DNA from: Macrostomum lignano
Lineage: Eukaryota
Length of the DNA stretch: 64,000 nt
Direction of reading: 5' to 3'
NCBI GenBank assembly: GCA_002269645.1
Contig: NIVC01001385.1
Span: 186,001-250,000, forward strand
The notes under the pieces are model-generated. The model saw nothing but the letters and a program-made list of their open reading frames with translations. It was not told where the DNA came from and searched no databases. The position numbers were made by a program, and so were the translations under genes. Shown here in pieces: positions 1 through 64,000 of the stretch (the stretch's first letter is position 1; every line of letters starts with the position of its first letter).

Positions 1-519
1 GGTGTTGGAATTAAACAAACGAAACTTGAAGATAACCTATTATATTTTTAATATCACTTATTATTTGCCTAATTTAATATTTCATATAAAAAACTAAATT
101 TAATAAAAACTTAAAGCTTAACAGAGAACTTACTTTGAAATGTCTTCTGTTTTAGTCCAATTTGTTATACTTATACTATAGGACTAATATATAGCAGTTT
201 GGGGCAGTATCCCAGGCATATTTTAGGGAGACCCATTGGGGAAATGAATATGTTAGGTGGTCACCAAACTGACTGTTACCAAAGTAACTGTAATTTTAAA
301 TGTAGGCCTATGCCTATACCAGGATACCCCAAATCAAATTTACTAATGCATGCTAATTTCAAGCAAATGCATAGGGGCCTATTGATGTCAAACAAATCTA
401 TAATAGTAGGGCCTATATGCTAATAATGGATTAGAAGAATAGATTGTAGGCCCTTATGCCCTAATGAAATTCAGACTGCGTATCAGACTGATGTATATAT
501 ATAGGCCCCTATATATAGA

Positions 520-1095
520 CCAGTGTGCGGATCATGTACCCGTGTACGCCGGAAAAAATTCGGGCGTCAAGGACTTTGTACGCCAGTGTACGCCAAAAAC
601 AAAAAGTTGCACTCAAATGTACACTAAAAATTCCAAAAAAAGGGTCATTCGGTTTTCACGAGTAGAGTTTTCTAGGAAAGGCTTTCGTATGAAAAGTGTC
701 TTTAAAATATTACGAATATTGTCAGTTTAAACAAACTTAAATAACACCTACAAAAAATATCATGCAAAGTTAATACTTTCAGCAAAATTTTACACTAGTT
801 TAATTTTTTTTAACTTAAAATAAGCAAAAAGTTTATCACTGACGATATAAATTTTCCTTTACTTTATGTAAAAACATTAATTTACATTACAATTTTCATG
901 CACGGCATGAATTGATTCACCAAAATTTGTACGCCAAAAAAGTATGCGTGGCTGTGTTACTTGTGTACGCCAATAGTGTACGCCAACAAAGTGCGCCAGG
1001 GGTTGTGTACGCCGATTGTGTACGCCAAGGACTGAGGGTGGCCGTTTTGTACGCCGGAAAAGTTCCGGCGTACATGCATACCATCCGCAACCTGG
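520..1095. mobile_element. Non-autonomous DNA transposon (MITE), hAT-like
   Basis: Imperfect TIRs CCAGTGTGCGGAT (520) / ATCCGCAACCTGG (to 1095), extending inward to GTACGCCGGAA/TTCCGGCGTAC. Exact 8-bp TSD TATATAGA at 512-519 and 1096-1103. About a dozen subterminal TGTACGCC motifs. No transposase. Confidence 0.8.
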
Positions 1096-1321
1096 TATAT
1101 AGACTGTGTATATATATTAGCATTTAATATAATTATCAAATATAATCTCAACATTGCTTATTATGACAATGGTGATATGTCTATGTGCTATTTGCCTATT
1201 TTCCCACATTTTTTTGCATTGCAAACTAAACTATCATATTTCAATTTGTTAGGTAGGCCTATAGGCCTAAGGCTAATGTATAAAATTTTTGAGAAAGTTT
1301 CTAAATAGGCCTATTCAGTTA

Positions 1322-1491
1322 TGTTACAGGTGTGTTTCCTGTCCACCGATAATCCCACTAATCGCCACCAAAGTTGTTACAGGCCTTTTGGCTCTCTCTC
1401 TGTAAATTCCACCGCTGAGTCACTAAAGTTGTTACAGGCCTTTTGGCTCTCTCTCTGTAAATTCCACCGCTGAGTCACCAAAGTTGTTACA
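1322..1491 (-). repeat. Three tandem 53-55 bp units, each LTR-end-like CCTGTAACA + ACTT + PBS-like TGGTG...
   Basis: TGTTACAGG recurs at 1322, 1375, 1430 and 1485. On the minus strand three are followed by ACTT-T(G/A)GTG. Two spacers are near-identical and the third is unrelated. Confidence 0.7.
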
Positions 1492-2158
1492 GGGCTAATT
1501 TACTAATCTCTTAAGTGCTCTTCTTAGATTGGTAGCTGCCACCAAGATTATTCAATTAATAAATTATGAGTTTATCAATATTAGAATAATCTGAGAATAT
1601 TTCTTAGAATAGGTCTAAATATTTAGTCTGAGTATTTAGTCTGAGTATTAGTCTGAGTATTAGTCTTAGAAAGACTGTTAACCCTGAAAGATTTTACTCT
1701 TCTGATTAGTCTGGTAGCGTTCTATTATTCTGGTAGCGTTCTATTCAATAATGGCCTGAGCGGTATTTTGGCTTACTGGTATATGTATTTCATGTACTTT
1801 GCAAGTCCTTGGGCGTTACCAAGATCAGAGGGTCACAGCCTTTGTTATTCTTATACGTCTTACTTCAGATCTACTTCACAACTTCTTACTACTCAACACT
1901 TTCCTTCTTAGTAGTATATATGGTACACACCTCCGTCTACTTCACTCTTACTTCTTAAAGGAATGAATATAGAAAACACTTCTTCAATTCTTATTTTCTC
2001 GGAACTCTTATTATTCGTTTCAACTATTTTGTTAGTGAACTGCGGTGTGTGAGGTTGCTTCTTCTCCGCTGAATTTGCTTGTATTTATACTAATTTTACT
2101 TGTAGATTAAAAAAAAATTTATTTGTAAAATATTATGAGAAAATCGTACAGTATAACA
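1485..2158 (-). mobile_element. Putative LTR (5' LTR of a minus-strand element)
   Basis: Termini TGTTACA...TATAACA. Minus-strand TATA box (GTATAAATAC at 2081-2090). PBS-like sequence follows 4 nt after the end. No second LTR or TSD seen. Confidence 0.4.
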
Positions 2159-3589
2159 AACTATTTACTTAGCATTTAGGCACAAATTTAAAAACATTAT
2201 TACTCGTACAATTATAGATCGCCCTGCACAGTTACTATTTAGGGCCCTATCTATAGCTATAGGGGTCTAATAAATATTTTGCCATTTCCTGCTATACTAA
2301 TTAGTGCCACTCTACTTTTCCTATTGCTGCACTGTCATGCTGCAACATGGCTACAAATATTCCACACTGACTTGCAATTTATAAAATGCTAGGCCTAGAC
2401 ATGTCTAGAAAATTGTTTATACAATTTGTAACATGTCTATAACTAAAAATACTGGTATTTACTAACTTTTTTCCATACCACAACACGACTTGCCTTGACT
2501 CTAGTCACAATGTGACACTGGAAAATAGGCCTTAGCAAAATTGTAGCAAATGGTTAGATGCTTTTTGTCTACTTATTCCAATAGAAATAATCATTTATTT
2601 AAGTTTGGCTTGGATTTAAACATAAAAAAATTTTATTCTAGCATATACTATTAAATATAAATGGCAGATTAGCAAGTACTTCAATTATATTATATAATCA
2701 ATAGTATATTTATACTCTCAGAGGCAAAGATATATTAGTCATGCAATATATGTATCTTATTTAGCAATGAGGCATGAGCTTATTAATATTTCTTATGAAG
2801 ATTAAACTGGAAACTATTATTAATTTTATAAGCATTTGTTTGATGATTAAGCCTAAAAATAGAAAAAAGTAGTAAAAAGCCAGCAAAATTATATAAAAGG
2901 TTATTAATTGCAAATTTGTCTTAGTTTACCACAATTTATACTAGTCATATCAGCCTTGTTAGTCAGTAGTTGGTTATGAAGTTATGTATAAAAATTGAAA
3001 TAAGGCTTGGTTTATTTCATATTGAGATAGGACTAACTGGATCTACCATTGTTAGACTTAGACACAAAGTTCGCAAGCTGTTGTTTGTAGTAATGACTAT
3101 CATTTTTTAATATGTATATTTGGCTAAATTGATTGCAAAATAAAATAAAAAAGTAAAAAAGAATGATATGCAATGAAGATGGCTTTAAATTTTTTATTCA
3201 TTTTGGTATAAGACATGATAAGCATGTTTATGATTATATATTAGAACACAAGATTCGAATGCCAATGATTTTTTTAGATTTTTAGTATTTTGAAAATAAA
3301 TAGAATTGTGACTGTAATCAATATACTTTAAGTTCAATGTGCCTTTTGATTTTTAATGTTTTCTACACATTTTTTGTTGCAATATGGATGTAATATTCAA
3401 AGAATATTCCATTGAACAAAAATAACAACTTTCTACAAACTACTCTACTTATAGTAGTAAGTACAGGCAATCTTCGCCCCCGATGGGGGACATCTAGATA
3501 GAATATCTGTTCTCTAAAAGTAATAAAAAGACAGCGAAATAAAGCTTTCACAAAGACAACAGACATTCCATCTAAAAAGAAAACATCCC

Positions 3590-4215
3590 AAGACAGCAAG
3601 CATCTCCCCAGATAGCAAGCACCCCCCAGATAGCAAAACCCCTCCCCCTCAATATGGCAAGTACCCTCCCGCCGAGAGCAAGCCTCTTGCCTCCCAAATA
3701 TTAAGCATCCCCAGATAGCAAGCATCCCCACACAGTATGCAAGCATCTCCCAGATAGCAAGAATCCCCCAGATAGCAAGCATCCCCAGAAAGCATGCAAG
3801 CATCCCCCAGATAGAAAGAATCCCCCAGATAGCAAGCATCCCCCAGATAGCAATAATCCCCCAGATAGCAAGCATCTCCCAGATAGCAAGCATCCCTCAG
3901 ATAGCAAGCATCCCCAGACAGCATGCAAGCATCTCCCAGATAGCAAGCATCCCCCAGAGCAAGCATCCCCCAGATAACAAGCATCCCCCAGATAGCAAGC
4001 ATCCCCCAGATAGCCAGAATCCCCCAGATAGCAAGCATCCCCCAGATAGCCAGAATCCCCCAGATAGCAAGCATCCCCCAGATAGCAAGCATCCCCCAGA
4101 TAGCCAGAATCCCCCAGATAGCAAGCATCCCCCAGATAGCAAGCATCCCCCAGATAGCCAGAATCCCCCAGATAGCAAGCATCCCCCAGATAGCAAGCAT
4201 CCCCCAGATAGCAAG
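3590..4215. repeat. 18-bp minisatellite (CCCCCAGATAGCAAGCAT)n
   Basis: Direct tandem repeat; source of the MLAIWG / GGCLLS artefact ORFs. Confidence 0.95.
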
Positions 4216-4315
4216 AATCCCATTAATTCCCATTAATCCCATCTCATTAAGAATCCAAGCCAATTGTTAAGTATAATCAGTCTCGCCTTGCTTATTATTT
4301 ATTGCCTTGCAGATC

Positions 4316-7300
4316 ATGTCGCTCCGCTGCACAGATTGCTCTTCGGCCTTCTTTAGCCAGAAGCTGCTTAATCAGCACAAAAGAAAATGCACCGCAGCGG
4401 GTAGTAAAAAGACTCGATTCACCGTGTCAGTGCGAATGCCAGACGAGGAGGTCGCCGAGGTGGCCAGATCAGCGGCCGCTCAGCAGCAAGTGGATCAGGC
4501 GGTTGAAGAATCAACAGTTGTTGCATCGCCGCAGGCGGCTGACCAGCAGCAGCAGCAGCAGGAAGAGCAGCGGGACCATCAGCAGGAGCAGCCGCCGCCG
4601 CTGCCTGCTGTACACTTGAGCATCGGCGATGCCGAGAATGTCAGCCCTGCTGGCGGTGGCGGTGGTGTCGCTGTCCGCAGTGCCGTGGTGTCGCAGCAGC
4701 AGCAGCAGCATCACACCCGCCTGCTGCGCACCGACATTCCACTGCGTTCGCCAGTCGACAGGCGTCGGGTTGCTTGCAACGCCTGCGGCAAGATGTTCAC
4801 CGGTGCTCGCTGCTGCAACTGGCTGGCCGATCACCTGCGCATTGAACACCTTGACCAGCCGCCTCACGCTTGCCCGCACTGTGGCGCTCTGTTCGTGTAC
4901 TTTGACACGCTGCAGGTGTGTGTGTGTGCATGAGGTTGTAGTGCCTTAGTCCGCTTTGCAGTTTTCTGGATACAGAATACAGTAGAGAGCCACAGCTCTA
5001 TAGGGTCCTCATTTACTGGTTCACTAATCTCCCACAGTGTCAGTTGCTGGGCCAGCCGCCCAGTTCCTCAGTTGCTGGGCCAGCCGCCCAGATCCTCAGT
5101 TGCTGGGCCAGCCGCCCAGATCCTCAGTTGCTGGGCCAGCCGCCCAGATCCTCAATTGCTGGGCCAGCCGCCCAGATCCTCAGTTGCTGGGCCAGCCTCC
5201 CAGATCCTCAGTTGCTGGGCCAGCTTCCCAGAATGTCAGTTGCTGGGCCAGCCGCCCAGTTCCTCAGTTGCTGGGCCAGCCGCCCAGATCCTCAATTGCT
5301 GGGCCAGCCGCCCAGATCCTCAGTTGCTGGGCCAGCCTCCCAGATCCTCAGTTGCTGGGCCAGCTTCCCAGAATGTCAGTTGCTGGGCCAGCCGCCCAGT
5401 TCCTCAGTTGCTGGGCCAGCCGCCCAGATCCTCAGTTGCTGGGCCAGCCGCCCAGATCCTCAGTTGCTGGGCCAGCCGCCCAGATCCTCAGTTGCTGGGC
5501 CAGCCTCCCAGATCCTCAGTTGCTGGGCCAGCTTCCCAGAATGTCAGTTGCTGGGCCAGCCTTCCAAATCCTCAGTTGCTGGGTCAGCCTCCCAAACCCT
5601 CAGTTGCTGGGCCAGCCTCCCAGATCCTCAGTTGCTGGGCCAGCCTCCCAGCTGCTTAGGCAGTGGTCAATAAATGATCAAAGGTGCAGTCCGCCCGCCG
5701 CCCCACCTCCCTCTCCCAGGAACACGTGACCGCCAATCACGGCTCGGATGGCAGCAGAGCCGTTGTCGCCGCCGGAACCTCTGGCGACTCTGGCAGCAGC
5801 GACGCCAAACAGCAACAGGAGCAGGCGGAGGCCTCGGCTGGCGAAGGCTACGCTTATTGCTGCGGCCTCTGTAACGAGACCTATACGGACCTGCCTCTGT
5901 TGCTGAAGCATTTCTCCGATCTGCACCCGGAGTTCGCCTCCCAAGACGAATTGGTAGCGGCGGCCACCGCTCCGCTGCAGCAGCAGCAGCAGCAGATTCT
6001 GTACGCGTGCACCCTGTGCTCGCAGAGCTTCGATCAGCTGATGTCTGGCCAGCTGCATTTGCAGCGCAATCATCCCAATGAGTGGCGGCAGGTATATGCA
6101 GGCTCTAGTAGTTGACTCGGGGGGATGGGAATTGGAATAGAAATGCACTGCTGAAAACTTAATTGTCAGTTAGTCAAATGCATCCCATCATTAATCCCAA
6201 GTCTTACGCTGACACAGCTGAATAAAAAGGTAATTTTATGCTAGTTTCAACTACTACTTCTTCAGCTAGGGTCGTAGCCTAGTGGTTAGAGCGTCGGACT
6301 TGCGACTTGAAGGTCGGGGTTCGATTCCCGATCCTCCCACTGGAACAATTTGTGTCCTTGAGAAAGACACTTAAAACTCTGCATTGCTTCAGTTCATTCC
6401 AGCTGTAAAATGGGTGCCAGCATTAGCTGGGGTGATTGAGGGGGTGTGTGGCGACCCCCCCCCCCTCTGGGTGCCACTGAGTAGCCTATATCCAGTATAT
6501 CACCATCGCCAACTCCACCCAGATCGTGTGCTGCCCAGTCTGCCAGCTCAACTGCAAGACCGAGTCGCTCAACAAGACTCACATCTGGTCGGTTCACACC
6601 AATCCGAAATCATTGCCGGAAGGTCCCGTGCCCTGTCGTCTCTGCGTGTCTGCCAGAGTACAACAGCTTGGCAACAAGTCTGCCCAAGAGGCGGCCATGT
6701 TCGCCGGGCCGGAGCAGCTGTACGAGCACTACACCGCTGTACACTCCAAGCCGATGTCCGCTTTCATTGTTGAGACAACAGCGGCCGCCGTGGCCGCTGG
6801 CGGTGACACCCTGTATGAGTGCGGCGGCTGCAAGGCCCGCTATAAAGACCGAATGCTGCTGGAGGCTCACTTCCAGGCTGGTATGTTAAATAAGGTCTTT
6901 GTTAACGTGGCTCTTTTAAGTGAGACTGACTGAATTCCCTCTCTAACTCTGAGAATTGCCTGACTGAATTCCCTCTCTGACTCTGAGAATGGCCTGACTG
7001 AATTCCCTCTCTGACTTTGAGAATGACCTGACTGAATTCCCTCTCTGAGAATGGCCTGACTGAATTCCCTCTCTGAGAATGGCCTGACTGAATTCCCTCT
7101 CTGACTTTGAGAATGACCTGACTGAATTCCCTCTCTGAGAATGACCTGACTGAATTCCCTCTCTGAGAATGGCCTGACTGAATTCCCTCTCTGACTTTGA
7201 GAATGACCTGACTGAATTCCCTCTCTGACTTTGAGAATGACCTGACTGAATTCCCTCTCTGAGAATGACCTGACTGAATTCCCTCTCTGAGAATGGCCTG

Positions 7301-7707
7301 ACTGAATTCCCTCTCTGACTTTGAGAATGACCTGACTGAATTCCCTCTCTGAGAATGGCCTGACTGAATTCCCTCTCTGACTCTGAGAATGGCCTGACTG
7401 AATTCCCTCTCTGACTCTGAGAATGGCCTGACTGAATTCCCTCTCTGAGAATGACCTGACTAAATTCCCTCTCTAACTCTGAGAATGGCCTGACTGAATT
7501 CCCTCTCTGACTCTGAGAATGGCCTGACTGAATTCCCTCTCTGACTCTGAGAATGGCCTGACTGAATTCCCTCTCTGAGAATGGCCTGACCCTTCGGCCC
7601 CACAACCTGCAGGCTGTCCATCACTGGCGGCTTCCAGTTCCGAGGCGCAGCTCACCGACGCCGTGGACGATGCTGCCTACCTGCAGTCGAGCGTGCTGAC
7701 GGCTTGA
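4316..7707 (+). CDS. Multi-C2H2 zinc-finger protein, 4 exons (4316-4915, 5720-6091, 6523-6880, 7613-7707), ~474 aa
   Basis: GT-AG junctions with matching phases (0,0,1). Eight CxxC...H...H/C fingers, two completed only after splicing (CPHC...LQ|EHVTANH and CGGC...HFQA|GC). An AG acceptor at 4311-4312 implies an upstream exon. Confidence 0.85.
5037..5655. repeat. 28-bp intronic minisatellite (CAGTTGCTGGGCCAGCCGCCCAGATCCT)n
   Basis: Tandem repeat filling intron 1 of the zinc-finger gene. Confidence 0.95.
6269..6480 (+). mobile_element. tRNA-derived SINE
   Basis: A box TAGCCTAGTGG, B box GGTTCGATTCC, then body GTGTCCTTGAGAAAGACACTTAA...CAGCTGTAAAATGGGTGCCAGCATTAGCTGG shared with the copy at 23.6-23.9 kb. 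Lies in intron 2 of the ZF gene. Confidence 0.85.
6925..7590. repeat. 26/34-bp intronic minisatellite (CTGACTGAATTCCCTCTCTGA[CTCTGA]GAATGGC)n
   Basis: Tandem repeat filling ZF intron 3 almost up to the acceptor. Confidence 0.95.
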
Positions 7708-8099
7708 GCTGTTGGCTTGAGCATAGTTATTACTGCTCACGTGACAGGCAGCTGAAACTCTCAATAATACAATCGTCTGACTGTGCTATTTTTGTATTTA
7801 TTTTTTTGCAATCCGCTTACAATTATACTAATATACTGTTTATCTGTTGTAATTTTTAATCGCTCTGTGTCTCATTAATTACCTGCTACTATTAGCTATT
7901 ACTAGCACAGTTGTTTCTCTAGCTGTGTATTTGCACTTACGTAATTAATCAACTAGTTCACATATTGTTATTTGCAAATTGACCAAACCTTTTTTAGGAA
8001 TCGTTGCATACTTTCTCAGAAAGAGTAATCTCCGTTTGTAAGAGTGGCCGCTCGCATTCTAAGAAACTTCAATGGCCTATCACTTTCTTAGAATACCCA

Positions 8100-8705
8100 G
8101 TCTTTTCTTAGAAATGTCGCATCATTTTTTAAGAATTGCTGCTCCTTTCTAAGAAACGCCATTTCTTTCTTAGAATCGTCACTCCGTTTTTAGAAATCGA
8201 CAACTCATTTCTAATAGTCACTCTCTTATAACGGTCACTCCCCTTCTTATAATGGCTACTCCCTTTCTTAGAATGGCCTATCCAGTTATTCAAATAATCG
8301 CTCATTTTCTTAGAATAAGCTGGCAACATCTTTTTGAGAATCACCACTCCCGTTCTTAGAATCGCCTCCCTGTCTTAGAATTGCCATTCCCTTTCTAAGA
8401 ATCATAACTCCCGTTCTTAGAATCGCCTCCCTTTCTTAGAATTGCCATTCCCTTTCTAAGAATCATCGCTCCCGTTCTTAGAATCGCCTCCCTTTCTTAG
8501 AATTGCCATTCCCTTTCTAAGAATCATCGCTCCCGTTCTTAGAATCGCCTCCCTTTCTTAGAATTACCATTCCCTTTCTAAGAATCATCGCTCCCGTTCT
8601 TAGAATCGCCTCCCTTTCTTAGAATTGCCATTCCCTTTCTAAGAATCATCACTCCCGTTCTTAGAATCACATTTCTTTAGAAAAAACGCTGCTTCTTTCT
8701 AAGAA
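8100..8705. repeat. Degenerate ~20-bp (TTAGAAT...CCCTTTC) satellite with a ~60-bp higher-order unit
   Basis: Repeated TTCTTAGAAT/TTCTAAGAAT motifs, near-perfect ~60-bp units at 8350-8660. Lies between two convergent genes. Confidence 0.85.
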
Positions 8706-9012
8706 TCGGCATTCACCCATCAGCACAGTGTTGCGAATTCAATGAGATCACCTGCTACAATTTTATTTATCAAAAGACACCCATTATTAACTTGCTATAA
8801 AAACTCGTAACTTACGAAGAAAAATGAACTCCAATAAAGGTTTCCGAAGGCGTCTCCTTGCTGCTGCAATTTGCATAGTTATTAACCATTTGTAAAACTA
8901 CAGATTGTGTATTGTTTTGATTAAATTATTTTGTCTTTAATCAACAGTAATCAGAAAGTCTACAGTGGCCCGTCGTCAAAAGTCCGTTTTTAATTGAGCC
9001 ATAATTAATCAA

Positions 9013-18584
<9,572 letters not shown>

Positions 18585-18826
18585 TGAAGCCGGGCGTTGG
18601 ATCGAGTTAGCAGACTGGTGACTAAAAAAGCTTTCTACGTGTCTTTTTTCAGTTAATTTTTACGCCTATTTTCTTCAGATTGAACGCTTTCACTCGAGGT
18701 GGTATCAAGTGCTCAAATAGTAGTTTGAGTCATAGACTACTCCTGACCGACTGACTGACTATTCTCAGATCGATGCAGCAGCAGTGTCGCTGAAGGTTGA
18801 TTAATATACTCGTATTTGGTGTTAAT

Positions 18827-20030
18827 CATGGATGAATAATATAACTGGATCGCCAGAAGCTCGATTTTTTTTGGTCCTAGCCATAGACAAGCACCAGCAT
18901 CACAGGAAGCTCAGAATGCCGTACTTTCACACATAGACAAATAGCCGCTGCAGAAGCTGCAAACCTTTATTTATAAGTATTCTATTTTATGTCCAAGCAC
19001 ATGCTTGCAATATATGCAGGGCGGCAAAAGATGGCTTCGCGAGATGAATAAGGACGTCAGAATTTGTGCTGCAATCGGATGCCTATCCAAAAGTGGACAA
19101 GGCACGAAACCTGTCACCCTTTTTTCTTATCCTATCGGTGATCCGTATCGACTAGCGCAGTGGAACAGCAATGTGCAAGCAAAGCCACATTTCAAATTCG
19201 GAGCTCTTAAGTTCCTTTGTGAGCTGCACTTCGAACAGCGAGACATGCAGGCTCATGGGAGGAGCAAGCGACTGATGACTGGCGCAGTTCCGAAGCTTGA
19301 GTGGACTAAGCTTGAACCGCAAGAGCTCACTGACTTCCACGATCCAAACTCTTATGCAAACGAAGCTACTGGAGACTGTGAGTTTGAGATGCCGATGCCT
19401 GTCAGTTGCAGCGCGGCAACCACACGCACATCAGTTGACCCACCACCAAACACCTGACAGCGCCTGTTGATGCGGCTGAAGCACAAGAAGCGCACGATTA
19501 AGACTTTTTGGTCCACGCGTTGCAAAATGGAAAAGTACCGAAGCGACCTTAAAACACAAAACACGCTGTGAAAGCAACTGTGCGTCAGATGCTAACAAAA
19601 AATTATTTTCATGGGTCAGTGACTTCAAATTAGCATTGTGCGGGTGACGCCTTGAATTTATTGTCTTTACTTGACTCTCATTTGTCTTGCGCGGTTTGCT
19701 TGCAACTCATTTGGCTGTTTGTTTTCGCCTTTTATTGTTTGTTTGTTTGCTGTCTGTCTACGTGCTTGTTTGCTTACTTGCCTACTTTCGTGTCTGTTTT
19801 GTATTAATTCCTTTACATATTCGTTTTCTTCTTTGCTTGCCTTCACATTTGAAATATTTTCATTTATCCTACTAAGTATACTTATAAATAAAGGTTTGCA
19901 GCTTCTGCAGCGGCTATTTGTCTATGTGTGAAAGTACGGCATTCTGAGCTTCTTGTGATGCTGATGCTTGTCTATGGCCAGGACAAAAAAAATCGAGCTT
20001 CTGGCGATCCAGTTATATTATTCATCCATG
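18827..20030 (+). mobile_element. P-superfamily DNA transposon, internally deleted, ~154-bp TIRs
   Basis: TIRs 18827-18980 and 19878-20030 begin CATGGATGAATAATATAAC (the Drosophila P element begins CATGATGAAATAAC). 8-bp TSD GTGTTAAT/ATGTTAAT with 1 mismatch. Contains a THAP-domain ORF. Confidence 0.85.
19044..19457 (+). CDS. THAP zinc-finger domain protein (N-terminal remnant of a P-type transposase), 137 aa
   Basis: CAAIGC...LFSYPIGDPYRLAQW...LCELHF...RLMTGAVP matches the THAP C2CH, P/W/F and AVP signature. No catalytic domain follows. Confidence 0.75.
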   Translation: MNKDVRICAAIGCLSKSGQGTKPVTLFSYPIGDPYRLAQWNSNVQAKPHFKFGALKFLCELHFEQRDMQAHGRSKRLMTGAVPKLEWTKLEPQELTDFHDPNSYANEATGDCEFEMPMPVSCSAATTRTSVDPPPNT

Positions 20031-20049
20031 ATGTTAATGCGCATTTGAT

Positions 20050-20220
20050 TTTCGCCAAGAACGATGGTCAGTTGCGCCAAAATTGATGGTCAATGGCGCC
20101 AAAATTGATAGTCAGTGGCGCCAAGATAGATGGTCAGTGGCGCCAAAATCGAAGGTCAATGGCGCCAAACTATATAGCTTCTGTGGCGCTAATCGTTACA
20201 TCTGTGTGGCGCAAAAGTGT
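20050..20220. repeat. Short array of GATGGTCA(A/G)TGGCGCCAAAA motifs, probably transposon subterminal repeats
   Basis: Five to seven GCGCCAAA motifs. The start (CGCCAAGAACGATGGTCAG) recurs at ~35067, downstream of GPCR copy 2. Confidence 0.55.
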
Positions 20221-20642
20221 ACAAACGAGCCTATTTTTGTGGCCAAGCTTTCAGCCAACATACGGTAGACTAAAATTTAATGTCCGTAGGCTCACCAGAC
20301 AAAGGCGCCAACCAGTTGAAGAGCCTTGTGCATTTGATATGAAATTCAGAGGTGCATCCAGTCTGATTTATTGTTATAGTTATAAAAATGTGTAAAAAGA
20401 CACGCATTATCGATATTCACCGATAACAAATTTATGAATACAAAATTTTCCGAATATGCGCGTCTTCGATCCGAAAGCGATTTTTTAGTTCTCTTTTATT
20501 TCTTCATCCGTTTCGAATCTTTATTAAGTAGCGTATTAAAAAAACTTTATGCTTCGAGTTAAAAGTCACGGTTAAAATAATAGTTTTGCTAGATGTCATG
20601 GAGTTTATCTCCTTTAGTTCTCTCATTTTGAAAGAATTAAAT

Positions 20643-21734
20643 TCAATATGTGGAGGTGGTAGCCGTCTTCTGATCCACCGGCTTCCAGAATTTTACCGTC
20701 TCCAAGAGAAGCCGACGGAACTTGGCATTTTTCCACACCAGCAGGATCCAGTTGGTGGACTGGCCAATGATGATGGTCGAGATGCCGATATCGTGAATTC
20801 CCCACAACACGATGGAGGTTTCATTCTCGATTTCGCCTAAAAGCAGCGTTAGAACGTACTCACTGGTTCGGGCAAAGAAGGTCAGCGAGGCAGACAAAAG
20901 CAGACAGGCCGACAGAGCGAGGCAGATCACTGTGTTTACTAGCCCGTCATCAGATTCCTTAGCAGAGCCCAGCCTCTTTCTATTGGCGGTGATCTCCCGT
21001 ACCTTGTGAATCAGGAAGCAGTTCTCAATGAAAATAATCGCCAATAAAAGGGCCGGTGGGTAGTAAAGCAAAGCCGAATAGTAGTATAGAATGGTTTGTT
21101 GCCATGGTAACATTTCGTGGAAGCTGAAGTAGCAGACTACGTAGATATCAAAAATCAACCAATGAAAAATGAAGGCGATGGGAAGGGTGACAACCATACA
21201 GGCCAGGATCACTAATAACCCGGCCTTCATCGCAGCCTTTCCGCTGATGCTATGAAATTTGAACGGAAAGTACAGGCTTAGAGTCCTGTCGGTAACCATT
21301 AGCAGAAACATTGCAGTCGATGTTAGGTGGCACAGGTGCTCAAAATATTTGGCAAATCTACACTGCACGTCTCCGTCGTTAAGATGTACATAACCGACGG
21401 ATCCGTTGGTTAACCAGGGCAGACCCTTGGCCAAGAACATCCACATGAAGCCGTTCACGATGATGTTGCAGCTGTCGGTGACCGCAATTATGCTGATGTA
21501 CACATTCTGTCGAGTCCACGACTGTTTGACCAGGTTGATGTACACTATGAGAGCGTTGAACACGAGACCGGAGACAATGAAAACAGGCAGAATCAGGCCC
21601 GTGATGGCACCCAGGACGGTGTTGACAGTGCAACTCGCTGTTCTGTTCGGGTCCCCACTTTGACAATCCGACACTATATAGTCGACAGAGTCCACAAAAA
21701 TATAGTTGACAGCGCTTGGCGTCGCGTTACTCAT
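20643..21734 (-). CDS. Intronless rhodopsin-like (class A) orphan GPCR, copy 1, ~363 aa
   Basis: Seven hydrophobic segments, TM3 Cys (VQCRF), TDRTLSLYFP (DRY-like motif), ECL2 Cys (VCY), N-glycosylation sites in the N-terminus. ATG at 21734; the ORF track starts at an upstream TTG. Confidence 0.9.
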   Translation of the reverse strand: MSNATPSAVNYIFVDSVDYIVSDCQSGDPNRTASCTVNTVLGAITGLILPVFIVSGLVFNALIVYINLVKQSWTRQNVYISIIAVTDSCNIIVNGFMWMFLAKGLPWLTNGSVGYVHLNDGDVQCRFAKYFEHLCHLTSTAMFLLMVTDRTLSLYFPFKFHSISGKAAMKAGLLVILACMVVTLPIAFIFHWLIFDIYVVCYFSFHEMLPWQQTILYYYSALLYYPPALLLAIIFIENCFLIHKVREITANRKRLGSAKESDDGLVNTVICLALSACLLLSASLTFFARTSEYVLTLLLGEIENETSIVLWGIHDIGISTIIIGQSTNWILLVWKNAKFRRLLLETVKFWKPVDQKTATTSTY

Positions 21735-22560
21735 GACTGCTTCGAACAAGGATTAACAGAGCTTGTGACACTTTCGCTCATCGGAAAATAAGATAGCAAT
21801 AGTCTTCAACTTGAAGCTCTAGTTGGTAGTCTGCTTATCCAGCACTCGGCCCTGCAATTGAGAACGTCAGTTTTATGGGTTTAAATAGCGCTTTTTTCAT
21901 CGCCCCAAGCAGTAGCCCCGCCCAATTTTCGCGTGTCAATGATGGTGCGTGCAACACTGGGCGATTTCCATTTGCCGGCTTTTTGTTTTTATACATGTTT
22001 AGTTCAGCCGTTTTAACACGACAAAAGCTGTGGTTCGATGCTTTTAGCGGAAATTAACGAAATTGGATGGCTCTCAAAGCATTTTACCGAATTCAGCTTC
22101 TGAGATAACTGAAGGGACAAAAGATGACTTAAATCGACGCCACCATACACCATTTTGACCGCGCCCTGCATTAACATTTCGATTGAGACATCAAGCTTTG
22201 AAATAGAGCTGTGCAGTCACGTGAAAGCGCTCTCCATCAAACAACCAACTTCAGAACTCAATTTCTGCTATCTCCAGGGCTGTGTGCTGTAGGAAGAAGG
22301 AGTTTGTTGTTTCAATGCATCATTGGGTCAATCGATGTCCCAGCTAAGCGTCTTGTAACGTACAGTCCGGTGGGTCGATGCCAACCGGAGAGGCGGCTCA
22401 ACGGCCTGGTGCTACCCACACTGTACTCGTACATGCAGTAAGCACGAGAAGCTCTGAAGACATGCCAGATGACGTCAAGGCTGCAATTTTCTGCTATGGC
22501 GCTTCCGGTGAGGCGATGGAACTACTGCGATGTGACCAGTCGTTCAACTACATAATATGG
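21735..22560 (-). promoter_or_regulatory. Conserved upstream region of GPCR copy 1, with TATA-like TATTTAAA and GC box GGGCGGGG
   Basis: About 700 bp nearly identical to 54500-55237 (inverted) and homologous to 36643-37450. TATTTAAA at 21880-21887 and GGGCGGGG at ~21916-21923 on the minus strand are shared by the three intact copies. Confidence 0.6.
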
Positions 22561-23589
22561 TACTTGACGGCTCAAAAACTTTTCACATAATTTGACACAT
22601 TTTTTATTCTAATCCATTTCTCAAAGTGCCATTTAGAGGTAGAAAGTGAAGCCCATTTCCTCTTTAAGTGTATTTGGAGCTTGTTTAGTTCTCCCAGATA
22701 AATTCGAACAGGAAATTTCGGATAATGTTTGGAATTTTGAAAACCTTTCTGCAGAGGATAGAATATTTTCGCTAATGACCCAAGAAGCAAGCGAAATAAT
22801 GGAAATTTTAGCGAACTTCATAAAACGATAAAAGACATGTCACAAGCCAGAATACAACTGCCCTGAGGTTTCATGTTGGTACCGTAAAATCTCGAATACC
22901 CTGTTTGCGTTCGAGATTTAGCTCGTATTATAACTGACAGGCCAGATGTGCGAATGGGTTTTAAAGATTAACTAATTTTTGACTGCCATAAGTTTGCTAC
23001 AGGTGAATCGATTGACTTTAAACTTGACACGATTCTTCATCGACTTATTCTATGTCTAAATATACAAAACAGTCTCAACTCTGTAACTCAATCAGGACAG
23101 AAACTGTAAGCATGCGAACTTTGTCTGGTTCGCTGTGCCCCAGTGGAGAAGCCACAGGTAGCTAGCTCGAATAGGACAGTTTGGCGAGAAATTCTAACCA
23201 TTGTCCTACAAGTGTAGTTCAACAGCGAATGAGGAAGATGACAAGGCAATCAATAAACAATAATACTGCCATTGCTTTGTAAAAGCGATACAATCCTGAA
23301 TTAGTCTTTAACTCATAGAATCACTTTAGCTTCACTTAAACGCATATTAAAATTGAAATGCCTTAGAAGAAAAGCATATCATTGTAGATCGTTTGGCTGC
23401 TGCAGCTTGACGATTCAGTTCTGTAAGGCTGAAGCAGGAACATCACATAGCACGGAAGAAGCAGATAACACAGGTAGCTCTGCACAGGCCAGGTCGAGTG
23501 CAATTGCGGCAGAAGGAGAGCAAACCCAGATAAGAAGCCTTTGACCACAGACAAGATCATTGACACCAGCAGCCATAGCCAATTAATTA

Positions 23590-23887
23590 ATAATTATTGA
23601 TTACACCTGCCCTAATGAGCAGATGTACAAACGACAGCTCAGCAGCAGCTATTGTGCGGCGCATCTGAAGGCTGCGTACGGCTGTTCAGTCCAAGGACTG
23701 AGGGGGGGGGCCCACACCCTCAATTACACCAGCTAATGCTGGTACCCATTTTACAGCTCGGTGAACTGAAGCACTTAAGCAGAGTTAAGTGCTTTGCTCA
23801 AAGATACAATTGTTCTGAGTAGGTCGAGAATCGAACCCCCGACCTTTCAGTCGTGAGTGCGACGCTCTAATCACTAGACTAAACCCC
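23590..23887 (-). mobile_element. tRNA-derived SINE (same family as 6269-6480)
   Basis: Minus strand reads GGGGTTTAGTCTAGTGATTAGAGCG...GGTTCGATTCTC...GCTGTAAAATGGGTACCAGCATTAGCTGG, ending in an AT-rich tail. Confidence 0.85.
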
Positions 23888-24260
23888 AATCTCCAGTTGG
23901 GGATACACAAACTGAGGGTCTCAGTTTATGGGTTTGAAACGTCTTATCAACTTTCTATCAATCTCTTGCGAATTCCCGATGAAAACTGTACCTGGGACAA
24001 GAAGCGGCCCGGAGTCACTTGCATCACCCCAGAGTCGTTCTAGACGCGTTGCAGACGACACAGGTTAAATAGGAAAGAAGTGATTCTAAACGCCTCTAAA
24101 ACGACGAGATGTCGCGGTACAAGTCGCCAAAAAGTCGTCAAAGAGTCGCCCCAGAATCTTGACTTGACTTACTTGACTTAGCTGCAGGGCTGTCCCGGAG
24201 GGGACACAGCGGGAAGGCGCGGGCGCCCATTCCGCTAGTCCCTGAACGGCCGACGCGTCG

Positions 24261-27200
24261 CTATGGACGGAGGGTTGGCGCCGCCCAGGGAGGTCCCCCA
24301 GTGTCGCCAGCAGCTATGGTGCTCTCTGGAAAGGAGAGTTCAGCCCTGCGGGTGGCCCGAAGGTAGCGCATGAGCTGATTAAAGTTTTCGGGTTTGCACG
24401 CTTCAGTAATAGATGTGTGTGGCCCGAGGTAAGTGAGTCTGGCCCGCGTGAAGGCGGGACAGATGCTGACGAAATGCTCAGCGGTTTCGTCACCTGAGTT
24501 GCAGAAACTACAGGTGGCGTTGGTGGCGTTGCCCTGCAGGTACTGGTGCCTGGAGAAGCAGCCGTGACCAGAGAGGGTCATGGTGGCAGCCCGGATGTCT
24601 CTGCGCGAGAGGCGCAAGAGGAGCTTCCGGAGCTGGTGAGAGGGCTGAGGGACAGCGCCTCTGGATTGCCTGCAGTTCGTGCGGTTCGCCCAAGTCGAGC
24701 GGTGCTGAGTCCTGATCCACGCTTTGATGCGCGAGTCGATGACACAGCCAGGAATCGGGACAAGAGGTTCGGGGCCGAGAGAGGAGCCGGAGGCACCAAC
24801 TTTTGCAAGGGTGTCAGCCAACTCATTTCCTCGGATCCCCACATGCCCCGGAACCCACTTAAGGGTAATTTTGTTGGCGGAACCCAACACATTGAGGAGT
24901 TTGATACAGTCAAGGACTGTAGCAGAGTTGGTGCTGCAGCCACTGATGGCGTGCAAGGCAGCTTGGCTGTCCGAATGGAAAATGATGTTCTTACCAGTAA
25001 CGCCAGTGGCGAGAAGCTCTGCAGTGCAGGAGCTGATGGCCAGAACTTCATTTTGGAAAACACTGGAGTTGACCCCAGTGTATTGAGCGTGGGTAGCGAT
25101 GACCCTCCCGTTCAGAAAGATTCCAACACCAAAGCCGGTGTTGGCTGACTGCTTAGAACCGTCGGTGTAGCAATGAAGCTCACCAGGGTTCCAATGGTCA
25201 TTGATGTTATCGCGCGAGTCGATAGCTACGGAGTAGCGCTGTCTCAGGTTGAGCGTTGAGGCAATGCCATCGGTGAAGACGCGATTGGCCTGACACTCGT
25301 TGAGAAAGTTGAGGCACAGATCGCTATGCGGGACAAGGTTCCGCTTAGCAGGTGCTCTCATGTAAATGAATTTGACGCCGGCATCAATTAGACGCCGCGT
25401 CGTTCTAGCCGCCTCACCCCTGATGAAGAGGTCAAGAGGCGGAAGATTAAGAAAGGCCCCCATGCCAGCAAAGGGCGTGGACCTGGTGGCGTTGCAGATG
25501 AGCCTACACGCTCTGCCTTGGATCGTGTTGAGCAGGTCTGCATGGCTTTTGACCTGGGTAGCGCTAACCCAGACAACAGAGGCGTACGTAATGGCAGGTC
25601 TAACTACGGAAGTATAGATCCACCAAAGCCGCTTTGGGGATAGACCCCAAGAAGTGCCAAGTGCTCGTCGGAGCTGGGCCAGGATGGCTGAGGCACGCTT
25701 AGCTTTTGCTTTCACGTGGAAGGACCAGTTGAGCCGGTGGTCAAGTGTGACCCCGAGACATCTGGTCTGGTGCGCGAAGGCAATATCTCTGCCGTAGAGC
25801 TGCAGAGGACGTATGTTCCAGCGTAGTCTGCTGGTAAACATAATGGCAACGGTTTTGGGCTCAGAGAGTTCCAAACCATTGTCATTGGCCCAGGATTCTG
25901 CTTTGCGGATAAAGCTCTGCATCAGATCCCTGAGCGTGCTGGGAGACGGTCCTGCCACAATGGCCGTGACGTCATCAGCATACCCGACTTTGAAGACGGG
26001 GTCAGGTCGGGAGTCACTCAGAAGAGCGTCCATGACCAGGTTCCAGAGCGTCGGGGTGAGGACTCCGCCTTGGGGTCCACCCTTACAGACTCTGGTGGAG
26101 GCAGTTTGCCCAAGAAGTTGGGCAGTGACCGTACGGTTGGAGATCATGTACATGATCCACCGTATGAGGGTAGCATGAGCTTTGCGATTTTGAAGGGCCC
26201 TCTGAAACGCTTCAAAGATAACGTTGTCGAAGGCGCCAACAATGTCAAGAAAGAGAGCCAGGGCGTAACCGTCACCCAGTACCGCCCGTTCAATCTTTTC
26301 GACAATCGCATGCAGGGCGCTGTCAGTCGACCTCCCGGTACGGAAGGCGTGCTGATTATTGCTGAGGGGCATCGCTGTCAGCTCGCAGGAGAGCAGCCGC
26401 CAGAGAATAAGCCTCTCAGTGAGCTTAAGCATTGCTGACGTTAAGCTAATTGGCCGGAAGGCCTTGACGCTTTGGTAGTCACCCTTCCCAGGTTTGGGAA
26501 TAAAGACTACTCGAGCTTCAGTCCAGCTTTTGGGAACGTATCCCAGCTGGATAGAGGCCCGCATAAGATTGCGGGTGAGTCTCAGGAACGAGGGTATCTT
26601 GGCTGCTTCACGAAGGAGAACAGGGTAGATACCATCAGGTCCAGGAGATTTGAAGGGTTTGAAGGTTCTGACCGCACGAGCGATTAGGTCTTCAGTGACA
26701 ATGCCCGCCGCTAGGGTGGCTCCATCCATCGAATGGTTGGGCTCCGGTCTAGCAGTAGGTACCCTCGGGAAGAATGTGCTAAGCATATGCTGAAGCACTT
26801 CTTCAGGGTCTTTAGTAAGAGAGCCATCATCTTTTTTGATCATGGCTAATTTGGACATTTTGTCCATTGTAAGGGCCTTGACAAGCCTAGAAGTAGGTCT
26901 GTCTTGATCCAATTCATTGCAGAATTGGCGCCACTTACATTCCTTGGCCTTGCGCACTTCAGATTTGAAATTGCGGGAGGCTTGCCGGAAAAGCTCCATG
27001 TCCTCCGGGTTTCCGGTCTTCATGGCACGGCGATGAAGGCTTTTGGCCTTCCGCCTGAGTTTCCCCAGCTCCGGGTTCCACCACGGCGCCGAGGTCTTGC
27101 CTCTGTAGGCGCGAGCAGGACAAGCCGCTTCGTAGGCTGCAATAATGCAACCTGTCAGCGTCTCAGCCATATGATCCACATCCTCGCAGGTCTCAATCGG

Positions 27201-28000
27201 ACGTAAGTCCGTGAGTTCCTGCAGGTGCAGATCAAGGGCAGCCTTGTAGGCCGCCCAATCAGTGTTGCGGATATTGCGTCTCCAAGTGATCGGAGACTGG
27301 GTTTTAGTGTCCGCGATATTAAAGGCAATAAAGCAGTGGTCAGACAGGGAGGGCTCCTCAGACCAGACTCTCCACTCCTTGACTCTGTCAAAGAGTCTTG
27401 GGGTAACGAGTGTGGCGTCGAGGACCTCGGTCCATCTGCCATTATTAAAGGTAGGGTGCTGCCGCGGTTGCAGAGCATGAGGTTTGTGTTAGAGATGAGG
27501 GCCAGAAGCTCCTCTCCTCTAGTGTTGGTATCTTTGCTGCCCCAGTGCTTGTGGTGCGCGTTGAGGTCGCCCCCTAAGCACAGCTCAGCGTTCTGGGACT
27601 CGCAGTACTGCGCAAGGCGCAGTAAACTCTCGGGAGCAGGGTCTCTGTCGCCTGGGATATAAACCGAGGCAACAAGACACGTACGCGGAGAGAAATGATT
27701 AGATTGGATGACGCAAAGGTCTCCATCAGAGAGATCAGTCCTCAGCCAAGCCTGGAGATGGCTAGCAGCGAGGATAGCCGCTCTAGGGCGGCTGTTCCCC
27801 GGGCCACACACATAAAAATCAGAGTAGCCAGAGGGAATGTTGGGCAACTTACCGTTGCGCATCCAGGGTTCCTGGATCAGGATGAGGCCTGGCCTGTACA
27901 GCTCAGCAATCTTCATCAGATTTACTGACGCAGATACGCAATGCTGTAAATTTATTTGCAGACAGAATGTCGCTCCTTTGGCAGCGTGGAGCTTAGTCAT
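24261..28000 (-). CDS. LINE ORF2 (AP endonuclease - reverse transcriptase - RNase H - Zn knuckle), one frameshift at ~27454-27456
   Basis: APE motifs LQINLQH, LIQEPW, GGDLNAHH. RT motifs SPGPDG, RPISL, QGGVLTP, YADD. RNase H motifs YTDGS, SDSQAAL, WVPGH...NELAD. CSFC...EHF...CP. Adding one C in a CCC run restores STPTFNNGRW and fuses ORFs 27155..28000 and 24261..27179. Confidence 0.92.
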
Positions 28001-28039
28001 ACTGTATTAAATGCAATATCTGGCTAGAGCCCAGGGTCA

Positions 28040-29545
28040 TCAAGGAGACTTGGACAACAGATCGTCCTCGTCCCAGGCCGCTGGGGCTTGACTGGGAGAT
28101 GGGAGTTGGTCGACGTCCATGGCCTCCTCACCCCCACCGGCCCCCCCAGCAGACTCCTCAGGCTCCGATGACAGGATGGAGGAAGCTTCCTCACCTGCAT
28201 CTTTACCTTCAGACCCCACCAAGGTGGCCGAGGAGAGCTCGGATTCCGAAGACCCGGCCTCGTCCTCAACTCCTTCTCCGACTGGCAGGTTTGGTTCCCG
28301 GGGCTCGGCCGGAGCCGTTACCGCGGTCGCCGAACTGCTGCTAGCAGAGGGGCGAGATGCAGCTTTGGCTTTGGGATCGGCTTGCGCCTTTCCTTGGGCC
28401 TTAGACTGCGCCCCGCTCTTGCCGGAGATGCCGGGGTTGGCAGTAGCCTTCCCTTTGGCAGACTTTCCTCGGCGCAACTTGAGCTTGAGGGCACCCAGCT
28501 GGAAAGAGGATCCATTAGGGTACCGACTCGCCCAAGTGCTGGAAAGGCCGAGGACAATTGAGTTGCCCGTCTCCCCCCTGCGGACTTTACGGTGATACAC
28601 CAGTCCACTAGCAGGGAGGTCGGGGTTCAGACGCAGTAGGACCCGGCGAATAACGTCTGGTCCAGCTGCGGTGCTCTTAGCAGGGACGAAAACCACATAG
28701 GGTATCGTCTTTGGACGCTGGCCCTCGCGAAGAAAAAGAGCTCCGCCAAGGTCAGCATCCAAGGAGACCGTCGGTAGCCGCTGGAGCAGCCGCCGAGCGT
28801 CCTCCTCGCTGCTAGGAGCAATAAGAACGAATGTGCTTCGCAGCACCATCCGCTCAACGCCGATGGAGATTCCCTCCTCGACAGTCAGCTCAATCAGATA
28901 GGAGTCAACAGCACTCCACACTTTTTGAAGCTGATCAGTGGTCCAGTCCTGGTCGCGACCTTGGATGATCACTCCCGGGATTTTGGCCTTGGCCTTCGCC
29001 GCAAAGGTAGCTCCCGAAGGAACCTCCTTGTTGGCAGTGGCCATTTGTTGCGCCGTGGTTTCGGCCTCAGCAGCCGCGGCAGCAGCTCCAGGGAGCGCCG
29101 CCGCTGAACTACTGGAGCTTCCACCGGCCGGCCCGCCTGGTTGCCTTGGGACTCCAGTCGCTTCAGCATCCATGGTGGACGCCGCCGCTTTGGCCCCCGC
29201 AGCTCCCTTCTTGGCCTGCCTTTTGGCGCGTTGTTTAGCGCGTTTGCGCTCAAGCCGAGCCCGCTGAGCTTCATCGGATCTGCCAGATTTGGCCGGTCCT
29301 TTAGGCTCAGAGCTCGCGGTTCCCTTAGATCCACCAGCGGAGCTGGCAGGTCTTAGGGTATTTTGAGTTTGGTAGCTCTGGTCGGATCTGCCAGCAGAGC
29401 CAGCCGGTCCTTCCTTTGCCACAGTTGAATCAGTCGGTTGGGATCTGCCAGCAGGGCCGGCCGGTCCTTCGGACTGAGGTTGGGGTTTAGAAGGGTCCCC
29501 ATCCCTAGAAATAGCTTGTTTATCCATAGTCGGCTCGAAGGCCAT
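28040..29545 (-). CDS. LINE ORF1 (501 aa)
   Basis: Long ORF between the 5' UTR and ORF2. Low-complexity N-terminus. Core YVVFVP...LLRLNPDLP...IVLGLS...FQLGALKL resembles the DUF4780-type ORF1 of LOA/R1-like elements (recognition from memory). Confidence 0.85.
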   Translation of the reverse strand: MAFEPTMDKQAISRDGDPSKPQPQSEGPAGPAGRSQPTDSTVAKEGPAGSAGRSDQSYQTQNTLRPASSAGGSKGTASSEPKGPAKSGRSDEAQRARLERKRAKQRAKRQAKKGAAGAKAAASTMDAEATGVPRQPGGPAGGSSSSSAAALPGAAAAAAEAETTAQQMATANKEVPSGATFAAKAKAKIPGVIIQGRDQDWTTDQLQKVWSAVDSYLIELTVEEGISIGVERMVLRSTFVLIAPSSEEDARRLLQRLPTVSLDADLGGALFLREGQRPKTIPYVVFVPAKSTAAGPDVIRRVLLRLNPDLPASGLVYHRKVRRGETGNSIVLGLSSTWASRYPNGSSFQLGALKLKLRRGKSAKGKATANPGISGKSGAQSKAQGKAQADPKAKAASRPSASSSSATAVTAPAEPREPNLPVGEGVEDEAGSSESELSSATLVGSEGKDAGEEASSILSSEPEESAGGAGGGEEAMDVDQLPSPSQAPAAWDEDDLLSKSP

Positions 29546-29822
29546 GATAAAGGTTGGTGGGCTACCCTCAAAGGGGCGCGGTACCCACCCGGCCGCTCCA
29601 CCTGACCGGGCAGTAGGCCAATAGCACCCTCAAGGCTGGCCCGACACCATGAGGGGGACCGCTTGCGACCGGACTACTCCCCGGCCTTCCAGCCCATCGG
29701 CACGGTCAACACCTTAGGCATTAGAGAGTACGTTGAGCAGTACCACGGCCTGCAGGTTGGCGAGCCAGACCCGCATACCCAAATTCGGCCGAAGCCACTG
29801 GATAGGGTCGCCAGCGCCGGAG

Positions 29823-30065
29823 CCCAGTCTGTCCAGCAGCCCTAGGGACTGCCTTGAACACACGCGGGGACGAGTACCCTGGGTCGACTTGCGAGACAGC
29901 GTGGGGGGGGGGGGTCTGCGGCTGCCAGAGGCAAATAGAGGGTGCAGACCTCCCACCAGCCTTGACCTGCTGAAGATAGGGGCAGGCGTGAAGCATCGCA
30001 GACCTTAGCCCATGGGCCTAGTCTGTCTCATACTTCACTGGCATGCTGAATACGCCTTCGCGTGC
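29823..30065 (-). ncRNA. Putative HDV-like self-cleaving ribozyme at the LINE 5' end
   Basis: P1 GCACGCG/CGCGUGU with a G1-U wobble; P3 GGG/CCC; L3 UACUCGU; P1.1 AC/GU; P4 GCAGUCCC-UA-GGGCUGC; J4/2 C-AGA; P2 CCCA(G)/(C)UGGG. G1 is the first base after the TSD. Confidence 0.75.
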
Positions 30066-30918
30066 CCAGAATCACTTTGAAGCGTTTTATTTTCTGCGAC
30101 TCTGAAACGATTCTGGGGCGACTCTAGCGACTCTGGGGCGACGGTATAACGATTCTGGAGCCGTAGAGCCGCATTAGAGTCACTGAGTTGTGTTTGAAGC
30201 GCATTTGCGTCGCTCGATGAATCAGAGTCACATTTACGGCGTTTCAGCGGCGTTCTGGAATCGCTGAAAAGTCGTCACAGAAGAAGCGCTTTAGCGTCAC
30301 TGCAGAATCGTTAGTGCAACACTTCTGAGGCGCTCTGGACACGTCACAGAGTCGTTACTACCAGCCTTAAACAGCCTGCTGGATCGTTACTTCTGGGCAA
30401 ATAGAAAATGCATGCTTATCAACTCAGAAGTGATGCACTAACGATTTTAAAATGACGCTAAAACGCTTCTTCTGCGACTTTTTTGACGACTTGTATGTGT
30501 CCATTACTCTGCCGCGTTCAGTGGCTTGCCTATTTATGCCGCCGCGCGGTCTTTGCGCTCTCGCCACTCTTTGCGCTCAATTTTTTGAAACGAAAAAAAA
30601 ATTGCTCGCAACTTGTGGAGAGTTCGTTTGCCGCTCCCCCCTTTAATGCTTCGTTGCGCTGTTGCCGCCTCGCTGCGCTTTGTTCGCCTCTTGGCCTGTG
30701 CATCCTCATGGTTCAGAGTCGTTAGAATCACTTCTTTCCTATTTAAACTGTCATCCGAACGCGTCTGAATCGACTCTGGGGCGACGCAAGTGACTCCGGG
30801 ACGCTTCTTGGCCTGGGTGCCGTTTTCATCGGGCAATAAACACTCAGTTTGAGCCTATTGAACTCAAATTGCACTAACTAGTCTACTCGGTTAGCGGAAA
30901 GTTAAGCGCCAGCACAAC

Positions 30919-32757
30919 CAGGGGCGTCGCCAACGGGGGGACAGGGACATGTCCCCCCAGTAAAAGATTTGAGGGGGACATGCCATTGCTTTGTCCCCCC
31001 ACCCCACCTTGTGATCCGTTATGGAAATCAATAATTTTGCAGCTGGGCGACAAAAAAAAGCGCCTGCGGCGCTGAAATGAGTGCCTGCGGCGCTAAAATG
31101 AGAGCCTGCGGCGCTAAAATGAGTGCCTGCGGCGCTAAAATGAGAGCCTGCGGCGCTAAAATGAGAGCCTGCGTCGCTAAAATGAGAGCCTGCGGCGCTA
31201 AAATGAGTGCCTGCGGCGCTAAAATGAGAGCCTGCGGCGCTAAAATGAGAGCCTGCGGCGCTAAAATAAGAGCCTGCGGCGCTAAAATGAGAGCCTGCGG
31301 CGCTAAAATGAGTGCCTGCGGCGCCAAAATGAGAGCCTGCGGCGCTAAAATGAGTGCCTGCGGCGCTAAAATGAGAGCCTGCGGCGCTAAAATGAGTGCC
31401 TGCGGCGCTAAAATGAGAGCCTGCGGCGCTAAAATGAGAGCCTGCGGCGCTAAAATGAGAGCCTGCGGCGCTAAAATGAGTGCCTGCGGCGCCAAAATGA
31501 GAGCCTGCGGCGCTAAAATGAGTGCCTGCGGCGCCAAAATGAGAGCCTGCGGCGCTAAAATGAGAGCCTGCGGCGCTAAAATGAGTGCCTGCGGCGCCAA
31601 AATGAGAGCCTGCGGCGCTAAAATGAGAGCCTGCGGCGCTAAAATGAGAGCCTGCGGCGCTAAAATGAGTGCCTGCGGCGCTAAAATGAGAGCCTGCGGC
31701 GCTAAAATGAGAGCCTGCGGCGCTAAAATGAGAGCCTGCGGCGCTAAAATGAGTGCCTGCGGCGCCAAAATGAGTGCCTGCGGTACTAAAATGAGTGCCT
31801 GCGGCGCCAAAATCAGTGCCTGCGGCCCTAAAATGAGTGCCTGCGGCGCTAAAATGAGTGCTTGCAGAGCCAAAATAAGAGCCTGTGGCGCTAAAATGAG
31901 AGCCTGCGTCGCTAAAATGAGAGCCTGCGGCGCTAAAATGAGTGCCTGCGGCGCTAAAACGAGAGCCTGCGGCGCTAAAATGAGAGCCTGCGGCGCTAAA
32001 ATAAGAGCCTGTGGCGCTAAAATGAGAGCCTGCGTCGCTAAAATGAGAGCCTGCGGCGCTAAAATGAGTGCCTGCGGCGCTAAAATGAGAGCCTGCGGCG
32101 CTAAAATGAGAGCCTGCGGCGCTAAAATGAGTGCCTGCGGCGCTAAAATGAGAGCCTGCGGCGCTAAAATGAGAGCCTGCGGCGCTAAAATGAGAGCCTG
32201 CGGCGCTAAAATGAGTGCCTGCGGCGCCAAAATGAGAGCCTGCGGCGCTAAAATGAGTGCCTGCGGCGCCAAAATGAGAGCCTGCGGCGCTAAAATGAGT
32301 GCCTGCGGCGCCAAAATGAGTGCCTGCGGCGCCAAAATGAGAGCCTGCGGCGCTAAAATGAGTGCCTGCGGCGCTAAAATGAGAGCCTGCGGCGCTAAAA
32401 TGAGTGCCTGCGGCGCTAAAATGAGAGCCTGCGGCGCTAAAATGAGAGCCTGCGGCGCTAAAATGAGAGCCTGCGGCGCTAAAATGAGTGCCTGCGGCGC
32501 CAAAATCAGTGCCTGCGGCCCTAAAATGAGTGCCTGCGGCGCTAAAATGAGTGCTTGCAGAGCCAAAATAAGAGCCTGTGGCGCTAAAATGAGTGCCTGC
32601 GGCGCCAAAATGAGTGCTGACAACACCGATTTTGAAAATAATGTACATGCAGGAAGTTAGTAGTACTACTTACAGTAATACTAGTAACAATGTACATGTA
32701 CGTGTATAATTGTTGGCTTTGCCCCCCCCCACCAAAAAATCCATGGCGACGCCCCTG
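30919..32757. mobile_element. hAT-type MITE carrying an expanded internal satellite
   Basis: Perfect 14-bp TIR CAGGGGCGTCGCCA / TGGCGACGCCCCTG. Exact 8-bp TSD AGCACAAC at 30911-30918 and 32758-32765. Confidence 0.92.
31070..32615. repeat. 21-bp satellite (GCCTGCGGCGCTAAAATGAG[A/T])n, ~73 copies
   Basis: Tandem array inside the MITE. Being 21 bp and stop-free in several frames, it produces the 527-585 aa artefact ORFs. Confidence 0.97.
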
Positions 32758-33034
32758 AGCACAACGATTCTTGGACGACTTTTTCGCGACTACTTTACGC
32801 TTCTACAACTCACGTGACGCGCTTGTGATGCAACAGTCATCTCTGTCGCATTTGACGCGTTTGAGTCGTTAAAAAGTCACAAGAGTCGCCTCAGACGCGC
32901 TAGAGTCACTAGAGAGTTGTTTACAACGACTTTTCAGCGACTCTTGTCACGGTATCGTTTTCAACAGGATTGGTGACGGCCAACTGCTGGTCAGCCCTGA
33001 GGATGGGCTTTCACCAACTGCTGCATTAGTCACA

Positions 33035-33465
33035 GTCGACAAAACGCCGAGTGCCCGCCGCCCCCGCTGGTAGGGTGCCTGCAGCGTTAGCAGCAGCACC
33101 TCCTGCACCGGCTCTGGGCAGGAGGATTCGGCGCGGATGACGTGGCCTGTCAGCTGGAGTCGCTGACGGCACAACAGGTCGCTTGGACGGACCAGGCCGG
33201 CGCGGTGATACAAAGCTGCATTGGTCAATCGCTCGTAGCCGATCTTGAAAACGTCAGCATCCAGGTCTCGGCGTTGTACAGCTGGACGGTCTCGATCACC
33301 GTCTGCAACAACGCCGCCCTCCGGCGGTCAGGTAAGGCCTCGGACTGCAGGACTGCCCTCACAGGACGAAAGACAGCCCAGGCAAGCCCGCAGCGACGCC
33401 GCAGATCCTCGCGGACGCCAGGAACCAGACCGCTGAGGTAGACGAACTGCGCTAAGGTAGTCACT
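33035..33465 (-). mobile_element. RTE-clade LINE 3' fragment (degenerate)
   Basis: Translations FVYLSG...EDLRRRCGLAWAVF...LLQTVIETVQLYNAETW and LCRQRLQLTGHVIR match the post-RT region typical of RTE elements. Frameshifted. Confidence 0.75.
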
Positions 33466-35484
33466 GACAAATTCTACCAGCTTGTTTACCAAAGCTTCAG
33501 TGAGCTTTAGGGTCTTCACTCCTTTCGGTACGGTGTGCGTACTTCCGGTCTCTTTGCACAAGGACACGATGCTTCGAACCGACTGTTTTGGGTAACGCAC
33601 CATTCGACCAAAAGACTTCCAGTTGTCACCTATCCTCTATCTATATTTGAGATTAAGACGTCCTTGGCGTATTGTCCGCTGCGCGTCATTTTTTGTCTGG
33701 GTCTTCCAGCTGTGGCACAAACTCTGTGATAAATACAATATACGATACGGCAAATAGATTAGGCCCTAGACAAACCTATTGTTGGAGCATGTAAAGATTT
33801 TAAAACTATTGGCCCTCTTTGCCTATCGCCGGTCGGCGAGTTCTACCAGACTTTCTCCGATAGTTGCAGGTACGGTACAAGTAAATAACAAACACGATTG
33901 AAGCGAGTCAAGCAGATTTAGAGAGTGATAATCCTAGATGATAAAGGCTAATCAAGATTTTGACACTTAATTTAGTTACTTCAAATCAATTACAAACTAC
34001 TTAATACGCAAATTCGCGACGCAGATAAATTCGAGCACGGATAACAACGATATAATTAATTAGTTACGCACTGGTGAGCGGATCTCAGCTCTGAAAAAGA
34101 AGAAAGACCGAACAGGACCACGGAGAAAGACTCCTAACCACTGGCCTAATTCCCAGAACCTACTCTCAGGCGAGGACCCTGACGGATTGACAGTTCAGCG
34201 GAGCTCTGGCTAAGTCCTACCAGCTCTGCCCTTCAGTGCAACACTGAGGCCCTCGGGGTCGAGGCCACGTACTGTGTCAAAACCGTCAGTTCCTGTCTAA
34301 ACCCGCTTATTAACGACGCCCTCAGACAAGGTTATCGCGGGCGTTACGCTAACAAGACTGCGGGTGGGCGAGGGAATAACACAAGGACCGGGGAGACGAT
34401 GCAGACCAAGCGCCTCAAAGCGCGATAAGAAGGCGAAACGGCCGGGAAGTTGGACAAACTAAAGGCCAAAAAAACAGAAGTGAGATCCGACCGCCAAAAC
34501 ACACTTTCATATATAGTCACTTTCAAACCCCTCAAAACCCCCCTCACGCCGGGTGGTGGGTGTCTGGCCGGCCGCTCGCTAAGCCGACTTGCACTGGACC
34601 CGCGGCGCTCTCTCAGACCGGGTAGACTTGGTTTTTGCCGCGTGCCAGGGTCCAGAACGATCGCGATTGGCTGGCCGCGCAAAGCCGGGGTATGCTGGAA
34701 AACTTCGACCCTCCGCTGAGTCACAATTAGCGTCTAGCTTCTGACTTGTTTACACAACAATAAACTCTAAACTAAGGGAAAAAGTACATTGAAACGCGTG
34801 ACTAAAACAAGCAAAATAATTACTCGTATCAACAATACAGAAACTAATTCAATCAACTAGCTAATAGAATGCAAACACTACATCTCGCTGTTTAAACCAA
34901 ACTGATTTCTGTTGTCTATGGCTTTCTACGAGAATGGTATGTCTGTGTAAAATCTCTGATCCGCCTCGCTGCCACGGCTAACGGCCACGCACCAATTTGA
35001 ATGAAGTAAAAACCAAACAGGACGCAGAAATGAATGTATATTTGGTGTCAATGCGTATTTCAGTGACGCCAAGAACGATGGTCAGTAGCGCTTAACGCAA
35101 TTCGGGTGGCCTAAAATTAATATTTTTCACGACAAAGTCGATTCTCAGTGGCATCAATTATTAAAGAGCGTGGTGTCAGAAGTTAATATTTGTAATAAAA
35201 TGGAATACACCAGCTTAAGGTCAACAGGCCCACCAAGAGACAAGGCTGAGTTAGAAGAGCCCTGTGCACTTTTTATGCATTCAGAGGTGCATCCATTCTG
35301 ATTGAAGGTTATAAATTTTAACATAAGAAAACAGACGCGCATTATCAATATTTATCGATAACAAATTTTATGAATGCGAAATAATCCGAATAAAAAGCGT
35401 GTCTTCGCTCAAAAAGCGATTTTTTGGTAATTTTTTACTTCTCGATAAGTTTCGGATTTTTATCATCTCGTATTTAAGAGTTTA

Positions 35485-36642
35485 TTAATTGTCATCGAGT
35501 TTACCTCCGCTAGCTAGTTCTCTCACTTTAATAGGATCCATATTTAATTCACAACTGGTGGCAGTGGTAGCCGATTTTTGATCTACCGGTTTCCAGCATT
35601 TTACCGTCTCCAAGAGAAGCCGACAGAACTTGGCATTCTTCCACACCAGCAGGATCCAGTTGGTGGACTGGCCAATGATGATGGTCGAGATGCCGATGTC
35701 GTGAACTCCCCACAACACGGTGGCCGTGTTATAATCGATTCCACCAAAAAGCAGCGTTAGAACGTACTCGCTGGTTCGGGCAAAGAAAGTCAGCGAGGCA
35801 GACAGAAGCAGACAGACCGACAGAGCGAGGCAGATCACTGTGTTTACTAGCCCGTCATCAGATTCCTTAGCAGAGCCCAGCCTCTTTCTATTGGCGGTGA
35901 TCTCCCGTACCTTGTGAATCAGGAAGCAGTTCTCAATGAAAATAATCGCCAATAAAAGGGCCGGTGGGTAGTAAAGCAAAGCCGAATAGTAGTATAGAAC
36001 GGTTTGTTGCCATGGTAACAGCGTGTGGAAGCTGTAGTAGCAAATTAGGTACACTTCAAAAGTAAACCAATGAAAGATAAAGGCGATGGGAAGGGTGATA
36101 ATCACGCAGGCCAGAATCACCAATAACCCGGCCTTCATCGCAGCCTTTCCACTGATGCTCTGAAATTTGAACGGAAAGTACAGGCTTAGAGTCCTGTCAG
36201 TCACCATTAGCAGAAACACTGCAGTCGATGTTAGGTGGCACAGGTGCTCAAAGTATTTGGCAAATCTGCACTGCACGTCTCCGTCGTTGCTATTTACATA
36301 ACCGACGGACCCGTTGGTTAACCATGGCAGACCCTTGGCCAAGAACATCCACATGAAGCCGTTCACGATGATGTTGCAGCTGTCTGTGACCGCAATTATG
36401 CTGATGTACACATTCTGTCGAGTCCACGGTTGTTTGACCAGGTTGATGTACACTATGAGAGCGTTGAACACGAGACCGGAGACAATGAAAACAGGCAGAA
36501 TCAGGCCCGTGATGGCGCCAAGGACGGTGTTGACAGTGCAACTCGCTGTTCTGTTTGGGTCCCCACTTTGACAATCCGACACTATAAAGTCCACAGGGTC
36601 CAGGAAAATATAGTTGACAGCGCTTGGCGTCGCGTTACTCAT
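35485..36642 (-). CDS. Intronless orphan GPCR, copy 2, ~385 aa
   Basis: Paralogue of 20643-21734 with the same 7TM motifs. C-terminus extended by about 22 aa. Confidence 0.9.
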   Translation of the reverse strand: MSNATPSAVNYIFLDPVDFIVSDCQSGDPNRTASCTVNTVLGAITGLILPVFIVSGLVFNALIVYINLVKQPWTRQNVYISIIAVTDSCNIIVNGFMWMFLAKGLPWLTNGSVGYVNSNDGDVQCRFAKYFEHLCHLTSTAVFLLMVTDRTLSLYFPFKFQSISGKAAMKAGLLVILACVIITLPIAFIFHWFTFEVYLICYYSFHTLLPWQQTVLYYYSALLYYPPALLLAIIFIENCFLIHKVREITANRKRLGSAKESDDGLVNTVICLALSVCLLLSASLTFFARTSEYVLTLLFGGIDYNTATVLWGVHDIGISTIIIGQSTNWILLVWKNAKFCRLLLETVKCWKPVDQKSATTATSCELNMDPIKVRELASGGKLDDN

Positions 36643-37450
36643 GACTACTTTGAGCAAGGATTAACAGAGCTTGCGATGCGTTCGGTCCTTAGAGAATAAG
36701 ATAGCAATAGCGTTGAACGATGAAGCTCTAGTTGGTTGCTTGCTAAACCAGCACTTCACAATGCAATTGAAAACGGCAGCTTCGTGGGTTTAAATAGCGC
36801 TGTTTTCATCACCCCCAGCTGTAGCCCCGCCCAATTTTTGCGTGCCAATGGTGATTGAATGGGCGATTTCCGTTTGCCGGCTTTTTGTTTTACATGTTCA
36901 GTTCAACAGTCTTAACTCGATAAAAGCTGAGTGGTTCGATGCTTTTAGCGGAAATTAGCGAAAATCGAACACAGTCACGGCATTATACTGCATGGATTCA
37001 GCCTCCGAGATAAATGAAAGGAAAAAATGAGTTTTAATCGCCGCCGACCTGCAGCATTTTGACCGTTCCCTGAATTTTCTATTTTCTTACCGAGCTTTTA
37101 AATATAGCCCTCGCAGTCACGTGAAAGCGCTCTCCATCAAACCAGTCTGAAGCTATCTGAAGTGACAGTCTACTTCAGATAGCATTGTCTTCCATTTACT
37201 CGGGAGGACACAGAAGATTTTGATATCAATGCATCATTGGATCAATCGCTGTCCTAGCTAAAGTCTTGTAACGTACAGTGCGGTTGGTCGATTCCAGCCG
37301 GAGAGGCGATTCGATGGTCTGGTGGGGACTTTCTGCTGAGGCGTTCTCGAGGAGGCGACCGAACTTCTGCGATGTCATCTGTTCAACTACACAATATGGT
37401 TCTTGACAGCACAGCTCAGAATTTTTTCACTTAATCTCACCATTTCTATT
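36643..37450 (-). promoter_or_regulatory. Conserved upstream region of GPCR copy 2
   Basis: Homologous to the upstream flanks of copies 1 and 4, including GCGCTATTTAAACCC and GGGCGGGGCT. Confidence 0.55.
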
Positions 37451-38875
37451 CAAAATCCGTTTCACCTACATTTCTGACAACCGTGAAAATACGGTAGTTT
37501 TTGGTGATTCAACCGACAAGGGGCAAGTTTGGCTAATTAGCTGGATCTAAAAATTGCGAATATCAATAGTATCCCCATGATAACTTGTGGGTTCTTACAT
37601 TTTCTCTGCAAAAATATCTGATCTCGTACTTTCATTTGATTTAATCGTCTATTTTATCGTCTACCGTCTATCGTCTACGGGAGTGTTGGCTGTTGAGAAT
37701 GTGACAAATAGTCAAGTTTATAGAGGAAGCGAATGCGTTAGACGCTCCCTCACTCATATTTCCTGTCAGAATAATAATAAAGCAAATTTGTTTAAACGCT
37801 GTGTATTTAACTATTAGGACGCTGTACTTCAAAACCGTTAAGAAAGTATTTAAAGGCCGTTTTAAAGTTACACTTCTTGCTTTCCACAAACGGATTTTAA
37901 AAAAATTGGTTCTAGAGGTATTTTAAGATGTTCAGAAGACAAATTTAAATTCAGAACTCCAGCATTTAACATCGAGTAGTTCGAATATAGCAGACTTCAT
38001 TGCTTCGCGGATTCCGCTGTGACACGCTGTACAACGTTATGCTTCGCATGATCAATCAGTGCATGTCGCCTGACATGATATAAACTGGAATGGCCCAGGA
38101 CTGCGGGGTCGCTGCCAGGTCGAGCTACTCGATGTTAAATTGGCAGAAACTGACAATTAACTCTCTGTGAATAATTTTTAAGTATATTTTGCTAAAAAAT
38201 ATACTTAAAATATGGCCTAGAAAATGAAGCATGGCCCAGAAAACTGCTTCAATGGAAACCAGCTCCTGTAAAAATATATACTTTCCTACTCCAGATTGAA
38301 TGTTTTCAGATCTGCATGACTTTAGCCTAGTTAGTAGCACTCTGCTTCACTCTGCTTCTGCTCCGAGGGTTACAAAGGGTAACTCATACACGTATGAGCA
38401 AAATGAAGACGACTGTGAACAGAACAGTATGCTGGGCCTTTCTCTTTCTCACAACTCCTAACTTTAAAACTCACTTCCTGGACTTCAAAAATCGGCATCG
38501 CGAAAACTCAACAAAAATCCCAATCAAATTTTGTAAGCACTCGTGGAGCTGACGCCAATCAGTTTTTTTTTCTCATTCTCAAGGAGATTCTTCCCGATTT
38601 GCTACCGGTTTTGAAGTCAAAAATTCCAAAAAGGAACTACTGATAATTTGATATAATTTGACATAGATTGAACCAAAGACGCGTTGAAATATCTGGCAGT
38701 TTTGCTCGAACCACTCAGCTTTCATCGAGTTAAGAAGACTGATCCGGATACGTAAAAAATGTAAGCTGGCGAACGGAAATCTCCCAGTGTTGCACGCACC
38801 ATTAGCACGCGAAAATTGGGCGGGTTACCATTCTTGGGGCGATGATTCCTATATTTTATATATTTTATATATTAT

Positions 38876-39570
38876 GTGTATCACCGTTTGTTTTAAATAA
38901 GTAGGGAAATTGTCTCTATAAAAGGAAGCCAACCGAAGGCCCAACAAAACTGAAACCTCCCTCTTTCCTTCGTTCGACTCGCTTAAAGCATTGTTTCATT
39001 TGCTCCAGTCACTCTATTTGGAGACAAAATCAATCAGGCTCAGGATTTGTTCTCGCGTTACTTATTTTTGAGTAGTAGATAGCGATTTAGAAACCACCCC
39101 AGAATTTGGAGAATTCAATCCATTCTTAGAGAACGAGGACTCCCAGATTTAGAATCTGGGAAATCGCCCTAGAAGGCAGAACACCTACCAAAAGGTAGAA
39201 TAAACAAGACTCAGAGTCTGAGAGACCCGCCTCAGGGCAGAATAGCCAGCAATTGAGCTGTGACCCTCTGATCCCGGGAACGCCCAGGACTGAGAGAAGA
39301 ACCCTTTATAGGAGTAGAATAGAAGTATAGAAGTAGGGTTTAGTGCCAGTAGACCAGTATAGAAGTGTACACGCTACCAACAGAAGTGCATACGCTATCA
39401 GTAATAGATGAAATATCAGTAAAGTACATAAGTAATGGGAATATTAAGAGCCATAGGATAACATTGGTGGCATCTTTTTCGGATATTTATAGAGGGAGAA
39501 GCAGCACCCCTACAACAGCTGGTGGCATTAGTGAGATTTTACGGAGAGTAGAAGTACGACCACTACCACA
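38876..39570. mobile_element. Possible solo-LTR-like insert replacing the core promoter of GPCR copy 3
   Basis: Promoter homology stops at ~38850 and resumes at ~39570. The insert has TGTG...CACA ends and TATAAAAG motifs on both strands. No TSD found. Confidence 0.3.
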
Positions 39571-39641
39571 TTCTTTTCGGATGAATGAATGTGCCACAAG
39601 CTCTGCTAATTCTTGCTCGAAGCAGTCATGAGTAACGCGAC

Positions 39642-42600
39642 TGTTGTGGCCGCTGGCCAAATGAATAAAATCACTTCACTTGAGACGAAGGAGAGGAGAG
39701 GAGAGGTAGCTCTCAGCTAGTGAGCCAGTCAATATATATATATTGAATATTTATATATTCTGATTGATACGAGCTAGATGTACATCAGTGTGCATACATT
39801 ACATAATATCATTGAGCATGCACATTCACAACATCACCCCCTTGCAAAGAGGTTCAACGGCTTACGGGTGGGATAAGCCGACGCATTAAAGCAAGCAATG
39901 TCAATGGAACAGTTTTCTGTACATGAGCAGTCAGTTAGTCAAGTCAGAGTCACAACGTCAAACGAATTGAGGCGGTGCGCGAAGTCTCTCAGAACGGCGC
40001 AGCGGTGGCGTTGGCGTCGCCTCTGGTTGCCCACCGTCCGGTTGCGGAACCTCGGTATTGTCAGCCCCATCACCCCAGCCGTGATGGTCATCCATGATGC
40101 AGCGGCTGATGTGCCAGCGGCTGCCATTGGTCAGAGTGATTGTGTTGCCCTCGTGACTGACAACTGTCTGTGGCTCGGAGACGCCGCTGCTGAGCTTTCC
40201 GCGCCTCGGCCGGCGGACGCGGACGCAGCTCCTGATAGTCAGCGCTGCGTCCTTCAGCGGCTGGTTCCGCTTGCGCATCCAGCGGTGGCTCTTGGCCTGC
40301 TGCTGTCGCTCCATGACGCTGCGCCGCAGCTCCTGGTCCGTCGTTGACTCGGTGCTTGCTGGTTGAAGATGATCGAGAGGCAGGCGGAGCTTTTGTCCCA
40401 GCATCAGTTTAGCCGGAGACTTCTTGGTCAGCGCGTGTTCAGATGACCGATACGTGAGCAGAAGCTCCTGAACCGCCTGCTTTACCAGCACGCCGTCGGC
40501 GAGAAGGTGCCCGCAGTGAGGTCTTGATGAAGCCGTTGAACCTCTCGACTCCTCCATTCTGCTGTGGGCAGTAGAACGGAGTGCAACTGTGCTTGATGCC
40601 GAGCGAGTTGAAAATGTCCTTGAACTCGGTCGACACAAACTGAGGTCTGTTGTCCGTGGTAATTTCGTCTGAAAGCCCCCAGCGAACGAACAGGCTGCAA
40701 AGGGCTTCGATAAAGACAGCGGAAGTCACGGACGAAGATGCAATAATCTCAGGCCACTTGAAGTAGAGATCGTGGACTACGATGAAAAATCGATGGGACT
40801 GCACATCGGCTTCCGGCAGCTCTCCGACGATTATCGACTTGCAGCTGCCGCCACGGACCCACCGGTAGCTCCGTCACTGACCATGGGACCTTGATCGGCT
40901 TGAGCTCCTTCTCGGACAGGACGCAGGCGCTGCAGTTCTGCACGAAGGCCTCCACGTCGCTGTCGATGCGCGGCCACCAGACTGTATCGAGGCACCGCGC
41001 CTTGACCTTGGCGACACTGAGATGTCCTTGATGCGCCTCTGCCAGCACAAGAACGCGGAGCTCAGTCGGGATGACGGCGCGGCTGCCTCTCGCCGGGCAG
41101 CAACCATCGTTCCACAGGAAGAGCTCGTGGTGCACCTGGTGGAAGCCCTTCAAGTCGGCTGGGGCCTCGGTTGGCCATCCGTTGATGAGGAACCCGATGA
41201 CTCGCTGCAGTTGGTTGTCGCACTTGGTTGCATCGGCCAGTTGAGTGACTGCTTCTGGCCAGCACCAGGTTGATGTCGGACTCGCTCTGGTGCTGCTCAT
41301 TGGACTCTTTGGCTGCGCTCTTGCCGTCGCAGCCGTAGCGAGACAGAAAGTCGGGCTGGACGTTGAGCTTGCCGGGGACGTACTCGATGTTGAAGTCGTA
41401 GACAAAGAGTCGCTCGCACCAGCGCTGAAGTCGAAGAGGTCGTTGGCCGAATCCTCGAGGTGACAGCAGGGTCGTCAGCGCTTGATGGTCGGTGAGAAGC
41501 TTGAACTTGCGACCGTACAGCAGCAGGTGCCAATGCTCGCAGCTCCAGACGCAGGCCAAGGCCTCCTTCTCTGACGCAGAGTAGCGGCGCTCAGTGTCGG
41601 ACAGGGCTTGCGAGGCGAAGGCTACTGGCCGCAGCTGTCCATGATCGTCGACTTGGCTCAGGTTTGCGCCAGGGCGACGTCGCTGCTATCGCAGGAGACG
41701 ATGGTCTCGTGATCTTGGTCGAAGAACTTCAGGCATGGTGCTGATGAGATGAGCCGCTTCATTTCGCTGAAGGCTGCCTCGCATTTTGCGTCCCAGTTCC
41801 ATGGCGCGTCCTTGCGCAGGAGCACTGTCAGCGACCCGGCGACGTGAGACAGGTTCTTGATGTAGAACTCGAAGAACTTTGCAAAGCCGAGGAATGAAGC
41901 TAACTCTGACGTATTGGTGGGTGCCTTGAGTTTTGATACGGACTCGGTGTGCGACTGAAAGGGTTGAATTCCCGCTGCGCTGACGCGGTGTCCGTCGAAC
42001 TCGATCTCCGACGCCTTGAATATGCACTTCTTGAGGTTGACGCTTACCGGATGCTGCAGCAGCTTGTCTAGTACCTAAAGTACGCGACTTTCGTGCTCGG
42101 CTTCCGTAGCGGCGTGAACGGCAATGTCGTCTTGATAGTGAACAACGCCTCTGATGCCTTGGAGGATCTTGCCGACGACCTTCTGGAAGGCCGCCGGAGC
42201 CGAGCTGATGCCGAACGGCATCCGTCTGAATCGGTAGAGGACGGATTCAGTGTTAAAGCAGGTCAGATTATTGGCGTCATCGTGCAGAGGCAGCTGTAGA
42301 TGCGACTGGTTGAGGTCGATCCGTGAGAAAAAACTTTGAATTGTTGAATTCGGTCAGAGATCGGCGAAGGTAGGCAGTGACATCGAGTCGGGGATGATCG
42401 CCTTGCTGACCTTTCGCAGATCAACGCAGAGGCGCAGCTTCCCATCGGCCTTGCGGGCACAGGTGACGTTGGACTCGCTCGATGATGCCTTCTTCCTCCC
42501 AGCGGTGAATCTCGCTGTCGCACTCCTGGCGCAGCGCTAGAGGCAGTCGGCGCAGACGCTGAGCTACGGGCGGCACATTTGGGTCAACTCTTGGACGGTG

Positions 42601-43698
42601 GCAGAACCCTTTGATCTCACCAAGTCCGGTGCCCAGGGCGTGGACTTAGCTGGAATCCATTCGGGCATCGACGTGGTCAAAGGCTCCTCGGACTCGACCG
42701 CAGCAATCTGATGTCCGTAAGGCCCGAGAACTTTGCAGTTCAGCTTGTCCATCAGGTCGATTCCATGACGACGGTGAAGGTGAACGATGGGAGCTGGACG
42801 CAGTCGAACTCGACCGTGGCGTCAACCTCGCCGGCGACGCTGATGCTGGAGCCGTTGTACGACACGAGGTGTCTCCCAGACGGTCGCAGGGGGACTTTCG
42901 AGCCGAAAAGCTTCCGGCAGGTCTGCATGTTGATGATGGAGACCTTGGCAGCTGTGTCCACCAACAGCGGAATGCTGAACCCGTTGATCCTGACGCTGGC
43001 TCTCTTGTACTCGCCTTTCTTGTCCGTGCTGAAGGCGAAGATGCTTTGCTGAGCGGAGCCCTGCGGAGCTGTCGAAGACAACGCCTTGAACCTTCTTCCG
43101 AGACGAATACGGTGCCGTGGTGCTGCTCTTGCGCACACTCGCGAAGTGGTTGAGCTTCATGCATTTCTCACACGCTTTGCCACGGGAAGCGGAGCGCGGG
43201 TCGCTGTCTGTGCGGTGGCCCGGCTTACCGCAGTGCGAGCAGCAGGGCTCCTGCGATGGTCACGCTGCCTGGCCTCTGATGCCCATCGGAGCTCTCTTGG
43301 CGTTGATCTTCCTGATGCCGTCGTCAGCTGCATTCTTGCCGGTCAAGTACATCTCACTCTGGACAGCTTTTTCCACCTGGGCGGTAATTTTAATTGCTCC
43401 GTCCAGGGTGAGCTATTGCTCTAGCGGGAGGCGTTCGCGCACCTTTGCTGATTAAGTGCCAAAGATCAGCTGGTCCAGGATGAAGGCGTCGTGAAGGCTC
43501 TGGAACTCACAGTCGCTGGCGGCATGGCGCAAGTTTGCCACGAATGCGTGCACGCCTTCGCCGCTCCGCTGTACGCACTTCCGGAAGTCATGCCGCTTGG
43601 CATACACGCTGACAGTGGGCTGAAATTGTCGCTGGAGCTTTATTTGGAGACTTCATGAGAGTCCAGTACACTCGCACTGCTCGCACACATTCACAACA
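39642..43698 (-). mobile_element. Ty3/Gypsy LTR retrotransposon (Mag-like), decayed
   Basis: 3' LTR 39642-39833 (TGTTGTG...CACAACA) preceded by PPT AGGGGGTGA. gag with CCHC remnants, protease LLVDTAA, RT YQDD (~42130), RNase H TDHQAL, integrase. 5-bp TSD GCGAC/GTGAC. Only ~13 nt of the 5' LTR remain. Many frameshifts. Confidence 0.92.
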
Positions 43699-44223
43699 GT
43701 GACACCAAGCGCTGTCAACTATATGTTTTCGGACTCTATCGACTATATAGTCTCGGATTGTCAAAGTGGGGACCCAAACCGAACAGCGACTTGCACTTTC
43801 AACACCGTCCTTGGCGCCATCACGGGCCTGATTCTGCCTGTTTTCGTTGTCTCCGGTCTCGTGTTCAACGCTCTAATTGTACACATCAACCTGGTCAAAC
43901 AGTCGTGGACTCGACAGAATGTGTACATCAGCATAATTGCGGTCACAGACAGCTGCAACATCATCGTGAACGGCTTCATGTGGATGTTATTGGCCAAGGG
44001 CTTGCCATGGTTAACCAACGGATCCGTCGGTTATGTACATCTCAACGACGGAGACGTGCAGTGTAGATTTGCCAAATATTTTGAGCACCTGTGCCACCTA
44101 ACATCGACTGCAGTGTTTCTGCTAATGGTTACCGACAGGACTCTAAGCCTGTACTTTCCATTTAAATTTCAGAGCATCAGCGGAAAGGCTGCGATGAAGG
44201 CTGGGTTATTGGTGATCCTGGCC

Positions 44224-44428
44224 GCATGCAAGGTGGGTTCAGCACGTTTGTGTAGCAGGAGACAGACCAGGCCTACGAGCTAAGGTCTGCGATCCTACAC
44301 ACCTCCACCCCCTCTATTCTGGTGCAGGAATGGCAGGAGAACTCTCTCCAAGCTGACTCACAAGTCGACCCAGGGGTTCACGCCCCGCATGTGTTCAAGG
44401 CAGCTCTAGGGCTGCTGGACTGACTGGG
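44224..44428 (+). ncRNA. Putative HDV-like self-cleaving ribozyme at the LINE 5' end
   Basis: P1 GCAUGC (44224) / GCAUGU (44387-92); P2 CCCAG (44369-73) / CUGGG (44424-28); P3 GGG/CCC; L3 UUCACGC; P4 GCAGCUC-UA-GGGCUGC (44400-15); J4/2 C44420-UGA. Confidence 0.8.
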
Positions 44429-46475
44429 CTCCGGCGGCGGCAACCCATCGGTGGCCAGTAGGCCAAGTTGGGTATGGGCTCCGCCCAGAAGTGAACCTGT
44501 GCGTATCAGGTACCTCTGGCCACCGCTCTGAGGAACAGGTATCACCCTCTGACCTTAACAGGGTATGCGACCAGTCCGCAGGCTCCGGAGGCAGTCCTCC
44601 TGCTTCCCTCAAGGGCCCAGTTTAGTACCGCGCTGATGGTCCTTTGGTTCGGCCTCTGGGTTTTCCAAGCCGGGCTCTTCGCCGGGGAGTTTCTCGGTTG
44701 CTAGCGGTCGGGCCGGTAAGGGCTTAAGCCACCCCCCGGTCGCTACCTCTTGGCCTGCCGGTGGGTTTGGGGTTACGGCCCAGCAGCTTCTCACCTCTAG
44801 TCCCCATTCGTCTTTCAGCGACTCATGTAGTATTCATTTACATCCAACACGTCCGAGGCTGCTGGAGCACCAACCGAGGTTGGTACCGCGGCCCAGCCGG
44901 ACATTCGCAACACCGGAACCTCCGGTGCCTCTCAGTCTGCCGCTGCCGCCGCTTAGGACAACACCGGAGTGGCTGGACAACAGGACAGCAGACCTCAGAT
45001 TTCTAAAAAGAAGGCCCGTAGCATTGCTCGCTACAAAGAGTTTCTCCAGCGCAAAGTGGAGGAACGGAGGAATGCGAAAGCCGCCCCTCCGGCCACCTCC
45101 GAGGAGGGTGCCGGTAACTCTGCGAACCCCGCGGAGGAGCCGACATCCGACAAGGGGGTGGACCCCGCGCGCCGGTCAGATGCATCAGGTGCCGCCGAAG
45201 CTCCTGGTGCGGCTGGCCCCTCCCGTGACTGGACCTCTGCCCGTGTGGAAGCTCCACGGCTGTGGAGAGATCCAAAGCGGGGGGTGCTGGCCAAACCACC
45301 AAGCCGAAGCGCACCTACGCGGCTATGGCCAAGAGGCAGCCGGCCCTGGTTATCCAAGGCCAGGAGACGCCTCTTACGGCCGAACAGTTCGACCTTATCT
45401 GGCGCCGGTTGGAGAGGACGGCTATCATTACTAGAGAGACCGGGAAGTCTCCTTTCAAGTCACCGGGACCTGACAACATTTATCCTGCCTTCCTCCATGA
45501 GGCAGTTAAAAATGACAGGTTTCTCGGCCTCCTCTGCAACCTCTTCAAGGCCAGCATTACCCTCGGGTATGTGCCAAAAGCCTGGCAAGAGGCTACGGTA
45601 GTCTTCATACCCAAGCCAGGAAAGGGAGACTATCACTCTGCCAAAGCTTACCGCCCTATCAGTCTGACGTCTTTCTTCCTCAAACTGATGGAACAGATGG
45701 TGCTCTGGCTGAGGAAAAGCTGAGGAACTCCCCGCTCTCCCCAAATAAGCACGCCTTTCGTCCTGGACGCTCCATCGAAAGTGCGCTGCACCCCATTGTC
45801 GACAAGCTGGAGCGCGCCGTGCTTGGCTGTGGATACGCACTGTCGCTTTTCCTCGACATTGATGGTGCTTTCAATAATGTGCTCTTTAAAGCCTTTAAGC
45901 GGGCCCTGGAATCCCGGGCACGCACGAGCACCTCACTCGCTGGATCATGTACGTGGTCTCCCATCGTACTGCCACCTCGCATCTTCTGGGACACTCACGC
46001 TCCGTGGAAGTCCAGAAAGACGGACCGCAAGGTGGAGTCCTCAGCCCGATCCTCCGGAATTTAGTCATGGCTGCTTTTCCAGGCATCGTCAACTCCAGGG
46101 AAAAATCCGCAGTGAGGAATGCCCATTCTGCCTCTCCGGTGTCGAGAATGCGGAGCACTTCATCTGTGAATGCCCCGCCTTTACTCAGGACAGGCTCACC
46201 AACCTCGGCCCAAACCCGGACCTCTCCGATGTTTTCAGGCCCGAGAATCTCTGCCAGCTCGTCCGCTACCTAAGGGCTACCGGGCGAGCGACAATCCACC
46301 TCCTGGACTCTCCGGAGGGGGACCGCGCTGCGGACACCGGCGCCACCGGAACTCCCTGCGCGACACCGCAGCACCAGCTGCCCGTGGTCGCCAAAGGCTA
46401 GCAAAATGGGCGGCAACGCCTCCTCGCTGTTTCCGGACGCACGGAGCCCCCTACAACTAAGTCAAGTAAGTCAAA
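44224..46475 (+). mobile_element. Internally deleted LOA-like LINE (2.25 kb) with both termini intact
   Basis: 5' end homologous to the element at 30065. Partial ORF1, an RT piece (SPGPDNIYP, RPISL) and the C-terminal CPFC...EHFICECP. Tail TAAGTCAAGTAAGTCAA. TSD ATCCTGGCC (44215-44223 / 46479-46487; 12 bp with 1 mismatch). Confidence 0.9.
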
Positions 46476-47239
46476 GTTATCCTGGCCTGCTTGGTTGTCA
46501 CCCTTCCCATCGCCTTCATTTTTGATATCTACGTAGTCTGCTACTTCAGCTTCCACGAAATGTTACCATGGCAACACACCGTTCTGTACTACTATTCGGC
46601 TTTGCTTTACTACCCACCGGCCCTTTTACTGGCGATTATTTTCATTGAGAACTGTTTCCTGATTCACAAGGTACGAGAGATCACCGCCAATAGAAAGAGG
46701 CTGGGCTCTGCTAAGGAATCTGATGACGGGCTAGTAAACACAGTGATCTGCCTCGCTCTGTCGGTCTGTCTGCTTCTGTCTGCCTCGCTGACCTTCTTTG
46801 CCCAAACCAGCGAGTACGTTCTAACGCTGCTTTTTGGCGGAATCGATTATAACAGGGCCACCGTGTTGTGGGGAGTTCACGACATCGGCATCTCGACCAT
46901 CATCATTGGCCAGTCCACCAACTGGATCCTGCTGGTGTGGAAGAATGCCAAGATTGGAAACGGTAAAGTACTGAAAGCCGGTGGATCAGAAGATGGCTAC
47001 CACAGCCACAAGTTAAATTTGGATTTCATTACAGTGAGAGAAATTAGCACTAGCTAGAGGAGATAAATTGCATGACAGCAAGCAAAACTATTATTTTTGT
47101 TCTAGTACTTCTAGAACTTGAGAACTTCGACTGTTTTCAACTCGAAAAACTGATCAAGAAATAAAAGTCATATTACATCAAAAAAACTTTTTTGATCCAA
47201 GATACGCTTTTTATTCGGATAATTATTGCAATCGTTACC

Positions 47240-48900
47240 CTCTGAATAAGGTCGTTTAGACGCGCTGGGGGGTTCCGCTGTACTCCGGTGGAGGTTAAAG
47301 TGTGGGTTGTTGGCCGCGCCATCTAGCTTAAAGCCCCTTCACTCGGCCATTCTTGTCTCCGCCGCCATTTTTCAATTTTTGCTCAGCCGCCGTCATGAGT
47401 GCCAGCCCAAAGCGACTCAACGTGCGCCAACTCAAGGCTGAGCTGCGATACAGAGGCCTGCCTACTACGGGCCGCAAAGAACAGCTCGCCAAGCGTTTGT
47501 CCACTGCACTCGGCTTAGAGCAAGCTGACGAAGAGTTCAACAACTCCGAGATGACTTCGTCTGCTCCGGACGCCGAGGACGGCAGCGCGGGCAATTGTCC
47601 TCCTGGGGCGGAGAGCGACCGGCTTGCGGCGCTGCGACAGGAAGTGGAGCTGCTTGAACTGCAAATCCTGGAAGGCCGTCGTCGGGATCTTCAGCAACAG
47701 CTTCACACTCAGCAGCGCTTGACGGCTCAGCCTTAGCCAGCATCATCATCAGGTGAGCAAGTCGTGCATGTCGGTCTGCAGTTGCCCGAGGTTTTTGAAT
47801 CTGGGATGAGGGAGGCGGCTCAGATTCAGGCCGCTAATTGCCAGGCTCCGACTCGCAAGTTGCATCTGATCAGAGACCACATCAAACTATAGCCAGAGGA
47901 CCCAGCTCAGCCAGTCAGGAGCAGTTGATAGCCACAATTGAGAATGGTTCTTTCATATTCAGAAAGCAGGAGCCGAAGCTGTCCAGTATCTCTGCTGGTC
48001 AGTGGATCGCGGCCAGCTCGATCATCCTGCAAAAGCTGATCAAGGAAGAACTCCCGGCGGCTGCTGAAAGCAGTGATGGTCTCCTGACTGACGTCCTTGG
48101 CTACCTCAAGTACAATCGCAAGCGTTGTGATAGGCCGGATCGTAACTCTAGCTCTTCCAGCGGACAAACACGTAGTCAGTCAGCTGGCCGGACTGACTTC
48201 GGACTCCGAGCGTGGGATCGCGTCTAGAGACTTGGTCACAAACCTGGCCAGGCCCGCAAATAAATAAGACACGCGACTCACTCTTTGAACTTCAATACAG
48301 CAGTGGCAGTAACGGCGGTAGGGGAGTTATCTCCACTCTGGTAGAGGAGAACGTCTTGAAGTACAGACTGATTTTCACTGGTTCAATAAGACTAGTACGC
48401 TGAGCCTAGGTCAGTACGGAGGTGACTTCCCATGCCGCCGCACACGCCAACATATATACTAGTATTTGTGCTAGCCGGCTAAGCCCTGGGGTAAATTGCT
48501 TCCCCAGGCCCAGGCCCAGCTAGCCAAAACAACACTTTTGCTTGCAAGATCGCGATGGGGTTGTAGTGCCCATCGCCGCAAGAGAAAATACTAGCATGGG
48601 GAAGGCCACCAGCCAATCGCGGGCTGTGGGGTGGTCACAGGCAGGGGACGCGCTGGTAGGGGTGGGCAGCCAGCCAAAGCCGGCTGGCCCAGGCAGGCAG
48701 TGGGGTGGGTGGCGCGTAAACAACTGAAGGGGGAAAATGCAGTGACTGGCGCACGGACTGCAAGCCCAAGATGGTAAAGCAGTGCAGATGCACCCCGGCA
48801 CACAAGGAGGGTGTTGTGCCTGAGAATTTTGCTCCACTGCCAAGCTTGGCCATAGATATAGGAATTGAAAGCGGCAAAGTTGCTCGCGTGTGACACGAGC
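47240..48900 (+). mobile_element. Probable DIRS/Ngaro-like (tyrosine-recombinase retroelement) deleted fragment
   Basis: ORF 47395-47736 has a clear SAP motif (LNVRQLKAELRYRGLPTTGRKEQLAKRL). Downstream frame QWIAASSIILQKL...YLKY resembles DIRS/Ngaro gag (from memory). GC-rich hairpin region at 48480-48600. No RT or YR seen; boundaries approximate. Confidence 0.45.
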
Positions 48901-49789
48901 AGCTAGCCATCATTTTCTCTCCGCATGAAGACTGCTTCATGAAATGCTTTTGATTTTTCATCAATTAGCAACCTAGACTATCCATCTGATAATGAAGAGA
49001 ATTGATAATTTTTGAAAATTTAAGTTCACAACAAGTAGGTTGCGCAAATTTTAATTCTTTCTGTAGTGTCTTTACGATCTCTGTAGTGTGTCTTTTACTA
49101 GACTGATTGTTTTTTTGACCAGCTCATTTCTAAGGAAAACGAGTGTAGCGATATAATTTAAGTGTCCATCAGAGGACAGTCCAGTACGAGTCAGAACTGT
49201 GATCTCCAGACGAGGCTTGAGGACAGCGCTTCTCCAGCAAAAGAAAGTCAAAGCTTCTGTTTGAGTGTCCATTATTAATCAGGTTTTTGTAATAGATGCG
49301 GTGTGTGGTGCGAACTTGGAGTATGCATTCGTATTCTCAATTATAATTACTTATAGCCGTATTTTTATAATCATGATAAACAATAGCATTGAAATGAGCA
49401 CATCAAATTAAGCTTATAATAAGCACAGACGGCAGATGTTATACCAAAACCAGAGTTGTACCTTGTACGATTATGCAACACATGAATTGTACAAGTGGCG
49501 CAGCATACAATAGCCAATAGAAATGATTGAAAATCTTCAATTTTAGATTAATTCAAATACACAAAAAATTCAATTCAGCGGATTAAAACAAAATTGAGGC
49601 ACAGCTAAAACCTTTAGGAAGGAAAATGTGGCAAAGAGAATGAATGATTAAGAAAAATAGCATTGGGTCAGTTTTTTCTAGGAATAGAAAACTATAATCT
49701 TCTGTTTTCATAATCTGCATCATTTTTTACTTCGAGTATCTCACGGTTTTTACCTTGGATTTTTTTGTTTTACTTGGGTGTCCCACATA

Positions 49790-49900
49790 TTTTACCTGGA
49801 TATCTCCCAGGTTTCTACCTGGGTATCTCACAGATTTCTACCTGGGTATCTCACAGATTTCTACCTGGGTATCTCACAGATTTCTACCTAATTTCACAGA
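49790..49900. repeat. 22-bp tandem repeat (CCTGGGTATCTCACAGATTTCTA)
   Basis: Four to five copies. Confidence 0.85.
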
Positions 49901-49975
49901 TTTCACAAATTTTTATATACCTTCATTTAGACTGAATAAATAATCAGTAAGCAGTCGTGGGACGTATCTGACACA

Positions 49976-50466
49976 CTACTCGTTGATTGGATCATTCGAC
50001 TTCTCAACCTCGCTGCTCAAGCCGCTCTCGCTGTCCCTGTCAATCAACGATTTATTCGCCTCGTCATCTTTCCGATTGACGCACAGGCAGAAGAGCAGCA
50101 GGCCAAGCAGCAGCGGGATAGCCAGGAACACACCAAGCCACAGGTACATCAAGTCATTGCTCAGCTGACTGCTGCCTGCGTGGGAGTTGAGAAGTTATCG
50201 GGAAGCTGAGTTCGATTTGAAAGGATCGCTGGCACGGGGGTGCAGGTAGGTTGTGGGTAGGCAGCCAATCTAACAGCATGTAGAATCACCTGTGTGACTA
50301 ACAGGTAAACAGTCGTCCATCAGCATGTAGAATCTCCTGTGTGTCTAACAGGTATTCAGCTACAGCAAGCAAAGACGATACTCACTAGCAGTCACGTATC
50401 CTGTTGCATTCGAATCGGACATATTGAAACCCAACACAGGTGGAGCTCCCGTAGAGATGCTCAACA

Positions 50467-50500
<34 letters not shown>

Positions 50501-50647
50501 ATAAGGCTGCTGTGGCAGCTTCAAGTTAATCTCGTTGGATCTCATTGTACCCGCGCCGCCGTCGATGGTGACATTGTTTAGGGTGATGTAGGACACCACC
50601 TGCTGTATCTGGGCCCTGTGAGCGCTTACTCGAGCTGGCGAGGCCAT
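49976..50647 (-). CDS. Orphan single-pass membrane protein, 2 exons (50647-50386, 50175-49976), ~153 aa
   Basis: Donor GCTA|GTGAGT and acceptor CGCAG|GC are both phase 1. Poly-Q tract and NxT/S sites N-terminal of the TM segment LMYLWLGVFLAIPLLLGLLLFCLCV, followed by an acidic tail. Confidence 0.65.
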
Positions 50648-51214
50648 CGCGCCGGATTTCTTCGTCGAGTGGAGACAAAGAAACCAACAGGTTTCTTGAG
50701 TGAAAGCACAAGAAAAATTGGAAGAAACGGGAAATGTTAAGAAGCAAGAGGGCGCAGCAGAAACCTCTTAGCAGTATAAATGAAACAAGAAAAGTCAGGC
50801 CTGTGCTATGCTAGCAATATGCAGCAGCTGTTGCCCTCTCTGCTTCCCAGAAGTAGCAAAGGGTGATTTCCTGTGCGAATCTCAGTCGCCCACTCCTTGG
50901 CCATGGCGATCATTAGAACGATAGAACCTGGGGTTGTAAACTTATACGAGCGTCACTATGGCTAGTAGACTCTAGAGAAATATATTATACCATTAAACTA
51001 TTGGAAATAAAAAACAGTAAAGCCTCTTTACACCGTCATGAAAGAAGGCCAGATATTGTGTGATCACATCAAATTATACTGCACTAAATTTGGTTCCTTT
51101 TTTAATTGGACGCGTGATTTGATGGCTCATTTGATGGCAGTTGTGAGTGTGGCGCAGAGCCCAACACAACACACTCAGTTATTAGGGGTCTTGAGTGCAG
51201 AAAAGAAAAAGAGG

Positions 51215-51945
51215 GGTGACATGCGCGACTGAGGACAGAGGCGAGATTGAAGAGCCAATCAGAAGGCAGTAGGGGAATGAAATACGAGCTAAAAAGGAGG
51301 GGTGGAGTGCGCGACTGAGGACAGAGGCGAGATTGAAGAGCCAATCAGAAGGCAGTAAGGGAATGAAATACGAGCTAAAAATGAGGGGTGGAGTGCGCGA
51401 CTGAGGACAGAGGCGAGATTGAAGAGCCAATCAGAAGGCAGTAAGGGAATGAAATACGAGCTAAAAGGAGGGGTGGAGTGCGCGACTGAGGACAGAGGCG
51501 AGATTGAAGAGCCAATCAGAAGGCAGTAAGGGAATGAAATACGAGCTAAAAGGAGGGGTGGAGTGCGCGTTTGAGGGCAAAGGCGAGATTGAAGAGCCAA
51601 TCAGAAGGCAGTAAGGGAAAGAAATACGAGCTAAAAAGGAGGGGTGGAGTGCGCGACTGAGGACAGAGGCGAGATTGAAGAGCCAATCAGAAGGCAGTAA
51701 GGAATGAAATACGAACTAAAAAAGAAGGGGTGGAGTGTGCGACTGAGGAAAGAGGCGAGATTGAAGAGCCAATCAGAAAGCAGTAAGGGAATGAAATACG
51801 AGCTAAAAAGGAGGGGTGGAGTGCGCGACTGAGGAAAGAGGCGAGATTGAAGAGCCAATCAGAAGGCAGTAAGGGAAAGAAATACGAGCTAAAAAGGAGG
51901 AGTGGAGTGCGCGACTGAGGGGAGAGGCGAGATTGAAGAGCGAGA
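51215..51945. repeat. 86-bp tandem repeat, ~8 copies, each with a CCAAT box (GAGCCAATCAG)
   Basis: CCAAT at 51255, 51341, 51427 and onward at ~86-bp spacing. Confidence 0.9.
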
Positions 51946-52512
51946 TTGAAGATTGAAGAGAGAGATAAGAATATAATTATTATAATTAATTTATTATTAT
52001 TATTCATCTTACTATTGAATGCGCACACCAAGAGGGTGCCGATTTTCGCATTTTTTTATTTTCTTTCTACATAACAGGATTTGAAAAAAATTGCACGCAA
52101 ACAGAGTTGTCTGTACCAATATAAAGCTTCAGGGCAGTTGAACTCTTGCTTGTGTCGTGTCTTTCATAAATTTTGCTAGAATTCCCATTATGTCTCTGTC
52201 TTATTGAGTCATTAGGTAAAATACATTATCCTCTGCAGTAAGCTTTTTGAATTCAAAACTTTATCCCACAGATACAATATAACTAGATAGGTCACTCGGT
52301 TAATTTGCTCTCACACTACTCTTAGGACCAGCCATCAGTAGTGAAAAATAGCCAAAAAAAATCAATTTTGCAAACGTGTGCTCTGGTAAAGCCACAGAAT
52401 ATTCTGTGGCTCTGCATGGTAAAGCATCTAAGACAACGCTTTAGTTGCTGCTGTTGCTGTTTCAGTTCTTTCAGTGCACTTTCCTATTAAAAAATTAAAT
52501 ATTTGGTGCGAC

Positions 52513-53248
52513 ATGGACAACTACGATGTCGAAGATACCGAAGATGTCGATGACTTGATCAAGGCGTGTGAGGAAGCCGAGCGGCAGGCAGCTCTGGAGG
52601 AGCAGCTAAGCTGTGAGGTTGCAAGCGAGCATGCTGCGGCTGCCGTCAATCTTTTCGAATACGACGAGATTGACGCTGACGATCTGATTGCCGCTGCCGA
52701 AGCTGAAGCTGCCAAAGCTGCTGCTGCCGAAGCTGCTGCTGAATTGCCCGAGAGGCAGAAGCAGCACCACCAAAAGCAGCAGCAGCAGAAGAGAGCATCT
52801 TTGCTAGTGACCGACTCGCTGCGACCCGGCTCTATTGGCCCGGCGGCGGCCGACGACGACAATGATGTTATGATCACTGCGAGCGTGGTCCCGGACAGTG
52901 ACAAAGACACCGGGCCAGCCGATTAGCAGCAGCAGAATTAAACGAGAACTATTCGGCGACGATGGCGACGACTTCCAACCCCGATTGTCGTCACCGCGGA
53001 CGCCGCCGGTGGCCAAACGCGCCCGCGAGCAGCAGCTGGCACTGCCATCGTCGCCGCTCAATGTTGTCAGATCACAAAAGCCGACCCTGGAGCATCAACC
53101 GCGGATCTGGACGCCCTCGACTAAGAATTCGGCGACGAATTGGACGCCACCAATGATGTCGTCGCCTGCTAGGTCGTCTTTCTTCCTGTTTCTGCTACCT
53201 TGCCAGTTTGCAGTTTCGTCTCTTTTGATGTTTTTTCTTGTTTTTTGA
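52513..53248 (+). CDS. Acidic/Ala-rich ORF (52513-52926) probably continuing by frameshift into 52898-53248; gene fragment or pseudogene
   Basis: GC-rich, codon-like sequence. Frames overlap at ~52900-52926 (DKDT / GQPISSSRIKRELFGDDGDD). No recognisable domain. Confidence 0.4.
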
Positions 53249-54499
53249 CAATAAAATCAGCAATTTTAGATGATTTTTTAGTATATAGGACTGTACTGTT
53301 GACAAGTATTTTGAGGTGTTTCAAGTCCGAATTGTTAAACTTATTGATGTCTTAAATGAAAGGGCATATGTTACTGCCTATTCTGCGCCAAAATAAGCAT
53401 CTTACGATCAATAGCGTGCACAGGAGATACATTGAAAAATGGGCCATCAATGAAATTTTCGCCAATTCTGAGTCTTTCGTCCTTCTACTTAAGTAGTCCT
53501 TGAGTCAAGAATGTACACTGTACATAGAAGATTGTGCAGATGGTTGAAAACTTCATTTCCGATCGATTTCATTTTAGTCAGTGATAAGAATGTTTCTTAT
53601 AATTTGCATTTACACTACCGTCCTAAAAGTAGTATCATTCTTGGTCCCCACAGCGAGATAGGGAGTGACCTATCTAGTTCTATAGTATCTGTGCTTTATC
53701 CTAGATATCCTGTTCAAATTTATCTGGGGAGCACAATTGAAGTTCCGACTAGCACTTTAACAGGAAGTGAAATTCACTTTGGGCAGGTCCCATTTTCGTA
53801 AGGGATCTCTGGTCTCGCAGTCCTCATTGCTTCGCAGGCCAGTTTATGGTTTGCTATTCTTATCTATGGCAGGGTGCGTTTTGATTCTGGATTGGAAATT
53901 TCTACATAGTACATTAGTTTTTGTTTGAGTAGTGCCATTTGAAGCTGCTGTAAAAGGGACTTTGTAGAGTTATCTGCCTTCTGGTCTCCGGTGTCTCGTA
54001 AATTCCAGTTCAAACTAGCTTTGTGTGTTCTGATTGAATTCGCTAGCTACTCGTTCATGTCGACAGTTTTGTATTATTTCGCTATTCATTTAAATGCTGT
54101 AAGGCCAGACAGGACTGAACTAGACAGAGAGTGACAGAAAGCATGCAGAATAAACAGAGACGAGAGCAGCTGACTAGATGAATGAGGTTTCGCCATAGAC
54201 AAATTCGCTCGAAAAGAATCAGTCTGAAAAAGTCACATTAAGCATCAAGAACAGCTTACGAACTTTCGCCAGAACTTTGCCTACTTGCCGGTTTCTGGTA
54301 GCAGTCCATGAACAAATGGAACAAATAGCTTGATAAAAATGTGCATTGTATTGTATATTAGACAGAAATAACTGCATTTTTCAGCACTACCATTCCAAGG
54401 AAAACAACTGACAGACGTTCCTTGAAATGCATTCTGAAGCGAAACTGCACTTCCGTGTACATTATCTTTTAATTATTGATTGCAGCCTTGACGTCATCT

Positions 54500-55237
54500 G
54501 GCACGTCTTCAGAGCTTCTCGTGCTTACTGCATGTACGAGTACAGTGTGGGTAGCACCAGGCCGTTGAGCCGCCTCTCCGGTTGGCATCGACCCACCGGA
54601 CTGTACGTTACAAGACGCTTAGCTGGGACATCGATTGACCCAATGATGCATTGAAACAACAAACTCCTTCTTCCTGCAGCACACAGCCCTGGAGATAGCA
54701 GAAATTGAGATCTGAAGTTGGTTGTTTGATGGAGAGCGCTTTCACGTGACTGCACAGCTCTATTTCAAAGCTTGATGTCTCAATCGAAATGTTAATGCAG
54801 GGCGCGGTCAAAATGGTGTATGGTGGCGTCGATTTAAGTCATCTTTTGTCCCTTCAGTTATCTCAGAAGCTGAATTCGGTAAAATGCTTTGAGAGCCATC
54901 CAATTTCGTTAATTTCCGCTAAAAGCATCGAACCACTCAGCTTTTGTAGAGTTAAGACTGTTGAACTGAACATGTAAAACAAAAAGCCGCAAATGGAAAT
55001 CGCCCAGTGTTGCACGCACCACCATTGACACGCAAAAATTGGGCGGGGCTACTGCTCGGGGCGATGAAAAAACCCATATAAACCTATTTAAACCCATAAA
55101 ACTGACGTTCTCAATTGCAGGGCCGAGTGCTGGATAAGCAGACTACCAACTAGAGCTTCAAGTTGAAGACTTTTGCTATCTTATTTTCCGATGAGCGAAA
55201 GTGTCACAAGTCCTGTTAATCCTTGCTCAAAGTAGTC
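54500..55237 (+). promoter_or_regulatory. Conserved upstream region of GPCR copy 4
   Basis: Near-identical inverted copy of 21735-22450. GGGCGGGGCT at ~55041 and TATTTAAACCC at ~55085. Confidence 0.6.
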
Positions 55238-56326
55238 ATGAGTAACGCGTCAAGCGCTGTCAACTATATTTTTGTGGACTCTGTCGACTATATAGTGTCG
55301 GATTGTCAAAGTGGGGACCCGAACAGAACGGCGACTTGCACTGTCAACACCGTCCTGGGTGCCATCACGGGCCTGGTTCTGCCTGTTTTCATTGTCTCCG
55401 GTCTCGTGTTCAACGCTCTCATAGTGTACATCAACCTGGTCAAACAACCGTGGACTCGACAGAATGTGTACATCAGCATAATTGCGGTCACAGACAGCTG
55501 CAACATCATCGTGAACGGCTTCATGTGGATGTTCTTGGCCAAGGGCTTGCCATGGTTAACCAACGGATCCGTCGGTTATGTACATCTTAACGACGGAGAC
55601 GTGCAGTGTAGATTTGCGAAATATTTTGAGCACCTGTGCCACCTAACATCGACTGCAGTGTTTCTGCTAATGGTGACTGACAGGACTCTAAGCCTGTACT
55701 TTCCGTTCAAATTTCAGAGCATCAGCGGAAAGGCTGCGATGAAGGCCGGGTTATTAGTGATCCTGGCCTGTATGGTTGTCACCCTTCCCATCGCCTTTAT
55801 CTTTCACTGGATAATTTATGAGAGCTACATAGTCTGTTACTACAGCATGCTCGAAATGTTACCATGGCAACACACCGTTCTGTACTACTATTCGGCTTTG
55901 CTTTACTACCCACCGGCCCTTTTACTGACGGTTATTTTCATTGAGAACTGTTTCCTGATTCACAAGGTACGAGAGATCACCGCCAATAGAAAGAGGCTGG
56001 GCTCTGCTAAGGAATCTGATGACGGGCTAGTAAACACAGTGATCTGCCTCGCTCTGTCGGCCTGTCTGCTTCTGTCTGCCTCGCTGACTTTCTTTGCCCG
56101 AACCAGCGAGTACGTTCTATCTCTGCTATTTGGCGAATACGATTCAGAAATAGGCACCGTGTTGTGGGGAATTCACGACATCGGCATATCAATGATCATA
56201 ATTGGCCAGTCCACCAACTGGATCCTGCTGGTGTGGAAGAATGCCAGGTTCCGTCGGCTTCTATTGGAGACGGTAAAATGCAGGAAACCGGTGGATCAGA
56301 AGACGGCTACCACTGGCACAAAATAA
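55238..56326 (+). CDS. Intronless orphan GPCR, copy 4, ~362 aa
   Basis: Paralogue with the same 7TM motifs; intact ORF. Confidence 0.9.
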   Translation: MSNASSAVNYIFVDSVDYIVSDCQSGDPNRTATCTVNTVLGAITGLVLPVFIVSGLVFNALIVYINLVKQPWTRQNVYISIIAVTDSCNIIVNGFMWMFLAKGLPWLTNGSVGYVHLNDGDVQCRFAKYFEHLCHLTSTAVFLLMVTDRTLSLYFPFKFQSISGKAAMKAGLLVILACMVVTLPIAFIFHWIIYESYIVCYYSMLEMLPWQHTVLYYYSALLYYPPALLLTVIFIENCFLIHKVREITANRKRLGSAKESDDGLVNTVICLALSACLLLSASLTFFARTSEYVLSLLFGEYDSEIGTVLWGIHDIGISMIIIGQSTNWILLVWKNARFRRLLLETVKCRKPVDQKTATTGTK

Positions 56327-58618
56327 ATTTTTAATTTATTATTCAAGAGTAATTCATGGGTAAAGTTCATGACAACTAATGACAAAATTCTTTTTTGAGG
56401 CTCGACTATTTTTAACACGAAGCAAAATACTTTTTTCAATACGTTGACTCAATAAAAATAATAAATAATCTAGAAATAAAAAACCGCTACTGAGCTTTTT
56501 ATTCGGATAATTATGCATTCATAAACTTGCTATCGGTCAATATCAATGATTCGTTGTTGTATTTATTTTATACAGCACATTTGGCTACATATACTGCACA
56601 TATTTTATTACTCGTAGTATACGAAATATCATAAATCAGTCTGAATAAACCTCTAAATGCATAAGAAGTGCACAAGGCTCTAATACTGATGGGCGACCCT
56701 GTTTCTTGGTGGTCCTACTGGCCTTAAGCTAGTCTACCATGTTTTTTGACTTCAGCGCCACGCAAATTTCGCAAAACTGTCGGTCCGAAACGTCGTGTCC
56801 ACGTGCGAAGAGACCGGAAGCACGCACACCCTACGGAAGGGAGGAGTGAAGGCACTGTGACTCACCGAAGCTGTGTGGAAGATGAGATCGCACCTGCTTT
56901 AAGCCAACAATGATGACTTCAACATCAGTCTCAGTGCCATTAGTCGTGTTCTGGATGGCCAGTTGATATCACTAGAGCTTCCCGCGCTCGTTGCAAAGTA
57001 ATGTCCCAGAATACACTGCAGCAGCTTCTAGACGAGGGTAGCCAAAACATCTTCTGTACGTAGACGAGTTCAGCATGAACTCTTGGACGGCTAGAACTCA
57101 GGGTCGTGCTCCCATAGGGACACCAGCAGCGACGGTGGTGAATGTTCAGCGAGGCCAAAATCTTACCATCTGCCTTGTCATCTCGCAACAGCTGCAGGGC
57201 TCGTGCACTACACTCTGATTAAAGATGCTTCAGAAACAAGCATTCAGAAGGAAACTTCATGCTTCTGTCTGATGGCACCCGTGCTCATCTGAATGCTACA
57301 GATATAAGTGACTGCCACACTCACAGATTCCTTCCACCTTACTCACCCTTCCTGAACCTTGTCGAAAAAGCGGCCGCACTGACAATAAGGCTTGTAAGAT
57401 CCTAAACTAAAATTTCGGACACTTCGGCATGCAAAATGAAGTCAGCTGGCGCGGTGCGCAATCCACTGGCCAAATATTGACAGCAACATCGATGTCACAG
57501 CTGCGCAGATTATCAGAATCATCCGCCAAAGGCTGCTTTTCACCCGTGGATGATGCCTGAGAAGCCTACACTTGTACCATGCAGTCGCTTTCCTGTGTAT
57601 CAACTGTTTGTTCCTCACCGACGCCTACTCACAGTAACCGTGCTTACATCCGACAAGCTCTCACCTGCACATCTCGCTAAAGTCCCCCAGGATTCGGCAA
57701 GAGGTCGCTCAAGTCCAGCGGAGTACTATGGACCGCACCGGGAGAACGAGGGCTGCTGGGTGCCGACTGCAGTTACAAAACGACATGGTAGACGCAGCGT
57801 CAATGAAGGTAGTTCCCAAACCTGTTGGCGGCACTACGACCAGCTTCAATAGCGCCAATCATCGGTGGGGGACAGCGCTGTCCATTCAGTAAGTCAACGT
57901 GTCGTCGACCGTTGTGCATCCGAAACTCCAGCCAGCGCCTTCAAGCCGGACACTCTGAGAGACAACGGAAACCGTGTGTACGAATGGTCACAGCTTGGTC
58001 GGGAGGTGTCGCGACGATCGAAGCAACTCCAAGAAAAATGCATTCTAGAAATTCAACGGTGGTTCGTGAAATTCGACTAGAAGAAAACCCCCGGTTTGCA
58101 GATTTTTACCAGTAATCGGTGTTTCAAAAAAATTGTCTGAGGGTCTGTGTTAACGAATTTCACTCAATTAGTTAAATTTTAAGTCCCTTTTGATGAACTC
58201 GAAGTTGAAAAAAGGTATACATAAAGCGTTTCCCGGGAAAGTCTGCAAGTGCTAACAGCTTCTATTTGAGAAGTAGTCGCCATGACGGTGTCGTTTGAGC
58301 AAACATAACAGTAGTTTTATATTTGCTTCACTCTCAGCACCTTTGCCATTTGAAGCACCTACATTAGGCTAGCTATAGTGCCAGTTCTCACAGCTCGAAG
58401 AAGGCAGTAGTATGAGCACAGTTAGTTTAAACAGAACAAAGTTCTTAGAGATATGCTCATCTTCCACATAGCTTTGTTTGCTAAATTCAAGTTTAGCTGT
58501 TTTGACAACCGGACAAACATGGTGCCAAAATTGAAGAAAGGTATTTTAATCTTTCCAATAGAGTCTGGTTGCCGAACTTTCCAAGAAAAACTTTCCAGCC
58601 TCACAAGTAAAAGGGATC

Positions 58619-63643
<5,025 letters not shown>

Positions 63644-63699
63644 GTGAGTGTCGGCATGCTGACGATTGGGGTGGTCGCTTCATAATCCGCTTGACCTAT

Positions 63700-64000
63700 T
63701 GACCTATTCGGTGACCCATTTCACCCAGTGACCCATTTGACCCAGTGACCCATTTGACCCAGTGACCCATTTGACCCAGTGACCCATTTGACCCAGTGAC
63801 CCATTTGACCCAGTGACCCATTTGACGCAATGACCTATTTGACCCAGTAACCCATTTGACCCAGTGACCCATTTGACCCAGTGACCCATTTGACGCAATG
63901 ACCTATTTGACCCAGTAACCCATTTGACCCAGTGACCCAATGAACCATTTGACCCAGTGACCCATTTGACCCAGTGACCCATTTGACCCAGTGACCCATT
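63700..64000. repeat. 17-bp intronic satellite (GACCCAGTGACCCATTT)n
   Basis: Cadherin intron 8; runs to the window end. Confidence 0.95.

Follow-up and report, generated by a model that had tools for sequence, protein, structure and literature searches.

PROF1 (Platyhelminth Rhodopsin Orphan Family 1) corresponds to the Srfb cluster of planarians (Zamanian et al. 2011, PMC3261222; Saberi et al. 2016, PMC4862687; McVeigh et al. 2018, PMC6114109). It is confined to flatworms, and the rhodopsin motifs of its members are present as remnants only. The published sets comprise sequences of S. mansoni, S. mediterranea and Echinococcus, and pseudogene-like fragments were already part of the original description (PMC3261222), in which an SVM classifier placed every PROF1 receptor that it classified in the peptide class. 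M. lignano hits were filtered from a separate flatworm-specific rhodopsin (fwRhod) set (McVeigh et al., PMC6114109). In the portions of PMC3261222, PMC4862687 and PMC6114109 considered here, no description of conversion-driven mosaicism or of loop-focused divergence within a cluster was found.

In the window, a stretch of 64,000 nucleotides of Macrostomum lignano DNA, four paralogues of a PROF1-type 7TM receptor are located between 20.6 and 56.3 kb. In accord with this origin, the M. lignano UniProt model A0A1I8HJ75 matches the window exon by exon. As in PROF1, the relatives appear restricted to flatworms: 99 significant matches were obtained among 1.84 billion representative proteins, and all named matches that were checked are flatworm sequences, except four fragments of 50 amino acids in one cluster, three of which are named as belonging to the bacterium Methylocella tundrae. 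All 99 matches also match the published PROF1 set, several of them being published PROF1 genes, and copy 4 matched the published S. mansoni PROF1 sequence SMPSC433 with E = 3e-27. The tentative PROF1 assignment made in the preliminary description is supported by these matches; judged by homology, the genes belong to the flatworm-specific orphan family PROF1/Srfb. The TM2 motif [L/I]A..D of PROF1 reads IAVTD here, the DRY equivalent in TM3 is DRT, and the TM7 motif N[F/G/I]..[Y/F/M/L] is represented by N-W-I-L-L in place of NPxxY, which had been reported as missing. Also in common with PROF1 are the AKGLP motif in ECL1 and an N-terminal Cys pair. In contrast, identity to schistosome PROF1 members is only 23-26%, and TM6 shows L...A.L instead of the [F/Y]...[S/A].[P/L] of PROF1-I.

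The genes are class-A (rhodopsin-like) GPCRs, as proposed earlier. A PDB profile search matched class-A GPCRs exclusively, with SSTR2 at the top (E = 4.2e-21, all seven TM helices), and the AlphaFold model of copy 4 (pLDDT 88.3, pTM 0.87) gave the best Foldseek matches to FPR1/2, SSTR2, opioid and MCH receptors (E ~1e-9, TM 0.6-0.8). Both cysteines of the TM3-ECL2 disulfide are present (C124 and C200 in copy 4 numbering). Coupling is putative only, given the degeneracy of the microswitches (DRT, no CWxP, NWILL).

Layout of the cluster and integrity of the copies

Three working genes and a copy broken by a transposon make up the cluster, which is arranged head-to-head with copies 1 and 2 on the minus strand and copies 3 and 4 on the plus strand. 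A fifth copy was not found by tblastn of the whole window. The four paralogues of the preliminary description were recovered, but one of them, copy 3, is no longer intact, being truncated, frameshifted and interrupted by a retroelement.

Copies 1, 2 and 4 were shown to be intact, intronless and under purifying selection (core dN/dS 0.18-0.25), each being an uninterrupted ORF, in agreement with the intronless structure claimed before. Copy 1 (20643-21734, minus strand, ATG at 21732-21734; ORF, alignments and tblastn) encodes 363 amino acids, copy 2 (35485-36642, minus strand; ORF and alignments) 385 and copy 4 (55238-56326, plus strand; ORF, tblastn and structure model) 362. Towards its 3' end, copy 2 has a 7-bp insertion that lengthens the tail by 22 amino acids. 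In a motif search, all three genes showed a conserved TATA-like motif, located roughly 142 bp before the ATG: CTATTTAAACCCA at 21876-21888 in copy 1 (minus strand, 142 bp before the ATG), 36785-36797 in copy 2 (minus strand, 143 bp upstream) and 55084-55096 in copy 4 (plus strand). The upstream regions of copy 1 (21735-22487, minus strand) and copy 4 (54479-55237, plus strand) are homologous to each other according to blastn and window identities.

Copy 3 was shown to be a pseudogene; it is truncated at the 5' end, interrupted by a retroelement and damaged by two deletions. Its 5' piece (43701-44223, plus strand, codons ~5-177; DNA alignment) begins where homology to the other copies starts abruptly, and start codon, promoter and the entire upstream region are absent. 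It is followed by an internally deleted non-LTR retroelement fragment of 2255 bp (44224-46478, plus strand; junction sequences) with the 9-bp target-site duplication ATCCTGGCC on both sides (44215-44223 and 46479-46487), whose ORFs are similar to the RT and the C-terminal Zn-finger region of a full-length element at 24261-29545. The 3' piece (46488 to ~47010, plus strand; DNA alignment and translation) contains an ECL2 remnant (46521-46565, plus strand) and ECL3 (46824-46862, plus strand). A 15-bp in-frame deletion at ~46520 removed five codons (FHWLI); the ECL2 string given for this copy in the preliminary description is exact, and the gap marked in it is part of this deletion. A 14-bp deletion after ~46954 shifts the frame, and the reference frame has a TGA at codon 350.

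Segment exchange between the copies

Non-allelic gene conversion between the copies is well supported, and the segmental conversion postulated earlier agrees with incompatible site patterns, shared fragments and discordant divergence of flanks and CDS. The copies do not have one common genealogy, and short segments were exchanged. In the CDS, three kinds of incompatible 2:2 site patterns occur with counts of 11:9:8, and simulations on one tree with homoplasy reached that many minority sites in no more than 0.1% of cases. Shared fragments were detected for copies 1 and 3 (codons 181-208, p=0.0002), 2 and 3 (codons 306-338, p=0.0006) and 2 and 4 (codons 53-100, p=0.007) by a permutation test that takes polymorphic sites as exchangeable, yet these sites cluster in the loops. 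Copies 1 and 4 differ at 3 of 500 upstream sites (99.4% identical) versus 73 of 1096 sites in the CDS (p=2.6e-9) and ~30% downstream, and the divergence of copy 2 is ~20% upstream versus 7-8% in the CDS. The PHI test with the four copies was not significant (p=0.28-0.99), and adjacency of like site patterns was borderline (p=0.052).

The mosaic nature of copy 3 described before is real: its ECL2 corresponds to that of copy 1 and its ECL3 to that of copy 2. Its ECL2 window differs from copy 1 at 0 sites and from copy 2 at 11, its ECL3 window at 10 and 2 sites, respectively, so the affinities of the two loops are incongruent (Fisher p=6.7e-5). The WQHTV segment common to copies 3 and 4, named as a further part of the mosaic, is a weaker indication (p=0.046, uncorrected). 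The private changes of copy 3 (11 non-synonymous and 10 synonymous) include fewer non-synonymous changes than expected under neutrality (p=0.016), which fits import from working copies. Shuffled loops, as claimed for the whole cluster, were found in this dead copy only, and no two intact copies have the same ECL2 or the same ECL3.

Variation and selection in the extracellular loops

Translation confirmed the quoted loop strings exactly. The variable ECL2 segments are WLIFDIYVVCYFSFHEM in copy 1 (21111-21161, minus strand; placed in the ECL2 hairpin by the AlphaFold model), WFTFEVYLICYYSFHTL in copy 2 (36019-36069, minus strand) and WIIYESYIVCYYSMLEM in copy 4 (55808-55858, plus strand). The corresponding TM6-ECL3-TM7 segment of copy 1 is TLLLGEIENETSI (20811-20849, minus strand; translation and AlphaFold model), which alone possesses a NET sequon; the ECL3 segments of copies 2 and 4 are TLLFGGIDYNTAT (35719-35757, minus strand) and SLLFGEYDSEIGT (56120-56158, plus strand). 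As the preliminary description had stated, differences are concentrated in these loops: 22 of the 50 amino acid positions variable among the intact copies lie within 30 of 363 residues (hypergeometric p=2.8e-15), namely codons 192-208 and 296-308, with boundaries set after the variation had been seen. According to the AlphaFold model, codons 192-208 form the beta-hairpin of ECL2 that surrounds the conserved Cys, and codons 296-308 run from the last part of TM6 through ECL3 into the first part of TM7.

Among intact pairs, dN is about ten-fold higher in the loops (0.32-0.43) than in the core (0.025-0.033), and loop dN/dS (0.5-1.1) is roughly five-fold that of the core (~0.2; Fisher p=0.0009-0.027 for N:S in loops versus remainder). 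Loop dN/dS is raised, but the claimed positive selection was not supported, as dN/dS was never significantly above 1 (p(w>1) 0.52, 0.63 and 0.93 for intact pairs; 0.11 as the best of all comparisons), even with boundaries chosen after the fact, which bias dN upward. These values were obtained by Nei-Gojobori counting from four sequences, one of them dead; the nominally raised loop dS (0.3-0.9) is unreliable because there are only 17-18 synonymous sites, many of them in multiple-hit codons. Core dS is 0.13-0.15 for intact pairs and up to 0.17 with copy 3.

The locus is best explained, with high probability, as a PROF1/Srfb cluster of three intact genes and a pseudogene with segmental conversion and loop-focused replacements. 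The exchange of short segments by non-allelic gene conversion has made the 7TM core a patchwork that is kept similar, and replacements are concentrated in the ECL2 hairpin around the disulfide Cys and at the TM6-ECL3-TM7 tip. In class-A peptide-type receptors, the lid of the ligand pocket and its rim are formed by these two elements, and for this reason it is most likely, by analogy, that the intact paralogues keep one putative signalling core and recognise different, related ligands. Each intact copy has its own loops, and borrowed ones occur in the dead copy only, which suggests, from one pseudogene, that selection resists loop homogenisation in the working genes. Going further, diversifying selection might act on the ligand-binding face with dN/dS above 1 at loop sites, conversion supplying new loop combinations. 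Single loop/pair comparisons with dN/dS up to 1.0-1.5, the 9.5 non-synonymous versus 0.5 synonymous differences in ECL3 between copies 1 and 3, frequent multi-nucleotide codon changes and the absence of shared loops among intact copies are in line with this, and the loops still average ~1 with invariant W, Y, C, S and G included, so that values above 1 may occur at some sites. This reading is nevertheless doubtful, as neutrality was rejected in no comparison, copies 2 and 4 gave a loop w of 0.50, the windows were chosen post hoc, which biases dN upward, and these loops are the least conserved regions throughout the family, as expected from relaxed constraint.

If constraint is merely relaxed, the loops would drift at the neutral rate without effect on ligand specificity, and the similarity of the core would be due to purifying selection together with concerted evolution. 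A loop dN/dS of ~1, loop divergence (18-32% per 50 bp) equal to that of unconverted non-coding flanks (20-35%), a core dS below flank divergence and the high variability of the same two regions in other flatworms (2.9-3.2 versus 1.7-2.5 bits) fit such drift. It is somewhat unlikely in view of the strictly conserved Cys, W, Y and S in the loops, a hairpin modelled confidently (block pLDDT 85-86) where peptide receptors contact their ligand, and the distinct loop kept by each intact copy amid surrounding conversion. Import of divergent loop islands, copied by conversion from remoter PROF1 paralogues at other places in the genome, would account for tightly clustered private differences, including runs of adjacent bases (e.g. 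four consecutive bases in codons 207-208 of copy 2), and for the nominally raised loop dS, and whole-loop transfer is demonstrably possible between copies 1 and 3 (ECL2) and 2 and 3 (ECL3). However, the raised dS depends on multi-hit codons, exact-match look-ups of copies 1 and 4 gave no record, word-based protein searches found no close paralogue, and the sole further M. lignano relative recovered is 33% identical; such an import is unlikely. M. lignano became polyploid recently and is difficult to assemble, and together with the nearly identical upstream regions of copies 1 and 4 this could point to one or two genes whose haplotypes or homeologues were misplaced in tandem. This is highly improbable, since the flanks (65-80% identical or unrelated) and the transposon neighbours are particular to each copy, copy 3 has private lesions, and the independent UniProt gene model covers copies 3 and 4 in the same order.

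Comparison with expanded receptor families

Lineage-specific expansions of class-A GPCRs were described in a survey of Lophotrochozoa that included M. lignano and reported large repertoires for free-living flatworms (MBE 2025, PMC11886862). Like the present locus, these form tandem clusters with full-length, truncated and pseudogene members, and their sequences are highly heterogeneous in the loops and at the extracellular ends of the TM helices. According to the survey, they do not conserve the TM3-ECL2 disulfide, whereas both cysteines are kept here, and positive selection was inferred there from entropy, whereas dN/dS was measured here and does not significantly exceed 1. The term 'gene conversion' is absent from the main text of PMC11886862.

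Peptide-type class-A receptors (somatostatin, opioid, formyl-peptide, MCH), the best profile and structural matches, have the same ECL2 beta-hairpin tethered to TM3 by a disulfide. Identity to them is only 12-20%, their CWxP and NPxxY microswitches are missing here, DRY is replaced by DRT, and ECL1 has a family-specific insertion containing AKGLP.

Vertebrate and nematode chemoreceptor clusters (OR, V1R, TAAR, srw) evolve by birth and death with gene conversion. As here, they have intronless coding regions, conversion between neighbours, tandem or inverted arrangement in pseudogene- and transposon-rich surroundings, and variability at pocket-lining and extracellular residues. Sequence kinship to them is no closer than to class A generally, and a chemosensory role of the M. 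lignano genes is putative. In planarians, the 'chemoreceptor' ophis, a member of the Srf/w superfamily that includes Srfb, acts in somatic gonad cells and not in sensory neurons (PMC4862687). The copies described here exchange segments and differ chiefly in two loops that face outward. This pattern is familiar from expanded receptor families and does not represent a new kind of system.

Gene content of the receptor cluster

Six-frame ORF listing and alignment revealed a protein of about 363 amino acids that is present in four copies, and a tblastn search of the window found no fifth copy or fragment of this GPCR. Copy 1 (20643-21734, minus strand), copy 2 (35485-36642, minus strand) and copy 4 (55238-56326, plus strand) possess an ATG start and are intact. 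Each of them forms one unbroken ORF spanning the full alignment with its relatives and is intronless in its coding region, to which this statement refers, as the 5'-UTR may carry an intron. Copy 3 (plus strand) lies in two pieces (43701-44223 and 46488 to about 47010). The order is head-to-head, with copies 1 and 2 pointing leftward and copies 3 and 4 rightward, and the intervals between them contain a full-length non-LTR retrotransposon, Gypsy-like pol fragments and a large minisatellite.

In the preliminary description it was overlooked that copy 3 has become a pseudogene. A four-way DNA alignment including the flanks, together with the junction sequences, showed five disabling lesions. The homology begins abruptly at 43701, and neither the ATG nor the first four codons nor any of the upstream region is left. 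Codon 177 or its close vicinity is interrupted by an insert of 2255 bp (44224-46478), on both sides of which the 9-bp target-site duplication (ATCCTGGCC) is perfectly preserved. A 15-bp in-frame deletion removed the residues FHWLI immediately before the second extracellular loop (ECL2), and this deletion explains the gap that had been written into the ECL2 string of this copy. Furthermore, a 14-bp deletion after about 46954 shifts the frame of the C-terminal tail, and a TGA occurs at reference codon 350. The ORFs of the insert are RT-like and, at the C-terminal end, zinc-finger-like, and are about 50% identical to those of the non-LTR element at 24261-29545. The 2.26-kb interruption is bounded by the 9-bp duplication, contains RT-like ORFs and is missing from copies 1, 2 and 4; for these reasons, the possibility of an intron was rejected.

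The related element at 24261-29545 (minus strand) is a non-LTR retrotransposon of apparently full length; its three ORFs are ORF1 of 501 amino acids, a middle ORF of 281 amino acids, and one of 972 amino acids with RT and RNase H. Frameshifted pol pieces of the Gypsy/LTR type with integrase-like and RNase H/RT-like ORFs occupy 39958-43164 (minus strand) and continue towards 43700; a pair of LTRs around them was not detected in 36700-43800. This Gypsy-like element adjoins the truncated 5' end of copy 3 and is a possible cause of the truncation.

Copies 1, 2 and 4 share 750-830 bp of upstream homology. Within it, the motif CTATTTAAACCCA is exactly kept 142-143 bp before the ATG in all three; it occurs three times in the window, where 0.05 occurrences were expected, and copy 3 does not possess it. 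Together with a dN/dS of about 0.2 in the core of the coding sequence, this shared motif argues that copies 1, 2 and 4 are functional genes, as far as this can be judged from the sequence.

The public annotation does not reflect this organization. An exhaustive HMMER search recovered UniProt A0A1I8HJ75 of Macrostomum lignano (P0001, 2481 amino acids), whose "exons" align to 33156-62733 (plus strand) at 90-100% identity. Since it joins TE-derived sequence, both halves of copy 3, the retroelement, copy 4 and a cadherin-repeat gene (56.7-63.6 kb), it is a chimeric gene model; its copy 4 part equals the window over residues 1-345 and is then cut off. Exact-sequence look-up in the protein collection and the public assemblies searched gave no record of copies 1 and 4 as separate genes. 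For annotation, it is of practical use to know that the public model of this locus is a chimera of pseudogene, retroelement, GPCR and cadherin.

Some further features of the region were recorded. About 600 bp downstream of copy 1, a unit of about 1.2 kb (18825-20032) with terminal inverted repeats of about 158 bp (18825-18983 and 19875-20032, 96-100% complementary) encloses an ORF of 150 amino acids (19005-19457, plus strand) whose product contains a THAP zinc finger (THAP1, E=1.5e-5); the whole unit resembles a small DNA transposon that carries a THAP domain. Minisatellites are unusually abundant (11208-15255, 31062-32614, 5040-5651, 6926-7590, 51206-51941, 60111-60524 and 61988-62406). They include a 4-kb array with a 29/56-bp unit in 144 copies and a 1.55-kb array with a 21-bp unit in 74 copies, the latter of which gives rise to spurious ORFs of considerable length in several reading frames. 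An ORF at 4307-4933 (plus strand) combines C2H2-like zinc-finger motifs with a low-complexity stretch rich in glutamine, and has minisatellites on both sides.

Class-A fold and probable membership in PROF1

A profile built from copies 1, 2 and 4 matched only class-A GPCRs in the PDB, and these weakly (oxytocin receptor, E=0.004). With a family profile of 31 sequences, SSTR2 was matched at E=4.2e-21, with all seven helices covered (positions 44-350), and the best 60 of 668 PDB profile matches (E<=0.001) were all class-A GPCRs. The relative P0032 bears PF00001 (Pfam 7tm_1). An NCBIfam search of the GPCR, in a library that is prokaryote-oriented, gave nothing. The AlphaFold model was unusable when calculated from the three window copies alone (pLDDT 40.7), which was cured by the 31-sequence alignment (pLDDT 88.3; pTM 0.87); the resulting model comprises seven TM helices, helix 8 and a beta-hairpin in ECL2. 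The best 50 PDB matches of this model in Foldseek were all class-A GPCRs (E down to 2e-9; TM 0.57-0.81), and peptide-type receptors (FPR1/2, SSTR2, opioid receptors and MCHR2) were leading.

N59 (N1.50), D86 (D2.50) and the cysteines C124 and C200 of the TM3-ECL2 disulfide (numbering of copy 4) do not vary among copies 1, 2 and 4. Across the 31 family sequences C124 is invariant, N59 and C200 are conserved in at least 90%, and the consensus has D at the TM2 position aligned to D86. The canonical microswitches are replaced: DRY by DRT, the CWxP position by SASL and NPxxY by NWILL. According to Table 3 of Zamanian et al. 2011 (PMC3261222), PROF1 receptors show the same degeneration, and this argues for an atypical member of class A and does not speak against the fold.

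The preliminary description had guessed at PROF1, the Platyhelminth Rhodopsin Orphan Family 1, and this guess is supported. Among 1.84 billion representative proteins, the exhaustive HMMER search yielded 99 matches at E<=1e-3, 40 of them at E<=1e-10, and in a local comparison all 99 also matched the published PROF1 set, for which the S. mansoni sequences of Additional file 7 of Zamanian et al. 2011 (PMC3261222) served as reference. Copy 4 matched 12 of these published sequences (E 3e-27 to 8e-8), with full-length alignments to SMPSC433 (E=3e-27) and SMP091950 (E=4e-26), so that the best PROF1 match is stronger than that to the best solved class-A receptor (E=0.004). Published PROF1 genes are themselves among the 99 matches (P0039 is SMP084280 with 100% identity, P0040 is SMPSC433 with 99.6%), and labels such as "rhodopsin orphan GPCR" (Echinococcus) and "rhodopsin-like orphan GPCR" (Schistosoma, Clonorchis) occur. 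A word-indexed protein search with a single sequence gave no match, and its profile version gave two proteins only.

All named full-length cluster members that were checked are from flatworms (Macrostomum, Echinococcus, Spirometra/Sparganum, Protopolystoma, Schistosoma, Opisthorchis and Clonorchis), a restriction that counts named members, as many matches are unnamed Logan contigs. One cluster adds four fragments of 50 amino acids, of which the three named ones are from the bacterium Methylocella tundrae.

The motifs agree with PROF1 in part. IAVTD in TM2 agrees with [L/I][A/S]..[D/E] (Table 3 of Zamanian et al.); of DRT in TM3 the DR agrees, whereas T is outside the most frequent third residues C/M/L/V; L...A.L in TM6 corresponds to two of three positions of the group I motif; and NW..L in TM7 retains N and resembles N[F/I]..[M/L] of group III. 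The proposed placement in the PROF1 clade is based on the strength of the homology, and a possible affinity to group I is suggested only by the AKGLP motif and by the partners that score best in BLAST. PROF1 was equated with the planarian Srfb cluster by McVeigh et al. 2018 (PMC6114109), and Srfb was put into a "chemoreceptor" superfamily by Saberi et al. 2016 (PMC4862687), where one member of this superfamily is described to act in the somatic gonad.

The only other member recovered from M. lignano is P0002 (PAA60167.1; 33% identical), a lone gene outside any cluster (NIVC01002184.1, 10001-11447, GCA_002269645.1). Its gene model omits the ECL2 region with the conserved Cys by means of an "intron" of about 490 bp, for which either an insertion or an erroneous annotation may be responsible.

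Loop divergence and gene conversion

Copies 1, 2 and 4 differ at 50 of 363 residues, and 22 of these lie within codons 192-208 and 296-308 (p=2.8e-15), which confirms that the differences are concentrated in the loops. According to the AlphaFold model, codons 192-208 form the hairpin of ECL2 that surrounds Cys200, and codons 296-308 comprise the end of TM6, ECL3 and the start of TM7. In the family members of other flatworms, too, variability is highest in these two regions (2.9 and 3.2 bits vs. 1.7-2.5 in the helices).

By the method of Nei-Gojobori, dN/dS of the whole gene was 0.31-0.34 for the intact pairs and 0.25-0.37 for all six pairs. In the core of the intact pairs dN was 0.025-0.033 and dN/dS 0.18-0.23, whereas in the loops dN was 0.32-0.43 and dN/dS 1.08, 0.90 and 0.50. 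The proportion of non-synonymous to synonymous changes thus differs between loops and core (Fisher p=0.0009, 0.0012 and 0.027). The elevation in the loops that had been proposed is hence present; the positive selection proposed along with it is not supported, as no intact pair had a loop dN/dS significantly above 1 (p(w>1)=0.52-0.93), at the low power that four sequences offer. Because the loop windows were placed where the variation lies and are biased upward, the failure of dN/dS to exceed 1 is a conservative result.

Copy 3 was said to be a mosaic, and this is indeed the case: its ECL2 shows no differences to copy 1 and 11 to copy 2, and its ECL3 two differences to copy 2 and 10 to copy 1 (Fisher p=6.7e-5). 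The 28 biallelic 2:2 sites of the coding sequence split 11:9:8 over the three possible groupings. Homoplasy at a few fast sites could be considered as the source of such conflicting patterns, but was rejected, since simulations of a single tree with homoplasy matched the count of minority sites in at most 0.1% of the runs, even with 150 mutable sites. A GENECONV-like permutation test detected fragments shared by copies 1 and 3 (codons 181-208, 20 sites, p=0.0002), 2 and 3 (codons 306-338, 13 sites, p=0.0006), 2 and 4 (codons 53-100, p=0.007), 1 and 4 (codons 12-31, p=0.016), and 3 and 4 (codons 207-231, p=0.046).

The flanks are discordant with the coding sequences as well. Between copies 1 and 4, 3 of 500 upstream bases differ (21735-22264 vs. 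54700-55237; columns 401-900 of the four-way alignment), in contrast to 73 of 1096 coding sites (6.7%; p=2.6e-9) and about 30% of the 3' flanks. Upstream of copy 2 the divergence from both amounts to about 20%, but only to 7-8% in the coding sequence. The near-identity upstream of copies 1 and 4, which concerns the promoter-distal region only, suggests either that conversion took place there very recently or that an element is conserved.

The PHI recombination test was not significant, probably because four taxa and such short tracts leave it little power, and its result was therefore not counted against conversion. Taken together, the site patterns, the shared fragments, the incongruence of ECL2 and ECL3 and the discordance of flanks and coding sequence agree with the segmental gene conversion that had been suggested, and it is well supported by the sequence comparisons that conversion affects the whole gene, beyond the loops.

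In every intact copy ECL2 and ECL3 are distinct, and loop sequence is shared with copy 3 only. The loops of copy 3 contain no private changes; elsewhere, its private changes amount to 11 non-synonymous and 10 synonymous ones, fewer non-synonymous changes than expected under neutrality (p=0.016). The unshared loops of the intact copies and this ratio, despite five lesions, fit an overwriting of copy 3 from the working genes. It is suggested, on the basis of a single pseudogene, that copy 3 was repeatedly overwritten in this way, and that selection or chance keeps the working loops distinct.

In a more far-reaching explanation, the cluster would act as a cassette-exchange system. The signalling cores of the working genes would constantly be made alike by conversion, and selection would hold ECL2 and ECL3 of each of these genes distinct; copy 3, broken by the transposon and free of selection, would store loop cassettes and pass them on, and these, copied back, would create new combinations of ECL2 and ECL3 in the working genes. 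We regard this as quite improbable. If it were true, it would represent a germline analogue of pseudogene-templated diversification in a flatworm orphan receptor family.

Use of the cluster and comparison with known systems

PROF1/Srfb is among the largest flatworm-specific groups of GPCRs; its ligands are not known, and its members were proposed as selective anthelmintic targets. Copies 1, 2 and 4, with near-identical cores and differences almost exclusively in two loops, represent a natural "loop-swap" set, which could guide de-orphanization and reveal the residues that set specificity.

Gene conversion inside receptor clusters is familiar from vertebrate chemoreceptor families. Tandem lineage-specific expansions were already described in a 2025 survey of lophotrochozoan class-A GPCRs with M. 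lignano in the dataset (PMC11886862), which also reports pseudogenes and a strong heterogeneity in the loops and at the extracellular ends of the helices. In evolutionary terms the cluster is ordinary, as receptor genes in tandem clusters are well known to include pseudogenes, to undergo conversion and to vary on their extracellular faces. Specific to this locus are an unannotated Macrostomum branch of PROF1, the retained TM3-ECL2 disulfide, the clearly shown conversion and the loop dN/dS of about 1.

What the first reader, a model, noticed from the sequence alone, without database searches (positions are those of the whole stretch)
29823..30065. HDV-like self-cleaving ribozyme whose predicted cleavage site is exactly the 5' end of a full-length LOA-like LINE
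Seen: read on the minus strand from 30065, the first base after the TSD starts P1 (GCACGCG). It pairs ~200 nt later with CGCGUGU, giving the G1-U wobble. In HDV order the sequence then gives P2 CCCA(G), P3 GGG, L3 UACUCGU, P3' CCC, P1', GU (pairing with AC in L3 as P1.1), P4 hairpin GCAGUCCCUAGGGCUGC, J4/2 C-A-G-A and P2' CUGGG. J1/2 is a ~175-nt insert. One G is shared between P2 and P3 (GGG where the sister copy has GGGG), possibly a homopolymer error. Established: HDV-like ribozymes process the 5' ends of R2, RTE, L1Tc and insect LOA (Baggins) elements. Inference: a functional ribozyme that frees the element RNA from host read-through transcripts. I do not know of such a ribozyme described in flatworm LOA-like elements.
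Basis: partly seen in the sequence, partly recalled or inferred. Interest (0 to 1): 0.85.

Follow-up and report, generated by a model that had tools for sequence, protein, structure and literature searches.

The report
Self-cleaving ribozyme heading a flatworm LINE
The first ~243 bases of a 5.9-kb jumping gene (LINE) of the flatworm Macrostomum lignano fold like an HDV-type self-cleaving RNA that would cut exactly at the element's first base, a known trick of such elements that had not been reported for this animal or this element family.

Summary
The candidate catalytic C is at 29831.

A loose HDV descriptor that allows a long J1/2 matches hundreds of places by chance, so the fold alone proves little. 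The support comes from comparison:
- A second copy in the window starts at 44224. It is flanked by an unambiguous 9-bp target-site duplication.
- A 58%-identical element is on a public contig (L001).
- A 33%-identical element is on a metagenome contig (L025).

In the first two the fold starts exactly at the element's first base; in L025 it starts at an AT-rich to GC-rich switch. Seventeen of 19 core pairs change on both sides and stay paired. The unpaired core bases (L3 U1, C5, G6; J4/2 C and G) never change. The 133-175-nt J1/2 insert is a closed, structured domain, as in known large HDV-like ribozymes.

Caveats:
- Rfam models do not detect it.
- Copy A lacks one G at the P2/P3 junction and has a frameshifted ORF2, so this copy may be weakened.
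- L001 and L025 have G-C, not G·U, at the cleavage site.
- Cleavage is untested.

Verdict: a probable HDV-like ribozyme, a new member of a known kind.

The parts
30066..30073 (-). 5' copy of the target-site duplication GATTCTGG of copy A
   Evidence: It is identical to 24151-24158. The following base is G at both ends, so the boundary is ambiguous by 1 nt.
30059..30065 (-). P1 5' strand GCACGCG. The predicted cleavage is 5' of G 30065, the first base of the element.
   Evidence: RNAalifold recovers P1 on an unbiased alignment.
29884..30058 (-). J1/2 peripheral domain, 175 nt. It is closed by a helix 3 nt after P1 and 7 nt before P2.
   Evidence: The same closed topology is seen in B (139 nt), L001 (163 nt) and L025 (133 nt).
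29988..30038 (-). Most conserved hairpin inside J1/2, holding GGCCCAUGGGCUAAGGUCUGCGAU.
   Evidence: It is 88% identical over 41 nt to L001, whereas ORF1 is only 39% identical at the amino-acid level.
29880..29883 (-). P2 5' strand CCCA (CCCAG if G 29879 is shared with P3)
29877..29879 (-). P3 5' strand GGG. Copy B has GGGG here.
29870..29876 (-). L3 UACUCGU. U at position 1 and G at position 6 are the reverse-wobble positions. A-C at positions 2-3 pair with P1.1.
   Evidence: positions as in PMC13635239
29867..29869 (-). P3 3' strand CCC
29860..29866 (-). P1 3' strand CGCGUGU (G1·U wobble)
29858..29859 (-). P1.1 strand GU
29836..29852 (-). P4 hairpin GCAGUCCCUAGGGCUGC. It can be extended by UCA/UGG from the flanking strands.
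29827..29835 (-). J4/2 UGGACAGAC. The candidate general-acid C is at 29831.
   Evidence: The C and the G two bases later are invariant in all four sequences.
29823..29826 (-). P2 3' strand UGGG
29546..29822 (-). Rest of the 5' UTR, with further blocks conserved among A, B and L001
28040..29545 (-). ORF1, 501 aa, no Pfam hit. The central ~180 aa are 39% identical to ORF1 of L001.
27155..28000 (-). ORF2 N-terminal piece with the APE endonuclease. The frame is lost near 27455.
24261..27179 (-). ORF2 main piece: reverse transcriptase, RNase H and a C-terminal Cys/His motif
24159..24260 (-). 3' UTR ending in a (UAAGUCAAG)n tail
24151..24158 (-). 3' copy of the target-site duplication GATTCTGG
44215..44223 (+). 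Copy B: 5' copy of the target-site duplication ATCCTGGCC
44224..44428 (+). Copy B ribozyme. P1 GCAUGC 44224-44229; J1/2 44230-44368; P2 CCCAG 44369-44373; P3 GGG 44374-44376; L3 UUCACGC 44377-44383; P3' 44384-44386; P1' GCAUGU 44387-44392; P1.1 GU 44393-44394; P4 44400-44415; J4/2 UGGACUGA 44416-44423; P2' CUGGG 44424-44428.
   Evidence: It is the only hit of the strict descriptor in the window.
44224..46478 (+). Copy B, an internally deleted 2,255-bp element with the same tail. Its ORF fragments are about 80% identical (aa) to L001.
46479..46487 (+). Copy B: 3' copy of the target-site duplication ATCCTGGCC

Best explanation
The window comes from Macrostomum lignano. The first ~243 nt of a 5.9-kb non-LTR retrotransposon (ORF1; ORF2 with APE, RT and RNase H) encode an HDV-like, nested double-pseudoknot self-cleaving ribozyme. 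Its P1 helix begins with the element's first nucleotide.

Proposed mechanism; every step below is inferred and none was shown here:
- When the element is transcribed as part of a longer RNA (read-through from upstream, or from any promoter 5' of it), the 5' UTR folds co-transcriptionally.
- The 133-175-nt J1/2 insert forms its own closed, multi-branched domain. This holds P1 next to P2, the 'pinch' described for large HDV-like ribozymes.
- The J4/2 cytosine (29831 in copy A) and a Mg2+ ion held by the L3 U·G reverse wobble catalyse attack of the 2'-OH of the upstream nucleotide.
- This releases an element RNA that starts with a 5'-OH on G1.
- Target-primed reverse transcription of that RNA to its end then gives full-length insertions starting exactly at G1.
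- As proposed for R2 and L1Tc, the folded ribozyme may also help translation of the uncapped RNA. The strongly conserved hairpin in J1/2 may bind an element protein.

What is shown is the fold, its position at the element boundary, its conservation and its covariation. Cleavage itself and its biological role are inferred.
For: (1) All elements of the fold are at the stated coordinates.

(2) The boundary coincides with G1 in independent insertions.
- Copy B has a 9-bp TSD, and G 44224 is the first base of its P1.
- In copy A the TSD ends at G 30065, within 1 nt.
- The Logan contig L001 begins at the G of its P1.
- In L025 the G1 lies where the sequence switches from 32% to 57% GC, 1.9 kb upstream of ORF2.

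(3) Covariation.
- In a four-sequence core comparison, 75 of 76 cells are standard pairs and 17 of 19 pairs change on both sides. Sliding the partner by 1-3 columns gives 28-50% paired.
- On an unbiased MAFFT alignment, RNAalifold itself pairs columns 1-6 with P1' and finds two compensatory changes there.

(4) The unpaired catalytic-core positions are invariant: L3 U1, C5 and G6; J4/2 C and the G two bases later. They correspond to the U20·G25 reverse wobble and the C75/C57 of solved HDV-family structures. An A three bases after the C, as in the C57/A60 arrangement, is present in A, B and L025 (PMC13635239).

(5) Single-sequence minimum-energy folds of B and L001 give P1, P3, P4 and the J1/2 domain without any constraint. 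For A the fold is within 2.8 kcal/mol of the minimum, before any credit for the pseudoknots.

(6) The J1/2 domain is closed by a helix 3-5 nt from P1 and 6-7 nt from P2 in all four sequences. This is the topology that activates large HDV-like ribozymes (PMC4908430).

(7) Constraint on the core. It is 92% identical between A and B, although the reverse-transcriptase fragments that survive in B are only 60-70% identical (aa) to A.

(8) Specificity.
- The core descriptor gave 0 hits on control strands of 69 kb of ORF2-upstream sequence. On the sense strand only L001 and L025 had hits.
- None of 3000 anchored shuffles per sequence matched.

(9) Precedent. HDV-like ribozymes cleave at the 5' end of R4, Dong, baggins, L1Tc and RTE elements (PMC3774820; PMC3185411).
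Against: - No Rfam family reaches even E = 10. This holds for the whole window at gathering thresholds, for 29600-30300, and for the compact core of copy B alone.
- Copy A, the sequence actually flagged, lacks one G at the P2/P3 junction. It has either a 4-bp P2 with a 5-nt stretch from the C to P2', or a 2-bp P3, and it fails my strict descriptors. Its ORF2 is also frameshifted, so it may be a decaying copy.
- L001 and L025 have a G-C pair, not the canonical G·U wobble, at the cleavage site.
- In A and B, a 5-bp alternative pairing GUUCA/UGGAC can sequester both the P1.1 strand and the catalytic C.
- Only four sequences were available. The core comparison was fitted by eye to the structure, so its pair counts lean towards it.
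- The L001 contig start is only indirect evidence for an element or RNA end.
- Most of the ~24 distant relatives with enough upstream sequence showed no match.
- No cleavage assay and no RNA-end data exist.
Confidence: 0.8

Rival explanations
1. The conserved structure is real but not catalytic. The 5' UTR folds into a long-range pseudoknotted domain that serves as a protein-binding site, an IRES-like element or (at the DNA level) an internal promoter. On this view the 5' end at G1 is set by transcription initiation, not by cleavage.
For: - The hairpin in J1/2 is far more conserved in sequence than a mere structural 'pinch' would need: 88% over 41 nt between families whose ORF1 is 39% identical.
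- Further 5' UTR blocks downstream of the ribozyme are conserved too.
- In L1Tc the same 77 nt are both promoter and ribozyme (PMC3383444), and the R2 5' pseudoknot binds R2 protein (PMC6765202). Non-catalytic roles of such folds therefore have precedent.
- Rfam models do not recognise it.
- L001 and L025 have G-C at the cleavage site.
Against: - A non-catalytic scaffold would not need the invariant unpaired bases at exactly the positions of the HDV catalytic core (L3 U1 and G6; a J4/2 C three bases before P2'). It also would not need a 2-bp P1.1 that covaries.
- The roles are not exclusive. In the known cases they coexist with cleavage.
Confidence: 0.12
2. The ribozyme family is genuine, but the flagged copy (29823-30065) is an inactive or crippled relic. 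The loss of one G at the P2/P3 junction, in a copy whose ORF2 is already frameshifted, has damaged the core.
For: - Copy A has GGG where B has GGGG.
- This leaves a 4-bp P2 and five bases from the catalytic C to P2', or else a 2-bp P3.
- Copy A fails the strict descriptors that B, L001 and L025 pass.
- There is a frameshift near 27455.
- Dead R2 copies with dead ribozymes are documented (PMC3774820).
Against: - L001 also has only three G here, followed by a C before P2' that could compete for the first G, so this junction tolerates variation.
- Copy A keeps a perfect 7-bp P1, a 2-bp Watson-Crick P1.1 and all invariant core bases.
- The single-base differences (this G and the frameshift) could be long-read homopolymer errors. 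That cannot be checked here.
Confidence: 0.35
3. The match is chance. With a 175-nt J1/2 allowed, an HDV-type descriptor fits many GC-rich sequences.
For: - The loose descriptor matched 213 times on one strand of the window.
- 0.6-2.3% of shuffles match an anchored loose descriptor.
Against: - The fold is kept, with compensatory changes in 17 of 19 pairs, in four elements down to 33% ORF2 identity.
- None of 3000 shuffles per sequence had the core features.
- It always starts at the element boundary.
Confidence: 0.03

Closest known systems
HDV-like ribozymes at the 5' end of non-site-specific LINEs: L1Tc/NARTc (Trypanosoma cruzi), baggins (LOA clade, Drosophila) and RTE elements
   Same: - The ribozyme occupies the very start of the element, and the cleavage site is the element's first nucleotide (PMC3185411, PMC3774820).
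- The element has TSDs and an APE-RT-RNase H ORF2, like L1Tc (PMC6765202).
- The presumed role is release of element RNA from longer transcripts.
   Different: - L1TcRz is compact (77 nt). Here a 133-175-nt structured domain sits in J1/2.
- The host is a free-living flatworm.
- Two of the four sequences have G-C instead of G·U at the cleavage site.
- Activity is untested.
- Whether the element belongs to the LOA clade was not tested.
Large HDV-like ribozymes with a J1/2 peripheral domain: drz-Agam-2 of Anopheles and the ~184-nt R2 ribozyme of Drosophila
   Same: - A stable, closed domain (P1.2-like closing helix) is inserted between P1 and P2 with short single-stranded linkers. This is the arrangement shown to accelerate cleavage by bringing P1 and P2 together (PMC4908430).
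- R2 also carries its ribozyme in the first ~184 nt (PMC6765202).
   Different: - The J1/2 domain here is multi-branched. It holds a hairpin whose sequence, not only its pairing, is conserved between families.
- P2 is short (4-8 bp, against 12 bp in Agam-2).
- R2 is site-specific and is mostly cleaved within the upstream 28S sequence. These elements are dispersed and are cut at their own first base.
Compact HDV-family ribozymes with solved structures (mammalian CPEB3, C. briggsae, Ackermannviridae phage)
   Same: - Same core geometry: a 3-bp P3 and a 7-nt L3 with U at position 1 and G at position 6.
- P1.1 is formed by L3 positions 2-3.
- The catalytic C lies three bases before P2', with A at +3 in three of the four sequences.
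- Copy B has a C-G plus U·U P1.1, like the U21:U38 pair described in PMC13635239.
   Different: Those ribozymes are ~68 nt with a J1/2 of a few nucleotides, and they are not parts of retrotransposons.
Ribozymes of flatworm retrotransposons: twister variants in Schistosoma mansoni non-LTR elements, and the predicted R2 ribozyme of the planarian Schmidtea mediterranea
   Same: Same host phylum and the same general logic: a self-cleaving RNA processes a non-LTR element transcript (PMC8501958, PMC3774820).
   Different: - The S. mansoni elements use a different ribozyme class (twister variants).
- The planarian case is a site-specific R2, with cleavage predicted 28 nt upstream in the 28S rRNA.
- No paper in the searched library mentions HDV-like ribozymes in Macrostomum.

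Membership tests
HDV-like self-cleaving ribozymes | A P1 helix of 6-7 bp whose first nucleotide is the cleavage site, with its 3' strand directly after P3' | tested here: met
   A GCACGCG/CGCGUGU; B GCAUGC/GCAUGU; L001 GCCUGC/GCAGGC; L025 GGGGGGG/CCCCCCC. RNAalifold predicts P1 on an unbiased alignment, with two compensatory pairs.
HDV-like self-cleaving ribozymes | A P2 helix that encloses P3, P1' and P4 and crosses P1 (first pseudoknot) | tested here: met
   CCCA(G)/(C)UGGG in A, CCCAG/CUGGG in B, CUCAGA/UCUGAG in L001, AACCUGAA/UUCAGGUU in L025. All four compared pairs covary. In copy A, P2 is only 4 bp unless a G is shared with P3.
HDV-like self-cleaving ribozymes | A 3-bp P3 closing a ~7-nt L3 that carries the U/G reverse-wobble pair | tested here: met
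   P3 is GGG/CCC in three sequences and ACC/GGU in L025. L3 is UACUCGU, UUCACGC, UCUCCGU or UCUACGU, so U1 and G6 are invariant. Positions are as for U20·G25 in PMC13635239. PMC3774820 also describes the G as conserved and necessary.
HDV-like self-cleaving ribozymes | P1.1: the two nucleotides after P1' pair with L3 (second pseudoknot) | tested here: met
   AC/GU in A, CU/AG in L001 and L025 (both pairs compensatory), and C-G plus U·U in B. A non-Watson-Crick second pair occurs in active natural ribozymes (PMC13635239).
HDV-like self-cleaving ribozymes | A P4 hairpin followed by J4/2 with the catalytic cytosine a few bases before P2' | tested here: met
   J4/2 holds C-U-G-A in B and L025, C-U-G-C in L001 and C-A-G-A-(C) in A. 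The C and the G are invariant, and P4 covaries at all four compared pairs. In copy A the spacing is one base longer, or else P3 is one pair shorter.
HDV-like self-cleaving ribozymes | A G·U wobble at the cleavage-site base pair | tested here: inconclusive
   G·U in both M. lignano copies (A and B), but G-C in L001 and L025. I could not establish from the accessible literature how far natural active members tolerate G-C.
HDV-like self-cleaving ribozymes | Recognition by a curated covariance model of the clan (Rfam HDV ribozyme, CPEB3, drz-Agam and related families) | tested here: not met
   No match at gathering thresholds on the window. None at E <= 10 on 29600-30300 or on the B core alone. 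The long J1/2 insert and the narrowness of those models may explain this, but the test itself was negative.
HDV-like self-cleaving ribozymes | Mg2+-dependent self-scission giving a 2',3'-cyclic phosphate and a 5'-OH, abolished by mutation of the J4/2 C | not testable with these tools
   This needs an in vitro transcription and cleavage assay.
LOA-clade non-LTR retrotransposons | An ORF2 with APE endonuclease, reverse transcriptase and RNase H, plus a separate ORF1 | tested here: met
   Pfam Exo_endo_phos, RVT_1 and RNase_H hits, with ORF1 upstream. This architecture is shared by several other clades as well, for example I, R1, Tad1 and ingi/L1Tc (my own knowledge).
LOA-clade non-LTR retrotransposons | Phylogenetic placement of the RT with LOA, baggins, Lian and Bilbo reference elements | not tested
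   No reference LINE clade sequences were on hand. The named hits are M. lignano gene models and unnamed metagenome proteins.

The most novel reading that the evidence does not exclude
This may not be just one more 5' ribozyme. It could be the founding example of an unannotated, ancient class of large HDV-like ribozymes that is invisible to Rfam.

- The class would be shared by a whole clade of RNase H-bearing LINEs in diverse animals. L025 shares the architecture, and even the linker motifs AA(A)UG and AAGUC, at only 33% ORF2 identity.
- Its J1/2 domain would be a conserved functional module, for example the binding site of the element's own protein, or an IRES or promoter element. That would couple self-cleavage to ribonucleoprotein assembly or translation.
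- The G-C cleavage-site pair would be a tolerated natural variant.
Probability: 0.3. Interest if true: 0.6.

Novelty: new member of a known kind. Interest (0 to 1): 0.45.

Why it matters
- If active, the ribozyme explains how this family of Macrostomum LINEs gets a precise 5' end without needing its own promoter at base 1. It adds a free-living flatworm and a new element family to the list of retrotransposons that rely on HDV-like ribozymes. Parasitic flatworm LINEs were reported to use twister variants instead.
- It shows that curated models miss large-J1/2 members, so such ribozymes are probably under-counted in animal genomes.
- The four sequences offer natural variants for testing how peripheral domains and the cleavage-site pair tune HDV-type catalysis: G·U against G-C at the cleavage site, a 4-8-bp P2, and a conserved J1/2 hairpin.
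- Practically, G1 gives annotators an exact 5' boundary for these elements in M. lignano, a transgenic model organism.

Tried and rejected
- Rfam at gathering and at E <= 10 on the window, on the 700-nt neighbourhood and on the compact core of copy B: no HDV-family hit.
- My first descriptor was far too loose, with hundreds of hits. It is reported as evidence that a descriptor match alone means little. Tighter versions were then used.
- An exact-pattern scan of JGI metagenomes for the conserved J1/2 block found 0 hits.
- A look-up of copy A's ORF1 by exact sequence found nothing on record.
- Homologue searches with ORF1, alone and as a two-sequence profile, found only chimeric M. lignano UniRef gene models without contigs. 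A genome-wide census of copies was therefore impossible. The M. lignano assembly is not in any collection these tools can read.
- Other contigs fetched were not informative. P0001 had no DNA. L002 and L005 start inside ORF1. L003 and L004 have no convincing match. L086 is a 5'-truncated fragment nested in a Pao/BEL LTR element.
- MAFFT could not align the four cores correctly, so the count of structure pairs was not used and the pair table was computed in a script.
- A covariance model built from A and B found only A and B, plus one truncated, unconvincing hit at the end of L073. It was too sequence-specific to reach L001 or L025.
- The idea that the homology upstream of G1 between A and B means the element extends further 5' was rejected. 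The shared bases are the two TSDs.
Full report
**What is there.**

| Part | Sequence | Window coordinates |
|---|---|---|
| P1 | GCACGCG | 30065-30059 |
| J1/2 | 175 nt | 30058-29884 |
| P2 | CCCA | 29883-29880 |
| P3 | GGG | 29879-29877 |
| L3 | UACUCGU | 29876-29870 |
| P3' | CCC | 29869-29867 |
| P1' | CGCGUGU (G1·U) | 29866-29860 |
| P1.1 | GU | 29859-29858 |
| P4 | GCAGUCCCUAGGGCUGC | 29852-29836 |
| J4/2 | UGGACAGAC (C at 29831) | 29835-29827 |
| P2' | UGGG | 29826-29823 |

**The element.**
- It is a 5,907-bp non-LTR retrotransposon.
- ORF1 is at 28040-29545.
- ORF2 has APE, reverse transcriptase and RNase H domains (27155-28000 and 24261-27179). It is split by a frameshift near 27455.
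- A (UAAGUCAAG)n tail follows, and an 8-bp target-site duplication (TSD) GATTCTGG flanks the element at 30066-30073 and 24151-24158.
- The closest named proteins are Macrostomum lignano gene models at 79-98% identity, so the window is from that flatworm.
- 'LOA-like' was not tested beyond the domain architecture.

**Is it more than chance?** The fold alone is not.
- An HDV-type descriptor allowing a J1/2 of up to 300 nt matched 213 times on one strand of the window.
- Anchored at base 1, a loose descriptor is met by 0.6-2.3% of dinucleotide shuffles. None of 3000 shuffles per sequence also had the L3 U/G and P1.1 core features.
- A strict descriptor has a single hit in 128 kb, and that hit is the sister copy, not the flagged one.
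- Rfam finds nothing, even at E <= 10 and even on the compact core alone.

**Comparative evidence.** The case rests on three relatives.

1. Copy B lies on the + strand at 44224-46478. It is internally deleted and has the same tail. Its 9-bp TSD ATCCTGGCC is unambiguous, and the element starts at G 44224, the first base of a P1 that reads GCAUGC/GCAUGU. This is a C-G to U-A compensatory change relative to copy A. The bases upstream of G1 that A and B share are simply the two TSDs.
2. L001 is a 6.5-kb Logan contig that carries an intact element. ORF2 is 58% identical and ORF1 is 39% identical over its central ~180 aa. The contig begins at the G of P1 GCCUGC/GCAGGC and has the same architecture with different helix sequences.
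3. L025 is a metagenome contig with an element only 33% identical in ORF2.
   - The fold starts at G 2666, 1.9 kb upstream of ORF2, where the sequence switches from 32% to 57% GC.
   - Its helices and loops are P1 GGGGGGG/CCCCCCC, J1/2 133 nt, P2 AACCUGAA/UUCAGGUU, P3 ACC/GGU, L3 UCUACGU, P1.1 AG, P4 CUGCAG-GAGA-CUGCAG and J4/2 GCUGA.
   - Control strands of the same 69 kb of upstream regions gave no hit.

**Covariation and conservation.**
- On an unbiased MAFFT alignment of A, B and L001, RNAalifold itself pairs the first six columns with P1'. It also finds the J1/2 closing helix, the inner hairpin and P3.
- In a structure-guided four-sequence comparison of the core, 75 of 76 cells are standard pairs, and 17 of 19 pairs change on both sides while staying paired. 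Sliding the partner by 1-3 columns gives 28-50%. This comparison was fitted to the structure by eye and uses only four sequences, so it leans towards the structure.
- The unpaired positions do the opposite of the helices. L3 U1, C5 and G6, the J4/2 C, and the G two bases after it never change.
- These are the positions of the reverse-wobble U·G and the catalytic C in solved HDV-family structures. There, P1.1 is also formed by L3 positions 2-3 and may contain a U·U or C·U second pair (PMC13635239; also PMC3774820 for the L3 G).
- Minimum-energy folds of B and L001 give P1, P3 and P4 without constraints.
- The core is 92% identical between A and B, although the reverse-transcriptase fragments surviving in B are only 60-70% identical (aa) to A.

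**The J1/2 insert.**
- It is not a spacer. In all four sequences it folds into a closed, multi-branched domain whose closing helix sits 3-5 nt after P1 and 6-7 nt before P2.
- Large HDV-like ribozymes with such domains are known (drz-Agam-2, R2). [quoted passage not shown]
- One hairpin (29988-30038) is conserved in sequence as well as in pairing across families. This hints at a further role, such as protein binding, translation or a promoter. That role was not tested.

**Deviations.**
- Copy A has one G fewer than B at the P2/P3 junction. This gives a 4-bp P2, or a 2-bp P3 if the G is shared. With its frameshifted ORF2, it may be a weakened copy. Alternatively, both defects may be long-read assembly errors. 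L001 also has three G here, but it forms a 6-bp P2 and a 3-bp P3 without sharing a G.
- L001 and L025 have G-C instead of G·U at the cleavage site.
- In A and B an alternative GUUCA/UGGAC pairing could trap P1.1 and the catalytic C.

**Mechanism (inferred).** Transcripts that enter the element from upstream fold the 5' UTR. The J1/2 domain pinches P1 against P2. The J4/2 C and a Mg2+ ion at the L3 wobble cleave 5' of G1. The 5'-OH RNA is then copied to its end by target-primed reverse transcription. This explains why insertions begin at G1. A 585-codon ORF on the same strand just upstream (30891-32648) could supply such read-through, but that is speculation.

**Comparison with what is known.**
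- HDV-like ribozymes at LINE 5' ends are established for R2, R4, Dong, baggins, RTE and L1Tc (PMC3774820, PMC3185411, PMC6765202).
- A planarian R2 ribozyme has been predicted (PMC3774820).
- Schistosoma non-LTR elements use twister variants (PMC8501958).
- No paper in the library connects HDV-like ribozymes with Macrostomum.

**Verdict.** This is a new member of a known kind. It is well supported as a fold and as an element boundary, but it is untested as a catalyst. My confidence is about 0.8 that the family is a genuine HDV-like ribozyme and about 0.65 that copy A itself is still active. Interest is moderate, at 0.45.

Noticed in passing
30066-30073 / 24151-24158 and 44215-44223 / 46479-46487: The two target-site duplications resemble each other: GATTCTGG, and ATCCTGGCC preceded by G. 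This hints at a target preference of about GATYCTGG for the element's endonuclease. There are only two sites, so it may be coincidence.
   Followed up: partly
23975-24100 and 30712-30833: Copy A sits between two arms of an older inverted repeat (84% identity, opposite orientation). It therefore seems to have inserted into another repeat.
   Followed up: no
6268-6336 and 23702-23881: There is a tRNA-like sequence (Rfam tRNA, 32 bits, just above threshold), with a 79%-similar inverted copy about 280 bp beyond the 3' end of copy A. ARAGORN calls no tRNA. It looks like a tRNA-derived SINE-type repeat.
   Followed up: partly
44224-46478: Copy B is a mosaic. Its ORF fragments are about 80% identical (aa) to the L001 family and only 55-70% identical to copy A. 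Its ribozyme core, however, is 92% identical (nt) to copy A and unlike L001. This suggests either exchange of 5' ends between families or very strong constraint.
   Followed up: partly
29546-29822; 44429-44800; L001 238-547: The 5' UTR downstream of the ribozyme holds further blocks conserved between families, for example CCGGGGAGU and UUGGCCUACUGCC. Their function is unknown.
   Followed up: no
29884-29890; 24159-24182; L025 2795-2802: The linker between the J1/2 domain and P2 reads AAGUC in A, B and L025 and AAGCC in L001. The element's 3' tail is made of UAAGUCAAG repeats. A possible link between the 5' and 3' ends was not explored.
   Followed up: no
29903-29914: There is a run of 12 C in the J1/2 domain of copy A that is absent from copy B. 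Such homopolymers are prone to long-read assembly error, as are the GGG/GGGG difference and the ORF2 frameshift.
   Followed up: no
30891-32648 (minus strand): A 585-codon ORF with a weak SNAP/TPR-like Pfam hit lies just upstream of copy A on the same strand. It is a possible host transcription unit that could read through into the element.
   Followed up: no
L073 1-32 (minus strand): A partial match to the ribozyme core (GGGG..CCCC, then GUGUUCA) is cut off by the end of a metagenome contig, with E = 0.15. It cannot be judged.
   Followed up: no
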